Source: a virus
Virus record (IMG/VR): IMGVR_UViG_3300025012_000003
Strand: one strand, 5' to 3'
Length of the DNA stretch: 64,000 nucleotides
This document shows positions 1 to 64,000 of the stretch, in pieces (the stretch's first letter is position 1; each line of letters opens with the position of its first letter). Under the pieces are notes generated by a model, which did not search any database, was not told the origin of the DNA, and saw only the letters and a program-made list of their open reading frames with translations. The position numbers and the translations under genes are program-made.

Positions 1-225
1 GACCCATGAACAATACCGTAGTAGGAGTATCTTCAGAAATTAATTCATTTAACTCTTTAACTATCTGGCAGGGACAGTCCTTCAGATAAAAAATATCTAT
101 TATACAAGATAGCCTATTATATACATGAGGATTTTTAGTCTGTTGTTTGTAATACCTACGTGCTTCTCCTCGGTATTTTTCCATCTCATCGAACAAAGTA
201 TTCAAAACTATCCATTTATCTATTA

Positions 226-3200
226 TCATGAAACTAGCTCTATCATTGTTTTTATAGTATCTAACTCTTGAGTTACTATTTCGAAGGGGTTATCACAACA
301 TTTTTTATAAAGTTCATCAAAGTTGGTAGCTTGAAATTGCATACCCCATTCTCTGTAATAGAAGTCATACTCTATGGTATAAACCCCTACACCAAACCTT
401 AGTACTTGACATAGGTGTTTTATTTCTTTATGATATACAAAGAATTTTTCTAACATAATATATTTCCTTAAATAAAATCGCAAGGTGGGGGAATCGAACC
501 CTATACCGTCTTGAGTTTTGGAGACTCCTATTCTACCATTGAACTAACCCTGCATATCTTATATAATATCATACACTATAATTTATTTCAAGTATTTGTT
601 AAGGAATATTAATTATTTTTAATTCACAACAAGTGCATCTTGTTTTTCTACATTCATGACATATTTTTATGAAAGAATTACTTTTTAAAAATTCTTCTCC
701 GCATACTATACATTTAGATTTAGATACACAGGGAAAACCAATTTTTCTAGCACATCTTATACAAAACATTATCCTACTAACTCCTGCATTATTACCACAC
801 TTTGAATTTCCGAAAAATTTTCTATTTCATATAAATCTTGTCTTAAAAAACCAAGGATAAGATTATTTTTCCATTTTTTATAATCTATCTTATAAGCATA
901 TTTAAATAAATTAGATAAATCTGTTCCGATACTAAACATCTGACTTCTATAGGTACTATTATTTTCAGAATACATTAAGATAAAATATCTATCTCTTTTA
1001 AGAATATATTTTTTATCCTTGGATATATTTTTCCCGTCTGATACTTTTTTCATACTATCCCGCAGTTAATTCTATCATTGTTCTTAGTGCTTGTAATTTT
1101 TCTACAACTTTATCAAAATCGTTTGAAATATCATATATAACTTTAGATATCTCGATATCATTTAATTGGGAGATATCCTCTCCCTTATAAAAATCTTTAC
1201 CCATAACAACTTCTACCTTTATAGCATAATCTAATTTAAGTTTATCTTCTTGACCTATGGGAAAGCCGTACCTGATTTCGGACAGATTGGGAAAACATCT
1301 CAAGTCTGGATTGACATTAATAGTATTGATAGTACTTTTTATCTTTTCCCAATTTTTAAAATGGAGTATTCTTAAGGATAAAGGGGTACCCCACGGAAAA
1401 TTACTTGTATCATTTTCAGATAATGTTATAGATAAACTATTTCCCGAATTACTCCATGCTAAAGGGTCATGGAGGATATTGGAGTTTACGACAATGGAGG
1501 GAGGGGAAAGAACTGAAGGGTAATTACGATACTCCACAGAGCAACTAAAAATAGGGGCATACCAATAATAATTGTTTTTCTGAACATTGAATATCTGGAA
1601 TTCTTGTAAATTTTTTAAATCCCCTTCTATAAAAGGAGGAAGCGTAAAATTAATAACTCTATCCCTGTTGTGATATGGAATACATAAAAAATTAGGAATG
1701 TTTTCTTCAAAAGTGTCATGTCCAAAGTCTTTATAGAAATTTAAATAAGTTACTTTATAATAATACACAATTCCAGTATTTTTTAGAGATTCATTATAAA
1801 TATCTATTATTTCTTTTACATCTTCCATAGAGCTATCTTCCTTTCAGAACATTTCTTATTTGTTCTACCGAAGTTATTATATCTTTAATATCAGAAATAC
1901 TCTTTTTGTACAGTTTTAATGATTGTTTTACTACAAACTTTAGGAAGAAATTAGATTTCTCCAATTTTATTAACGATTCTTTTTCTTGTCTCTGTAATAA
2001 TTTTAGTATCAATTGATACATTCTCATCAGTTTATCAATTTTATTTAATAAATCTATCCTGATATGTAATTGAAAAGCATTTTCTTTTTGTTCGTTCACT
2101 AATATTAATAAATCATGAAGGTCTTTCCCTGATTTTTTTATTAAAGTATTAGCTATTTTTATTTTATTCATTCTGATAACTCCTTCATCACTAAAAGGGA
2201 CTCAAACTCTTCTTTATCCTCAAATTCATGTATTCTAAACTCTCTATAGCTAGTAAAACTAGTTAAATTTAATAAAACATTAGAGATTCCAAAACAAGTA
2301 GCACTGTGCCATCCATTGTCTCCTAGACTGTCAACATCAAAAGCTCTAACATACTGGAACTGTTTCCATTTATTCCCTATGGTTAGATGAAAATATTTTT
2401 TATTATGGCAGGTACGGTGGGTTCCCTCTATAACATAGAATTTTCCAGAGTCTAATGTTTTCAAAGTAAATACAGTATCCCTTCGGAGACTGTCTTTTCC
2501 ATTAGGAACCATAGCATATATGGGTAAATCTAATCTCATTAATTTGTCAACTCTTCCATAACTTTATGTTTCTGATAACTTTCTATTAAATATTCCATAA
2601 TTAAAGGTTTATCTTCTCCTTCTAACTTCTCATCTATAATTTTTAATGCCCGATAGAAAACTTTTTCAGCGGTGTTGTGGTCATAGAACATAAATTCTAC
2701 AATTCTATCTATTAGAGAATATTCATTATAGAACTTTTCATAGCATCTCGATTTGATACAATCATTTATTATATAATATTCTTCTGGATTATCTGGTCGT
2801 ATAACACCTAATTCACTATCTAGTATTCCCACAAAACGTTCTCTTATAAAAATAACTTCCATATTCCACAAAGCCATATATTTTAATATGCTATTTATGG
2901 TTTCTCCAAAAGGTTTTATGATATTTAAATTCATCCTACTAGCTCCTCCATACTTTTAACAGCATGGAGTTCATCCAAACTATCAAGTTCATAAACTTTC
3001 TCCTTTGAGAAGTAAGGACGTTTTATATAAGTTAAATAGATATTTATCTCTTGTAATAATTCCCTCTCCCACAAACCGTGGTCAAAGTGGATATTACCAT
3101 AAGGATATCCAGAACTATCTTCTTGATAAAATTTCCACAATTTTTTTTCTTTATCGAATAGGTACCAGTGGTAATTATTTCCAGATTTAAAAAGATAAAT

Positions 3201-6200
3201 CTTATCTTGATATATGCTATTTATTTTAACATGCTTCTCTAATATTATCATGATACAAGTTCCTGCATACTGAAATAAGTATCTAAAAGTCCTACAATTT
3301 CTTCGTCTTCTAAGGGGATTAATAATTTAGCATATAATCTACTATAACCTTCTGAATCTCTATGTTGCAGGTTAAAGGGGAATGAATACTTTAATTCCTT
3401 AGTTTCTTTTTCCAATATACTGATATAGCTAAACACATAATCGGTATTACTTTTTATATATAATATTTCATACTTATAGGTACGATGGAATAGGGCAGTG
3501 ATTATATTTGTTATTTCTAAAATTTCCATAAATTTTAGTTCTAATCTAAGGGGTTCAAATATTTCATATATTTTACATTCGTAGGATGGTTTTACTAATT
3601 TCATATTACTCCTAAAGAAAAAGGAAGAGGTTAGTGAAAAGTAAGGTTAAAGGTCAAGACAGGAAAAACTAACCTCTGTTACGTTAATTGTTAATGTAGA
3701 ATGTTGCTGTAACTATGACATCGAGTATATCGCTGTAGGACAGCATGCCGTTGTCGTGCATTGTTTCTCCTATTATACAAAAATCTTTATTAAAGAAAGC
3801 ATCTGCTATTTTTTCAAATCCACGTATTTTAAGATACTGAACTAAGTCTGATTTTTCTACGTCTTCAGCATATATTTCTAATTCTAATCTTTTAAGGACT
3901 TTATTTATTTTAGTTGTAGTACTCATAATTTTCTCCTTGACTTAACCTTATATAATTATCATAACAGAAAAAGAACTATATTTCAAGTTCTTCGTTAATA
4001 ATTATTAAGATATTGTTACACTTTTCGTAAGGAGTTTTACGATATTTTTACACTTTTCGTAAGGAATCCTATAAAACCACACTATTTCTAGGTCTTATCT
4101 TATATTTTGGTAGATATACTTGTACTTCCTTGCCATTAAGAGTATATTTTACATTAACTTCATTTTCAGAAGGGCTAGAATCACTCACTACCTCTGCATC
4201 GATACCTGTTTTTACCTCTGGAACAGTACTATGCTCGTCTTGTACCATGACCTTCATCCCTTTTTTAAATGTTTCATTTAAAAAATTACATAAATAGATA
4301 GTTTTATTTAATTTCATTGTTTTAGTCTCTAACTAGATAATCTAATTATAATGTAAAATAAAAGTTATCCAGTTAGTTCAGACATTGACCTTCTTATCAA
4401 ATTCTCATTAGATACTCTAATACGTTCTTTTTCTAGGTATTCAGACATTCCTTCTATGGAAACTATTTCCTTCTGAAGATTTATATATAATTGTTTCTCT
4501 TTACCCTCAGAAGTACTTATATCATGGGGAATTCCATTTCCATATACTATATCAACGGCTCTTCCAATCATCCAATATTCAGAAGTGTCATAAAGAAAAC
4601 TTGTTTTGGCATTGACTGGAACAAACCATGAATTTTTAACCTTAGTTCTATATTCTTTCAGTATACTGAAGATGATTTCTATAGCTTTATCTTCATTAAT
4701 CATCATTATCTAATCCATCTTTTAGATTCCAAGCAACTGTACCGTCCTTTTGTTTCATACCAAAAATAAGAGCATGTTTTATTAGTTCCGATACACTACT
4801 CATACCGAGTTCTTTAGCATATAACTTCATTCTTAACATCTCGTCTTTATCAAATCCGTCAAAACTAACCTTAAACAATTTCCCTTTCAGAACCTTTTTG
4901 GCTCTACGTTGTCTTTTGCTTTTTTTCCAAGTTTTCATTTTATCAATTCCTCCATTATTATTTCTAAATATTTTTTATCATCGTAATAGTATTTGTTTAT
5001 ATAATCTACTCCATATCCATAATCCTTTTCCGTCTCTTTGTATACCCCACATTTTTGACATTGGTAGAATACATGGTCATCTGGAGATAAGAAAGGTTTG
5101 CTCATATTTTTTACGATTATCCAGTCATGAAAACAAAATTTCTTTTTAAAGTAATTAATTATTTTATTTTTCATATTTCTCTTTAAGCTTTAAGTATAAT
5201 TTATGCTCTTCCTCATCTCTTTTAATAGCCTCTTTTTCTTTCATCTCCTTTATTCTATCATCTATAATTTTCCTATTTTCTCTAATAATTCTTAACTCTT
5301 CTTCGTATTTATCAGTCAGTTCTTTTTCAAAATCTTCATAGAAAAATCTTATTGGGAAACCTATCATTCTAGTGTCTTCGTCTCCGTCTTGTTGAGTGAG
5401 TTCTACATATTCTTCTATATCATCGACGGGATATAAATCTACACTGACTCTATTGTCATCATTGAACTCAAAGCCATAATCCTGAAAACTCCAATGGTCA
5501 AAATTCTTTTCAGCACAAGCTTTATCCTGCTCAAATTTTCTTTCGGCATTAAGTACCTTATTTCCTATCTCAACAGCCTTCGTTCTAAATCTTTTGAAAC
5601 CTTCTAAAATTTCTTTACTCATGACATTCTCCTAATTTATTAATTCTTTCATTGTATCGTATACTTTCTTCTGGTCTTCTGTAAAATATTCTCTAAGACT
5701 CAATTTTTCAATAAATCCTTTTTCTTTTTCTTCTCTATCCATGCTCATTTTAAAAGCTATATCGGGATTAGTGGTGAAAACTAAGGATAACATAAATCCA
5801 GTTTTTAATTCTTCTATCTTTGTTTGAGCATCTACGTAATCTTTTGTAGCCACATCGCTCCAAGACGTACCGTTTATTGCTTGTACCGCATTTAAATTTA
5901 CGTCGGAGGTGGTGATTACCTGACCCGCTGTAAAACTATAAGGACTATTTAGGGACATTCTTAATTCACCAATTCATTCATTACTAATAATTCATGATAG
6001 TACTCATTTGGATATTTTTCTAGCACTTCCAGTATACCTGTTTTTAATTTTTTGTTATTTAATAATTTTAGCATATCTTCCTTATCAAGTAAAGTATGCA
6101 ATTCTGAAAAAGATTTAAATTGTACTTCGTTTAATAAAACGAATACTAAATGTTGTCCCAAATATTTAATCTGAGAACGAATACATAATTTTCTTCCCGT

Positions 6201-6992
6201 ATCAGTATTAACTATGTTTCTTTTTATTAACATAAGGAAGTAGCTAATTTCTTCTAAATCTTTATGTCCTATATTATACCCTAACGAATCTTTTGGAAAA
6301 AACTCATGGTTGAACCAAACAGGGTCTAAATAATAATATTCATTTATTATTTTAGTTGTCATTAATCAATTCTCGCATCATTAAATAAGTCTCTGTGTCT
6401 GGATATTCAGTACATCTGAATTTGCTGTATTCTAAATCTGATAATCCGTAATTTATCATATAGTCATAGCAACTTGCCATAGAATGAAAATCTTTAGGAG
6501 CTATTATTTTTTTCTTAATTTTATTTTCGGAAGATATATAATTGCTTACAGTTTCTATAGCCAGATTGTCGCCTTCTCTATATATGAATTTAGATTTCCA
6601 AAAACAGCTATCGTATCTTTCCTTAATAGGTTCTATAAGATAACACTTATTGTTTTCATATACCTCATGTATTGTATAACTCTTTAAGTCCATTAAGTGG
6701 TCAACTCCAACATAGCAAAAAGTTTAGTTATTTCATCTGGTTCTAATATTACAAATCCTATTAGATAGGCTTCTATTATTTCTTCTGGAATTCTAGGAAA
6801 TAATTTCCTCATTCCTACTATTGTCTCTTTTACTAGATTCCAATCTGTTTCATAATTTTCAAGGTAGCTTCCAAACTCGTCTGAAAATGTTAAATATTTT
6901 GCACTAATTGATATATGTAATCTTATTGATGAACGAGGATAGTATTTCATTATTAATGTATTAACTATGCTAGTTAATTTATCATAGTTCAT
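226..6992 (-). CDS. Array of ~20 small hypothetical early-type ORFs, 13 ending in the MxEL[VIT]x C-terminal motif (226, 769, 1055, 2168, 2539, 2931, 3248, 4365, 4935, 5632, 5961, 6352, 6693)
   Basis: ORF track; head-to-tail ATGA/TAATG overlaps; shared C-termini (TMIELVS, IMQELVG, VMKELSE, SMQELVS...). The 226 ORF probably starts at ATG 456 because 483 lies inside a tRNA. Confidence 0.85.
479..553 (-). tRNA. trnW: tRNA-Trp(CCA), isolated from the main array
   Basis: GCAGGGT/ACCTTGC acceptor stem, GAGT-CTCCAAA-ACTC anticodon arm, GGTTCGATTCC T-loop; imperfect T stem. Confidence 0.8.
563..612 (-). promoter_or_regulatory. sigma70-type promoter for tRNA-Trp and downstream ORFs
   Basis: TTGAAA (591-586), 17 bp, TATTAT (568-563), plus an upstream TGTTAA box. 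Confidence 0.65.
609..767 (-). CDS. 52-aa Cys-rich zinc-finger-like protein (not in ORF track); paralog of 16877..17077
   Basis: Manual translation MFCIRCARKIGFPCVSKSKCIVCGEEF...CHECRKTRCTCCELKNN. Confidence 0.6.
3930..4020 (-). promoter_or_regulatory. Terminator/promoter cassette: hairpin whose loop carries the -35, -10 TATGAT, conserved leader and SD
   Basis: AAGAAC-TTGAAATATA-GTTCTT hairpin followed by a T run; -35 3986-3981, 17 bp, -10 3963-3958; leader AAGGTTAAGTCAAGGAGA. Confidence 0.7.
4016..4065. repeat. 18-bp direct repeat x2 (TTACACTTTTCGTAAGGA) with an internal TCGTAA-N6-TTACGA palindrome
   Basis: Copies at 4016-4033 and 4048-4065, 32 bp apart; palindrome at 4025-4042. Confidence 0.8.
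4069..4317 (-). CDS. Small SH3/KOW-like beta-barrel protein
   Basis: FKKGMKVMV...AEVV...EVNVKY...VYLPKYKIRP pattern. Confidence 0.4.
   Translation of the reverse strand: MKLNKTIYLCNFLNETFKKGMKVMVQDEHSTVPEVKTGIDAEVVSDSSPSENEVNVKYTLNGKEVQVYLPKYKIRPRNSVVL
4696..4938 (-). CDS. Ribbon-helix-helix (CopG-like) DNA-binding protein
   Basis: FKVSF strand then helix (DEMLRMKLYAKELG)-MSSVSELIKHAL helix; basic N-terminus. Confidence 0.55.
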   Translation of the reverse strand: MKTWKKSKRQRRAKKVLKGKLFKVSFDGFDKDEMLRMKLYAKELGMSSVSELIKHALIFGMKQKDGTVAWNLKDGLDNDD

Positions 6993-7374
6993 ATTTTAAA
7001 TTTCTCCACGAATTCCCATTCTTTGTCATTGAAAGCCGATATAACAGGGAGACCTTCATAATTAAAAAATAAAAAAGGATAGCTTTTATGACCTTTATCT
7101 AAATTTGGATTAGTGTTATTAAAAACGGTACACACTGCTCTCATGTGAGGAATCCAAAAGTCTCCCACGTATTTGTTATCTCCCTCTAATGTCTCTGCTA
7201 ATTCCTTTCTAGTTGCATATTTCTTTTGTCCTTTTAGCTTAAACTTATTTTTAGTACTTCTTCTAACTGTTTCATTTTTAAGGAATTGCTCAAAAGTCAT
7301 GCCTTCGTTTATTCCTTCTATTTGACAGCTATAAAAGGATTCTTTGAGAAGTAGTATCTCACGTAGATTCATCA

Positions 7375-8463
7375 TTAGTTATATCTCCCATATTCATTTG
7401 AAAATGCGTACATCCAATAACCTATTTGGGTTAGTAGAACTATTAAAAAAGTAACCATGTAAGCCCACGAAGGAGGGTCTATCTGCATGTAGTTAAACTT
7501 GCTGAAGTCTTTTATCTTATAATTTTCTATAACTTCCTGCTTAATTAATGGGATTATACTATCATCCACTTTATTATCCAATATAATAGACTCCAAATTT
7601 CTTTTCACTAATGATTTTTCTGTCCATCCGAAAACATAAGACCATCTATTTCCTTCTATTCCCCCATAACAAATCACTAAGTCGTTCTTCTTACCCCCAA
7701 TCCAAGCAGATTCTTGATACATAGCTTGTTCTTTATCTTTGTTTCCAAAGTAAATTATAATTAAGTTTACTTTTTTAGTAGCCCCAAGCTCAGTATTTAA
7801 AACATCCCAAGCATGTGGAGTTATAGTAGACACGTTGATAAGTCTATCACTTTGAAACCAATTATTATTTTGAGGATATTCAAGAGTCTTCATATTTTTA
7901 GGAATTTCTATAAAGGAAAAGTTAGATTTTGTTGCTTTTATTATATTTGTCCAACTTCTTGTCGTTGTGGTGGGGAAATAAACCTTACCTGTCTTATTGT
8001 AGGCAACATATATATTACGGTCTCCTCCGTCAAATCCAGATTTATTTCCATCTTCTGTATTATAATTTCCAAAAGTATTAGATATTTGTTTAAATGTAGT
8101 TTCTTCTATATTATTACTTTCTCCCGTAGAAGAATTAGCTTCCCAATATCTATTATGGGTTCTATGTTCGGTAGTGTAGTAAGTAGTACAAACTTCGTTT
8201 TTACCGCTACCTGAACAGGATGTATGAGCTTCTTGATATTCTTCAATCCATTCGGGATAATAAGTGGCTCTTATTATATGTCCAGACCAAGTTTCTGTAT
8301 CTGATGTCATTCCAGCGTATAAACATCCATGGATGATACCAACTGTTGCAAATCCTATTAGAACACTAAGTAACCACTCCCACCAAACTATCTCTTTTTG
8401 TGTTATCCATAAATAACATCCTATTATAAGAGGAATAAAACATATTAGATATAAATTTCCCAC
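7375..8463 (-). CDS. Conserved phage membrane protein (2 N-terminal TM helices, soluble domain, C-terminal TM)
   Basis: Hydrophobic segments at both ends; 362 aa. Confidence 0.6.
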   Translation of the reverse strand: MGNLYLICFIPLIIGCYLWITQKEIVWWEWLLSVLIGFATVGIIHGCLYAGMTSDTETWSGHIIRATYYPEWIEEYQEAHTSCSGSGKNEVCTTYYTTEHRTHNRYWEANSSTGESNNIEETTFKQISNTFGNYNTEDGNKSGFDGGDRNIYVAYNKTGKVYFPTTTTRSWTNIIKATKSNFSFIEIPKNMKTLEYPQNNNWFQSDRLINVSTITPHAWDVLNTELGATKKVNLIIIYFGNKDKEQAMYQESAWIGGKKNDLVICYGGIEGNRWSYVFGWTEKSLVKRNLESIILDNKVDDSIIPLIKQEVIENYKIKDFSKFNYMQIDPPSWAYMVTFLIVLLTQIGYWMYAFSNEYGRYN

Positions 8464-8548
8464 AATTATCTCCTTATTATGTGCAATAATATCATATTAG
8501 CACACAATTAATTAAATATCAACTATTTCGTTATAAAAATTTACAAAT

Positions 8549-8577
8549 AAAAAGAGTAGTCCAGCTCGACTACTCTC
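8549..8577 (-). terminator. Intrinsic terminator
   Basis: GAGTAGTC-GAGCTG-GACTACTC followed by TTTTT. Confidence 0.75.
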
Positions 8578-8776
8578 TAAATTAAAAGGAATCCCTCAGT
8601 CTAAGATTCCTTTGGCTACAAATAGAGTACCCGTAGTCTGCCACACTACACGGAACCAGAGTATTTATAACAGCACGTAATTGACTGATGACGTACTGTT
8701 TTTATTTACCTCCGAAACGCAACTTAGCTTTCGTGGATAGCTACTCCCTACTTGCTGGGAAGAATACGTCTCACAT
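8549..8776 (-). ncRNA. Candidate ~228-nt structured noncoding RNA with its own promoter and terminator
   Basis: Perfect TTGACA-17-TATAAT (8811-8783), no ORF, at least 5 hairpins, GAGTAGTC/GACTACTC terminator with U-tract. Confidence 0.65.
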
Positions 8777-8782
8777 AATTTT

Positions 8783-8811
8783 ATTATATCACTACAGAGT
8801 AAATTTGTCAA
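8783..8811 (-). promoter_or_regulatory. Consensus sigma70 promoter
   Basis: TTGACA-17 bp-TATAAT exact. Confidence 0.8.
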
Positions 8812-8821
8812 GAGATAAATA

Positions 8822-9238
8822 TTATCTAAGACTATGTTTAATATATAGGTTAAGTATCATTCCGCCCTTTTGAACTTGCTTAGGACTATTTCTGAAAGTT
8901 ACGGAATCCCAACTAACTTTATATTCTCCATCGACTCTCCAGAGGTCTCCCCCAACTAAATTATTATAGTTTAATTCAATGCCTTCAGATATTAATTTAT
9001 CAATAATGATAGAATGTAAAGCGGAGAAAGCATCCCAAACATATAAATCTTCTGTTTCTAAATCCACAAAGAATCTTAGAGCTTTAGGTCTTGAACTATT
9101 TTCTGGTTGAGCAGAATTTCTTATTAAGTGTTTAATATCAGATAAAGAAGGGTTTTTAAATACAGTAGCTTCCGACCATTTAGATTTAATAGTCGTTAAA
9201 TACTCTTCTTTCAATATATTTAATATCTTACTAAACAT
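8822..9238 (-). CDS. Putative virion-internal protein, VFKNPS-family domain, basic N-terminal leader
   Basis: MFSKILNILKEE leader; VFKNPS..D..LRFFVD..DLYVWD..LH shared with 40225 and 41266. Confidence 0.5.
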   Translation of the reverse strand: MFSKILNILKEEYLTTIKSKWSEATVFKNPSLSDIKHLIRNSAQPENSSRPKALRFFVDLETEDLYVWDAFSALHSIIIDKLISEGIELNYNNLVGGDLWRVDGEYKVSWDSVTFRNSPKQVQKGGMILNLYIKHSLR

Positions 9239-9696
9239 TATTTTCTATCACTCACATCTACAATTAAAACTTTAGGTCTAACTCCTAAGATAAAAGCAGT
9301 ATCTAGTCTAGTATTACCAGACATAATCCTGTATCCCCTGCTGAATTTTAATACTATAGGAACTGGCATAGAATCATTATTTTCAAACCCTTTAATGATT
9401 CTATCAACATCCCTAGGAAATTTATAATGACTTACAAGTTCTTTTAAGGATTCTATTGATTTAGTTTGACTTCTATAATCTATATTATCATCAAAGTTTT
9501 TATCTATTTCTACAATTTTCCCTTCTTTAGCTTTCTTTATAAATTCCTTCTCGCTGTCGAAAAGATTCCAATTCTTAATATTTCTTATTTCATATTCCCA
9601 ATGATATTCTTGACTTAATTCTTTATCGTCTGGAAGTCTCCAAGAATTATACTCAGAAAAATTCTCTTTTATTATTTTTAGAATCTTTTTAAACAT
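9238..9696 (-). CDS. ParB/Srx-like domain protein with basic N-terminal leader
   Basis: PVPIVLKFSRGYRIMSGNTRLDTAFILG ParB-type motif; probable start MFKKILKIIKE at 9696. Confidence 0.6.
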   Translation of the reverse strand: MFKKILKIIKENFSEYNSWRLPDDKELSQEYHWEYEIRNIKNWNLFDSEKEFIKKAKEGKIVEIDKNFDDNIDYRSQTKSIESLKELVSHYKFPRDVDRIIKGFENNDSMPVPIVLKFSRGYRIMSGNTRLDTAFILGVRPKVLIVDVSDRK

Positions 9697-9697
9697 G

Positions 9698-10486
9698 TTA
9701 TTTTCTAGCCATCCCTTTAACACGTTCTTCGACCTCTTGATTCACCTTGTTAAAATCTATATCTAGTTTATCGTGTAGGAAATTGCCTCCATGGTGAACC
9801 ATATCTTTAAGCCTGTCAAATTTAAGAACAAGAGTTTTAATGTCATCATAATCTTGCCCTTCTTTTACCAACTCAACAGCCTCTACATTGTTCTTAGCTA
9901 GATTATAAAATTCCTCATTTTCTTTAGCTTGTTCTCCTCTGAAGTTAATAAGAATATCTGATAAACCTTCTTCATCTAAATCTAAAAACCTATTTATGTT
10001 ACCTTCTTCATCCTCTTCTTCGGTTATGTAAGGCTCCAATAAGTCTCTTAATTCGTCATCTTCCATGTGTTTAAATATGGAAGTATTTAATATACCAAAA
10101 GCAAAACGATATCTACCTTCCCCATTTATATACTCCATTAAATCAGGGCTATACCAATCTTCTAATACTGCTTCCCTAAGTTTTTCCAATAAATTCTCTA
10201 ATCCTGATATATCCTCGGATTCTTGATATTCCGAATAGTCCCCTCCAAGAGCTTCAGCTAATTCTACTAAACCATGTTCAAATAACCAATCTGTTAATTT
10301 AAAGGATATTTGCTCTGTGGCTTCTTCTATATATTTTCTTAGTTGATTCTCTTTACTATCATTAAGTTTTCCAGCTTGAGATAAATATGTTAAAACTCCT
10401 ATTTCCACTAGCATATCATCTAATTCAAGATAGTCTTCGAGTAAACTTTCAGTAAGTTGTTTTAATCTTTTAAAATAGTTATTCAT
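9698..10486 (-). CDS. Acidic hypothetical protein with basic N-terminal leader
   Basis: MNNYFKRLKQLTESLLE; very D/E-rich. Confidence 0.7.
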   Translation of the reverse strand: MNNYFKRLKQLTESLLEDYLELDDMLVEIGVLTYLSQAGKLNDSKENQLRKYIEEATEQISFKLTDWLFEHGLVELAEALGGDYSEYQESEDISGLENLLEKLREAVLEDWYSPDLMEYINGEGRYRFAFGILNTSIFKHMEDDELRDLLEPYITEEEDEEGNINRFLDLDEEGLSDILINFRGEQAKENEEFYNLAKNNVEAVELVKEGQDYDDIKTLVLKFDRLKDMVHHGGNFLHDKLDIDFNKVNQEVEERVKGMARK

Positions 10487-10745
10487 AAAAATGTTCTATT
10501 CCACTATGCTGAAAATAATAAATTTTACCATCTTCGCTTCTGCCGTATTGATAATCATTTGGATATTTTTTCATATCAAGTAATATATTTTTATCTATAT
10601 TACATTTTTTTAAAAATTCTTCTTTAGTTATATCCTCACCATAATAAGTGGCATCATAATATCTCTTCTGGTCTTTTTTACAAATACCTACGCAAGTTTG
10701 AGTGAAATCTAATTTTTCTATTAAATTTATAATTTTTTTAAACAT
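10479..10745 (-). CDS. Hypothetical protein with basic N-terminal leader
   Basis: MFKKIINLIEK. Confidence 0.7.
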   Translation of the reverse strand: MFKKIINLIEKLDFTQTCVGICKKDQKRYYDATYYGEDITKEEFLKKCNIDKNILLDMKKYPNDYQYGRSEDGKIYYFQHSGIEHFYE

Positions 10746-10750
10746 ATTAT

Positions 10751-11029
10751 TTAACCTGAATATAATTCCCTAAGCTTTGCTTCTCCCCTTTTAGTAAGAT
10801 AGTACTTACCCTTCATATCTTTAGCTATGTAATTATTAGCTAAGGCAGAATGAAGTTGTATTCTTATATCATTTATAGTTTTAAATCCTTCTTCGGGGCT
10901 TCTGTGAGAGGCTATATTATAAAGAAGGGTTGTCATCCCTAAGTCTGTTCTATTTTTAGCAATATCCATGGGAAGAACAGCTTCTCCTAAAATATCTTTC
11001 GTTATTTTCTTTAATCTCTCGAGAGACAT
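10751..11029 (-). CDS. Small protein, possible winged-helix, with basic N-terminal leader
   Basis: MSLERLKKITKDILGE; C-terminal YYLTKRGEAKL wing-like motif. Confidence 0.45.
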   Translation of the reverse strand: MSLERLKKITKDILGEAVLPMDIAKNRTDLGMTTLLYNIASHRSPEEGFKTINDIRIQLHSALANNYIAKDMKGKYYLTKRGEAKLRELYSG

Positions 11030-11373
11030 TATTCTCCTCCTCCGTCTCCACCATCCCCATCTCCGTCATTATCATCATCGTCTCCATAATGACCAAAATA
11101 AGGATATCCCATAATACCTTTATGAGATTTTCTTTTCTTATGTTTTTTCTTTTTTCTTTTTTCGTCTATTTCTTGGGGAACTTCTACAGAATTACATAAT
11201 GCTATAATAGTATCAAATGATTCTTTTTTCGAGTTATATGCAATCGCTTGTGCTTGCTTCAAAGCTTCTTCCTTGGTTTCTGGGGAGGAAGTTCCAATTT
11301 TACCCGTACGTTTCCATTTGTGCATGAGTTCTTTAATTATATCACTTTTACTTTTTCGTTTATCGATAGGCAT
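11029..11373 (-). CDS. Small basic protein with KQAQAIAY motif (DUF6496-like) and Asp/Gly tail
   Basis: EEALKQAQAIAYNS; poly-K segment; GDDDDNDGDGDGGDGGGE tail. Confidence 0.45.
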   Translation of the reverse strand: MPIDKRKSKSDIIKELMHKWKRTGKIGTSSPETKEEALKQAQAIAYNSKKESFDTIIALCNSVEVPQEIDEKRKKKKHKKRKSHKGIMGYPYFGHYGDDDDNDGDGDGGDGGGE

Positions 11374-12887
11374 TATTCTTCACCCTCTTTGTGTATAAAA
11401 TTAGTAATAGAATATTTAACAGCAGATAATGTTTCATCTGCAAAATATTCTTCATCAAAACCATCCCAACCATATCTAGGTTCCCATATTTTTATTAGAT
11501 ATCCTTTGTTCTTAGACATTGTATAGTAAGGTAAAAATCCTTCATCTTGAATACTACTAAAATCATCTGCATAATCTACAGTGTCTTTTATATCTTCCAT
11601 ATTAAAATTAACTATAAAGTTATCATTTTCCCTAATTATGTCAGGAAAAGTATCTTTAAGAGTATTCATAATGGTATCGTAGGCTTCCGATTCTGTACCT
11701 GATGTTTTAGCATTTCTAGCACTACTACTTATCTCATCCAACATTTCTTCTATATCGTCGAACCCCGATTTTTCTTTGAGTTCTTCTAATTTATCTTCGT
11801 CTCTACCATCTTCGAAATAATCTACTATGTCATTAAACGATAAATGAATTTTATATAAATACTCATCTATGTCTGAGCGTTTACTATTTTTCATATTTTT
11901 TAATTCATATCCGATACTACCATTGTCTATATCCACATCTAGGAAAAAGTCATTATCCCCAGAAAGTATTGCATAAGCTGAATCGGGACTAACATAATCC
12001 CCTCTATTCCCTTCAGTAACAGTATCATTTAAGAAACTGTCTATATTTCTTTCATATTTTATATTTTTAGTTTCTGGGTCATACGTTAATCCATCATCTA
12101 TTTTCTCTAAAAATTTTATTATCTCTTCGTCAGTATGTTCTCCTATTAGAAAGAAAAATTGAGGAGTGCTTTCTAATATACTAGGATTATTTTTAGCTAA
12201 TTTTAAGAAATACTCCATAAGAGAAGGACGTTCCTCCAAAAATTCTATCATATTAATTTGACGGTCATTCTTATCCATGAATTGTTGAGATTCGAAATGA
12301 AACTGATATTTTTCGGTAGGGTCTTCTTTATTTATAATTATAAATAAATCCCCATCTTCAGTATAACTATCGTAGTAGCTACGAGTATTGCTAGTAGCTG
12401 TGCACCAAGAAGTCCCCGCTCCTAATTTACAAGAAGCTTCGTAGGAAGTAGGAGTCCATATCTGCCATTTATCATCCTCAAATAAAAGTTTAGCATCTTT
12501 CATACCCTGCTTTTTTAACTCTCTCTGCTGTTGTCTGGCTGATAGTTCAGTATCTTCCCCAGATATTTGTTGTAGAGCATTGTACAAATCAGGAAGAGAT
12601 TTGAATTGAAATATATCTTTATTAGTAAATTTCTTTTTATTTTCTTCGAAAGAGTTTAAGTACTCAGTAACTTTATAGAAATCTTCTTCCTTTAAGTTTC
12701 CTTTATTGTATATAGAAAGAATCCACCTACCGTAGTTACCTAGATTCTCATTACCTTTGTAGGTAGGGTCTAGGGCTATAAGCTTTCTAATCATATCTTC
12801 CTCTATATTAGGAAAATATTTTTTAATCTCCGCAATACCTTCATATATTAATTTATCAACCAACTTTGTAATCTTATTAAAGTTCAT
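11373..12887 (-). CDS. PcfJ-like/WCT-domain phage protein, paralog 1
   Basis: YEASCKLGAGTSWCTA...KYQFHFESQQFMD; strong similarity to 21869..23464. Confidence 0.55.
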   Translation of the reverse strand: MNFNKITKLVDKLIYEGIAEIKKYFPNIEEDMIRKLIALDPTYKGNENLGNYGRWILSIYNKGNLKEEDFYKVTEYLNSFEENKKKFTNKDIFQFKSLPDLYNALQQISGEDTELSARQQQRELKKQGMKDAKLLFEDDKWQIWTPTSYEASCKLGAGTSWCTATSNTRSYYDSYTEDGDLFIIINKEDPTEKYQFHFESQQFMDKNDRQINMIEFLEERPSLMEYFLKLAKNNPSILESTPQFFFLIGEHTDEEIIKFLEKIDDGLTYDPETKNIKYERNIDSFLNDTVTEGNRGDYVSPDSAYAILSGDNDFFLDVDIDNGSIGYELKNMKNSKRSDIDEYLYKIHLSFNDIVDYFEDGRDEDKLEELKEKSGFDDIEEMLDEISSSARNAKTSGTESEAYDTIMNTLKDTFPDIIRENDNFIVNFNMEDIKDTVDYADDFSSIQDEGFLPYYTMSKNKGYLIKIWEPRYGWDGFDEEYFADETLSAVKYSITNFIHKEGEE

Positions 12888-12912
12888 ATAACATACCCAT
12901 CAAACATTTATC

Positions 12913-12928
12913 CTATTTATAATTTAAA
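12913..12928 (-). promoter_or_regulatory. Late-type promoter motif (TTTAAATTATAAATAG, contains T4-like TATAAATA)
   Basis: Upstream of the 12887-8822 operon; same motif at 21836, 24400, 40120, 41741, 52261. Confidence 0.55.
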
Positions 12929-13341
12929 AGAAATGTAGTAGAATTGTTTAAAAACTACTACATTTTATTTATTAAGTTTACAGTTACTATTTATGGGTTA
13001 TTGTAGCTATCCTTAAGCCCCCATCGGTGGTAAGTCTCACATCATATACTTCAGGGTCTCCTCCTTTTTTGAGGTAATCTTCTATATAGTCATTAACTTT
13101 TTTTTCCAATACGTCTAACTGTAGACTAGTTTGAAAAAATTTTACTTTCATGCTCTTTCTCCTTTTATAACTTTTATGAGATGTTCCACGAAATCGTATG
13201 TGTCCTGATAGAAGTCCAATGTTACTACGGGAATAAGAATACCATCATCTCCTTTAGCATCCGTTGTTTTGGACAACACTTTCATTTCTTTACTTTCATC
13301 ATCAATCTCAATGATGTAACATGAATCTTCGTAATATTTCA

Positions 13342-13983
13342 TTAAGGTAAGTTTCCTCCAGTTATTAATTGTCCAGAACAAGCCCATCCTGTCTTATCTT
13401 TCTGACAATCATTTGTGTATCCTTTTAAATATATAGGATAAGCATCGTTGGGAGAATCAACTCTATTAGCAACAATACCTGTAGAAGTAATCCAGAAATA
13501 GAATACATCTTCTCCAGCGACACTTTTACCTTTAACTCCGTCTACATTTACTAGTATATCTCCGCATATATTATTCATGTGTTGTTGAGCATAATCACAA
13601 TTAGGAAATATCATTCTTGGCATTATAACGATTCCGTTAGCCAGAGCATACTTCTCATTATTAAATGTTTCTGGGAACATGCTACCGTCTTGTAAGGATA
13701 CATTTCTTAATCCAAGACTGTTATCATTACCCGAAGCAGTTTTTAAAACTACTAAATATTTTTTTAAAAAATCACTATTTAAATTTTTAAGAGTTCCTCC
13801 ATTATCGTTAGAAGCCATTTGTCCCGCATTACTTAATACACTGGCTATTACTTGTACTTGACTTCTTCTTTTAATATCTCTTATCTTTGTAACAGTTGTA
13901 GGGATTGTCAGAGCACATATAACTCCGATGATAACTAACACTAGCAGAGTCTCTGCAAAAGTAAAACCATTTCTTCTTTTCAT
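13342..13983 (-). CDS. Type IV pilin-like protein (prepilin N-terminal cleavage/methylation domain)
   Basis: KRRNG|FTFAE class III signal with E+5, hydrophobic helix, C-terminal ICGDILVNVDGVKG..GEDVFYF motif. Confidence 0.85.
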   Translation of the reverse strand: MKRRNGFTFAETLLVLVIIGVICALTIPTTVTKIRDIKRRSQVQVIASVLSNAGQMASNDNGGTLKNLNSDFLKKYLVVLKTASGNDNSLGLRNVSLQDGSMFPETFNNEKYALANGIVIMPRMIFPNCDYAQQHMNNICGDILVNVDGVKGKSVAGEDVFYFWITSTGIVANRVDSPNDAYPIYLKGYTNDCQKDKTGWACSGQLITGGNLP

Positions 13984-13984
13984 T

Positions 13985-14080
13985 TTAATCTCCTTTTATT
14001 TAACCTTACCTAATTAGTATAGCAAAGAAAAAGGACTTTTTCAAGTCCTAAGTTACATAAGGTTAAGCTATTGTTACAAT
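13985..14080 (-). promoter_or_regulatory. Terminator/promoter cassette driving the pilin gene
   Basis: AGGAC-TTGAAAAA-GTCCT hairpin with T run; -35 14044-14039, 17 bp, TATACT 14021-14016; ATTGTTACAAT box 14070-14080. Confidence 0.75.
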
Positions 14081-14361
14081 TAAATTAATTCTATTAGTTT
14101 ATTAAATCTATAGACAAATATTAAATCTTTTGGATTTTCTACCCCTTCAAAATCTGAATTATCTTTAAATATATTTTTAATTTCAGATATTTGATTCTTA
14201 CTGGGTATTCCTTCTATAGAGTAACTTATAGTTACTTCATAGTTTTCTTCTTCGGCATTCTCTAAATTAATGCCCCGCTCTTTTAACTTGTCTCTTAACT
14301 CTTCGATGTATATCTTTAAGTACCCATCTTCGAGTATCTTCTTTAATTTCTTATATGACAT
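14080..14361 (-). CDS. Hypothetical protein with basic N-terminal leader
   Basis: MSYKKLKKILEDG. Confidence 0.7.
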   Translation of the reverse strand: MSYKKLKKILEDGYLKIYIEELRDKLKERGINLENAEEENYEVTISYSIEGIPSKNQISEIKNIFKDNSDFEGVENPKDLIFVYRFNKLIELI

Positions 14362-14370
14362 GGTTCCTCC

Positions 14371-14919
14371 CTATTTTTTGAAAACGCTTACGTCATCATC
14401 CTTACCAGTTTTAAATGAGTTTTCTGTTCTTGTGGATGTTACTATAGTTACATCTATTTCATCCCTTCCAATAATTTTAAGGAATAATCCACTTGGGAAT
14501 TGTCTTAAGAGTTGCTTATGCTGTCTATTCAAGTCAAGAAGTTCTTTCTGTCTCATTGTAAAAGAGTCTCTTGAAGATGTTATAATATTCTGCAAATTTT
14601 GAAATGTTTTAGTATCTACATTAGGAACTGACTCCTGAACCCAGTTCATAATAGCCTGACCAGAATCTTTGCCTTTTCTGGCATCTGCATAACCAACTAT
14701 TATCTCTTTAAGAGCATCTTTTTGACCTTGTGTTACTTCAGCCACTTGACTAATTTTCTTAAACATATTGTCATATTCGCTGGCATTGTCTTCTTGTTTG
14801 GTTTCAATAGCTGTCCTAAGAGTTACCTCTTGGTTGGAATAATTTACGAACATACTTCCGACAAAGAACACCGCCACTATAACTATTGTAATAATACCTA
14901 ATAAAATTCTAACTAACAT
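14371..14919 (-). CDS. LemA-like membrane-anchored protein
   Basis: N-terminal TM, helical body, YSNQE...FPSG motifs as in LemA. Confidence 0.55.
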   Translation of the reverse strand: MLVRILLGIITIVIVAVFFVGSMFVNYSNQEVTLRTAIETKQEDNASEYDNMFKKISQVAEVTQGQKDALKEIIVGYADARKGKDSGQAIMNWVQESVPNVDTKTFQNLQNIITSSRDSFTMRQKELLDLNRQHKQLLRQFPSGLFLKIIGRDEIDVTIVTSTRTENSFKTGKDDDVSVFKK

Positions 14920-15395
14920 AATTTCTCCTTCTTTTATTTCTTCTTATACTATAACATAATTAAATTTATTTTTAAAGTGTTTGTTAAGAAATATTAATCC
15001 AAATAAGTTTCATGTCCTTTTTGGATAGCCCTATTTGTCCTTTCATTATTTAAATAGACTAATCCACATCCAGAACAAACCATCCAAGGGATACATTTTA
15101 ATTTTCTGGGTTTATGGGGTTCCCATTTTATTTTAGGTTGTTCCTTCATTAATCCTTACCTGTATAAAAGTATAACGATGTTTCTATAGTAAAAGGTATC
15201 TCTAAATTAAATAAAAACATATCACAACACTTACATCCATTTACATATCTAAACCAAAAATCATCTACTGATATGGGTATGAGATACAATTTAAATTGAG
15301 CTTCCCTGAAGGGGATACTAATAGAAAACCCAAATAAACAATACTTAAATAAATATATTCTTAAAAAATCAAATATTTCCAGTTCAAACATCTTG

Positions 15396-18118
15396 TTACT
15401 CCGTTAGTTCTATCAAAGACCTTATTACTTCTATAGATATATCTCTATATTCTTCTGTATTTTTAGGGTTAAAACAATCAGCTACCAAATTTAATACTTT
15501 ATTAAATTTTGAATAGGATTTCTCTCGTGTGTTGTCTATCATGTCTACAGGAATAAATAGTTTAGCAGAAGATTTAAAAGTAAATTCTATGCCAATCCAC
15601 TCACTTTCTGAGTTTTCACTAAATTTACTTATCTTGATAACATATCCAGCTACTTCTTTAGTATCTATTATTCCGTTCCCTATTATATTTATTATCACAG
15701 CACAAGTTCTCTCATCATAGTGTATGTTGTTTTGACTCCTTTACATCTTAAGTATATTTCAAACTTATCATTTATATTAGTTGTAGAGTCATACCTATAT
15801 TTTATAAATCCTACTCCAACACCATAAATAACACTAGAAGTGTGTTGAAGGAATAAAGGTACGTTATTATTTTTCAATACTACTAACACTTTAGAAGCAG
15901 GTTTATTAGCTTGTAGTGTCTTCATCAATTCTCTAGTATCTTTTCCATACTCTATAAGAGTCTTATCTACTCTAGGAATATGTTCTCTAAATAAAACCAT
16001 ATCGAAAGAACTGTTGGCTTCATAGGATATATCTGAATTTTCCACATAAGGATTTATGTAGGTAATAACATTACCCTCCCATATAGCTTCTTCTACCTTT
16101 AAAAATCCTATTAAAGAATCTAATTCTAATCTAAAATTCATCCAATTAGCTCCCACATTGTTAGTCGAGTAGTTAATTCCTCTTCGTTATCAAACTGAAT
16201 GTAAGTAGGATTAATTTTCTTACTTAAATGTATATCGGGTAACATTTTTTGAATCCATTTGTCTTTTTCATTTCTTATAATGACACAATAATCTTTATTA
16301 ACAAATAAGTAAAATTTAGTTTTATCAAACATTAAATCGAAAACACTCATGATACAAGTTCTCTCATAGCTACCAGTTTAATCATGAACTCCCCGTAGCT
16401 TTTAATGTCTTTAAATATTTTTAACTTGCATCCATCTTTTATGTTACTGTTTATAAAATGCTCTGCATCCCAATTATTCATAGTGTTTACTAATTCACAG
16501 TTATGGTCGTAAGCCACGTAACACAGAGAAGTAACATTTTTAATAACATAATATGAATCGTCGTCATATACTACATAAAAATAATTTGGGTTTATATCTT
16601 TTATTTTCCTACTCATATAATCTCCTAATAAAATAGAGTTGTTACCAACTCTGGGGGAAAAAGGGAAAGGGGTTTATTATTTTATTAACTCTTTTATTAC
16701 TCTTTCGTTAGTTATACAATCTTGGTTATGATATCTCTTGCTACTGTACCACATACCCGTTTTTTCTTTAATATTTATACAACTGTTTCCTTTGTCTATC
16801 CATTTTTTACACCCATCACAAACAAAAGATTTTCTACTCTTTTTTACATAAATTACTTGTCTAGCACTCGTATCCATTAAAGTTTTTCTCCGCATAATAT
16901 ACAATGATGATTCATTTGACAAGTGTAGCAAATATTGGTAAATCTTGTTTTGAACTTCTTTTTACAAACTTTGCATTTTACTTCTATGGCTTCTTCCCTC
17001 TTCAAATCTTTCTTTTCGCATTTGTTACACTTCATCTTTATCAAACTTTCTTTTGTTGTACTATAAATATACCACAATTAATTAATTTTTACAAGTATTT
17101 GTAAACTTATTGTTACATTATTCTACTAGTTCTTGCATTGTTTTTCTAATTATATTAAGTTTCTTCATGGTATTATTAGCTTTTCTCTGGAGTCTCGCCC
17201 TATTATACCCAATAAAAGAGATATGTGTTTTATTTTTATCTTTTTTATCCCTCACATACTCTTCCATCTCTCTAATTTTACAAGTAGGAACAAGTCTGGG
17301 GAAATCTTCATCTGTTTTTATTTCTATTCCACTATGGCTTTCTGTAGCTTCCACGGTACATTTAACTCCTACGGAGTACTCTTTGTATTCATCAAGGGTG
17401 AAATATTCAACATAAGCCCTAGATTCTATTTCTTGTTCCATAAATTTATGATTATATTCATCTCTCAATCTATTAGCTTCATAACAAGAAGTAAATATGC
17501 CTACTAATTCGGTAGTTCTGGTAGAGAAACAACCTCCATTATACTTAAGGGAACCATAGTGAACCCACATATTATCAACATCTTCATGAATTAAATATAA
17601 AGTATAAACAACATTATCCATTATTCTACTAGCTCCTGCATTGTTTCATAGTGGGGGAAAGCATCTAAAAATATTTCAGAATGCCATATAATCATACTCA
17701 CTAATTGTTCATATTCTATTTTATTCATGAATTCTTCTTTAGCTTCTTCTAGCATTTCTGCCTTATGTAATGCTCTTGACATTACAGGAGTTAAATTAGA
17801 CTCTGTTTCAAAAACCTTATCAGGAAGTAACTTAAAATTCTTAAAAACATCTTGAGCTATTAGATTAGCCGTGGCTTTAGTAGCTTCTCTTGAAGTAGCC
17901 AGTTTCATTTGTGGATACCCTCCCACAAACCTTGTTCTCATCCTAACTTCAGTATCCCACACACTACGCATAGCCATATCAATAGCCATAACATACTCTG
18001 AAGAATTAGTGGTTTTAACTATAGGTTTAGGAAATTTAATATTATTTTTACCATATAAGTTATTATTGTGAACGTGCCCTAATTTATTTAAGTGCATTCC
18101 AAAAGGCTTTTTACCCAT
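15396..18118 (-). CDS. Array of small ORFs, 7 with the MxEL[VIT]x tail (15396, 15695, 16138, 16347, 16677, 17118, 17621) plus a Zn-finger ORF (16877)
   Basis: ORF track and shared C-termini. Confidence 0.85.
17066..17117 (-). promoter_or_regulatory. sigma70-type promoter with upstream TGTAAA-N6-GTTACA box
   Basis: TTGTAA 17094-17089, 17 bp, TG-TATATT 17071-17066; box 17100-17117. Confidence 0.6.
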
Positions 18119-18140
18119 ATATTATTTCCTTTCTAAAATT

Positions 18141-18204
18141 AGTATAGCAAAGAAAAAGGACTTTTTCAAGTCCTAGGTCATGAGTATTAAATTATTGTTA
18201 CAAA
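18141..18204 (-). promoter_or_regulatory. Terminator/promoter cassette, core identical to the 14016-14050 copy
   Basis: TTGAAAAAGTCCTTTTTCTTTGCTATACTAATT repeated exactly; ATTGTTACAAA box 18194-18204. Confidence 0.75.
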
Positions 18205-18525
18205 TTATCCTTTAAATCTTTTTTCTTCTTTTAATTCATGTATCATATCATATTTAAGCATTATATCTTTCCATTCTTCATTACCCTCAAACATTTCACA
18301 TCCTATACCATGTCTTCCAGATAGCATAAAACTCTCTGTTTCATTGTATGTAAAAGAACATACATAACAATAGGAAGTAGAAATGGATTTTCCGTTGTGC
18401 CACGGGTGCCCGCACACGAGTCTGTGGTGGATACATTGACAACAACAGCCTATACAGGGCATACCCGTTGAAGGTTCGTAGGTATAGTGAGGAAATTTAT
18501 CTATATTATACTTTTTTATACCCAT
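18205..18525 (-). CDS. Cys/His-rich metal-binding hypothetical protein
   Basis: CIGCCCQCIHH..CGH...CYVC...C. Confidence 0.55.
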   Translation of the reverse strand: MGIKKYNIDKFPHYTYEPSTGMPCIGCCCQCIHHRLVCGHPWHNGKSISTSYCYVCSFTYNETESFMLSGRHGIGCEMFEGNEEWKDIMLKYDMIHELKEEKRFKG

Positions 18526-18863
18526 AATCGTAATCTCGCCAAAGATTTAGGGAGAGTAGTCTCTTCTATCGGATAAATTACTATACCTGTAAGAGTTCTT
18601 CCTTCGAATTCAGTAAATCCCTCGTCTATTATATCATGATAAGGGATATTATTATCTTCTAAAGTCTTTCTAAGGTTGTTTAATTTCTCTAAAGAAGAAA
18701 TTTTTAATAAAATCTTTCTTCTATAAGATTCTTGTACCCATTTAGCATGGTTATCTTTAGCTCCAGACCAAATAAAATCTACTCCGTGTCCTACCTGAAT
18801 ACTCATTTTAGCAGGAGACATATTTAAGTCTTCTCTTAATAAAAAATATGCTTTAACGACCAT
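18516..18863 (-). CDS. pth2: Peptidyl-tRNA hydrolase, Pth2 (archaeal/eukaryotic-type) family
   Basis: REDLNMSPAKMSIQVGHG, RKILLK, IIDEGFTEF..TLTGIVIYP...LRLW motifs. Confidence 0.85.
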   Translation of the reverse strand: MVVKAYFLLREDLNMSPAKMSIQVGHGVDFIWSGAKDNHAKWVQESYRRKILLKISSLEKLNNLRKTLEDNNIPYHDIIDEGFTEFEGRTLTGIVIYPIEETTLPKSLARLRLWV

Positions 18864-18999
18864 ATAATACTCCTAAAGACATTGTTTTAATAAGTCTTCT
18901 CTGCTCGGGAGTTATCTCTGCCATAGGTATTTTATAATACTCACAAGCCATTCTTTTATAAACATCATATTTTGGTGGGATTTCGTAAGTTTTCTTCAT
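18853..18999 (-). CDS. 48-aa mini-protein resembling the family A DNA polymerase fingers (O-helix, motif B); not in ORF track
   Basis: MKKTYEIPPKYDVYKRMACEYYKIPMAEITPEQRRLIKTMSLGVLYGR; AGGA SD; overlaps both neighbours. Confidence 0.65.
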   Translation of the reverse strand: MKKTYEIPPKYDVYKRMACEYYKIPMAEITPEQRRLIKTMSLGVLYGR

Positions 19000-20101
19000 A
19001 TTTTATCCTATACTGGTTATCTAATTGACCTACATATTCATGAGAATAGCACAGTCTTCTTGTGTCTAATTTCATGTGGTGCCATAAATCTTTTTTACTT
19101 TGTTTTTGTGATTTCTCTCTACTTTTTAAATTAGTGGAAGTTGGTCTCCATAAGTTACTATTTTGTCTATACTCTCCCATTCTGATATGGGCTGTTTTAG
19201 AAAAATATCTATAACCTTGATTTAAAAACATCTCTCCGATGCTGTCAGAAAATCTAGTTCCAATACCCATTCCTTGATAGTCGGGTAAAACTACTAATCT
19301 ACTTTCTCTAAATTTATTTCTATCGTCCCCTTCGTACAGAGGAGGAATTCTACTGGGAAGAGACAAATTTCCAGAAAATACTATTTCCTGATTTCCCCAT
19401 AATCCTACATAACATCTAGCTGCTTTATTCATATCATTATTCAGATAATGATGTTTTGAGAACAAGTTCCAAGTTTTATAATCTGTTTCGTATATGTCGA
19501 TTTTAATTTGAGGTCTGCATCGAAGTAACCTCCGTTCGGTTAATTGTCCAGAATCGGTATCAAAAATCCAATCTGGGTCTAACCATTCCACTATATCTCT
19601 ATGACAACTTGATATAGTTATATTCTTTAAATTATTCTTTCTTATATATTTAGATATCGCAACAGAGCAAGCTTTGGCTACATTTCTATCCACCACAGAA
19701 GTAAATTCATCTATGATAGCATTATCTCTAAGAGCCATAGCTAATTCCGCTCTAAATTTTTCACCATTGGATAAGACATAATAGGGTTTAGTCCAAGAGG
19801 GTATAGTATTTAAACCCACCGCTGATAGTTTATCTATAGCTTCTTCTGGGCTATTGAAATGACTTGCAATACATTTATCATAATCCCACACACTATGAAG
19901 TTCTTTCCCGAATTCTCTAAGAAGCGTAGTTTTACCACTACCTGAAGAACCTACTATCAAACCAATGTTGTAGTTGCTATCAGAAAGTATGGGTTTTTCC
20001 CAACAATTAAATATACTAACTCCACTGAATTCATAATCAAAACATTTAGATATTTTTTCAGTGTATTCATCAGTTTTAACAGTACATTTAACTTGTCTCA
20101 C
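18965..20101 (-). CDS. ABC-type ATPase fused to a GNAT-like acetyltransferase
   Basis: Walker A GSSGSGKT, LSNGE signature, Walker B IIDEF, SCH loop; SRLVVLPDYQGMGIG acetyl-CoA motif. Confidence 0.85.
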   Translation of the reverse strand: MRQVKCTVKTDEYTEKISKCFDYEFSGVSIFNCWEKPILSDSNYNIGLIVGSSGSGKTTLLREFGKELHSVWDYDKCIASHFNSPEEAIDKLSAVGLNTIPSWTKPYYVLSNGEKFRAELAMALRDNAIIDEFTSVVDRNVAKACSVAISKYIRKNNLKNITISSCHRDIVEWLDPDWIFDTDSGQLTERRLLRCRPQIKIDIYETDYKTWNLFSKHHYLNNDMNKAARCYVGLWGNQEIVFSGNLSLPSRIPPLYEGDDRNKFRESRLVVLPDYQGMGIGTRFSDSIGEMFLNQGYRYFSKTAHIRMGEYRQNSNLWRPTSTNLKSREKSQKQSKKDLWHHMKLDTRRLCYSHEYVGQLDNQYRIKYEENLRNPTKI

Positions 20102-20104
20102 TGA

Positions 20105-20326
20105 CTAACCTCTCTCATCAAATTCCTCTGTCATCTCTTCATAGAATTCACAATCTTCAACAGATTCCAATATTTCTTCACAAAATTGTTTTCTTTTGGA
20201 GCAAAAGAATTCTAAGTTAAAAGCATACCCTCCATCATTGGTATCTCCCTCTCCTAGGGTTTTTAATCCCGAATGATTACAATTAGAACAATTCTTTTCT
20301 TCTAAACAATCCCTATTTCCACACAT
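20105..20326 (-). CDS. Cys-rich small protein (probable start MCGNRDC at 20326)
   Basis: A TTGACA-17-TATAAT promoter and AAGGAA SD lie inside the longer called ORF. Confidence 0.55.
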   Translation of the reverse strand: MCGNRDCLEEKNCSNCNHSGLKTLGEGDTNDGGYAFNLEFFCSKRKQFCEEILESVEDCEFYEEMTEEFDERG

Positions 20327-20382
20327 AACTATATTCCTTTTTAAAAACATTATATCACGGTATTTATAAAATGTCAAGCAAT

Positions 20383-20457
20383 AAAAAAGTAGTTAAGTCT
20401 GTAGGGCAAACAGCTACATTTTTAACTACTATAAGAGAAAAGGCAAAAAATGTGTAT
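20383..20457 (-). ncRNA. Possible ~75-nt small RNA or attenuator
   Basis: TTGACA-16-TATAAT (20491-20464) followed by a compound hairpin AGTAGTTAA..TGTAG/CTACA..TTAACTACT and U-tract. Confidence 0.4.
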
Positions 20458-20500
20458 ACTTTTATTATAGCACTATTTAATTATTTGTCAAGATGTCAAT

Positions 20501-21169
20501 TTAAAATTCGTAAATATCCCCAGTAACTTCTCTTATTGTAACTTCGAACATCGTAGAATTTTCTGGGGACTCTTCTACTTCCAAAGAGTATTTACCATGT
20601 CTTAGATAATCAGACAATGCTTCTATAAGGTCATCCTTACTTATTCTTTCATTGTTATTGTCTGAAAGTTTATGCCACACTTTATATACATTGGGTAATA
20701 TTCTACTGTATATCAAGTCGTTATCCTTGTCATATTTATCTTTTATTATAACTTTATAGATTCTGTCTTTTACTTCATTAAGTTTTGTTATAGCTCTGTT
20801 AATTCTTATTCTTTCTAAAGTCTCTGAATCTTTCTGACCATTTCCCATATTAGATTCTGGGTCTATAAGAGTTATATCATATCCTTTAGTTGTTTTACTT
20901 ATCCTTACATCGTGGTCATCTTGAGATTGTTTTACAGTATTCAACATATCTTCATTACTTAATTCCGATTCAAAATCAGGTTCATTTCTCTTATATAGAC
21001 TTTTAGCTACATGGAAAGTATCTTTGTCTAATCTCGTATAAACAAAATCAGTATCTCCGCTAGTATTCAGATAGAATACATTTTGTACTTCGGGAAATAC
21101 ATAATCTAATCCTTTTAGAGGAACGTCCGACTTTACATAATCAAGTAATTCTAATATTCTTTTTAACAT
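20501..21169 (-). CDS. Hypothetical protein with internally repeated domain and basic leader
   Basis: MLKRILELLD; two similar halves (F.Y..L....F.V / LIYSRILPNVYKV). Confidence 0.6.
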   Translation of the reverse strand: MLKRILELLDYVKSDVPLKGLDYVFPEVQNVFYLNTSGDTDFVYTRLDKDTFHVAKSLYKRNEPDFESELSNEDMLNTVKQSQDDHDVRISKTTKGYDITLIDPESNMGNGQKDSETLERIRINRAITKLNEVKDRIYKVIIKDKYDKDNDLIYSRILPNVYKVWHKLSDNNNERISKDDLIEALSDYLRHGKYSLEVEESPENSTMFEVTIREVTGDIYEF

Positions 21170-21813
21170 AATTTATCCACCACATTTCCGATACATTCTA
21201 CTAATTGTATAAATCTCATAAAATCTATATTCGCACTCTCTTTACATTTTATTCTAGTTATATCATCCCCAAATTTTATTATAGATAAATCCAATTCTGA
21301 TAGTTTATTAATCAAATCTTGGTCGTCCGTATGTTCCATTATTCTGGGAATGAATTCTGTTCTTATCTCTTTTATGTCTTCTTTTATGTCGTTATGGTAT
21401 TCTATAAAAATATCTCTATGTTTCATATCTTCTTGAGAATCCAAGTAGTTTAATTCTTTTACAAGATTTTCTATGATTCCTGATATTTCTTTTCTGTTCT
21501 TCTTTTTATACATCAAATTCTTAACGATGTCAACAAAATTAAATTTCATTGATATTTTAACTAAGAGCTTTATTAAATGTTCATTAAGAATACTATAGTG
21601 AATATGTCTAACTTTCTCCCACTGTTTATTATTTTGTCTTTTCATGAATTTATCTATAATGAATAAACCTATAACCAACTCAAAACAAAATTGACCCCAA
21701 CCCGCTATCAGGTTTGGAGCGAAATTCTGCCAACCAAAACTAAGTCCGTAGATTGTTAAACCTATCCCAACGGCTAAGAAAATTATGGTGTAAAGTATAA
21801 GTTCGATATTCAT
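21163..21813 (-). CDS. Membrane protein (2 N-terminal TM helices)
   Basis: Hydrophobic N-terminal segments. Confidence 0.65.
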   Translation of the reverse strand: MNIELILYTIIFLAVGIGLTIYGLSFGWQNFAPNLIAGWGQFCFELVIGLFIIDKFMKRQNNKQWEKVRHIHYSILNEHLIKLLVKISMKFNFVDIVKNLMYKKKNRKEISGIIENLVKELNYLDSQEDMKHRDIFIEYHNDIKEDIKEIRTEFIPRIMEHTDDQDLINKLSELDLSIIKFGDDITRIKCKESANIDFMRFIQLVECIGNVVDKLC

Positions 21814-21868
21814 AATCTTACCTAATAGTTCTTCTCACTTAAAATATAAAAGAAATACAGTTAGGGGA

Positions 21869-23464
21869 TTAATCTTCCAACATATCTAATTGTCTAAGAA
21901 TTGCTTTTATACTTTCATGCCCTAATTTTAACTTCTGTTGGTTGTTTCTCTTGTCTGTTAATATATCCTTATGTTTTTGGAACACCTTCATCACATCTTC
22001 AAAGAATTGTTCAGATTCTTCAAAAGGTTTTTTAAAGTCTTCCATTATATCTTCTATCTTCTCTTCTTGATTTTCGTCTAAGTATATATCATTATATCTT
22101 AAATTCTCATCAGCCATCCACTCTGCATTACTTTCTATGCTTCCTCCAATATCCCCAAAGTCGGATTTTAATTCATAGTATTGAAAAGGAACCCACAAGT
22201 ATTTGAGATAAGAACCGTGAAAATCTTTTTTCTCATATCCAACAATATCTTCTATCTGTTTTATAGTCTCTGGACTTATAACACCGTACCTGTGTAATAG
22301 ATTAACTAAATCCCCGTGCATATCTGGATACAGAGTTAAGAAAGAATCAAGAGATTGTTCTCTCATATTCACGTCAAAGAATTTTTTAACATAACTGGAT
22401 ATTTCCTCATTCTGAGTTAAAGACCTCCAGATGGATTCTTTAGTTTCGTCTGCATAAACGGTGTCTATAAAATCGGCTATGTCGCTATCCATTTCTTTCA
22501 TAAGGTCAGACAACTGAACTTCTTGATAAACCCAATTATCTTTTACTTTAAAAACATACCCTGTAAGTTTATCCATACCATTAGCTATAGCTTCATTGGA
22601 AGGGTCTTTTACTAGCATAAACAATTCAGGGTGCTTCTCCAGATGTTCTTCTGCCACATCTGAAAAGAACTCTTTAAGACCTTCATGTTCAGATAAAAAT
22701 TCAAGTAAACTTACTTCTCTGTCATTTTTATCCATAAACTGTTGAGATTCAAAATGAAATTGATATTTCTCAGAGGGGTCTTGATTATTTATTATTACGT
22801 AGAGGATACCTTGTCCACTATAGGTATCGTAATAATATCTATCTGAGGTAGAAGCAGTACACCATCTGGTACCAGAACCTAAATTACATGATGCTTCATA
22901 GTTGTTAGGAGTCCATACCTGCCATTCTTTATCCTCATAAACCTTATCTGCATTCTGAAAACCTTGTTTTTTTATTTGTCTTTGCTTTTGTTTATTGGAC
23001 AAAGCTAATTCTTGGTCTTGTACAGAGTCTAATCCTACAGCTAAGTCAGGTAATGTCTTGAATTGGAATATATCTTTATTAGGAAATTTCTTTTTATTTT
23101 CTTCGAAGGAGTTTAAGTACTCAGTAACTTTATAGAAATCCTCAGTCTTTAGATTATTAGTAGTCCAAAGTTTTAATATCCATCTGGCATAGTTTCCAGC
23201 AATATCTCCTCCCTTATAGGTAGGGTCGAGATTAACAAGTTTCCAAAACAACCCATTATCAATAGCTGAGTAGTACTTTTTGTACATATCCTCTAAGCCT
23301 TCATTGAAGAATTCTTCAGTTACTTGTTTTAATTTCTTCTTTTTCTTTTTATGTTTCTTAGGGGATTCAGGATAAATAGCAAGATTAGTAGCAGGAGGAT
23401 ATGATATCTCCACATCGCCCTTTAGGATACCCTCGACTATCTCTTTAATCTTACGTAAACTCAT
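21869..23464 (-). CDS. PcfJ-like/WCT-domain phage protein, paralog 2
   Basis: YEASCNLGSGTRWCTA...KYQFHFESQQFMD; MSLRKIKEIVEG leader. Confidence 0.55.
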   Translation of the reverse strand: MSLRKIKEIVEGILKGDVEISYPPATNLAIYPESPKKHKKKKKKLKQVTEEFFNEGLEDMYKKYYSAIDNGLFWKLVNLDPTYKGGDIAGNYARWILKLWTTNNLKTEDFYKVTEYLNSFEENKKKFPNKDIFQFKTLPDLAVGLDSVQDQELALSNKQKQRQIKKQGFQNADKVYEDKEWQVWTPNNYEASCNLGSGTRWCTASTSDRYYYDTYSGQGILYVIINNQDPSEKYQFHFESQQFMDKNDREVSLLEFLSEHEGLKEFFSDVAEEHLEKHPELFMLVKDPSNEAIANGMDKLTGYVFKVKDNWVYQEVQLSDLMKEMDSDIADFIDTVYADETKESIWRSLTQNEEISSYVKKFFDVNMREQSLDSFLTLYPDMHGDLVNLLHRYGVISPETIKQIEDIVGYEKKDFHGSYLKYLWVPFQYYELKSDFGDIGGSIESNAEWMADENLRYNDIYLDENQEEKIEDIMEDFKKPFEESEQFFEDVMKVFQKHKDILTDKRNNQQKLKLGHESIKAILRQLDMLED

Positions 23465-23467
23465 TAA

Positions 23468-23953
23468 CTACTCTCTTCCGTCAATAAAAGATTTTAACTT
23501 ACTAACAAAAGGTTTTAGTGTCCTTCTTACTTCCTCTGAGTCGGAGTCAGTACTCATAGAATAATATAGACCGTCTTCTATTTCCTCTAATTCTTTTACT
23601 AAACTAGATAGCTCAGAACTATCCTCGTAGTTGTAGCCTTCATTTACTATCTTTTGTATTTTTTTAAATGACATTTTAAAACCTCAAACTATTCTATTCT
23701 TAGTATACTCTTTTTTAATACGTTCCTTCATTATACCGAATTTGGATTCTCCAAGAGAGGATATCAAGGCATCTTGAATGCCTCTTAAATAATATTTATT
23801 CTTCTCTGATTTATGCTCTCGGTAATCATAGTATGCTTTTCTATATAAGCTTATTGCGGATTTATCCATAGCATCTCTAGTAGGAGTACCTTTATTTGAT
23901 ATCTCCTCAAACAACTTTGTATCTTCTATATTTTTCAATATTTTCTTGAACAT
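23468..23953 (-). CDS. Two small proteins with basic leaders (23468..23674, 23684..23953)
   Basis: MSFKKIQKIVNEG; MFKKILKNIED. Confidence 0.7.
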
Positions 23954-23954
23954 T

Positions 23955-24359
23955 TTAATATCTCAGTATCGTTACCGCTTGTTTTACTTTAGCATTAAAG
24001 TAATTTCTACAATATTCTTCTGCCATTTCTTCATCGTAATCTTTACAGGAGTAGATATTTAGTGAAACTTTATCAAGATTATCGAAGGTGTGTATGGTTA
24101 TATTAGATGTTTTTAAGAATAACACAGTGGAGCATCCTTTAAGATGCTCAAACTCTTCGGGTGTTTTATCGGGGTCTTGTGTTGTATATTCCCAAGTATG
24201 TATCTCTACTGAAGTCATATCTATGAAATTGCATAAATCTTGAGTAAACTTCTCTACTCTATCTTTATTGAAATCTTTTAAATTACAATTATGTAAATCC
24301 AAAATTAATTCTTTTCCAAGTATTCTCCCCGAGTTTATTTTATCTTGTATTTCCGACAT
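23955..24359 (-). CDS. speD: S-adenosylmethionine decarboxylase proenzyme (SpeD/SpeH-like)
   Basis: GKELILDLHNC, GCSTVLFLKT|SNITIHTF, NIYSCKDYD motifs. Confidence 0.8.
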   Translation of the reverse strand: MSEIQDKINSGRILGKELILDLHNCNLKDFNKDRVEKFTQDLCNFIDMTSVEIHTWEYTTQDPDKTPEEFEHLKGCSTVLFLKTSNITIHTFDNLDKVSLNIYSCKDYDEEMAEEYCRNYFNAKVKQAVTILRY

Positions 24360-24399
24360 TCTAGTATTCCCTCAACTAATGCTAAAAACAAATAATTAT

Positions 24400-24415
24400 C
24401 TATTTAAAATATAAA
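24400..24415 (-). promoter_or_regulatory. Late-type promoter motif TTTATATTTTAAATAG
   Basis: Identical copy at 41741-41756. Confidence 0.55.
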
Positions 24416-24437
24416 TTAATCAATTGTTTTTTGCACA

Positions 24438-27400
24438 TTAATTGGTTAATTCCTGCATCATCCTAATACTTGTTATTTCATCCACACTGTCCAGTTCAAA
24501 TATTTTAATATCGTAGTTTTTTAATCTAAAGCCATACTCAAAATATCCTAACTTACCTTTAAATACTTCTAATAAAAAATTTTCGGTTAGAACAGTATTG
24601 TCTTGTCTTGGATTTCCATAACGATATTCTCTCCATTTACTTTTCTTTCCTCCACAAGTATAAAAGAACCTATACTCTGGGAAAGCAGAAAGGGATTCAT
24701 TCCAATGATTAATTCCAGTCTTCTTATAGCAGTAAACTTTAAGAGGGTTTAAATTTTCAGGAGGTTCTATCTTTCTTATCATCCAATAAGCTCCTGCATC
24801 ATCTTTCTAGCTTCTCTAAACTTATAGGATAATCTAAATCTATGACAATTTTGAGCATTCTTTTCATAACTAGCTTTATGACAAGGTTCTCGTTTATTTT
24901 CGTTATGTTCACATCTTCTGCAAACTTTATAAACACACCTACTAGCATTACATTTAGCTTTTCCACCATTACAACCTATACAACTCATCCTACTAACTCC
25001 CTCATCATTAAATGGTTTTTATATTCAAGGGGAGTCATACACTCATAAGATATCAATTCGTTACTTTCGGTGTATGCTTCTAATACTTGCTGAATACTTG
25101 TATAGCCAGTACGTCTGAATTTACCTTGATAATTATTCAAGATAACAAGATACTTATTTGTACTTTTTTGTTTATATATTAAGATGTCGGGCTTTACATC
25201 ATAATCCCAAGCAGGACTTACTATTAATTTATGGTAGATTGTCATTTCGTAAGTTCTTTCACAGTACAAGTTCCCTCATTATTTTATACTCCTCCACGGC
25301 TTCCCAGAATTCTTCCTTAGTTATCTTAGTCCAATTTCTTTTAGCTAGGATACTTTTACCCTGTGTAGTATTTGTGTAAAACTTTTTTATGCCGTTCAAA
25401 TGATAACTATGGGTTAATCCCCACTCATTTATTAAATGATAACTACCATAACCATCTTTATAGTATTCTGACATTACTCCCTCTTAATTGTAACCTATAG
25501 GTTACATTTTACTCTACTGATTGTAACCTATAGGTTACACTTTACTTTATAATCTATAGGTAATAATTTTAAATTTAAATTATCATGGATAGGTTATAAT
25601 TTTAAGATACTAACTCCTTCATCATAAAGTAACTGTTGTAATGGGACTCGTTTTCAAACTCTAATAAGTCCATGTGAGGTTTTTCATAATAAACATGAGC
25701 ATAACCAAAATATTTAGTTAGATAAGAAACCAGATGATTTACTTTTAAGCAATGCCATCTACCTTTATCGTCTTTAAGATAGATACCGCTCTTATCTCTT
25801 TTTATAGCCAATTCTTTAAAGTCGTCATTTTTAAATAGTGTGGTAGGGAAAGCTATGGCATAGAATTTACCTTCCTTGAATAGCTCACTGGGAATTTTAT
25901 AATTCTTGGTTATATTAGATAATTTTATCTTTTTCATTTTATTAGTAATCTTACTCATTCCGTTAATTCCTGTATGTGTTTCCACTTAGCCATACTCTCA
26001 TCATCTATGGTTAAACAATCATAAGGGCAATGTTCTACTGCTTTTATTATCTTTAATTCATTACCTTCTACGTTCTGATACTTTATATCTATTAGAAAAA
26101 AAGAATTTGGACTATCTATCAGAAAAACTTCGGGACAATAATACTCACAACGCTTACATAATTGACATTCATCTTTTATATGTATTATCATCTGATAAGT
26201 TCTTCCATAACTTTAATTTTATCTATCTCCTGTTGAATCATAAAGTCTGGCATATCATGAAGTTTTTGGAAGTCTTCCCCGCACAGATTGTAAATTCGTT
26301 CTATTATCTTGAATTTTATCGCATCGAAAGTTATCCTAGATACATGAGAATATAGAAAGGCTGTGTTTATATAATCAAATATCTCTTCTTCATAAGTCTT
26401 CTGGACTATCAATGTTAATAGTTCGGTTCGTAGAGGGTCAACTACACAATCATCCGTCATGAATTCAATACGTATACCACATTGAATTTCACCATGAATA
26501 CTATCAGTTACTTCTATATCTATTCTTGGATTTATCATATTTCTACTTCATTCTAAGGATAGATATAATTCCAGTAACTGTGAATATTGAATAAAAACAA
26601 TAAGCAAATATGAACATTCCCAAACAATTAAAAGATGCAGTAGCCATTCCCATAAATATGGAAAAGATAGGAAATAATAAAAGACTCATAAAGGTATAGA
26701 TTATTACTGCTGTTCTATTACTTTTTAGTTCCTCAGCTACTCTTTTCAACATCTGTTCTTCAGAAGACCAACCATTTCCTACGAAGCCTTCTATACCTTT
26801 AGCTATAGTGAGTATTTTAGTAGCCTTCTCTTCTATCTTTTTGTCATCGATGATTTTATATTTTATTAAATCCACTAATTCTAAAGCTTTATGTACCAAG
26901 CTCAAAGACAATTTAATCATTTTATTCTCCTTCTAATTAACATATATAATAATACCATAAATTAAGTTATTTGTAAAGTGCTTATTAAGATTAATTACTT
27001 AATTCTAACATGACTAGAATACTTTCTAATTCATCTAAACTTTCAAATTCTTTTACAATACTGCATCTCCATTCCTCACGAATAGTTTTTAGTGATTCTT
27101 CTTTACTTATACCCTCCAATAAGGAGTTGGATTTTCTATCTAAACGACATCCATCAAAAGTCAAATATACTTTATCGTCTTTGTATTCGTACACAACCAT
27201 CAGAGGGTCATTTATCCAACCCGCTAATACATAACTCATGATATAAGTTCTTCCATAACTTTAATTGGAATATAATGGATACCTAGCTCTTCTTCAACTT
27301 CCTCCTCGGTTAGGAAAGACCAATCTATCAATTGTTCCAAACTTCGTTTACCATTACCGTATTCAAGTAATTTATCTAATCTTTCATCAGAGACACTCCA

Positions 27401-28500
27401 ATTATTTTTATCGAAATAACATTCCAAGATTCCAGACCAAACATTTAATCTATAAAAGGATTTATAATTATAACCATTGTCAAATAAATAATATACGTAG
27501 TCTATGGGTTTCATAAAGTTAGCTCCAACATAGTAAGCATGGCATCTACTCTATCCTCGTCTTCTATTACTTCTCTCTTAATACCTTTTTTAGCGAGATA
27601 TAACATATCATCATAAGATTTTACCCACATTCCATCATCCTGCAATTTTTTATTAGAATAACGCTCAAATAATACATATTTACCTTTTTCGTAAAAATAT
27701 GTAGTATGCTTGATTCCTTCTATTATTTCTATAGTAATAAATCTTCTCATTTTATCATCTTGTCCAAATTATCTAATAAGGATTTTATAACGGGGTCTTC
27801 ATCTTTATCTTCATTCTGAGTTAATTCTCTCATCATGTCAGTCTTGAGTTTAAGATTCTTCTCTCTAATATCGATATAGATATTTATAACGAGAGGTACT
27901 CCAATACAAGCCAATGTCATTATTATATAAACAGTAATTCCTGTCCCTAAAGCTTCCATCATCTCCAATACCACTCATCCCAGACTTCTGATTCGTCTTG
28001 TGTTAATTCATTCATCATTCTTCTCTTAAGCATATCATTTTTGTATTTTCTTTCTTGTATCCAAAAATTAAGCATGCTTATACCCGTGCTTGAAAAACAC
28101 ACAACCCAAGCCCACACGTGGGCTTTCTCGGAATGTAATGAATTGAGATATGCTATTATGGCACAACATACAGTACATTGTATTAAATTAGCGTATCTTT
28201 TTATTTTTTCAATTTGCTTTTCGTTGAAAGTTCGTAACATATTTTAATTAATTCTAACTCTTTCTGTTTTTTCTCATAAAGATATTTAATAAATTCCAGA
28301 GTATTTTTATCACTTGAAACTATGTTGACGTGAATACCAAATCCATCCGAACAAAATGGTTCGTAATCGTAAACAACATAACTATTGTATTTACTTTTCC
28401 ACTCCACTCTTTCTATACTTGCATTTTCTTGACCCACTAGATTAACTAAGTCATCAAGAACTTTCTTATCGGGCACTTCAATTTCTAAACTATGTGTCAT
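24438..28500 (-). CDS. Array of small ORFs, 10 with a terminal MxEL[VITS]x tail, 2 with an internal copy, plus membrane ORF 26543
   Basis: ORF track and shared C-termini. Confidence 0.85.
25489..25560. repeat. Tandem 18-bp perfect palindromes TGTAACCTATAGGTTACA (x2) plus a degenerate third copy
   Basis: Copies at 25489-25506 and 25522-25539 (33 bp apart); ATAATCTATAGGTAATA near 25549-25565; intergenic. Confidence 0.85.
25955..26191 (-). CDS. Ferredoxin (single-cluster Fe-S type) with an appended ELTE tail
   Basis: CQLCKRCEYYCPEVF...AVEHCPYDCLTI. Confidence 0.8.
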   Translation of the reverse strand: MIIHIKDECQLCKRCEYYCPEVFLIDSPNSFFLIDIKYQNVEGNELKIIKAVEHCPYDCLTIDDESMAKWKHIQELTE

Positions 28501-28605
28501 TTAAATACCTCTTATCTCATATAACTTTTTAAATAAAGGATATAGGATACGAAAGAATAGCTTCTACTATATGAGATATCGTTGCGTATCCCTTACCTAT
28601 TTATA

Positions 28606-28669
28606 ATACTACCATAAAAAAAGAGAGCCGTCAAGACTCTCACAGTAAACATCACATTATTGTTACAAT
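28606..28669 (-). promoter_or_regulatory. Terminator/promoter cassette
   Basis: GAGAGTC-TTGACG-GCTCTC hairpin with T run; -35 28634-28629, 17 bp, TAGTAT; ATTGTTACAAT box 28659-28669. Confidence 0.7.
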
Positions 28670-29332
28670 TTATTTTAATGTGGCTATTCGAGAGCCATCA
28701 CTAAAACCAAATTTCTTTTCTTCATTATTCTTAGCTGTCTCCTCGACTTGTCTTTTCTCTGCCTTTTCTGCAAAGAAAATCATCTCGTCCAATAGTTGTT
28801 CAGCATATCCTCCCTCTTTAGCCTCTAGTAGCCACTTTGAAACTTTTTTATCATAAGCTTCTATCTCACTGGAAGCTCTGAATTCCAGTATGCCTTTTAG
28901 AAAATCCGACAATTCCAATCTCCTTTAACTATTAATCTGTTTCAATTCTTTTGGAGGATTTTTAAGGGTCTCCAGTTTTGTACTATACCTATTGAAGGGG
29001 TGAGAACGAAATACAGTCTTACCTTCTTTAAGCTCTTCCACATTATCTATCTTAGTAAATCGTGTCCAAGTACCATCACCATTTTCATAGATAACCATAT
29101 CGTCGAGATTTTCTTCTAACTTTGATTTTTCTTCTCCAAGTTTATCCATCTCATCTTTTATTTGTTTTAATCTTTCAACTTTATCTTTCATCTTTTTCCT
29201 CCACTTTTTTATAAGGTTTGCTTCCGAGCATCTTATGGAATAACCAAGGAGCTAAACCCCAAGGTAAACTTATTTTATAAAATTCACAGAAGTCCCAAAT
29301 GTATGACCAAATATTATTTTTGAAAGTGAACA

Positions 29333-29632
29333 TTATCCTTTTAATATTCCTATGATGTCTCTTTCAGTAATAATCTTATAAGGCTTCTGGTCTACTTTAA
29401 TTTCTACTCCAGCCATTCTATTAAATACTACGATGTCTCCCACTCTAACTTCAGGCTCTACTCTAGCACCGTTACTTAAGATAAGACCAGCCCCAACAGC
29501 TACAACTTTAGCTTTCTGAGTTGTCTCCTTTACTACGGTAGATTGTGGAAGAACGATACCGCCTTGAGTAATGGCTTCCGTGTCAAAAGGTTCAATAATA
29601 ATTCTATCACCTATTGGTTGTAATTCTGACAT
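29333..29632 (-). CDS. groES: Co-chaperonin GroES
   Basis: LQPIGDRIII...TQGGIVLP...KVVAVGAG...EPEVRVGDIVVF..AGVEIK...ERDIIG. Confidence 0.95.
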   Translation of the reverse strand: MSELQPIGDRIIIEPFDTEAITQGGIVLPQSTVVKETTQKAKVVAVGAGLILSNGARVEPEVRVGDIVVFNRMAGVEIKVDQKPYKIITERDIIGILKG

Positions 29633-29664
29633 AGTGATTTCCTTTCATACTAATATACTTTTAC

Positions 29665-29693
29665 ATTATATCATTTTGTGATTCTATTGTCAA
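29665..29693 (-). promoter_or_regulatory. Consensus sigma70 promoter for groES
   Basis: TTGACA-17-TATAAT exact. Confidence 0.8.
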
Positions 29694-29695
29694 TC

Positions 29696-30085
29696 CTATA
29701 ACTCTTCTATCTTAATTTTAAATTTATCTTCAAACCAATCCGCAAAGATTCTTCTATGACAGAATTTATTCTTACCTTCATAACATAGAAAAAGATAAAG
29801 ATTCTTTTCATTGTGCATTTGTTTTATTATATCTAATACAGCTCTACCATCGATAGAAGTTTCAAAATAGTTTTCTATTCCTTTTATATACATCTCTTTA
29901 AACTTATCTTTATTTATTGCCCCTGCTTGATATAAATTAAATAGGGTCTGAGACGGATACAGACAAGGAAGTTCCCTCGCTTTGTCTGTAATTTCTCCTC
30001 TAGGAGAAGTCCTAGATATTTTAAACAGTATTGCTTCTTTAGGAAACTTTCTCCAGTTAGCGTAATAGGATGTACAGATAGTCAT
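29696..30085 (-). CDS. DUF488-like protein
   Basis: TSYYAN..ISRTSP..LYPS..FLCYE..FCHRRIFADW. Confidence 0.7.
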   Translation of the reverse strand: MTICTSYYANWRKFPKEAILFKISRTSPRGEITDKARELPCLYPSQTLFNLYQAGAINKDKFKEMYIKGIENYFETSIDGRAVLDIIKQMHNEKNLYLFLCYEGKNKFCHRRIFADWFEDKFKIKIEEL

Positions 30086-30088
30086 AAA

Positions 30089-30334
30089 TTAGTCCCTATG
30101 AAATTCGTGGCAGTATCCACAATATTTATTTTCTACATCTTTTGGATGATAAGAAGTCTTGTTACATTTTAAACAAGTTATCCTAAGCATAAATCTTAAT
30201 GTAGAACCTGCCGTGTCTATAAAATATGTTTTCTTATTCTCAACAGCTCTTCTCCTAGGAATACCATATATCCATGACATTAGGAGTAAAAAAGATATAG
30301 AAAATATTAATAAGAATACTATAAAAAATGTCAT
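30089..30334 (-). CDS. Membrane-anchored zinc-finger protein (start uncertain, probably MTFFIV)
   Basis: TM segment then ITCLKCNKTSYHPKDVENKYCGYCHEFH. Confidence 0.55.
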   Translation of the reverse strand: MTFFIVFLLIFSISFLLLMSWIYGIPRRRAVENKKTYFIDTAGSTLRFMLRITCLKCNKTSYHPKDVENKYCGYCHEFHRD

Positions 30335-33300
30335 GATACTAACTCCCTCAATGTCATATAAGAAGTAAAATGGTCTTCGTCTATTTCCTCTAACGATGTA
30401 TAAGATGATTTCATAGGTATCCCAGAATGCTCCCAACTATGTTTAACTTCGTCCCAAAAGTATAGAAACCCAGTTGGAGAGGTTCTATAATAAGAGGAGC
30501 CTAGATTAGTTGTATATTTGAAATATTTAACCACTTACAAGTTCTTTCATTATTCTTAATTTTTCTATGTCATGAGTGTTATCTATTATCTTATAACCCA
30601 TGTGAACTTCTAAAAATTCTTTTTTACCATACTCATATATATCTGTACCATGGTAGATAATATGCCAAATATTTCCCCAGATTCTTCCAGTTTTAGCATC
30701 TACTTTGTCTCCAGCAACCCTAGCTAAAGAATTACCGTCTATTTTAACTATCATGACTTTTCCATCTGGGTCATGTACTAAGTAAAAAGGTTTTCTTCTA
30801 TCAGCCATCTTTTCTCTTCCTAGTACGTTTTGGTTTAGGTGGATTGTCCCTTTCCCATAACAGCTCTGACAGAAAATAATAATCTCTACAATATACTTGG
30901 TCGGGGTCTATGCCTTTTTTCTCACAATCTTTGATAAATTCTTTAATACAATTTTCATAGAATTGAAATTCTTTCGGATATTTCTCTTGTTTATATCTAA
31001 ACATTTCTATATGTGTAGGAATTTTAACGTCTACGGGTTTTGCATCCATTACTATTTCCACTTCTACTATTTCTAATTCATCAGCTTTATAGTAATGGGT
31101 TGGGGTAGAATAATCAGCATTAAACCACTCCGTACTATTTCTACGTACCCATTCTGCATGTTCAGGAGTCATAGACATCCAACAATTTATATTGTCTTTA
31201 TCTACCTCTATTATATACTGGAACTCTCCACAGAAATCTCCTCCCTCGTTAGAGGAGAGTCTTACTTTTAAGAATTCATTTTTAACTTTATGTCTTAGTC
31301 TATACTCTTTCACGGTTCCTGCCAGTCTTCACAAAACTCTTGTTCTATGTTAGTAATAATATTTTCTTCCACAGAACAAGTACCGTCTAAATAATGCTTA
31401 CAATTCTTACAACAGAGTTTCATGTTAATCTCTGTAAGTAATGAAGAAAGTTACGATATAGGAATTAGCTTGATTGTAGGGAGATTTAATTCCTTCTATA
31501 TTACTTTGTATTCCCAACACCGATTCTTCTGGGATATTAAATCTTGTCAATATTTCGTTCAAAGTCTCCGTAAGATTTTCATTATTAACATGATTCTTTA
31601 CATTAACTGCCTCTTTTACAACTTTAATCACAATATCTCCTCTGTTAATTCTTTCATAACTCTCATTTTATCTCGATATTCATAATCCGATGCTTTGATA
31701 TCTATTACCTCATCAAGGATACCATACATCCACATCTCGTTAAATAAGTCTAAGCCATAAGAGTCTAATCTCCGTCTCATAGCTTCTTCTATATGTTCTC
31801 TCTCCCTGTTAGGGAGAGTTCCTTTTCTTTTATAATCTTCAGAAAAACTATTCATATTTATTTACCACAAAGTACTTTAGCGGTAGTGTAAGCTGTTGTA
31901 TCTGGAGGAATTGCTTTCCAATTAGTCTTAAAATCTAGGAAAGCATCCTTATTTCCCATATAATCAAATCCTTGTCCTATTTCATTATTTTTAGAGTCAT
32001 ATCTTCTTCCGACAATAAGAGCAGTAGTAGCACTATCACAGTCATATACGACGTACACTACAACTGTCTCATAAACACTGACAGATAACTTTTCCCAAGC
32101 TTCTACGAGGTTGGGTTTATTAACATATCCCGTTACATGCTTAGAAGTTTTTACTGAGTTAGCATCTACTTCAACATTAGTCCCTTTAATGGGAATCCAA
32201 ACAGGGTCTTTGAAGGCTACTTTTTCTTCTGGCTTCGCTACTATTTGAGATTTAATTACTGAGGGTTTAACGTGTTTTCTAGCATGTAAGTAATCTGTGA
32301 TAGCCGAAGCGGTAATAGAAGATATTAAAACACCAACTATATACAATACAATATATTTTTTATTCATAACTTCTCCTTTTAATTAGTACTGTTTATAGTA
32401 TAATAGCTAAAACACTAAATGTCAATACTAAAACCACAAATATTAAGATAAGTGAAGCTATAATTTTAACAGGTTTATTTTCTATCTGATAATCTTCGTC
32501 TTCTACCATAATGTGTTTTCTAATCTCCTCAGCATGTTTTCTTTTTTGTTCCAGGATATCTAAGTGTTTTTGTTCTAATTTATAAGTAGTTACAAAATAT
32601 CTAGTGTCGCCTTTGCCCTTACAGACAATTACAATATCTTTGTTTCTACATTTAACTTTATAAATTCTTGTAGTTTTTCCAAATCTACTAATGAGTTCCG
32701 CTTTCCCCGTATCAATTTGGGAGAACATATCATCTATATCTAACTTAGATAAGTTGATGTCATGCCTTTCTTGAAACCTATTCATAAGATGAAGAAGACG
32801 ATTCCTTTGGGGAGTCTTATCTTTATTAGCGAATAGATATTGTGAATTTGTTCTCTTTTTACTAGCCATACTAACTTACCAGCTCTTTCATGTATAAAAA
32901 TCTATTTATTTCTTCTTGACTTGTTAATTCATAAACTTCTCTTTCTTCATCAAAATGAAGTATTAAATGAGTTAGTACTCTCGACCATATTCTTTCTTTT
33001 TCTTTGAATACTCCGTCAACATATAAATGAAGATGTCTTTTGTGTATCAGCCATTCAACAGTATGACACTGAATATTTTTTCTTCTTATTATATAGAAAG
33101 TTTTATTATCGAGATAATTATTGTATATGTTATCTAACCATTTACTATAAAAGCTATGGAAGAAACACACATCTCTAAACCATTGATGTTTTATATAAAA
33201 TATATCATTAGGTTTTATTTCTTTCAAGCTGTTAGCTCCCTTAACATTTTTACAGAGTCTATAAAGCTCAGACATTCTTCTTCTGTTATTTCATTAACAT

Positions 33301-36300
33301 ACATATCTGGAATATAATTAGATATGGTCTTTTCAATATTATTTATAAAACACCATTCTTCATATTTAAAGTTGTAAAAATAGAGAAATTTATCATCTCC
33401 ATATAATTTATAGAAGACTTCAGAATTTGCTTTACTTTTAAAATATCTTATATGACTCAACTGATTAATTCCTGTACTGTTTCAAAAGTTTCTATTCGTA
33501 TTAGGCATTCTTCTTGGGTTATTCTCTCTAGGTACCCGTCATATATTTGAAAAGTTTTTGTATCCCCTATTCTCTCCCAACTTTTAAATCTCCAATCATA
33601 CATGAAGAAATAATCATTCACTAATTGATAAAATACTATATTATGTTTATTTATGAAGTATTCCCTAATCATCCTACTAGCTCATTCATTGTTAATAAAC
33701 TGTCTATCTCTTCTTCTGTTATTTCATACATGTCATCGTTGTCTATTAAGCTATTTATAAAACATTTATAGAGGTCTTTGCTGACTGTGTTTTTTCTACC
33801 TTCTTTGTCGTATATCTCAAGACCACATCTCTTATTTCCTACACAATATCCAATACCAACCCACTCATCTTTTTTAGGATTAAAGATTATAGCCACTTTA
33901 ATATCTTTAGCAGGTTCATAATAAAACTTACTATTAAACTCATCTCTTTTGGGAATATGATTAAGTTTTATCATTGCCTTCTCCAAACAAATATCTTATT
34001 GGGATTTTAACAGCGTAGGCTATATCTTCCTGTATTTTATCTATCATACTGAGTTCGTAATAATTTCCCTCTTTAGGTTTAGCTACTAACTCTATCATTA
34101 CCAAAACCGACTCTACTTCTTCTGGAGTTAATTCAAAAACAGTTGATGGATGATGTTCTAAGAAATTTTCAAACTCATAATCCATCCATGCTGACCTATG
34201 CCATTCCCCCTCTCTCAATATATACACAGTGCTAGAAGTACGAAAATTAGCTTCTCGCCTTTTGTAGAAAACAGGATTGTTGTGGTCGTTATCTATATTT
34301 TTATAATATCTACATTTATCCATTAAATTTAGTTCTTATGTTATCTATCTTATTCATTAATCTATTAATAATACTTTTAGTTTTTATAGGGTTTACTTCT
34401 AGGGGTTTCATAGGAATTATAGTTATCCTATTTAACTCTGCCATCATTTCTGATATAGTAAATCCAACTTCATCTTGGTCTACTAGCTCTCTCATAATCA
34501 TAATGGAGTTAGCTTCTTCTTCAGTTATTTCTATAACTTTAGTTGAATCTTGAGATAGATATGTTTCAAATTCCGCTAAACTCCAAATAGAATCTTTCCA
34601 AATATTATCCTTTTGACAAACTACGACTCCTCGTTTATCTACTTTATACAAAGTAGGACAAGATTCAAATTCTATATCTTTGTAATATCTACATTTATTC
34701 ATTGTTAAGCATCTAGTTCTTTTCTTACTTTTTCTACCAAGGGTTTCACTAAATGATACATTCCCATTTTCTTAGCAATTGCTTCTAACTCGTCTACTAA
34801 GACTCTAATAACTCTTTCTAATTTTTCTACGTTCATCCTATTAACTCCATCATACTTTGTTGTACCATACATTCTTCTTCCGTTATAAGTTCTGAAGTAT
34901 AACTAGAATGATAATGTTTGTTATACCCAGTTTCTGCTATCAACTCTGATAAATTGTACCATTCAAAACTTATAGCCCACTGCTTACCAGTCCATATATG
35001 AAATATACTTTTATGGATAGTAGGGGTATATTGTATTAACTTAACTTTATTTATTTTATAGTCTAACATGGTAACTTTAAAATATTGACTCATATTATCC
35101 TTCAGTAATAAAATCCAAGGCTACTCTAAATACCGTTCCTATGACTATCCCAAAGATTAAATTAGGACAATGAGATGGAGTGAATACACAAATTAAAAAT
35201 ATTATACCTAAAGCTATCGCATACCAAGTATAGATAGCATATTTAGTATTAAAGACTGGAATGGGTTTAGCCAAAAACTCTTTTATTTTATTCATTACAT
35301 TTTACCTATTAAATTAATTACAAACAACATGGCTAATATTATTAACATCATACCAAGCATTTGTAATGGTACTAAGATTAATGCTTCCACTTATTCTTTC
35401 TCCAATTCTTTTGTTATATTCTCAAAGAGTTCAGAATCTTCTATATTGAATACATTTCTTTTAGGGTCAAGATTAGAAATAATTTGTCCGACTCTAAGAT
35501 AGGGATGCTTACGTTTATACTGTCTCAACTTATTAAACAACTCATCTATCTTTTCTTCGTCAAACCTAAAGTTGTAATCTTCTTGGTGTTTCTTCATTCT
35601 TCACAAGCTCCGTTTTCCCAGTCAGCTAATATTAACTTGCTTCCAACTTTATTTTTGACACACGTATTTGTATGAGATTCCGTGTGAACATCCTTATCTG
35701 TCGCTATAACACAGTAATTTCCGTCTAAGAAAGAATGACCATACGTTATAGACTTAACTGTTTCTGGGTAAGTTGCTTCTTTTAACATTAGACATTCTTT
35801 AGGCATGTGTTCTATTCCATAACCTATTAACACAAATATTGATAGAAAAAATACTAATCCTAATATTACACTAGCTCCATTATTATCATTTCCAATATTT
35901 CTTTTTATTCCCATGATATTTCTCCTTTATAATAATCATAGCATATCTTTAACAATAAGTAAAGTATTTATTAAGATTAATTTACAAGTTCTTCCATACT
36001 ACGGAGAGTAATCATTTCATCATCTGTTAATTCAAATACTTTAAAGTCATTCCAGTACCAATAAAAAGTACTCATAGTTTTACTTTTTTCATAATCATGA
36101 GGTTTATCTAAAGTATCGTTATTATTACAATAGTATCTGAATTCTATACCCGTTATATAAATATCTTTATTAAATCCTCGTTTATGTTGTAATAGATAAA
36201 GTTTATTATCAAGAAAAGAATATTTATTATTCTTTTCTTTACTATCGTCAGGAAATATTCTTATCATGATACCAATTCTCCCATAGCTAAATAAGCTAGA

Positions 36301-37940
36301 TATTCTTCTTCGGAAGCTTCTCTGTACTGCCTAGAATAATATTTTAATAATTCCTCTAAAGTATAACTATGACTTTTATGTAAGTTACCTATCCCATCAA
36401 TGTAATAAAGTCTTCCTTCTTTCTCAACGTAGAATTCAAAATATCTAGCACCCACTTTATGTGTGAAGTCTTCTCTTATCATAGCATATCTCATGATATT
36501 AATTCTTTCATCATTAGTAAAGAACGTAATTCTTCTTCTGGATTATCCGTTTCTGGTTCATAAAGGACTCCTTCATATTTTTGACATTCGTGTGGATGAT
36601 TACTGTCATGAAGATAGCACTCCCAATTGTCTTCATTTATAAATTTGAAAGTTCCTGTCTGATGCCAAATACCATTATAGTCTCTCTTAGACTCTATTTG
36701 ATAAGAAACTAATTTGAGTCTTTTTATTAAGATGGCTTTTTCAAACTCTTCATACAAAAGATAATATGTTTTATTATAATCAAAGCTCCAAGCCTTTCTT
36801 AATAAGTCATCTATCTTTTTCATTTTGTAAGTTCTTTCATATATCTTCCTAAGTCTACTTTAGCATTTATCTCTTCAGAAGTCAATCCTCTATCAATAAG
36901 TTCTTTTTCTATAATCTCATAGTAACATTCTAAATCATAGTACTCTCTATTCATATAAGAACTCATACCAGATAACTCATTATCTATCCAAACTAAATCA
37001 GATAATAAACTATCACTTGTCTGTTCTTCTATGTCTTGTAACATATTAGGCACCTATAAGTTCTTCCATAGATTCAAGACTTCTTAAAGCATCTTCAAAC
37101 TTACAATAGATTCTGGGTAGGGTCTTTACAAGATTGAAAACTTCTTTACCTGCTAAATATGGATTTCTAAAAGCATAGTTCCAATAGTTAAAACTTGGAT
37201 TAGGAAATGGAAGACCTACATAATATTCTATATTATTTTTATCGTCAAATCTCATTAAATAATTATTGCCTTTTATGTTAGCTAAAATATACTCTTCTCC
37301 GAGACCTAATTTTCTAGCAATATCATGTTCACATTCTACCCTATAGTATATATTCCAAATGTTATCAATGCCAGATAACCATTCATCTAATTCTTTAGAA
37401 GTCTTGTTAGGTTTATAAATATTATCCATAGTACTGTCCCTATCGATAGAAGTATCAGAGACATTACCCTCTTTATCATATAAATAATGAGATGCAATAG
37501 CAGAGAACTCAAGACCCTCTTCCTTTTTAATTAGGTCATAGTACTCTTTGTCTACTGTATATGTTTTATATAATATATGAGAACTATACATTAATTTACT
37601 TAATCTCCAAAATCATGTATGTCCGACCAATGTATAGTAGCTTCGATGGGTTCCTCATATTCTTCTTCGTTATTAATCATAGCTTATCTCCTTAGCGTAC
37701 TAACTCTGTCATGGTTATTATTTTAGTACAGTCTCCTTCTGTTATTTCTTGTACCTGATTTACTTTTACCAATCTTTTTATTTTATCTGATATCCTATCA
37801 TAAGGAACCGACTCTGCAAGAACTGTCCAATTATTTCTTTTATAATCATACATATAGGTATAGTCATCTTCATCTACTTTATATAAGTAGTATCCAAATT
37901 CTAAATGGAAACTATTTCTTGGTTCTTTATAATATCTCAT
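30331..37940 (-). CDS. Array of small ORFs, 14 with a terminal MxEL tail, 2 with an internal copy, interspersed with membrane/secreted ORFs
   Basis: ORF track and shared C-termini. Confidence 0.85.
31858..32367 (-). CDS. Membrane-anchored or secreted protein, surface-adhesin-E-like fold
   Basis: N-terminal hydrophobic helix; VDANSVK..AWEK..YDCD pattern. Confidence 0.4.
   Translation of the reverse strand: MNKKYIVLYIVGVLISSITASAITDYLHARKHVKPSVIKSQIVAKPEEKVAFKDPVWIPIKGTNVEVDANSVKTSKHVTGYVNKPNLVEAWEKLSVSVYETVVVYVVYDCDSATTALIVGRRYDSKNNEIGQGFDYMGNKDAFLDFKTNWKAIPPDTTAYTTAKVLCGK
32393..32869 (-). CDS. Protein with an H-x3-R-x2-ER (RelE/DUF4258-like) domain and C-terminal TM
   Basis: HLMNRFQERHDINL...RIYKVK...IVIV...FVTTY; hydrophobic C-terminus. 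Confidence 0.45.
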   Translation of the reverse strand: MASKKRTNSQYLFANKDKTPQRNRLLHLMNRFQERHDINLSKLDIDDMFSQIDTGKAELISRFGKTTRIYKVKCRNKDIVIVCKGKGDTRYFVTTYKLEQKHLDILEQKRKHAEEIRKHIMVEDEDYQIENKPVKIIASLILIFVVLVLTFSVLAIIL

Positions 37941-37946
37941 AATTTT

Positions 37947-38010
37947 AGTATAACAAAAATAGAGAAGGCAGTCAATACCTTCTCTTTAATAATTAATATA
38001 ATGTTACAAA
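37947..38010 (-). promoter_or_regulatory. Terminator/promoter cassette ending the tRNA operon and starting the next operon
   Basis: AGAGAAGGTA-TTGACT-GCCTTCTCT hairpin with T run; -35 37975-37970, 17 bp, TATACT; TGTTACA box. Confidence 0.75.
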
Positions 38011-38066
38011 CTTTGGAGGAAGCACAATAAGCTAATTTTAGTAAAACACAATAAGCTAATAAAAAA

Positions 38067-38140
38067 TGGAGCGGGTAGGGAGAATCGAACTCCCTTCATC
38101 AGCTTGGAAGGCTGAGGCACAACCTATATACCATACCCGC
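38067..38140 (-). tRNA. trnG: tRNA-Gly(TCC)
   Basis: TCAGC-CTTCCAA-GCTGA anticodon arm, encoded CCA. Confidence 0.9.
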
Positions 38141-38147
38141 TTAATAA

Positions 38148-38230
38148 TACAGGTGAGAGGATTTGAACCTCCACGCTTTTTAAGGCACGAGTGTCTAAAA
38201 CTCGCATGTCTACCATTCCAACACACCTGC
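38148..38230 (-). tRNA. trnL: tRNA-Leu(TAG)
   Basis: CGAGT-TTTAGAC-ACTCG, long variable arm. Confidence 0.9.
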
Positions 38231-38242
38231 ATAGTATATAAA

Positions 38243-38316
38243 TGGCTGAGGAGATAGGAATCGAACCCATATTCACTGAGTCAAAGTCAGGTGTCCTGCC
38301 GTTAGACGACTCCTCA
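38243..38316 (-). tRNA. trnQ: tRNA-Gln(TTG)
   Basis: CTGA-CTTTGAC-TCAG, CCA. Confidence 0.9.
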
Positions 38317-38327
38317 ATAATTAAAAA

Positions 38328-38402
38328 TGGCTCCCTCGGCAGGACTCGAACCTACAGTCATTCGATTAACAGTCGAACGCTCTACCATTGAGCTACGAGG
38401 GA
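38328..38402 (-). tRNA. trnN: tRNA-Asn(GTT)
   Basis: TTCGA-CTGTTAA-TCGAA, CCA. Confidence 0.9.
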
Positions 38403-38408
38403 ATAAAA

Positions 38409-38480
38409 AGCCCTTTGTCAGATTTGAACTGACAACCTTCATCTTACAAGGATGTTGCTCTACCATTGAGCTAAAAGGGC
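38409..38480 (-). tRNA. trnT: tRNA-Thr(TGT)
   Basis: CATC-CTTGTAA-GATG. Confidence 0.9.
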
Positions 38481-38483
38481 AAG

Positions 38484-38558
38484 TGGGTGGAAGGACGGGA
38501 CTCGAACCCGCTTTGCTTCGTTCACAGCGAAGGATATTACCCATATATGACCGACCAC
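38484..38558 (-). tRNA. trnH: tRNA-His(GTG), two acceptor-stem mismatches
   Basis: CTTCG-CTGTGAA-CGAAG; G-1/C73; CCA. Confidence 0.8.
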
Positions 38559-38559
38559 A

Positions 38560-38633
38560 TGGCGGAACTATGGGGATTTGAACCCCAGACTTCTCGCAGA
38601 CAACGAGTAGTTTTACCCCTAAACTATAGTTCC
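38560..38633 (-). tRNA. trnD: tRNA-Asp(GTC), unusual U37
   Basis: CTCG-TTGTCTG-CGAG; GGAACTA/TAGTTCC; CCA. Confidence 0.85.
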
Positions 38634-38640
38634 AAATATA

Positions 38641-38713
38641 TAGATACTGAGAGACTCGAACTCCCGACTTCCTCCGTGTAAGAGAGGCACTCTACCGACT
38701 GAGTTAAGTATCC
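38641..38713 (-). tRNA. trnV: tRNA-Val(TAC)
   Basis: CCTCT-CTTACAC-GGAGG. Confidence 0.9.
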
Positions 38714-38714
38714 A

Positions 38715-38790
38715 TGGTCTAGGTGGAGGGACTTGAACCCCCGACTCCCTACGTCCAAGGTAGGATTTCTACCAACTGAATTACACCTAG
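38715..38790 (-). tRNA. trnP: tRNA-Pro(TGG)
   Basis: CCTAC-CTTGGAC-GTAGG, CCA. Confidence 0.9.
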
Positions 38791-38801
38791 ATTATAATTA
38801 A

Positions 38802-38875
38802 TGGTGTTTCCTAGAAGAGTCGAACTTCTGTCTAACGCTTATGAGGCGACCGCTCTGCCGTTGAGCTAAGGAAAC
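38802..38875 (-). tRNA. tRNA-Met/Ile2(CAT)
   Basis: CGC-CTCATAA-GCG; identity (elongator Met or lysidine Ile) not resolvable by eye. Confidence 0.8.
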
Positions 38876-38876
38876 A

Positions 38877-38954
38877 TGGTAGCAGGAGTTGGATTTGAAC
38901 CAACGACCCCCAGCTTATGAGACTGGTGAGCTAACCAGACTGCTCTATCCTGCG
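38877..38954 (-). tRNA. trnM: tRNA-Met(CAT), initiator-like C1 mismatch
   Basis: CGCAGGA/TCCTGCT with C1:U72; CCAGT-CTCATAA-GCTGG lacks the three G-C pairs typical of fMet. Confidence 0.8.
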
Positions 38955-38960
38955 ATAATA

Positions 38961-39034
38961 AGTACCTGATTGGATTTGAACCAACGACTACAGAGGTTGC
39001 AACTCTGCCCCTTAGACCACTTGGGTACAGGTAC
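38961..39034 (-). tRNA. trnC: tRNA-Cys(GCA)
   Basis: CAGAG-TTGCAAC-CTCTG; U73. Confidence 0.9.
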
Positions 39035-39035
39035 A

Positions 39036-39110
39036 TGGTGGGAGTAGTAGGTACCGAGCCTACCTCTGGTGCTTTTCAGGCACCCGCTAATCCATCTCAG
39101 CTATTCTCCC
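39036..39110 (-). tRNA. trnF: tRNA-Phe(GAA), non-canonical T-loop
   Basis: GGTGC-CTGAAAA-GCACC; T-loop CTCGGTA; CCA. Confidence 0.85.
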
Positions 39111-39111
39111 A

Positions 39112-39197
39112 TGGTGCGTTGGGAAGGACTCGAACCTCCAAGTGATTATTAGTCGGGTGGGTTACAGCCACCTGCCATACCGTTAGGCGACCAACGC
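39112..39197 (-). tRNA. trnY: tRNA-Tyr(GTA)
   Basis: GGTGG-CTGTAAC-CCACC, long variable arm, CCA. Confidence 0.9.
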
Positions 39198-39202
39198 ATA
39201 TT

Positions 39203-39272
39203 TGGAGACAGTGGGAATTGAACCCGCTACAACGTCTTTGCAAAAGAAGTCCGCTACCTCAGCGTTATCCCC
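39203..39272 (-). tRNA. trnA: tRNA-Ala(TGC)
   Basis: GGGGATA/TGTCTCC with G3:U70; TTTGCAA loop; short D arm. Confidence 0.8.
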
Positions 39273-39274
39273 AT

Positions 39275-39545
39275 GACGGGAGGAGTTACCCTCCCCGACT
39301 TCTAGGCTACGAGAGCCATTTTACGTCCGAAATCTAAAGACACTGTGTTGTTTCCGTTTGTTGTTTTTGCTATTTTTAAAGAGAATGCCCTCTTACTTGC
39401 GAGTTTATCCCTACCTACCACGTCTAATCCACGCACCCCCATGGTGGAGGTGAAGGGAGTCGAACCCTTGTCCGCAACAGACATCAATAAACCTTCTACA
39501 AGTTTAGTCCAATTTGAAGAGTAGGACTTCTCACTAAATTTTCAA
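39275..39545 (-). ncRNA. ssrA: Circularly permuted (two-piece) tmRNA: acceptor piece ~39545-39442, 1-nt spacer, coding piece 39440-~39275
   Basis: GCGGACAAGGGTTCGACTCCCTTCACCTCCACCA precedes GGGGGTGCGTGGATTAGAC; stem with G3:U70; tag frame ...GNNTVSLDFGRKMALVA-stop at 39302. Confidence 0.85.
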
Positions 39546-39552
39546 GGTACAA

Positions 39553-39723
39553 TTACTTTGTTTTGTATTGAGTTCTTCTGTATTTTTTCCAGCTTCTTCT
39601 TACGGTGTGCCTTGCGTTCTCTACTTGATGCCAAGGACAGAAGGAGCAGGAAGCGAATTTTCTTTTATAGTATTTTTTATAAACACTATTATTAGTAGTT
39701 GTTTTAAAGTCTTCGCTTTTCAT
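39553..39723 (-). CDS. 56-aa basic CxxCxxH protein (not in ORF track)
   Basis: MKSEDFKTTTNNSVYKKYYKRKFASCSFCPWHQVENARHTVRRSWKKYRRTQYKTK; AGGAG SD. Confidence 0.65.
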   Translation of the reverse strand: MKSEDFKTTTNNSVYKKYYKRKFASCSFCPWHQVENARHTVRRSWKKYRRTQYKTK

Positions 39724-39799
39724 TTCTTGTATCTCCTGAGTTATTATCCTCAGAGATTATTTAATTCTTTTTTCATGATTGTTTCCTCATATTTAATAA

Positions 39800-39832
39800 C
39801 AAAAAAGAGAGGTTCTTTTTTTGAGAACCTCT
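39800..39832 (-). terminator. Intrinsic terminator-like hairpin
   Basis: AAGAGGTTCTC-AAAAAAA-GAACCTCTC followed by TTTTTT. Confidence 0.65.
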
Positions 39833-40095
39833 TGAAGAAATCTTTTCTTTTGTATCGTTGGAGATTAGTCATCTCCTCCGTAAGAGGTTTTTGTTCTCAT
39901 GCCTGTGCAATCCACGCTATGTCCTTCAAAATTAATTGACGGATTCGCTATGGTATAATTTTGTTGTAGCATGAGTTCCATTTTATTTTCTTTCTGACCC
40001 GTTAAGGGTATCATCTTTTCTAATTTGAGTCCTAAGTATTTGTTACTCGGTATGAACTTAGGGATAACCGAAGATAGTTTTTAGTTGCGTAGCTA
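39833..40095 (-). ncRNA. Candidate structured noncoding RNA or leader upstream of the tRNA operon
   Basis: No convincing ORF; CTCATGC/GCATGAG long-range stem; CCTCT-TACG-GAGG, GGAGAT..ATCTCC and ACCC-TTAAC-GGGT hairpins; ends at a terminator. Confidence 0.4.
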
Positions 40096-40181
40096 TCATA
40101 ACAACAAATATTTGATTTTCTAATTATAATATAAAGTAGTGTTAAAAAAACTATTATATTTTTTCTTTACTCTATATAACC

Positions 40182-40210
40182 ATTATATCATGAGATGAAT
40201 TCTTTGTCAA
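40182..40210 (-). promoter_or_regulatory. Consensus sigma70 promoter upstream of the ncRNA/tmRNA/tRNA operon (late-type motif also at 40120-40135)
   Basis: TTGACA-17-TATAAT exact; TTTATATTATAATTAG downstream. Confidence 0.75.
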
Positions 40211-40224
40211 GTATTTAATTTAAA

Positions 40225-41265
40225 TTAATCGGTAAATCCTTTTTCCTTTAATTTTTTAATATAAGAAGTGTCCAAGTATTGAATATCTATATTATCTCTT
40301 GTGGCTCCTAACCTTCTAACATTTTGATTTAAAAAATTAAGTAAAAATTCAGTATCATCTAAGTCTCTCGTTGTTTCTGATAAACCTGCGACTTCCCATA
40401 ATTTTGTATAAGAGGAGATAATAATTTGATAATTCCATTTTCTTGGAGTCAACGCTTTCATAGCGACTTCATGAAATAAATCACCTCTGAATAGATAAAC
40501 ATTTCCTTTATCATCCACGAGTCCTCGAACTTCATCAAATTGTTTGAACATTTTATTTAATTCATTTGGGGAAGGATTAACAAAAATATCGGCTTCTCCG
40601 TTACCTCCCCTAGCTGTTGTTACATAGTCTTCATGAGTATCATTAATATTTAATATGACTTTAGGAGTAATAACTACAGCTTCCCAGTCAACTCCAGAAC
40701 GCTTATATAAATCTTTTAGATTGGAGATTGAAACACGTTTCTCTATATACGTTAAAGAAGGATGGTACTCTTCATTATACTTTACCCAACCATCAAGAGG
40801 TACTACTACACCATCTTTTAATTTAAAGAATTTTTGGAAATCCCATTCATATTTCCAATCTGCTATATCTTTAATCAGATATTTTAATCTTTCATTACTT
40901 CTTTTTATGGAAGCATCTCTATTTAAACTATTACTACTATGGTCAAAAAATACTACTTTAGTATCACTTTCTACCAGACCTGCTGTTAATCCTTCAGTAT
41001 TTAAATCTTCTATCTTATTAATCATATCATCGTGAAGAGCTAATCCCCCAACCCACATATATAAGTCATCATTACCATCTATAAAATATCTAAGTCTAAA
41101 TTTTTTATCATATTTGTGTCTACTATTATCATTATAACCTATTTTTACTAATGCCCTAAAATCACTGGAGGTAGGATTTTTAAACACTTCCACTTCTTTA
41201 GAGTAGTTACTTTTAACTACTCCATAAAATTCTTCTGTTATCTTTTTAATTTTCTTTAAACTCAT
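40225..41265 (-). CDS. Putative virion-internal protein with two VFKNPS-family domains and basic leader
   Basis: MSLKKIKKITEE; VFKNPT..LRYFID..LYMW..LH and IFVNPS..VRGLVD..VYLF..FH. Confidence 0.55.
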   Translation of the reverse strand: MSLKKIKKITEEFYGVVKSNYSKEVEVFKNPTSSDFRALVKIGYNDNSRHKYDKKFRLRYFIDGNDDLYMWVGGLALHDDMINKIEDLNTEGLTAGLVESDTKVVFFDHSSNSLNRDASIKRSNERLKYLIKDIADWKYEWDFQKFFKLKDGVVVPLDGWVKYNEEYHPSLTYIEKRVSISNLKDLYKRSGVDWEAVVITPKVILNINDTHEDYVTTARGGNGEADIFVNPSPNELNKMFKQFDEVRGLVDDKGNVYLFRGDLFHEVAMKALTPRKWNYQIIISSYTKLWEVAGLSETTRDLDDTEFLLNFLNQNVRRLGATRDNIDIQYLDTSYIKKLKEKGFTD

Positions 41266-41718
41266 TTATCCAATCACCCATTCAACTTGTTCTGGAGAAT
41301 ATCCAAACCTAGACACATCAGGGTCTGATAAGAAATCGTTAGTAAGTTCTTTTACATCTTCCTCATCTTCAAATTCTTCTTCGTCCCTGTATCCAAGTAT
41401 GTTCATGTAAAGTTCTATCTTATCAGGAAACATTTTCCCTTGAAAGGTATCAGCTTCCATTCTTTTATAGTCTTCATCATCCATAACACTTCCGTGTAAG
41501 ATTCTACCATCCCAAACATACAGAGCATCACCTATGGTAAATCTCACGTATCCAAATTCTTTAAAAAGTTTATATAGTTCTTGTTTAGAGGGATTTCTAA
41601 AGATATCTACATTAGTGTCTCCTTTAAGACCACTAACCATAGCAGTCATAGAGTTTCCTTTCACTAAAATAGATTTATAATACTCTTCTGTTATCTTTTT
41701 AATCTTCTTAAGACTCAT
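41266..41718 (-). CDS. VFKNPS-family protein with identical leader (probable start 41718)
   Basis: MSLKKIKKITEEYY; IFRNPSKQEL..VRFTIG..LYVWDG.ILH. Confidence 0.6.
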   Translation of the reverse strand: MSLKKIKKITEEYYKSILVKGNSMTAMVSGLKGDTNVDIFRNPSKQELYKLFKEFGYVRFTIGDALYVWDGRILHGSVMDDEDYKRMEADTFQGKMFPDKIELYMNILGYRDEEEFEDEEDVKELTNDFLSDPDVSRFGYSPEQVEWVIG

Positions 41719-41740
41719 TAAATATATTTCCAATAGTAAT

Positions 41741-41756
41741 CTATTTAAAATATAAA
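41741..41756 (-). promoter_or_regulatory. Late-type promoter motif TTTATATTTTAAATAG
   Basis: Directly upstream of the two MSLKKIKK genes. Confidence 0.55.
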
Positions 41757-42603
41757 ACTTTTACCAATTTATCATATACCCTTCGTAAGACCCTCCCATA
41801 CAAGAAAAGTCATGTTTACTTTCTCTTACCACGGAATATTTCTTTTCAAGAGAAGGAAGTATCTCTGCTATGTTGAATACTAAAGTTCCCTTACATCCTA
41901 ATGCTTTAGCTTGTCTAATCTTCTCTCTCACTTCACCTAGATTCATGAAGTTATACCTCTTCTACTTTCTTTATTTCCCAAGATAAAGTTTCCTCTGATT
42001 CTAATTCAAAATCTCCCTTATCTATTTGAATCGGCAATTCGTCATTAGCTACACAACCAGTTAATAATTGTGTTATTACATGTTGAGCTTCGTCAGAATT
42101 ATCTACTCCAGTTACTATATAAGTATACCTGCTAACTTCTTCAGTTATTATTTTAAATTTTCCCATTACCTATCCCTCCTTGTACTTCTCATTTAAATCT
42201 TTAAATAGTTCTTCTCCATCTAATAAATCTTTTTCAAGATGAAGTTCATCCTCGGCTTCGTTTAGTTTATTAAATAAATCTTCTATGCTTTCACATCTTG
42301 TAAGATTGATTCCATTCTCAGCTTCAAACATAGCTTCGAGGGTTTCTGCATTAGGAATATGAGAACTATACTCAAGTGTCTTATATCCATCTGGGCTTTC
42401 CCCATCAGTTTCTATATAATAGTTTTCTATATCTTTTGCATCCACTACTATTTCAGAGACGTAATAAAAATCATAATCTCCATACTCATCTGTTTGAGAA
42501 TACATCTCACATAGTCTATCCGCATGTTCTTTGCTACTAAATGCTTCTACTGGATAATCTCCATCCATGCCTAGATTGTGCATTACAACGTATACTGTAT
42601 CCA

Positions 42604-42948
42604 TTATTCCTCCAGTAATTTTATTCTACTGGGAGATATGTCGACAAGAGAGGCTAACTGCCAATGCTCTAAAGCACTTAGGCTTAATCCTTTTATATCC
42701 ACCTCAAAAAGAATATCTCCCAGCCAATCCTTTTTATTTGTACTTAGATATACATATTTCCCATCTCTACCATATTCAATTTTTAATCCGTGTTTTAATA
42801 TGCTTTCTAAATTTTTAGAGTCAGTACGATGATAAGCTTTCTCTCTTGATAAGTTAAAAGCACAAATCTCACAGGATGTTAAATTCCTATCTTCTTTCTT
42901 GTACTTGCAAGTGTGGGGTTGTTGTTCTTCATAACATAAGATATTCAT
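42604..42948 (-). CDS. ADP-ribosyltransferase-fold protein (KptA/Tpt1- or DarT-like) with N-terminal Cys motif
   Basis: AYHRT..NLESILKHGL..YVYLS..LFEVD..ISPSRI. Confidence 0.6.
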   Translation of the reverse strand: MNILCYEEQQPHTCKYKKEDRNLTSCEICAFNLSREKAYHRTDSKNLESILKHGLKIEYGRDGKYVYLSTNKKDWLGDILFEVDIKGLSLSALEHWQLASLVDISPSRIKLLEE

Positions 42949-43590
42949 TACTTACTCGCATACCCTACAGCAAATATTAATAATGCTATACCAGCAAACA
43001 TCCAAAATACTTCCACCTATTTCTCCTTATTGTTCTTACTCTCTTTCAAATATTTAATTATTTCTTTAATATAATACACTGTCAAATGAGTAGCTAACAG
43101 GAGCATTATTAAGGCTAAGGAACCCACCATGACTATTAAAATAATATTTAATATTATTTCCATTACTTCTCCTTGTGATTTATTGTTATAGTCATTCCGC
43201 CATGAATTAAAAATCCAAATGCTAAAACTATTAAGGCTAATCCTGCAAAGGTTCCGAATAAATACATTATGTTTCTACCTCCTGTATATAGAATGCTAAA
43301 GTTCTGTCAGGATGTTTCTCTTCAGAATACTTCTGCATGCAACTAGAACATTCTATGGCTTTCTCTTTGGTATTGAATTCATCCAACTGAATATCTTCTC
43401 CGTCTTCTCGTATCATTCTGACACGATATCTCTTATTAGATGGTTCGATTCCAGATAACTCGGGAAGATTTTCTGCTATCATTCTTTCAGCATCTTCTCT
43501 TAATTCGGGAGGAAGATATTCCTTCAACTCATTTAATTTTGTAAATATATGTATTCTGTAAGCATCGTCTTTAGATTCCATGATTATTCC

Positions 43591-44043
43591 TTATACTTCT
43601 ATACAATGTTGTTTAAATACTTTTAAATCAAATAGAAAATTTTTACTATTACTGTTAGCATCTCCACCAACTACTATGGTTTTAAATAATTTATTAACTA
43701 TCATATTCTTAAGTTCTTTTGTAGGAATAAGATAGAGGCTTGCCTTATCTTCCGATTCGTGTATCTTGAAGCAGTACATGTCAGCCTCTGAAGTTTGAAT
43801 GCCTGAAGCCTTACCTCTGCATTCATACTCTACTCCTACGTTTCCTGTTCTTGCACAGGTAAAATCTTGTTTAACTTCTACCTTTAGGTATGTTCCTTTC
43901 TTGGTATAGAATAAGATATCATATTTATTATCGTGATTGTACCTTACAAAATCGCATCCATACTTTTCGCATATAGCACATGCAACTTCATATTCACATT
44001 GTTCCGCTAATTCTTTATCCTTTGTGTAGTTGTAGTGATTCAT
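43591..44043 (-). CDS. PD-(D/E)xK family nuclease
   Basis: YDIL..KVEVKQD..TGNVGVEY..SGI.TS.AD. Confidence 0.7.
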   Translation of the reverse strand: MNHYNYTKDKELAEQCEYEVACAICEKYGCDFVRYNHDNKYDILFYTKKGTYLKVEVKQDFTCARTGNVGVEYECRGKASGIQTSEADMYCFKIHESEDKASLYLIPTKELKNMIVNKLFKTIVVGGDANSNSKNFLFDLKVFKQHCIEV

Positions 44044-44394
44044 TTACTGTCTCCTACTTTATTTATATATAATTATAATAGCATAAATTAAAATAGAATG
44101 CAAGTATATGTTAAGTTATATTAATTTTCTACGACAAATCTAACTTTACATCCAGTACAGATTGTCATATCTGTAAGAATAGTTAAAGGCTCATAATAAT
44201 AAGTCTCTTTTCCACATTTGGGACAACGACTTAGTTTTTTTAAATTTTTCGGAATAAATTTAGTAATCTTTAATTTTCTTAATAAATTAATGAAAAATAT
44301 TTTCAATCTATGCTTTTTATAATAAGCTAGATAAAACATGTTTAGGTCTAACAAATATTTTCCAAAGGCATCTCTAAAATTCAATTCAATCTCC

Positions 44395-45138
44395 TTATAT
44401 TAAACTAAGTCCATAGTTTATCATAGTTATCTTTGCATTAACATAGGCTAAAGCATATTGTTGATTAGCTACAGCATATCCTCCGTTAGTTTGAATAGAG
44501 GTTACATAAGCATTCCAAGCTTGAGAAGTAGCAGAAGAATTATAAACCTCTACGGCATAATTAAAAGTATAATTATCTGGAGCATATCCTCCTAGTATAA
44601 TATCTGACTCTGAATCACAACACATGTTAGCTAGGTTATGGGAACACATAGCAGCGTGAATAGAGGTATTAGCATTAGCAGAATCAACTATACTATTATA
44701 AACATTAACAGCATCTTCTTGCATATTAACCACAGTATGAACATTAGTATCCTCACTATTCACAGCCTTAGCTACAGAAGCAGCCATACTAGCACCTTCT
44801 GAAGCAGTAGAAGCTCTCGAAGAATTTTCCACAGTTTGATTACTGAGATAAGCTACAGCAGAGGCTAAAGCTTCAGAGGGTCTTCCATCATTAGGGTAAT
44901 TTATGATAAAACCATTTATACATTGCTGTGTTGCATAAATTCCATACTGTATCTTTTTAGTGCGGTCTAATAATCTTAGTACTACAAAGTTAGCCCAATC
45001 ATAATGTTCCTCCGTTACTAATTCATTTATTAATACGGTAGAATCTATTTGGACTTGTACTCCGAAGTAAGATACAGCCCAAGTATATAAATCATTGGGA
45101 GCTTTTTCTTCCCTAAGCCATTGTAATGTTATTTGCAT
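44395..45138 (-). CDS. Imm5-like domain protein with Ala-rich C-terminal half
   Basis: YPNDGRPSEALASAVAYL resembles the Imm5 D.RP..A..A motif. Confidence 0.45.
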   Translation of the reverse strand: MQITLQWLREEKAPNDLYTWAVSYFGVQVQIDSTVLINELVTEEHYDWANFVVLRLLDRTKKIQYGIYATQQCINGFIINYPNDGRPSEALASAVAYLSNQTVENSSRASTASEGASMAASVAKAVNSEDTNVHTVVNMQEDAVNVYNSIVDSANANTSIHAAMCSHNLANMCCDSESDIILGGYAPDNYTFNYAVEVYNSSATSQAWNAYVTSIQTNGGYAVANQQYALAYVNAKITMINYGLSLI

Positions 45139-45148
45139 TTAGTCTCCT

Positions 45149-48100
45149 TTACTTATATTTATCATATTTAAATGTTAAATTTGATTTCGGCTCGTCATCG
45201 ATTATTTCAGTAAGTTCCCTCATCATGAGAGCTTTAGTTTCCCACTCTTTAAATTGTTCCTCGGTCATTATTTCGTAGTCTTGATGCTCAAGATAAAATT
45301 CTATGAAATAAGATTCTTCATTACATCCCGCTAAATCACTACCTGCAAAGCAAGAGAGTACCTCTCCGTCTTCGTATTTCATAAGATAATGTCCACTATC
45401 AGGACTTGTTAAATATACTTTATTCATGAAACTAATTCCTGCATCATCTTGTATTTATTTAAAATCTCGAAAGCTTCTTTCTGATAATTTAATTCGTATA
45501 TATCCCAAGCACCTTTACAATCTCGATATCCTAAAATGGAATCTTCATATTCAGAAGCATATCTGTGTTTATCATGAGGGTATTCTTTGTCCACAGAAAA
45601 GTCTTCTGATATCTCCCATTCTAACCAAGGATAGTCTCTAAAGAAAGAATCTTTAGTTCTATTAGGAGCATGTAAGTATCCCATAATAAATTCTCTCCCT
45701 CTATCTCCTTCATTGAATTCAAGAGCGAGATAAACTTTCTTAGGATTTATATTCGTTTTTGGAGTAAATTTATTCAACCTACCAACTCTCTTAAGTATCT
45801 TATTCTTTCTACCTCTTCTTTATTTTCTAATAGAGTTACACTATTTACATTAAAGAATTCATTATGGTAATCAGAATCATAAAAGTTATGAACTATTTTA
45901 TAACCACTTCTTATAAATTCTTGTCCCCTTCTATTAGTATATAGATATTTACAATGACGGCTTCTTTTCATAATCTGGTCGATACTTGTAATCTTAATCA
46001 TCTAATCCACCAGTTCCATCATCATTAAAACTCTGGTCATCTCTTCTTTTTCTTCAGGAGAACATTCCCACACATTAGTTATGTATCTGTTATTTATGTG
46101 CATTTTAAGATTAGCTTCGTCCCTTCCTCCTCGACGAGAATGCTCAGAAGGATTCTCAGATACATAAGTAAATTTCCAAATATCAAACAGGGACTTCTCA
46201 GCTTTCTCAAATGTATAATAGCCGATAACTCCATCATCCTCTTTAGAGAAATAAAGCTTATTGTAATCAAATTTATTTATATAATCTATCTTTCTCATTT
46301 AATTACTTTAATTCTTCCAATTCCTTTTTGTACTTTGATTTAATTATAAAAGCAGTTATGGCATAGTAAATAATTGATACTATAGCAAGTGAGATTGTAA
46401 TCTCACACACTGGGAAAGGACTTGCTATAAGAAAAAAAGAAATCCCTATAAGAGTAAATGCCAAGATACAAGATAGTCCACAAGAGTATAATAAAAATTT
46501 AAACATGTTTATCTCCTTTTAATATTTCTAATAATAATAGTTTAGCTCTTTTATTCCATTCGTTAAAGTAGTCATCTCCATAACATTCTATTACAGCTTC
46601 ACAAACTCTTCTATACTCGTTCTCTAAAATCATACCGTCATTAAGAGCAGTTATAAAATACTCTCTCCAATCAATAGAGAAATTATATCTACTTAATTCG
46701 TTCAATGCTAATGACAAGGGAAGACCGTGAGTATGATAAATCTCATACACTTTCCCTCCGCCTATTACAGATTTACCATCTTCTGTTATCTTAATCATTT
46801 AATTTATCAACTCCATCATTACTAATTTTCTATCTATTTCTTCTTGGTCTAGTATGTAATTTTTAACATGTCCAGACTTACATAACTGATTATAAATGTC
46901 TTCCATGCTATAAAATCCAGTGCCTATTTCATGCAGTCCTTTAGGGGTTACAGCATAATGCCTGACTCTACTTCCTTCTTTAACGTAGAGTGAATCAGCC
47001 TCTATTCCTTCCATGTATATTTTTGTTATATCATTCCAACTGTAGAATTTAGCCACTATTCTTCTATTCCTTGGAACAAGTCCATTATCTGTATTTTGTA
47101 ATCTCCCATAGCTTCTATAAGCTTAGGGTCTAAAGTACTTGGAGTATTCTCGTCTATGATGGCATAGAGTTTTACCCAATCCACTCTTAGGTTAGTAGAG
47201 ATGGCTGTTTGTAAAAACACTATAGTAGCTTGAGAGGCTGCTCTGAGATAGTTAAATTCAGTTCCGTTCTCGCATCCCATCATCATATCATAAGACAGGG
47301 CTTTAATTAGGTCTATTACTCCTGCGTAAACTTCTTGTTTATCTGTCATGGTTTTTCTCCATTATCATATTTATGAAATCATAAGGTTTATATAATTTCA
47401 TTATATCAAATGTTCTTTCTTTGTCAAGACTAACTTGTTCTCTTTCTTGTATTGGTCTTGGTTCTATTAATACTTTCATTCAATCAGCTCCTTCATTATC
47501 AGCTCTTTTTCAAATTCTTCTTTTGTTAAGATATCTAAACTAAAATATGTTATGATATTAATTCCTGAATTAAAAGATGTCTATTGACTTCTTCCATCAT
47601 TTCTTCGTAGGAACTAAATTGTTTAACTACCTTATATTTACATACTGTATTTATATGTACATTTTCTGAAATAAGATAACCATCTCTTACTCTTTCTTCA
47701 CTCTGAGTTCTTTCAAATTCATTAGCTTTACCAAATCTAAAAGCATAGGATTTATATGTTTCTTTATACGAGAAAGAACCTCCGACAGGGGATACAAATT
47801 CATCGTTTAGGAAAGGTTGAACTTGTACATAAAAATTAGTCATTGATTAACTCTTCCATAACGTACTTGGATAAAAATATATCTTCTCCTTTACTTAACA
47901 TAGGTTGAAAACGCTCTTTGCAATCTTCGAAAGAATCAAATAAGAGTTTTATAACAGGTTTTGAATTTGTATATAATCTTATCAAATCGTAAAATAAATC
48001 TGACCTGTTAGTATTTATACGCTCCCATCTTTGAGATTTCAAAGTATGAATGTATCGGGGATAAAATCCTATCATACTAAAATCTTCTCTACAAGAATAT

Positions 48101-48996
48101 CTTATAGGCATTAGTCCCGTAAACTTCTTATTAAATACTTCTACGAAATAGCTCATGCTAGAATAGAAGATACTGTTATCTAAGCGTTCTTTTTCTATCA
48201 TAGGTTTTATAGTGAGTTCGTACCAAACATCTTGGAACTTTAACTTCTGTACAAGTAGCTCATGTCTATTCACGATACAAGTTCCTTCATCGATATCAAT
48301 AATAACATTTCTTCTTTTGTAAAATCTTCTGTCTCATCAGTTTCATAATAAACAATAGTAAAATTAATAAACCTGTCTCCTAAGCGTTCCGCTGATGTTA
48401 GAGCCTCTTTCATAAAGTTTTCATTTATTACAAACTGTTCTCCGAAATGGAAAGGTTGGTAAGTTAGTACTTTGTAGCTAAAACCCATATAGGAAGTATC
48501 TCTATTCTCTGGGAAATAGTGAGAACTATAGTAATTAACTTTTATAATTTTAGGTTGTCCAATCATGATACTAATTCCTTCATACAGAAATAAGCAGATA
48601 CCTGTTCTTTAGTAACTTCCATACCTCTTTCTCTTTCATCTAAGGGAAACATGTTCTGAGTAGCAACCCATCTCTTTGTATGATGAGAATACCAGTAAGT
48701 ATTCTTGGTTCCTACTTTATATATCAAAGGTTTATATCCATCTAAATTAGGAGAGTAGTACTTCATACCAACAGTTCCTTAAGCATACAGGGAGCTAAAG
48801 CTTTACCTTCCGATATCTCATTAACAATATAACCTTGTTCTTCCCAATATAATAGAAACTCTTCAGCAGGGTACCAAGATTTCATCCACAAGGGGTTATC
48901 ACAATTATCGTAGAAATGGATAGAACCGTCTTCCGAAATCCTATAGACTTTCAAAAGTTCTTTACTTCTCTTACTAATTACTTCGTAATACTTCAC
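45149..48996 (-). CDS. Array of small ORFs, 9 with a terminal MxEL tail, 1 internal copy, 1 tail-only micro-ORF
   Basis: ORF track and shared C-termini. Confidence 0.85.
46499..46798 (-). CDS. Stand-alone fragment resembling the alanyl-tRNA synthetase helical domain
   Basis: GGKVYEIYHTHGLPLSLAL....NFSIDW versus AlaRS consensus G..AFKLYDTYGFP.DLT......VD. Confidence 0.6.
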   Translation of the reverse strand: MIKITEDGKSVIGGGKVYEIYHTHGLPLSLALNELSRYNFSIDWREYFITALNDGMILENEYRRVCEAVIECYGDDYFNEWNKRAKLLLLEILKGDKHV

Positions 48997-50491
48997 GATA
49001 CTACCTCATAGTTTCTTACAGGTTGCATATCCTTAGCTCTGAATAAAGCCTTATGTCCGTTCTTATATTCAATCAATTTGTATAATCCGCCTTTAGTACC
49101 TTCACAGTAGTAATAGTATTTAGATTCTCCTTGTCTGAAAACATTAGGATATTCTTGTTGAACATCTACTACATGTGTTACTTTTACTTTAAGCATTAAT
49201 ATCTCCTTGATTAACTATATAATTAGATTATCATAGCCAAAACAAGAAGTCAATGGTATGTAAAGAAATTGTTACACTGTAGGTACTTCTATTATAATAG
49301 AGAACACACCCTCATCTACCGAGACGTTTTCTCTGGAGGTCAATTCTTTTATGAGTGCTTCTTTAGAAAATAGTTTAAGTATCTCTATTTTATCTTCTTT
49401 AATCATTCTTATCAACTATTCCCAGTATCTTAACCTTCTTATTTCTATCGGCTATGAGTGCAATACTTCTAACATAGTCAAATTGCTCAGGAGGTATTTT
49501 ATATTTCATTGTTTCTTCCTTAATGTTTTTCGATACGAGTTATAATTTATTAACAGTTCTCGACTTAGTTTAATCTTTTTCGACTTTATTTATCTTAACA
49601 AGAAGCTATGTTTAAGAAGTCTTTTTAATTCCAAACAGTGGTACTTAAGGTAGACAAGTTCTGTTTCTCTGTCAATATCTTTATAGGTTTTGATAAAGTA
49701 ACTTCTTGTTTTTATTGCATATAAGAAAGATGCTACTAATGCACAGTGGTTTTGTTTATTCTTACTTATCTCTCTTAATTCTACACTACTTCCAGACTTA
49801 GTTCCATTTTGAGTACCCATTATTTCTTTCCTTGTGTTAAATTAAAACAGTAATCCAATATTCTTTCATTAGTGTCGTTGATTCTGTATCCCATTACAAC
49901 ACCACTATCACTTATAAAGAAATCCGTAGGATATTTTATTTCTTCATTTAAGAATATCGTTACTTCTTTCTTAACAACTATATTTCCGTGTCTGGGTTTA
50001 GCAACATATTCAAACATTTTTAGTTTCTTCCTTTTCTTTATTCTCATGATGTCTTACATAAGCATCATAGAACATTCTTAAGAAATAAAATCCACACATA
50101 ATACAAAGGATGCCCCAGAAATATTCACCTGATTTTAAATCGTTGAACCCAATATATAAATCCATGAAAGATAAAAATAAAAGAAAAACTTGTACTCCAG
50201 TCATTTAATTATTCACATACCTTTCCCTATCGGATTGTATCTGTCTTCTTACAATCTTAAGGTCTTCTTCATCACCTGTTATTCTAATACGATAATCTTC
50301 AAAGAATAAACCAGAGTCTTTCTCATATTCTACCCTTACATTATCATATTTAAAATCTAAAGCTCTTAAGTAACTTCCAAAGTTAGCAAGCTTAGTACAT
50401 TCAACAGTAAATTTTAATACAGCCTCTGCCATTAATTTCTCCTTGTATATTCATCATATACTATATTGAATTATACTACAAGTGTTTGTAA

Positions 50492-50821
50492 CTAAACTGT
50501 TACTAATTCTTTTCTTCTGAGTCGAGAAACAATTCCTAAAAGTCCTTGATGTAGTAAAACATGTTCGTCATGAGACATTATTTGTAAGTTAGAAATATGA
50601 TTATTAGACTTATTTAAATCTCTATGATGTACCTCATATCCATCGGGAATTTCAATATCCATTGCTAAGAAGAGTAATCTGTGTTCTAGGATTAAGAAAC
50701 TTCCTTCGTCTCCTTTGTACCTAACTAACACATACCCGTTATGAGTAATTTTTCTTTCTCCTTCTCTAAATACTTTCTTAACTAGCTCTTTGTCTCTAGT
50801 AAGTCTTTTAATACTTGCCAT
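50492..50821 (-). CDS. HNH endonuclease (HNH_3-like)
   Basis: NGYV..EHRL..IPDGYEVHHRDLNKSNNHISNLQIM..EH..LH. Confidence 0.85.
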   Translation of the reverse strand: MASIKRLTRDKELVKKVFREGERKITHNGYVLVRYKGDEGSFLILEHRLLFLAMDIEIPDGYEVHHRDLNKSNNHISNLQIMSHDEHVLLHQGLLGIVSRLRRKELVTV

Positions 50822-50824
50822 TAA

Positions 50825-50907
50825 AATCTCCTTGTCTTAATCTTATATATTTAGCATAACAAAAAGAAGACTATATTTCAAGTCTTCTTATATAAGTTTG
50901 TTACAAT
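50825..50907 (-). promoter_or_regulatory. Terminator/promoter cassette driving the HNH gene
   Basis: AAGAAGAC-TTGAAATATA-GTCTTCTT hairpin with T run; -35 50881-50876, 17 bp, TATGCT; leader AAGATTAAGACAAGGAGA; TTGTTACAAT box. Confidence 0.75.
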
Positions 50908-50917
50908 TATTTACAGA

Positions 50918-52234
50918 CTAAACTATGCTTGTAATTTGTCCGTCTACTACTGTTATTGTTTTACCGTCTACTGTTGTGAAGCTACCATTAATGGCATTCT
51001 TTGTTACACAACTATTAAGAGCATCCTTAACCGAGGCTCCAGAAACTGAAGAGTCGTTTGCTAATGCTGAAGCATGACTCATCAAGTCTACATTACCAGA
51101 GTTAAGAACTATCACGTTAGCTGGATTCTCTGGAGCAGATACTACATCGTAGTTAAGATAAGCTGTAGCTCCGTCAGAAGTTAAGCTTCCCCAAGTATGA
51201 CAAGTATGTATCTCTAACCAACAGTTGTTTATAACTGAGACATTGTTTAAACCAGAGTTAGCAATATTTCTTGTACCAGAATCTCCGTAAACTGGGTCAG
51301 GAACTTCTAATCCTACATCGTCTATTACAACATTTCCGTATACCATAGAGTCTCTTACTATCATGTGTGAAGAGTGTTGGGTAAGATTTCCACTGATTAA
51401 ACAATCGTTAGTAATTTGTAAATAGTCAACGGTTCCTCTGAAATTAGATACTATACTATCAGCCCACATGTCTGCTAACCAAACTGAAACTCCGTTCACT
51501 ACTCCAGTAGGTTTATCAAAAGTAATTGTTCCTCTGATAGTAATATCTCTTATTTCTAATCTACCACCAGTACTAAATGTACATAGATGAGTTCCCGTTA
51601 CTTTAGTAGTTTCTTTTGATTCACCTTTTAAACACACATAAGGTTTAAATGCTAAGTTTTCTGTGTAAGCTCCTGCTTTTATTTCTAACATATATTTCTT
51701 AGAATTACTTGCATCGGAGATAGAATCGATAGCAGATTGAATTGTCTTAAAGGGCTTCATCTGAGAACCATCTTCCGTATAAGAATCGGTTCTTGTGTTG
51801 TCTACGAATTTAACTTCTGTAACTGGAATTGCTATTAAAGCATCGAGTACAGCACGATTAGTATGAGCTATAGCCGTATGGTCATAAGTTGTTTCATGTG
51901 TAGTCATGACCCCATTAACAAAGGTAGCATCTACAGAAGAGCCTTGGAGACTTACTACTTCGGTTTGAATAGCCTGAACTGCCTCGTTCATTTCTGCTAT
52001 AGTATCTTTAAAGGCTTGAGGGGTTAATTGCTCTGCATCACGAGGAACTGGAATTGATAAATCTACTGTGGCTCCTAATAAAACTAAAGTATCAAAAGGT
52101 GCAATAGCAGATACTATCTGTACTTCTGTATAACCTATTGGAGCATTTACTGTTGTTAAGGGTGCTACTGTAAAGTTAGCAAGCTCGGATATAATAACTT
52201 GGGAGCTTCCTGTATTTTGAATTTGAAGTGCCAT
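50918..52234 (-). CDS. Probable virion structural protein with a pectin-lyase-like beta-helix (DUF1565-type start)
   Basis: DGSQMKPFKTIQSAID..MLEIKAGAYTENL; Val/Ile/Gly/Asn/Thr-rich; late-type promoter motif at 52261-52275. Confidence 0.6.
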   Translation of the reverse strand: MALQIQNTGSSQVIISELANFTVAPLTTVNAPIGYTEVQIVSAIAPFDTLVLLGATVDLSIPVPRDAEQLTPQAFKDTIAEMNEAVQAIQTEVVSLQGSSVDATFVNGVMTTHETTYDHTAIAHTNRAVLDALIAIPVTEVKFVDNTRTDSYTEDGSQMKPFKTIQSAIDSISDASNSKKYMLEIKAGAYTENLAFKPYVCLKGESKETTKVTGTHLCTFSTGGRLEIRDITIRGTITFDKPTGVVNGVSVWLADMWADSIVSNFRGTVDYLQITNDCLISGNLTQHSSHMIVRDSMVYGNVVIDDVGLEVPDPVYGDSGTRNIANSGLNNVSVINNCWLEIHTCHTWGSLTSDGATAYLNYDVVSAPENPANVIVLNSGNVDLMSHASALANDSSVSGASVKDALNSCVTKNAINGSFTTVDGKTITVVDGQITSIV

Positions 52235-52295
52235 TTTTTAATTCCTTATATTTTACTACTCATTTAAAATATAAAAGAATTGTATAGTAGACAAT

Positions 52296-55200
52296 TTAAT
52301 CCGTTAATTCCCTAAGCACCTTATACTTATTAAGATGTCTATTTAACCCCTTCATGGTTCTAAACTCATAGATATTCCAGACGGAGCCATCTAAGCTATC
52401 TGCTATATCTTCTATCCAATCCCATAGACTATCATGACTTGTATAATCAGAACCTTTTATAATTAAATCATCCCCTAAGTTATATCTAGTATAGTTACCC
52501 CAACCGTCTGGGTCTGGCTCTCCTACTTCATAAACAAAGAACCTATTATCGTCTTCTGGATTAACAGGAACAGCTAAGTAGAATCTGTCAGGTCTTATAT
52601 TACATACGAGTTTCTTTATTTGTTTCATTCTGTCAACTCATTTATAAATCTATCTACTATGTCTCTTTTTCTTTGTTTACATACGGCTATCATATATCTA
52701 TATATAAACCAAGGAAATATTACAAATACTATTAAAAGAATGTATCTTTCATTCTCATAAATATCAAAGACATCTCTAAATATTAGATAGTCCCAAAGCT
52801 CATTACAAAAAGAAGGAGGAGAGTATATTCTTATAAAAATTATAAATGCTATGAAATTAAAAGTACAATATAATACAAAGATAAGTAGCATTATAAGTAA
52901 TATAGCAAATACTTCTTTCATTAGTTAGTAAGCTCTTTCATTAAATCAGCAGTTATAAACTTAATATTAAATTGTTCTAGGTCTTTAGAACAAGTTATCT
53001 TACCTTCCATAATAGCTTTCTGTATCTTACGTGTATATATTTCAAGATGCACTGGACATAAATCTATGTGTTCCCAGTCTGAAGTATACCTATCATAGTC
53101 CAAAGATTCTCCATGATAAAGTTGTATCTTTCTTACATATTCTATTTCATTACATTTATCACATCGTCTTATACTAACCATATCAGTCTCCTGTTAATTC
53201 TTGAATAAATACCATGTGCTCTACGTCCTCTTTATTCATCATTATTATTTTTATCTCTGTAGACATTTTTCTCTCTTTATCTTTTCCTGCTTTAAAGGCA
53301 TGATGCTTTTTGGAATATATTCTAGTTGTAAGAGGATAGAGAAGGGGTATATCTTTAAAATTAATCTGTTGCCATTTCCATCCCCACGCTCTGTCGACAA
53401 TCCTAGCCAATCTCATATAATAATCATTACCTTGATAACTTGTGTATTTTAAAACAAATACAGCCATATCAATCTCCTGTTAATTCTTTCATAGATAACA
53501 TTGCTCTATATTCTTCCATAGTCATTTTCTCTACCCTATGTGTTACATAGAACCTTATAAAACTATCCCCCAACTTCTCTGCGAAAGATAATGCCTCAGC
53601 CATAAATTCATCATCAGTGCTACCTCCTAGAACAGAATAATGTTCAAATTCTTTCTGAGTAGTAACTCCTCCTATATGATTTAACCAATAGAAGACAGTA
53701 ATTTTGAGAGGTATCTTCATGCTACTAATTCCCACATTGTTCTTACGGTATCTATATCTTCTGTTATTCTAGTTACTATCAGATGAGGATAAACTTCGTT
53801 GTTAAATATTGTAGGTTCGTCTAATTCAAAATCATGAGAGACTCTTCCATCTATCCACAATCCTTTTTCTATATCTCTAGCTAAGACTTCGAGTACGTTA
53901 GGAACTCCTCTGCCTAGCATACCTTTTGTTTGTAAATATCCAGAAGAAGTTTTAATTATGAAAAAGTAAACAGGGTCAGTCTCCGTGTAACTATCAAAAG
54001 CACAAGGGTTCTTAACCATCCATACATCTTCTATTTTAATTACTGTCATGTAGTTAATTCTCTCATCATTAGAAACTTATCAACATTATCTACTATCTCA
54101 ATTACTTTAAGTAGGTCTCTAGCTTTTATATAGGATTCATCCCCCTCTACAGATAGTACCATTCTACCATTCTTCATAACCTTTTTAACTTCAAGTTCTG
54201 TTTTGTTATCGAAGTTACCGTCAGTGTATATACACAAGGACACTATAAAGATATCTCCATGCCAGACATTATCACACATCCAGATACTGGGATGGAAGCC
54301 AGTGTTAGCCTCGATAAGATTCTCTATCTCATGAATATGTTTATATCTCTTATTAGTATTTGCTTTCCCAAAATCTTTATAGGTATCTAAAAGCTTACTG
54401 TGTAGTTGTCTTAACTTCTTGTCATACCAAGGATGTAAGTTTCCTTTCCTATCTGTTACGTAGGTAGGTAACTCTTCTTCTTTCTCTTCGGTTACACTTT
54501 CTCCTATAAATAGATTCTTAATATATTCTATTAAAGAAAAGTGTTCATTACAACAAGGACATTTCAACTTACAAGCTCCCTCATCATTATATACCTATCT
54601 ATCTCTGCTAAGTATTGTTCTTTAGTTCTGTACTCTTTTATTATATCATTATAGAATTTCTCGTGATTAGTTGTATAAGAAGATTGTAATCTATTACCAA
54701 CTACAGTAAGAATCTTTCCTCTCTGTAAATCGTGAGAGTCGTATACAAAAGAATAAGCGAAGGCTCCTTGAATAAATCCCTCAGCTTCCCAATAAATAAA
54801 GGAACACTCGGGGGAATTATAATCAGTGTTAAGACACCGTGATATTTTAAAGTACCTAGTCTTACTCATCATAAGATTAATTCTCTCATTATTTTTCTTT
54901 TATCGGTTTCTTCTTTCATTTGTTCCCAAGTTATCTGTTCTATGATAACTCCTTCTACTCTTTCCCACCAATCTATATCCATGTATCTCCAACAAGAGTC
55001 GTCCCATTTTAAATCTGTAGGATGAAAATCTCTAGGATTAATATGGTTCTCTGTGTATATCTCATCCATGTGTAGGAGACAATCTTTTATATCACCATAC
55101 TCCTTTGGAATATTATAAATTTTATAGTATCTGCTTTCTATAAAAGTTGGCATTATCCTACTAACTCTTTCATCATAACATACTTTTCTATTTCTTGCAA

Positions 55201-58200
55201 GTACTCTTCTTCAGATTTATATTCTTCTAAATAACTATGAACTGTAGTAGTTGTTCCGTAAGCTCCCCGTTCCACGAACTGTACTGCATCTACTGTCTCA
55301 CATCTTTTAGCTATAGTGTTCGTACATTTACAATGAACTCGTCTTTCGAAATCATATACATAAAGTATATCACCAATTATATAAATCATAGAGATACCAC
55401 CAGAACAATGTTTATCTCTCCAAGACATCAGAGGTAATTTGTAATACTGAATCATGATACGAGTTCCTGCATCATTAAATAATTATCAACTTCATAATCT
55501 TCTATCTCGTAGAAAGCATCTGGAAAAAACATAACATCCTTATCTGTAACAAGGTCATGAAATATTAACAGATTCTTATGTACTTCTGCTGAGGAAGCTA
55601 CTCCCCATCTTAAAAACTTTAACACTGTATATTTCTGTATACTGGGGTTGGTGTAATACAGGTAATGTTTTCCTGTTATGCACTTATCAGTTCTCTTTAG
55701 TTGTCTCATCCAACTAGTTCCTCTATCATTAATCTATTTTGGAATTCACCCCAAGTTATTTCTTCAGGTATCAGTTCTTTCTTATCTAACCAATTAGTAA
55801 ACTCAAGCACGGTGTAGAACCTAGTTCTCTGCCATTCTTTATGTTCTACATCCCATACTTGTATCATAGTATCGTTTGGTTTCTTTGTATAATAAATAGT
55901 ATAAAATCTATAATAGATAGTACGGATACTTCCATAGCTATGCAATGAATTAAAATGAACTCTAAAGTATCTAGCAATATTTACCAAGCTAACTCCTTCA
56001 TCATCAATACAGCTTCAAATTCTTCTGTGGGAATTTGTTCTATCTTATATTGAAAAGCTTCAGCTACTCTTATCATCTCCGCTTCATCTACAAAAGAAAC
56101 AGTAGACCAACAATCTTTATAGTTACCATCATAAAAGCTAATAAGATTATTGTCTCTTACTCTGTAGATGTCATCCGTATTATTATCTGTATTTGTAACT
56201 CTGAAATACTTAGTCATGAAATAAGTTCTTCCATTATTAAAGTTGATTTGAATTCATCAGGGGTGATTTCGGTTAGGATATAATTCTCAGGATATCTACG
56301 AGCACAACCTACCACAGCCTCTGCGTTGGGAATTATAGTAGTATCCCACCAGCCTCTCTTCTTATTATATATCTGTGCTTTATCATTGTCAACACATTTA
56401 TAGTAATCTGTTACATTTGTATACTTCTTATAAACTTTAAAGTATCTTGTCATGATACAAGTTCCTTTATCATTCTCTCTGAGAGATATTCCTTCTCGTC
56501 TAAGAGATATATTTTTCTGAACATATACTCATGAAACCTATTAGATATTCTTAGGTCAGCGTTTATTAGATTAGATATATTTGAATGGAAGTTGACATTA
56601 TATAGTAGCTCTAAGAATTGGTCTATCTCTTTCGCACTGGAAGTTCTAAAGTCTATATATACTTTCTTCTGTATGTTGAAAGAACTCGTTATAACCCAGT
56701 ATCTTTTTATACTCCAAAAGAACCATCTTATTATAAAATGATTATGCTTTTTAAATACCGAAAAGATATTAAAGATACTTGATTTATTGTCTACTTCAAT
56801 CATAATACAAGTTCCCTCATAATAGAATATTTATCTATTTCTTGTAAATACTCTTCTTGGGTTTCATACATTTCAACAATAGGAAATTTGAACTCCCTAT
56901 TCAAATTAAGAATATATACATGAAAATTATTATCTTTTATATAAGCCCGAGACTTTCTAGCTTCCCTACGTTGCCCAGGATATCTATGTTCTTTCATTTT
57001 AAAATTGTAACCCGAGTCTCGGTCTCCTTCAAGAGTCATGAAAGAAACTCCACAAGTATTAAATTGTTCATTAGGAAGTCCTTTTATTTTTAAGTATTGT
57101 ATCACGATATTAGTTCCTCCATAGCCAACATTGCCCTATACTCTTCTTCTGTATACCATTTTAATTCAAAGACACTCTTAGGATAATCATCTAATATTTT
57201 ATCTAAAGTACTACCAGTTTTAAACCAAGAGTTCCTATCATAATAAAGATTGCATTCCCAATAATCTTTATTAGTATGGCGGAAAACCATACCTATCTCT
57301 TTCTCATGATAGTTTCTTATTGTTAGATAAGTGTTCACTTAGTTAGTTCCTCCATGAATAAGAACTTATCCAATTCCTCTTCGGAGTCTAATTCCCAGAG
57401 AGACATATCGTGAGACAGGTAATTCCATTTGACAAACCACTTATGTAAATTCATTCGAAGAGTAGAATCCGTAGCTTCAGAAGTATGCCATGTCTTTCTA
57501 TTCCTAGTACTGGTAAGATGCTTGTAGTAGAAGTTACCTATAGGAATAAACACATGTAAGTTCTCCGTAATAAAAGTTTCTCCCAGACATACTAAATATA
57601 TCTTTCCGTACTCAATATTAAATGTATGATGTATGTTACCTAAGTTTCTCAAGTGGTCAACTCCTGCATGAATAAAAAGTTATCGAGTTCTTCTTTAGTT
57701 ACTTCTCTTATACTTAAGAATCTTTTATCGTGTTGAGCATTTCCAAGATACCAATCCGACATTACCCATTCATTAGATTTAATCATTAGCTCTCTCCATC
57801 TATAGTATCTCTTATGAACTCCTATCCTAAAGAATCTATATCTAGGAGTCTTCCTATACCCATCAAATAATGTTATGAAATATTTATATTTCATGAAACT
57901 AATTCCCTCATAGTTTCATATACTGGAATCAATGAAAGGTCTTTCCTGAATCCTCTTCTTAGTAGATTCATTATGAATCTACTAGGATTTTCTAATCTAA
58001 CTTTTATCTTGTCTACTCCTCCAAATGGGTCTGGTATCAAGAAATCATTATCATCATCGAACCAGTCCTCTACCATCCAAGCAGGGGCTACCACATATAA
58101 CCTATCTACTAAGAAGTATTCAATGGGCTTTAGGGGTAGGGGATTCTCAGGGTTAATACAATTTAATAATTCCATATTAAGATAGGGTTCATTGTAGAAT

Positions 58201-61200
58201 AGAACACGAGTATCTTCTTTTGTATATACAATTGATAACTTCATTCAACAAGTTCCTGTAGCATTATAGTTTTCATGGCTTTCTCTTCTGTAATTTTATG
58301 ACCAGCCACTCCGCCTACGGATAAGTTCCACTCTCCATTATACCAGTACTCTAATCTTTTTTCAATACAATCATACCGATATATTAAGGGATTGTAAAAT
58401 TCTTGTGTTGTATAGAAATACCTAAAGGTCATGATACTAGTTCCCTCATGCACCTTAATTTATCATACTCTTCTTTTGTTTCTATTTGATAAACATCATA
58501 TTTATCAAATATACATTTACCATTTTTCTTGAGATAGTAAAGAAGTTCTTTTACCATTTGCCTACCCATTATTCTATAGTATGTTCTTTTCTTATTAAAT
58601 AGATAGAAAACAGGAGGATGGGGAGGAGTTAAACGATTAGATAAATCTTCTTCTTCAATTATTGGTATCATACTATCAACTCCATCATGTATTCCAAGGT
58701 CTCATAATCTTCAGCCTCTGCCAGTACTTCATAACCATATTCAAGAAAATAGTGTTCTGGTTTAAGTTCTAGTCTTCTAGGTAACGTAAGCCAACCATAT
58801 TCTTTCCTGTGGATGTCGTAGTAATAGTTATAGGTACCGTCTCCATTTAGTCCTAGGGTTAATCTACATATAGATATATCTAAGTTATTTTTAACATACT
58901 TATAACTATCCTTAACAAGATAGAATCTCTTTCCAGATTCTTCATAAGCTTTGAGGTTTCCAAAAGAATCTTCTCCTATAAAATGTTTCATGAGATGAGT
59001 TCCTTCATATACTTAAGCTTTGTCTTCTCTTCTTCAGACTCTATCTCGTAGATATCATACAAATCAAAGAACCCAGAATACCCTTTAAGAAACGAGCCGT
59101 CATCATAAGTCAACCTATAGGAAGTCCATTTCATTATCCTCTTCTTATTAGTTATACTTATATAACCATCTTTCTTTCGGATAGTATAATATTGTTTCTT
59201 ATATTTGATATCAGCCTTATTAAATATTTGTATCATACTTCTTTACCTTTTCTATGAAATCTTCTCTCCCGTCCACATCATCTAGCATGAGAGAAGAAAG
59301 TTGATTCCTCTGTTCGGGTGTCATCTTATTGTAGTTGCTCAAACATTGCATTTCAATATCTTTAATCTGTTTTTCAATCTCTAAGATATCGTCTATTAAT
59401 TTGTTAGCTTCATTTTCAAAATTCATGATGTCAACTCCTTCATAGTTAAATAAGTTAAAGTTTCTTCTTCTGTTATAGTTGTTATGATACCTCCGAAAGT
59501 TCCAAAACATCTTATTAAATCTTCTTCATCTACATAGTGAGTACTGAGCCACTTCCCTATTTCAGGAACATAAGCTTCTACTGTTTTAATACCTTCTGGG
59601 TCATATCTAAAATACCTATTTCTACTGGAACTAAAATATTTTATCATGATACTAATTCTACCATAAACATTAACTTTTGGAGATGCTCTAAATTCTTGGC
59701 TCCCGTTATATCATAAATTATTATATTATTTTCTTCATGATATCTTCTTAAGGGAGGTTGACTATGGCTGGAATGTTCTCCACCTTTTAAATAGTTATCG
59801 TAGGCTTTCTTAATACTTTTATCCTCGGGGTATTCAAGATATTTATTCCGCTTATAAGATACTATTTTATACCTGCTAGATTTTGCAAACCTATGTTCAT
59901 ATAAGTATAATTTTTTCATGATACTAATTCTACCATAAATATTTTAGTTTGTCTAGCTACAGTTTCTTTTTCTATTACATCAGCTATAGCCCTAGTGATA
60001 ACTTTGGGAAGACTATCTCTGTGGCTCTGTTCCATTCTCGGACTATAGTATAATCTATCCCAACTACGGACTTCATTGAACAAGTACTCCATAGTATAAG
60101 TACCTTTTCTTCTATCAACAAGTCTTAAGTTACGTACTGCGAGTTCATTACCTTTATTAAATAGATAGTATCTACTTGTCTCAGCTATAAGATTATATTC
60201 GTTTATAACAGTATATTCGTTTGACATAGTTAATACCTTTTCCAATAATCATAAAGTAATATAAACATTCCACATAGTTTACAAAAGAATCTGTAGCTTA
60301 TAGTTATCTCATATATTCTTTTGTTGAATAAAATAAACACCTGTACTATTTGAAAGCAACTAGCATTACTAATTTTAAAATCATATCCTCGGGCATACTT
60401 TATTTTATAATCTTTTAAAGTCATTCTCTGTATGAATTCAGCAGACTCAGATTGCCCTTCTGGAAATAATTTCCCTGTATGGAAATTAATGAATCCTAAT
60501 TTAATAAAGAAAATATCTTTATATGTATAGTATTCCAATATGTTTTTAATTAATACTTTCATATCATTCCTAACTAACTTTAGATAAGTATCTTATATGG
60601 AACTTCTGGATGTTATATCCTCCAGCATAGATAGCTTGAGTTACCAGAGTTCTTTCTAATCCAAAAGGTTTCTTAATCTTAAATGTTCCTACCAAGTTTC
60701 CTTTACTTAATGCTATGTCAACGGTTTGTACTTCGTTTATTTCTACACCATCGAAATGTTTAAGAGTGGACTGGAGTAACTTGTATCTTGAATTAAGTAT
60801 TGATTCGGTAACAGTCATGTCAATGAATCTATCAAGTTGTTTTCTGTTATGTGCTTCTATTAATTCTTTGTTAGGTTCTCCGTAGTAACCATGAGTTCTT
60901 TTTCCGTCATGCTTCTTTATACCTAATTGTTGTAAAGTATACCAACATGATTTATAGAACTCTTTATTAAAATGACTTACTTTTAATTGTAGCAATTGAA
61001 AATCATGTGGGGAATAATACTCAGAAGTATTTAAGAACTCTCTGTACTTTAATTCCCAATAAGCTTTTATGTCTTGAGCCATCTCATCTTCTTTAACTTT
61101 AAAAGAAGAAGTCATCTTTTCGATAAGCTCTTCGTTCAATTGTTTCTTAGTCTTATCTATTTTATTAGAAAGCTTTTCGTTATTTCTTCTTATATCATCT

Positions 61201-63597
61201 AACATAATAAACTCCTATTGCTTAACCTCATAATATAAATATATCATGAATGCAGTAAGAGTTCAAGTGTGTTAAACAATCTTTGTTACATTAGTTTACA
61301 AGTTCGTGCATAGTAAGTATTCTAGTAACTTCATCCTCGTCTGTTATTATTTTAAGACCTACAGGAAATTCATCTATTATATTTTCTAATGTCTTTCCCA
61401 TAGTATGTATGGGACATAAGTATTCTTTACTATCCCCCGTCAAATATCTATAATGGATATTATCTTCTCCATAAAAATACACACGGGAAAGAGCGGGGTT
61501 ATAAGGAATATCTACTATAAGTCTCTTTAGCATTTAACTTACTAACTCCTTAAGAACAAGAGCACTATTAAATTCTTCTTCTGATAATTCTTGTACTATG
61601 TTTAACTTTTTATACAAATCCTGTATGTCATCACAGAAAGCTCCAATGTGCCTATCATAGTATTGAAATAAAACATATCCTCTAGGAACAGCTAACTGAT
61701 GAGGACAGAACTTAACATACTCAAAAAGATTAGAGGGTGTTACAACCTTAAAGTATCTGGGTTTAGTGTATTCAAGATACAAATTCCTCATCCTTTTATT
61801 CTTTCCGCCAGTTCTATTATCTCTTTGTTGAATTCATTCTTACATTCTCCAGAACAGATGTGGAGTTTAGCTTTACTTATCCGAAAAGTTATCCAGTCGT
61901 TATCTCTAATAGCATCTATTATATCTTGAGGGCATGGCTCATGAGGAGTCTCTATATGTTTACCGCACTGGTCGCAATAGATTCTGTATAGGTATTCATC
62001 GTCGTCAAAAACTATCATAAGTAATAACCTCCTTAGTCTCTAAATCAAAAACAAAGTATTCCAACGAGAATAAAGTAAAATCAGAAACTGGAGATTTATC
62101 TATAAATCTTATAGCGTAAGATACTTGCCTAATAAATCTTTTTAATGATTTCCCTGTATGAACATGATTCCTAGATGTTGGAAATATAGTTCCAACATAG
62201 TATAAATTATCTTCCACTATATCTTCATCATAATAAAGCCTGTTCATTTATATCTGCTCCATCTTCTTCAGGTTCTCGTCAGACTGTCTCTTGTCTTTAA
62301 GTCCAGTTCCTATAAACACTTGTGCTCCGTAGGTTTCATCGTAACCTATGAATAGTAATTCTCTTTTCTTTAAGTCTTCTTGTTTTGACATTAGTTTATT
62401 AACTCCTTCATGCACTTGTATATTTCTGCTTCTTCCTGCGTAGCCTTCTGGAATTCCTTTCCATTCTTTTGGATACCGTAATCTAACAGGTCTCTTAGTC
62501 CCGCTTCTGATACATCACTCCACATAGTAACAGAGAATCCATTGAAGTAAAATTGTTTCTTAGTAGCTACATCTCTTATAGTCCATGCTCCTCTTCGACA
62601 TTCGTGGAATGTCTCGTCATAATAAACTTCTACTATACTATCGTTAATCTTATAGTACATTAGTTTAATAGCTCCTGTAGCATTAGGATTGAATCTATCT
62701 TATCTTCTGAGTTCAACATTCCTCTTACTTCCTCAGTAATATTTTCGTCCTTTAGAAACTTCTCCAGTGTATCATAGTAATAGAATTGTAATTCTTTAAA
62801 AAGACTGCTTCTTATCCTAGAGATTATGAACGGATGATTCTTTGTATCAGTTTCCGAATAGCCGTAGTAATCAGAATCATATTCATCTACTATATCAAAG
62901 CTTCCTCTACTAAATTTTATTTTCCATTTATTCTTACCTCTCCAGTAAGGGTCATGATACTTAGATACTACAAACTCTTCATTAGTATCATGTAGTTCTT
63001 TAATCTTATTGTAGCATATTATTACTAAAGCATCAAGTAGTTTGTAACTAAATCTTATCTTATCGGCTTCTTCTTTTATTAACTCAGGATTATCAATTGC
63101 ATCTTTAAGCATACCTCGTAGAGAACTGTGGCTCCTACAGTTCTCTTCTATTAAAAGTATGTCGGCTATTACTTCTGAGTTAGTGTAATCCATTAGTTTA
63201 CAAGTTCTTCCATAACTTTAGGTGCGTTCATTATACTATCAACTTCTTCTCTTCTACGAGAACAATCAAAACATCCTACGTAAGTTATTCTACAGTAGAC
63301 TTTAACTATAGCTGTAACAACTCCGTCTATGTTTTCGTATGTTAGTACATTGCTTGTACTAGCTTGGTCGTATTCTATATTAACACAAGCATAACCAGCA
63401 CTGAAATCTTTAACGTGGTTTCTTAACTCTTCATTCTGTAAACTGGAATGGTAGTAAACATTCTCCACTACTAAATCTCTAAAGGTAATTTCATTATCTG
63501 TCTTAGCAATACATTGTACTGAAGTTCCTCTTGCGGGAATGCGTTCTCTCTTTTTTCTAGTCGTCATACTTTTACCAGAACCTTTTATAGCAATCAT
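52296..63597 (-). CDS. Densest array of small ORFs: 32 end in the MxEL[VIT]x tail
   Basis: ORF track; near-continuous run 52296-60245 plus 61291, 61534, 62391, 62660, 63193. Confidence 0.85.
60570..61205 (-). CDS. Conserved-looking phage hypothetical protein
   Basis: 211 aa; C-terminal TQAIYAGGYNIQKFHIRYL; own promoter cassette. Confidence 0.6.
   Translation of the reverse strand: MLDDIRRNNEKLSNKIDKTKKQLNEELIEKMTSSFKVKEDEMAQDIKAYWELKYREFLNTSEYYSPHDFQLLQLKVSHFNKEFYKSCWYTLQQLGIKKHDGKRTHGYYGEPNKELIEAHNRKQLDRFIDMTVTESILNSRYKLLQSTLKHFDGVEINEVQTVDIALSKGNLVGTFKIKKPFGLERTLVTQAIYAGGYNIQKFHIRYLSKVS
61210..61292 (-). promoter_or_regulatory. sigma70 promoter with conserved leader and TTGTTACA box
   Basis: TTGAAC 61266-61261, 17 bp, TATATT; leader GAGGTTAAGCAATAGGAG. 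Confidence 0.6.
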
Positions 63598-63599
63598 AG

Positions 63600-63693
63600 A
63601 TGTCTCCTTGTCTTAACCTTATATATTTAGTATAACAAAAGAGGCACCATAAGTCTAGTGTCTCTTTAGTATTTATTAAGTTATTGTTACAAT
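63600..63693 (-). promoter_or_regulatory. Terminator/promoter cassette
   Basis: AAAGAGACAC-TAGACTTATG-GTGCCTCTTT hairpin; -35 63657-63652, 17 bp, TATACT; leader AAGGTTAAGACAAGGAGA; ATTGTTACAAT box 63683-63693. Confidence 0.75.
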
Positions 63694-63694
63694 G

Positions 63695-63982
63695 TTATCT
63701 ACAAGTATATCCTATAACTCTTCCGAGCTGGTCGGTGATTGGAACATAACCTCCTTGTTCTAAGATGTAAGTTGTTCCATAGAGATGGGGTACTACACAT
63801 CCTGTCGGTTGATATACTTGAACTGGGACAGGGTAATAATTGGTCTGGGGATAATAAGCTTGAGGTTGGGATGCACCTATGATTGTAGTAGGAGCATAGT
63901 TAAGTGATAAGGAATTCCCTCTGGCATAAGAAGCCTGAGTAAATCCTAACACGATAAGTAAACTAAGTAATATTCTTTTCAT
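63695..63982 (-). CDS. Small secreted Pro/Tyr-rich protein
   Basis: Sec signal MKRILLSLLIVLGFTQASYA; QPQAYYPQTNYYPVPV. Confidence 0.65.
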   Translation of the reverse strand: MKRILLSLLIVLGFTQASYARGNSLSLNYAPTTIIGASQPQAYYPQTNYYPVPVQVYQPTGCVVPHLYGTTYILEQGGYVPITDQLGRVIGYTCR

Positions 63983-64000
63983 CTATGTCTCCTTATATAA

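Follow-up and report, generated by a model that had tools for sequence, protein, structure and literature searches.

A conserved C-terminal ending under protein-level selection on about a hundred small proteins of an uncultured T4-related phage

The tail-bearing genes

About a hundred small genes of an uncultured T4-related phage, more than a quarter of its genes, encode proteins that close in the same way. The window analysed here is a stretch of 64,000 nucleotides from the 190,151-bp phage genome, and 81 of the 167 ORFs called on its minus strand (at least 40 aa, in a greedy non-overlapping set) end in [MILFV]-x-E-L-[VITSAL]-x(0-3)-stop. Across the whole genome the ending is present on 99 of 351 minus-strand ORFs, almost all of them located between 0 and 100 kb. 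A first-pass annotation of the window had counted about 85 such genes between positions 226 and 63597; its own pattern returns 78 and the widened pattern the 81 given above, and the first carrier ORF does start at 226 and the last end at 63597. The loci referred to in the text are the following.

226..63597, minus strand: span with 81 tail-bearing ORFs among 167, part of the genome's 99
2931..3251, minus strand: carrier of 106 aa, ending VYELDSLDELHAVKSMEELVG, with a low-confidence fold prediction
15396..18118, minus strand: carrier array including two larger members (165 and 167 aa)
24438..27750, minus strand: carrier array including the operon-terminal genes 24438, 25602 and 26991, which are followed by intergenic DNA
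27959..28240, minus strand: protein with the motif internal (...RRMMNELTQDES, then 13 further residues)
33224..33460, minus strand: carrier of 78 aa with a predicted structure, in which the module is the last strand and helix
45424..48996, minus strand: carrier array with members of small within-genome paralogue clusters
52296..60245, minus strand: densest array, in which nearly all genes end M-x-E-L-[VIT]-x
53183..53735, minus strand: two carriers ending ...QELTGD and ...KELTGD, with the AGGAG of the next gene in the added T-G-D codons
59644..60245, minus strand: two carriers ending M-V-E-L-V-S, encoded by ATG GTA GAA TTA GTA TCA TGA

Most genes of the densest array overlap the next start at their stop codon (ATGA or TAATG), and several of its proteins open with a strand motif resembling R-Y-F-K-V. 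Carriers are 67-134 aa long in 85 of the 99 cases, and some reach 145-371 aa. Nine small proteins of the early region, the product of 27959..28240 among them, extend 4-54 residues past the motif.

Chance cannot account for the ending, because M-x-E-L-[VIT] occurs 79 times in minus-strand proteins where composition predicts 2.0, and 68 of the 79 occurrences lie no more than three residues from the C-terminus. With a 20-column weight matrix, 85 of 492 minus-strand stop-to-stop frames reach 8 bits or more, and none of 867 on the plus strand does. Information content stands above background over a stretch that begins 15 residues ahead of the invariant Glu and closes three past it, and the 13 columns upstream of the core, scored alone with each protein left out in turn, average 3.8 bits in carriers against -11.5 bits in non-carriers (p = 2e-30). 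The acidic, helix-capping block that the annotation had described ahead of the motif is borne out by both measures. All told, the conserved module is some 20 residues long, a strand followed by a helix that closes in M-x-E-L-[VIT]-x. Recognisable enzymes and chaperones had been said to lack it, and this holds for the one protein checked, the ABC-GNAT (ending ...NPTKI).

Selection on the encoded ending

Codon usage within the motif gives little sign of a fixed nucleotide sequence. The invariant Glu is encoded by GAA in 64% of carriers, compared with 73.5% genome-wide, and the invariant Leu draws on all six of its codons in genomic proportions (p = 0.18), so the synonymous variation that the annotation had put forward as an argument for protein-level constraint is confirmed. 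Stronger evidence comes from 85 reciprocal-best ortholog pairs with the 85%-identical relative G001 (dS about 0.58), in all of which the tail is kept. Across these pairs the Glu codon differs synonymously 19 times and the Leu codon 33 times, with 0 non-synonymous differences in either, the outcome of a codon-by-codon comparison that the annotation had proposed. Synonymous divergence at the two positions (pS 0.67 for Glu and 0.50 for Leu) lies above the average of about 0.40, while that of the last two codons is lowered to 0.27 and 0.16. Over longer stretches the dN/dS ratio is 0.19 in the bodies and 0.15 in the tails. Selection preserves the ending at the level of the protein, and the Shine-Dalgarno (SD) sequence and ATGA overlap of the next gene do not produce it as a side effect.

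The Shine-Dalgarno overlay and gene junctions

An SD signature is nonetheless real, and is restricted to carriers whose stop overlaps the next start. In many of these copies GGAG or GGAA lies 8 nt upstream of the ATG that overlaps the stop. The codon preceding the Glu ends in G in 44 of 69 carriers with an overlapping start, 0 of 11 whose gap is 1-25 nt and 4 of 19 whose gap is longer, and all three groups retain M-x-E-L. In the relative G002 the same third-base G is found in 39 of 43 overlapping copies against 9 of 21 others, whereas the last residue is K or R irrespective of overlap (41 of 43 and 20 of 21). Next to overlapping starts, 77% of the G002 copies use GAG and 91% have G before it. 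The SD sequence of the next gene forms a second, weaker layer over the motif codons, confined to stop/start overlaps, where it acts on the third base before the Glu, favours GAG and restricts the last two codons.

Overlap and tail are associated without being coextensive. In the early region, 68 of 117 genes with an overlapping start bear the tail; where a gap separates the stop from the next start, the figures are 11 of 53 for gaps of 1-25 nt and 19 of 73 for longer ones. Late genes whose stop overlaps the next start have it in just 1 of 26 cases, and 49 early and 25 late genes overlap the next start and have no motif. Conversely, 30 of the 99 carriers have no overlapping start, in keeping with the annotation's remark that the motif persists before intergenic DNA (as after 17118, in the array at 15396..18118), and in 21 of these 30 the motif stands one residue from the C-terminus. 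Two further observations in the annotation stood up as well. At 59644 and 59916 the next start overlaps, yet the sequence ATG GTA GAA TTA GTA TCA TGA contains no SD-like run; at 53183 and 53469 AGGAG sits in the extra T-G-D codons, and the K/Q-E pairs are spelled AAA GAA and CAA GAA.

Synteny between the two close genomes G000 and G001 breaks within about 20 nt of gene junctions, as if genes were replaced cassette by cassette at those junctions.

Bodies and predicted structure

No sequence comparison has joined the carrier bodies to one another or to a known family. Searches of Pfam with 10 carriers and of PHROGs with the 10 largest carriers of the window gave no match, the 165- and 167-aa members of 15396..18118 included in the PHROG result. 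When tails were trimmed, BLASTP and phmmer left about 110 unrelated clusters among 198 carriers, a body HMM recruited no new member, and hhalign on 350 pairs of body profiles gave probabilities of at most 6.4%. Among 5.8 billion proteins, just two homologues exist for the protein of 2931..3251.

The bodies do share a character. Tyr makes up 8.7% of carrier bodies and 5.8% of non-carriers (p = 1e-7), Trp 2.0% and 0.9%, and the propensity for beta structure is higher than that for alpha in 80% of carrier bodies as opposed to 43% of non-carriers. An N-terminal [RKQTN]Y[FYL][KRTYEQ][VILT] is present in 14 of 95 carriers and 0 of 124 non-carriers. Membrane-like proteins are scarcer among carriers (3 against 17), as are proteins with at least two CxxC motifs (2 against 10).

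An AlphaFold model of the 78-aa protein of 33224..33460 (pLDDT 84.6, pTM 0.74) places strands at residues 5-9, 16-20, 25-30, 35-41 and 55-58 and a helix at 60-77, with pLDDT of 95 and 88 in the last two 10-residue blocks. In this model the domain is a compact beta-meander to which the module contributes strand 5 and the C-terminal helix, its strand joining the sheet with no linker, and the N-terminal RYFKS is strand 1. A second model, of the sequence-unrelated protein at 2931..3251, repeats this order of elements with one helix added (pLDDT 50). One confident model, one poor model and the composition statistics are together compatible with a common fold.

Relatives

The ending recurs in related phages. 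G001 has 101 carriers, and 13-16 carriers in each of G000 and G001 are peculiar to that genome and bear the same tail. More distant is G002, whose major capsid protein is 74% identical, and in which at least 64 genes end [IV]-T-D-x-K-E-[IV]-[ND]-K-[YF]-L-M-x-x-E-L-L-[KR], in the same register. The residues after the Glu-Leu differ by lineage, being [VIT]-[SGN] in G000 and G001 and L-[KR] in G002. A search of 1.84 billion proteins returned matches to the query family alone, and the family appears to be limited to a small clade of T4-related myoviruses. Both lineages have kept a MoxR AAA+ gene and a metallopeptidase-vWA gene.

Interpretation

It is highly improbable that the ending is fixed by nucleotides, either as an SD sequence, spacer and ATGA or as a junction serving as a recombination linker for cassette shuffling, with the amino acids a by-product. 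The GGAG/GGAA runs, the enrichment of GAG and a preceding G at overlapping starts (strongest in G002), the depressed pS of the last two codons and the synteny breakpoints at junctions would all follow from such a scheme. It fails, however, where the motif is most constant, since the synonymous sites of Glu and Leu diverge at or above the average rate with no amino-acid change in 85 pairs, and their codon choice is near genomic proportions. The motif also survives in copies without an SD and in copies without overlap, its 13 upstream residues lie outside any ribosome-binding site, and late genes with the same overlaps lack it; by the tests that the annotation had named, the reading is already largely refuted. 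A nascent C-terminal peptide that tunes termination and re-initiation at the overlapping next start, selected for coupling efficiency, would accommodate the amino-acid constraint, the constant distance from motif to stop and the enrichment of carriers among early genes with stop/start overlap. This too is very unlikely: 30 carriers keep the motif with no overlapping start, the 49 early and 25 late overlapping-start genes noted above lack it, and the conserved part runs to 20 residues with a helix-cap signature and a regular helix in the model. We know of no precedent for a coupling mechanism of that kind.

Somewhat unlikely, on balance, is the view closest to the annotation's own, that the tail is a portable label, a short linear signal at the C-terminus of early proteins that are truly unrelated, with one phage or host reader. 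The reader might be a protease recognising a degron, a hub such as a clamp or MoxR-vWA machine, or a receptor for a compartment or for packaging. Several results speak for such a label. The bodies are unrelated in every sequence test, Glu-Leu is invariant at a constant distance from the free C-terminus, and the ending is kept with varied codons and away from start overlaps. It also changes in concert between lineages, although birth and death of family members could give the same concerted difference, and carriers peculiar to one of two close genomes have tails identical in kind. The retention of the MoxR AAA+ and metallopeptidase-vWA genes in both lineages fits a label as well, and vWA MIDAS sites have been reported to bind peptides (PMC7159879). 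That said, the pairing of MoxR with a vWA peptidase is common across T4-like jumbo phages, with a proposed role in virion assembly (PMC7824862), and is therefore not specific to this clade. A portable signal would be expected to lie exposed or on a flexible linker; the confident model puts the module's strand into the sheet without a linker. The tail is found on no recognisable domain and on no protein of known family (20 tested, Pfam/PHROGs), the bodies form one compositional class, and the phage DNA polymerase does not have the motif at its end.

The reading we prefer, and hold to be about evenly poised between right and wrong, takes the tail as the constant C-terminal element of one very large and very divergent family of small proteins. 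Its members would be small cytosolic proteins, mostly 67-134 aa and about 100 copies per genome, each an aromatic-rich beta-meander closed by the shared strand and helix. The element would consist of a beta-strand, a T/S-x-E-E helix cap and a helix of about 15 residues ending M-x-E-L-[VIT]-x, whose hydrophobic side (M, L, V/I) would pack on the sheet. The bodies would have diverged past sequence recognition, with the C-terminal element held under strong protein-level purifying selection. The annotation had proposed unrelated proteins with an address label; the protein-level constraint stands, while unrelatedness and portability are not established, given the one confident model, the shared composition, the N-terminal motif in a subset and the 20 carriers without a Pfam or PHROG family. 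A module built into the body in the one confident model and bodies that are aromatic-rich and beta-prone point toward one paralogous fold, the outcome that the annotation had itself named as contrary to its proposal. Against a single family, no sequence method links the bodies, and some carriers are as long as 145-371 aa.

A further point against this reading is that the absolute invariance of Glu and Leu and their fixed end position in carriers without overlap (21/30) exceed the usual demands of fold maintenance alone. In the one-family reading, the invariant pair by the free C-terminus would be a family-wide site, most likely a contact with one shared partner, and the variable sheet would address each member's own target. 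Carried further, and here we consider the idea unlikely as a whole, about 100 variable small binders would each dock through Glu-Leu on a single hub, and every one would inhibit or deliver its own host target. Candidates for the hub are a host protease or some other machine of the host, and also the phage MoxR AAA+ with its vWA-metallopeptidase, whose MIDAS site could take the Glu. Such proteins would be a phage counterpart of F-box/PRANC adaptors, and the switch from [VIT]-[SGN] to L-[KR] would reflect co-evolution with the hub pocket.

One class with one constant feature, the C-terminal helix, takes in over a quarter of the genes of this 190-kb phage, and its share in the relatives is similar. 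If that helix is a common contact site, it offers one biochemical handle for about 100 genes of the early region at once, and the variable bodies would amount to a natural library of binders. If it is only an element of the fold, the class still displays extreme sequence divergence inside one small fold. There is a caution here for annotation in general: a tail shared by "unrelated" proteins may be the last recognisable piece of a family.

Comparison with known systems

The C-terminal clamp-binding peptides of T4 gp43, gp33 and gp55 are short, hydrophobic and acidic. As here, different proteins of a T4-type phage carry a short C-terminal end, which in T4 docks on one hub. In T4 they belong to a handful of known replication and transcription proteins, whereas about 100 proteins of no known family are involved here, and the 20-residue strand and helix are predicted to be part of the fold. 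A tail of the clamp-binding kind would be expected on the replicative DNA polymerase of this phage (PHROG 17), which ends ...WEDENRTRLIPKRHS (...RLIPKRHS), without the motif.

Degrons of the ssrA type, read by ClpXP, also lie at the extreme C-terminus and place a hydrophobic residue before a small one. Where the tails read L-V-[SGN], the tag specified by the permuted tmRNA of this phage ends ...KMALVA. The likeness is limited to three residues, and degrons have neither the invariant Glu nor the long helix; tails in G002 end L-L-K, and no tmRNA was detected in that genome.

Poxvirus ankyrin-repeat proteins with a C-terminal PRANC/F-box-like motif form a large viral family whose partner is Skp1. 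A variable N-terminal binding part joined to a constant C-terminal helical element that enters one host machine makes them the nearest functional analogy to a shared hub, if such a hub exists. They are, however, eukaryotic, with recognisable repeats and a known partner, whereas the phage carriers have no repeats and no sequence relation.

Encapsulation peptides of bacterial microcompartments, cargo-loading peptides of encapsulins and the T4 capsid-targeting sequence are terminal helices or peptides that bring diverse cargo to one shell. They resemble the tail in being short amphipathic helices or peptides at a terminus. Those signals are attached to known enzymes by flexible linkers, whereas the helix here is a predicted part of the fold itself, and the carrier genes sit in a region of small genes, not among virion genes.

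Translational coupling through an SD sequence inside the upstream gene, with an ATGA or TAATG stop-start overlap, has a true parallel in the G-biased third base before the Glu. An embedded SD covers at most about 6 nt plus the last codons, and leaves the Leu, the Met, the 13 upstream residues and the SD-less or non-overlapping copies unaccounted for. The Shine-Dalgarno layer and the protein motif lie on the same codons, yet the two are cleanly separable.

The phage and its relatives

The source record (G000) is a single sequence of 190,151 bp with about 31% G+C, of which the window covers bases 31994-95993; the minus strand carries almost all of the genes. It encodes a tail sheath, a major head protein, a head maturation protease and a large terminase, along with a family-B-type DNA polymerase and helicases. 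The major head protein has hundreds of matches among T4-like cyanophage records and is about 36% identical to the head proteins of Rhizobium phages related to T4. Given these genes and the matches of the major head protein, the source is an uncultured myovirus that is distantly related to T4. Megablast found no match for 5 kb of the window among 50,697 phage records, and a search of bacterial genomes with the GroES-like gene, made for host inference, found no relative.

Two further records provide the basis for comparison. The first, IMGVR_UViG_3300025154_000049 (G001; 158.5 kb), is collinear with the source record at about 85% nucleotide identity. The second and more distant, IMGVR_UViG_3300025436_000002 (G002; 170 kb, 34% G+C), was found through its capsid protein, which is 74% identical. 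Capsid-protein searches recovered two lineages and no others. A scan for sigma-70 promoters and terminators gave counts no higher than those in shuffled sequence, so the term "early" is applied here on the basis of gene position. Putative basic N-terminal leaders ending in Glu are seen on late-region proteins, for example MSIKRIKKIIEE... and MFKKILK.... One gene amid the small genes resembles a homing endonuclease; the close relative G001 lacks it, and its counterpart in G002 is 38% identical:

Genome 14658-15425, outside the window: GIY-YIG/NUMOD3 homing-endonuclease-like gene

A shared C-terminal module

When ORFs of at least 40 aa were called as a greedy non-overlapping set, 81 of the 167 minus-strand ORFs in the window proved to end in [MILFV]-x-E-L-[VITSAL]-x(0-3)-stop. 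The first-pass annotation had described an ending of this kind as widespread between positions 226 and 63597. Its own pattern indeed recovers 78 ORFs, and the tail-bearing ORFs span exactly that stretch, from the start of the first at 226 to the end of the last at 63597. In the whole genome the ending is found on 99 of 351 minus-strand ORFs (the carriers), almost all of them in the small-gene region that makes up the first 100 kb, and none of the structural and replication genes has it. Composition predicts 2.0 occurrences of M-x-E-L-[VIT]; there are 79, of which 68 lie no more than three residues from the C-terminus. At a threshold of at least 8 bits, a 20-column weight matrix selects 85 of the 492 frames on the minus strand and 0 of the 867 on the plus strand. 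Chance is excluded as the origin of the ending.

The six-residue motif that the annotation had stressed is real, but the conserved part is longer. Taking the invariant Glu as position 0, information content rises above background from -15 to +3, and the 13 columns upstream of the core suffice alone to tell carriers from non-carriers. The consensus of this tail, h-h-[TS]-x-[ED]-E-h-x-[KSRT]-h-h-[MTVS]-M-x-E-L-[VIT]-[SGN]-stop, reads as a short strand, then a helix-capping box (S/T-x-x-E) that leads into a helix some 15 residues long. Its placement is also regular, since the motif lies one residue from the C-terminus in 21 of the 30 carriers whose stop does not overlap the next start.

In nine small early-region proteins M-x-E-L-[VIT] is not terminal: a further 4-54 residues come after it, and this extension mostly opens with acidic or polar residues. 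They may be carriers that lost their stop or were fused to downstream sequence. They include:

Window 27747-28240: internal-motif protein
Window 31628-31855: internal-motif protein
Window 33961-34702: internal-motif protein
Window 45149-45427: internal-motif protein

Constraint on protein and on nucleotides

An ending of this kind could be a by-product of the Shine-Dalgarno sequence (SD) of the next gene. The first-pass annotation had argued that the SD could not be the whole explanation, and an SD-only model does fail the tests proposed there; it is rejected by codon usage, by comparison of orthologues, by the behavior of groups with different gene spacing and by overlapping genes that have no tail. 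The invariant Glu is encoded by GAA in 64% of cases, against 73.5% genome-wide, and at the invariant Leu all six Leu codons occur in proportions like those of the genome (p = 0.18). The close relative G001 has 101 carriers. A reciprocal-best orthologue is found there for 85 of the 99 carriers in the source genome, and the tail is kept in all 85. Across these pairs, for which synonymous divergence is about 0.58, there are 19 synonymous and 0 non-synonymous differences at Glu and 33 synonymous and 0 non-synonymous differences at Leu, and the synonymous sites of both codons change at least as fast as average. Between the two genomes dN/dS is 0.19 for the bodies (the carriers minus their tails) and 0.15 for the tails, so the carriers are real, constrained genes.

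Nucleotide-level constraint is seen only as fewer synonymous changes in the last two codons and in the codon preceding Glu. When the third base of this pre-Glu codon is G, GGAG or GGAA stands 8 nt ahead of the following ATG. Carriers with a stop/start overlap have that G in 44 of 69 cases, those with a gap of 1-25 nt in 0 of 11 and those with a spacer of more than 25 nt in 4 of 19; M-x-E-L is kept in all three groups. The relocation of the SD that had been reported for genes 53183 and 53469 (window starts, minus strand) is borne out, with AGGAG lying in two extra codons and E-L encoded within AAA/CAA GAA TTA. Conversely, the tail is missing from 49 early genes with overlapping starts, and of 26 late genes with such starts just 1 has it. 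The SD layer over the tail codons is real yet separable.

A variant tail in the distant relative

In the distant relative G002, 64 genes end in [IV]-T-D-x-K-E-[IV]-[ND]-K-[YF]-L-M-[TMIV]-x-E-L-L-[KR]-stop, and the stretch from 89 to 133 kb has this ending on 61 of its 117 genes. The tail keeps the register of the module in the source genome, varies less, and has L-[KR] rather than [VIT]-[SGN] as its last two residues. Both the SD layer and the protein layer recur in G002. The G of the SD signature is found in 39 of 43 overlapping starts and in 9 of 21 genes elsewhere. In the genes without overlap, the last residue is K/R in 20 of 21 (codons AAA, AAG, AGA, AGG and CGA), Met holds its position in 20 of 21, and K/R stands ten residues from the end, again in 20 of 21. 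A search of 2.9 million viral contigs with the DNA pattern of this tail found multiple matches in the G002 lineage only; six other contigs gave single matches, with no tail-bearing ORFs. Among 91 reciprocal best hits between G000 and G002, gene 185006 alone matched either tail pattern in both genomes. The carrier sets of the two lineages have undergone either complete turnover or divergence past detection.

The bodies and their predicted fold

The carriers had been regarded in the first-pass annotation as unrelated proteins. By sequence this stands, as no method links their bodies, but several results argue for one structural class. When the tails were trimmed, 198 carriers from G000 and G001 fell into about 110 clusters that are essentially orthologue pairs, and the 64 carriers of G002 fell into 52-57. 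No probability above 6.4% was obtained in 350 profile-profile comparisons of carriers. A search of 5.8 billion proteins with one carrier gave two close relatives only, and a profile search of 1.84 billion proteins with one carrier family returned that family, one repetitive false positive and one further relative, which also ends in TMRELIS. Feature searches of the ESM Atlas with two carriers yielded scores of only 0.81-0.84 and no models in store there, and neither Pfam (10 carriers) nor PHROGs (the 10 largest carriers of the window) gave matches.

The bodies nonetheless have a good deal in common. Carriers are 67-134 aa long in 85 of 99 cases, and membrane-like or CxxC-rich proteins are rare among them; the tail-less genes of the same region include an RNA ligase and a GIY-YIG endonuclease, among others. 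Compared with non-carriers of the same size range and region, carrier bodies are richer in Tyr (8.7% vs 5.8%) and Trp (2.0% vs 0.9%) and more often beta-prone (80% vs 43%). Among 95 carriers, 14 have the motif [RKQTN]-Y-[FYL]-[KRTYEQ]-[VILT] somewhere in their N-terminal 25 residues, in window 52296-62000 and elsewhere (MTRYFKV is an example), against 0 of 124 non-carriers; a body-only HMM built from these 14 recovered just the seeds and their orthologues. A frequent N-terminus among G002 carriers is [RK]-x-Y-[VI]-A-[LI].

An AlphaFold2 model of the 78-aa carrier 33224 (window start, minus strand), made from five sequences, has a pLDDT of 84.6 and a pTM of 0.74. It consists of four meander strands, of which the N-terminal motif, here RYFKS, forms the first, then the strand (55-58) and helix (60-77) of the module, with the helix running to the last residue at pLDDT 88-95. 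In this one confident model, then, the module is predicted to be built into the fold. A sequence-unrelated carrier of 106 aa gave the same order of elements with one inserted helix, at a pLDDT of only 50. No solved structure matches the 33224 model significantly: against the PDB, the best Foldseek match was the immunity protein of the type VI effector Tas1 (6ox6_B; E = 0.45), and a VIA wide search reached Z = 4.8 at best. Many small uncharacterised phage proteins were matched in BFVD at TM 0.5-0.65 (E at least 0.06), and matches in the ESM Atlas reached TM 0.6-0.68; all these matches are weak, and none of them allowed a fold to be assigned. We infer that all carriers share the 33224-type fold, in which the hydrophobic residues of the tail would pack on the sheet.

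A proposed single family and its possible partners

The module extends well beyond its last residues, is constrained as protein and is present in two lineages with different consensus. The best-supported reading is that the apparent tag is the constant C-terminal strand and helix of one family. This family of small alpha+beta proteins would be very large and very old, would diverge fast and would be limited to this phage clade. The ribosome-binding site of the next gene is overlaid on the last codons of the tail. Maintenance of the fold alone leaves the absolute invariance of Glu-Leu and the fixed C-terminal position unexplained, so the whole family probably shares a contact site. It is rather doubtful that the carriers form a repertoire of adaptors with one hub. 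No account of this family or motif turned up in the papers searched, and family libraries do not contain its proteins. There is precedent both for several proteins sharing a C-terminal peptide that a single partner reads and for expansions of small-gene families in phages; what stands out here is the scale, with more than 25% of genes involved, how cleanly the constraint on protein separates from that on the ribosome-binding site, and a consensus specific to each lineage.

The lineages differ in concert in the last two residues, which is consistent with co-evolution with a partner. Birth and death of family members is another possible source of the difference. The genome contains small paralogue clusters, and 13-16% of carriers differ between G000 and G001. 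Breaks in synteny between these two genomes (genome 13.5-100 kb) cluster within about 20 nt of stop/start junctions, so genes are swapped, gained or lost as entire cassettes, each with a tail and a start codon as its borders. The high-coordinate ends of the matches often extend 0-30 nt into the tail codons of the upstream gene.

As to what might read the tail, a peptide of the T4 clamp-binding type is argued against because the phage's own DNA polymerase lacks the motif. A gene pair conserved in both lineages offers a lead:

Genome 181801-184481, outside the window: MoxR-type AAA+ ATPase (Pfam AAA_3) at 181801-182961, adjoining a DUF2201 metallopeptidase-vWA protein at 183081-184481

Each protein is about 50% identical to its G002 counterpart, and directly upstream of the pair in G000 lie two genes with tail-like ends, 184572 (...MMLELTDNI) and 185006 (...AFYELIS; ...MMIKEMSR in its G002 orthologue). 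For vWA MIDAS sites, binding of extended peptides has been reported (PMC7159879). Pairs of MoxR and vWA genes are not specific to this clade, however, having been described in T4-like jumbo phages with a proposed role in virion assembly (PMC7824862), and the pair is a candidate reader only in the sense of a lead. Identification of the core gene 185006 as gp33-like is unsupported, with no PDB or Pfam match.

The window also contains a tmRNA and tRNA genes:

Window 478-554: tRNA-Trp
Window 38067-39273: tRNA array beside the tmRNA, which sixteen tRNA genes adjoin
Window 39302-39503, minus strand: circularly permuted tmRNA (Rfam RF04321, 98 bits)

The tmRNA tag given by ARAGORN, GNNTVSLDFGRKMALVA, ends in ...KMALVA and is identical in G001; no tmRNA was detected in G002. 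Its final L-V-A resembles the L-V-[SGN] of the tail, although only L-V-small is common to the two.

A further element is found just after the stop of operon-terminal carriers in both lineages, where 17118 and 61291 (window, minus strand) and the G002 gene 103017 are followed by TAATGTAACAA.... This element may be a terminator or a processing site; at 17118 it is followed in turn by the inverted repeat TTTACAA...TTGTAAA.
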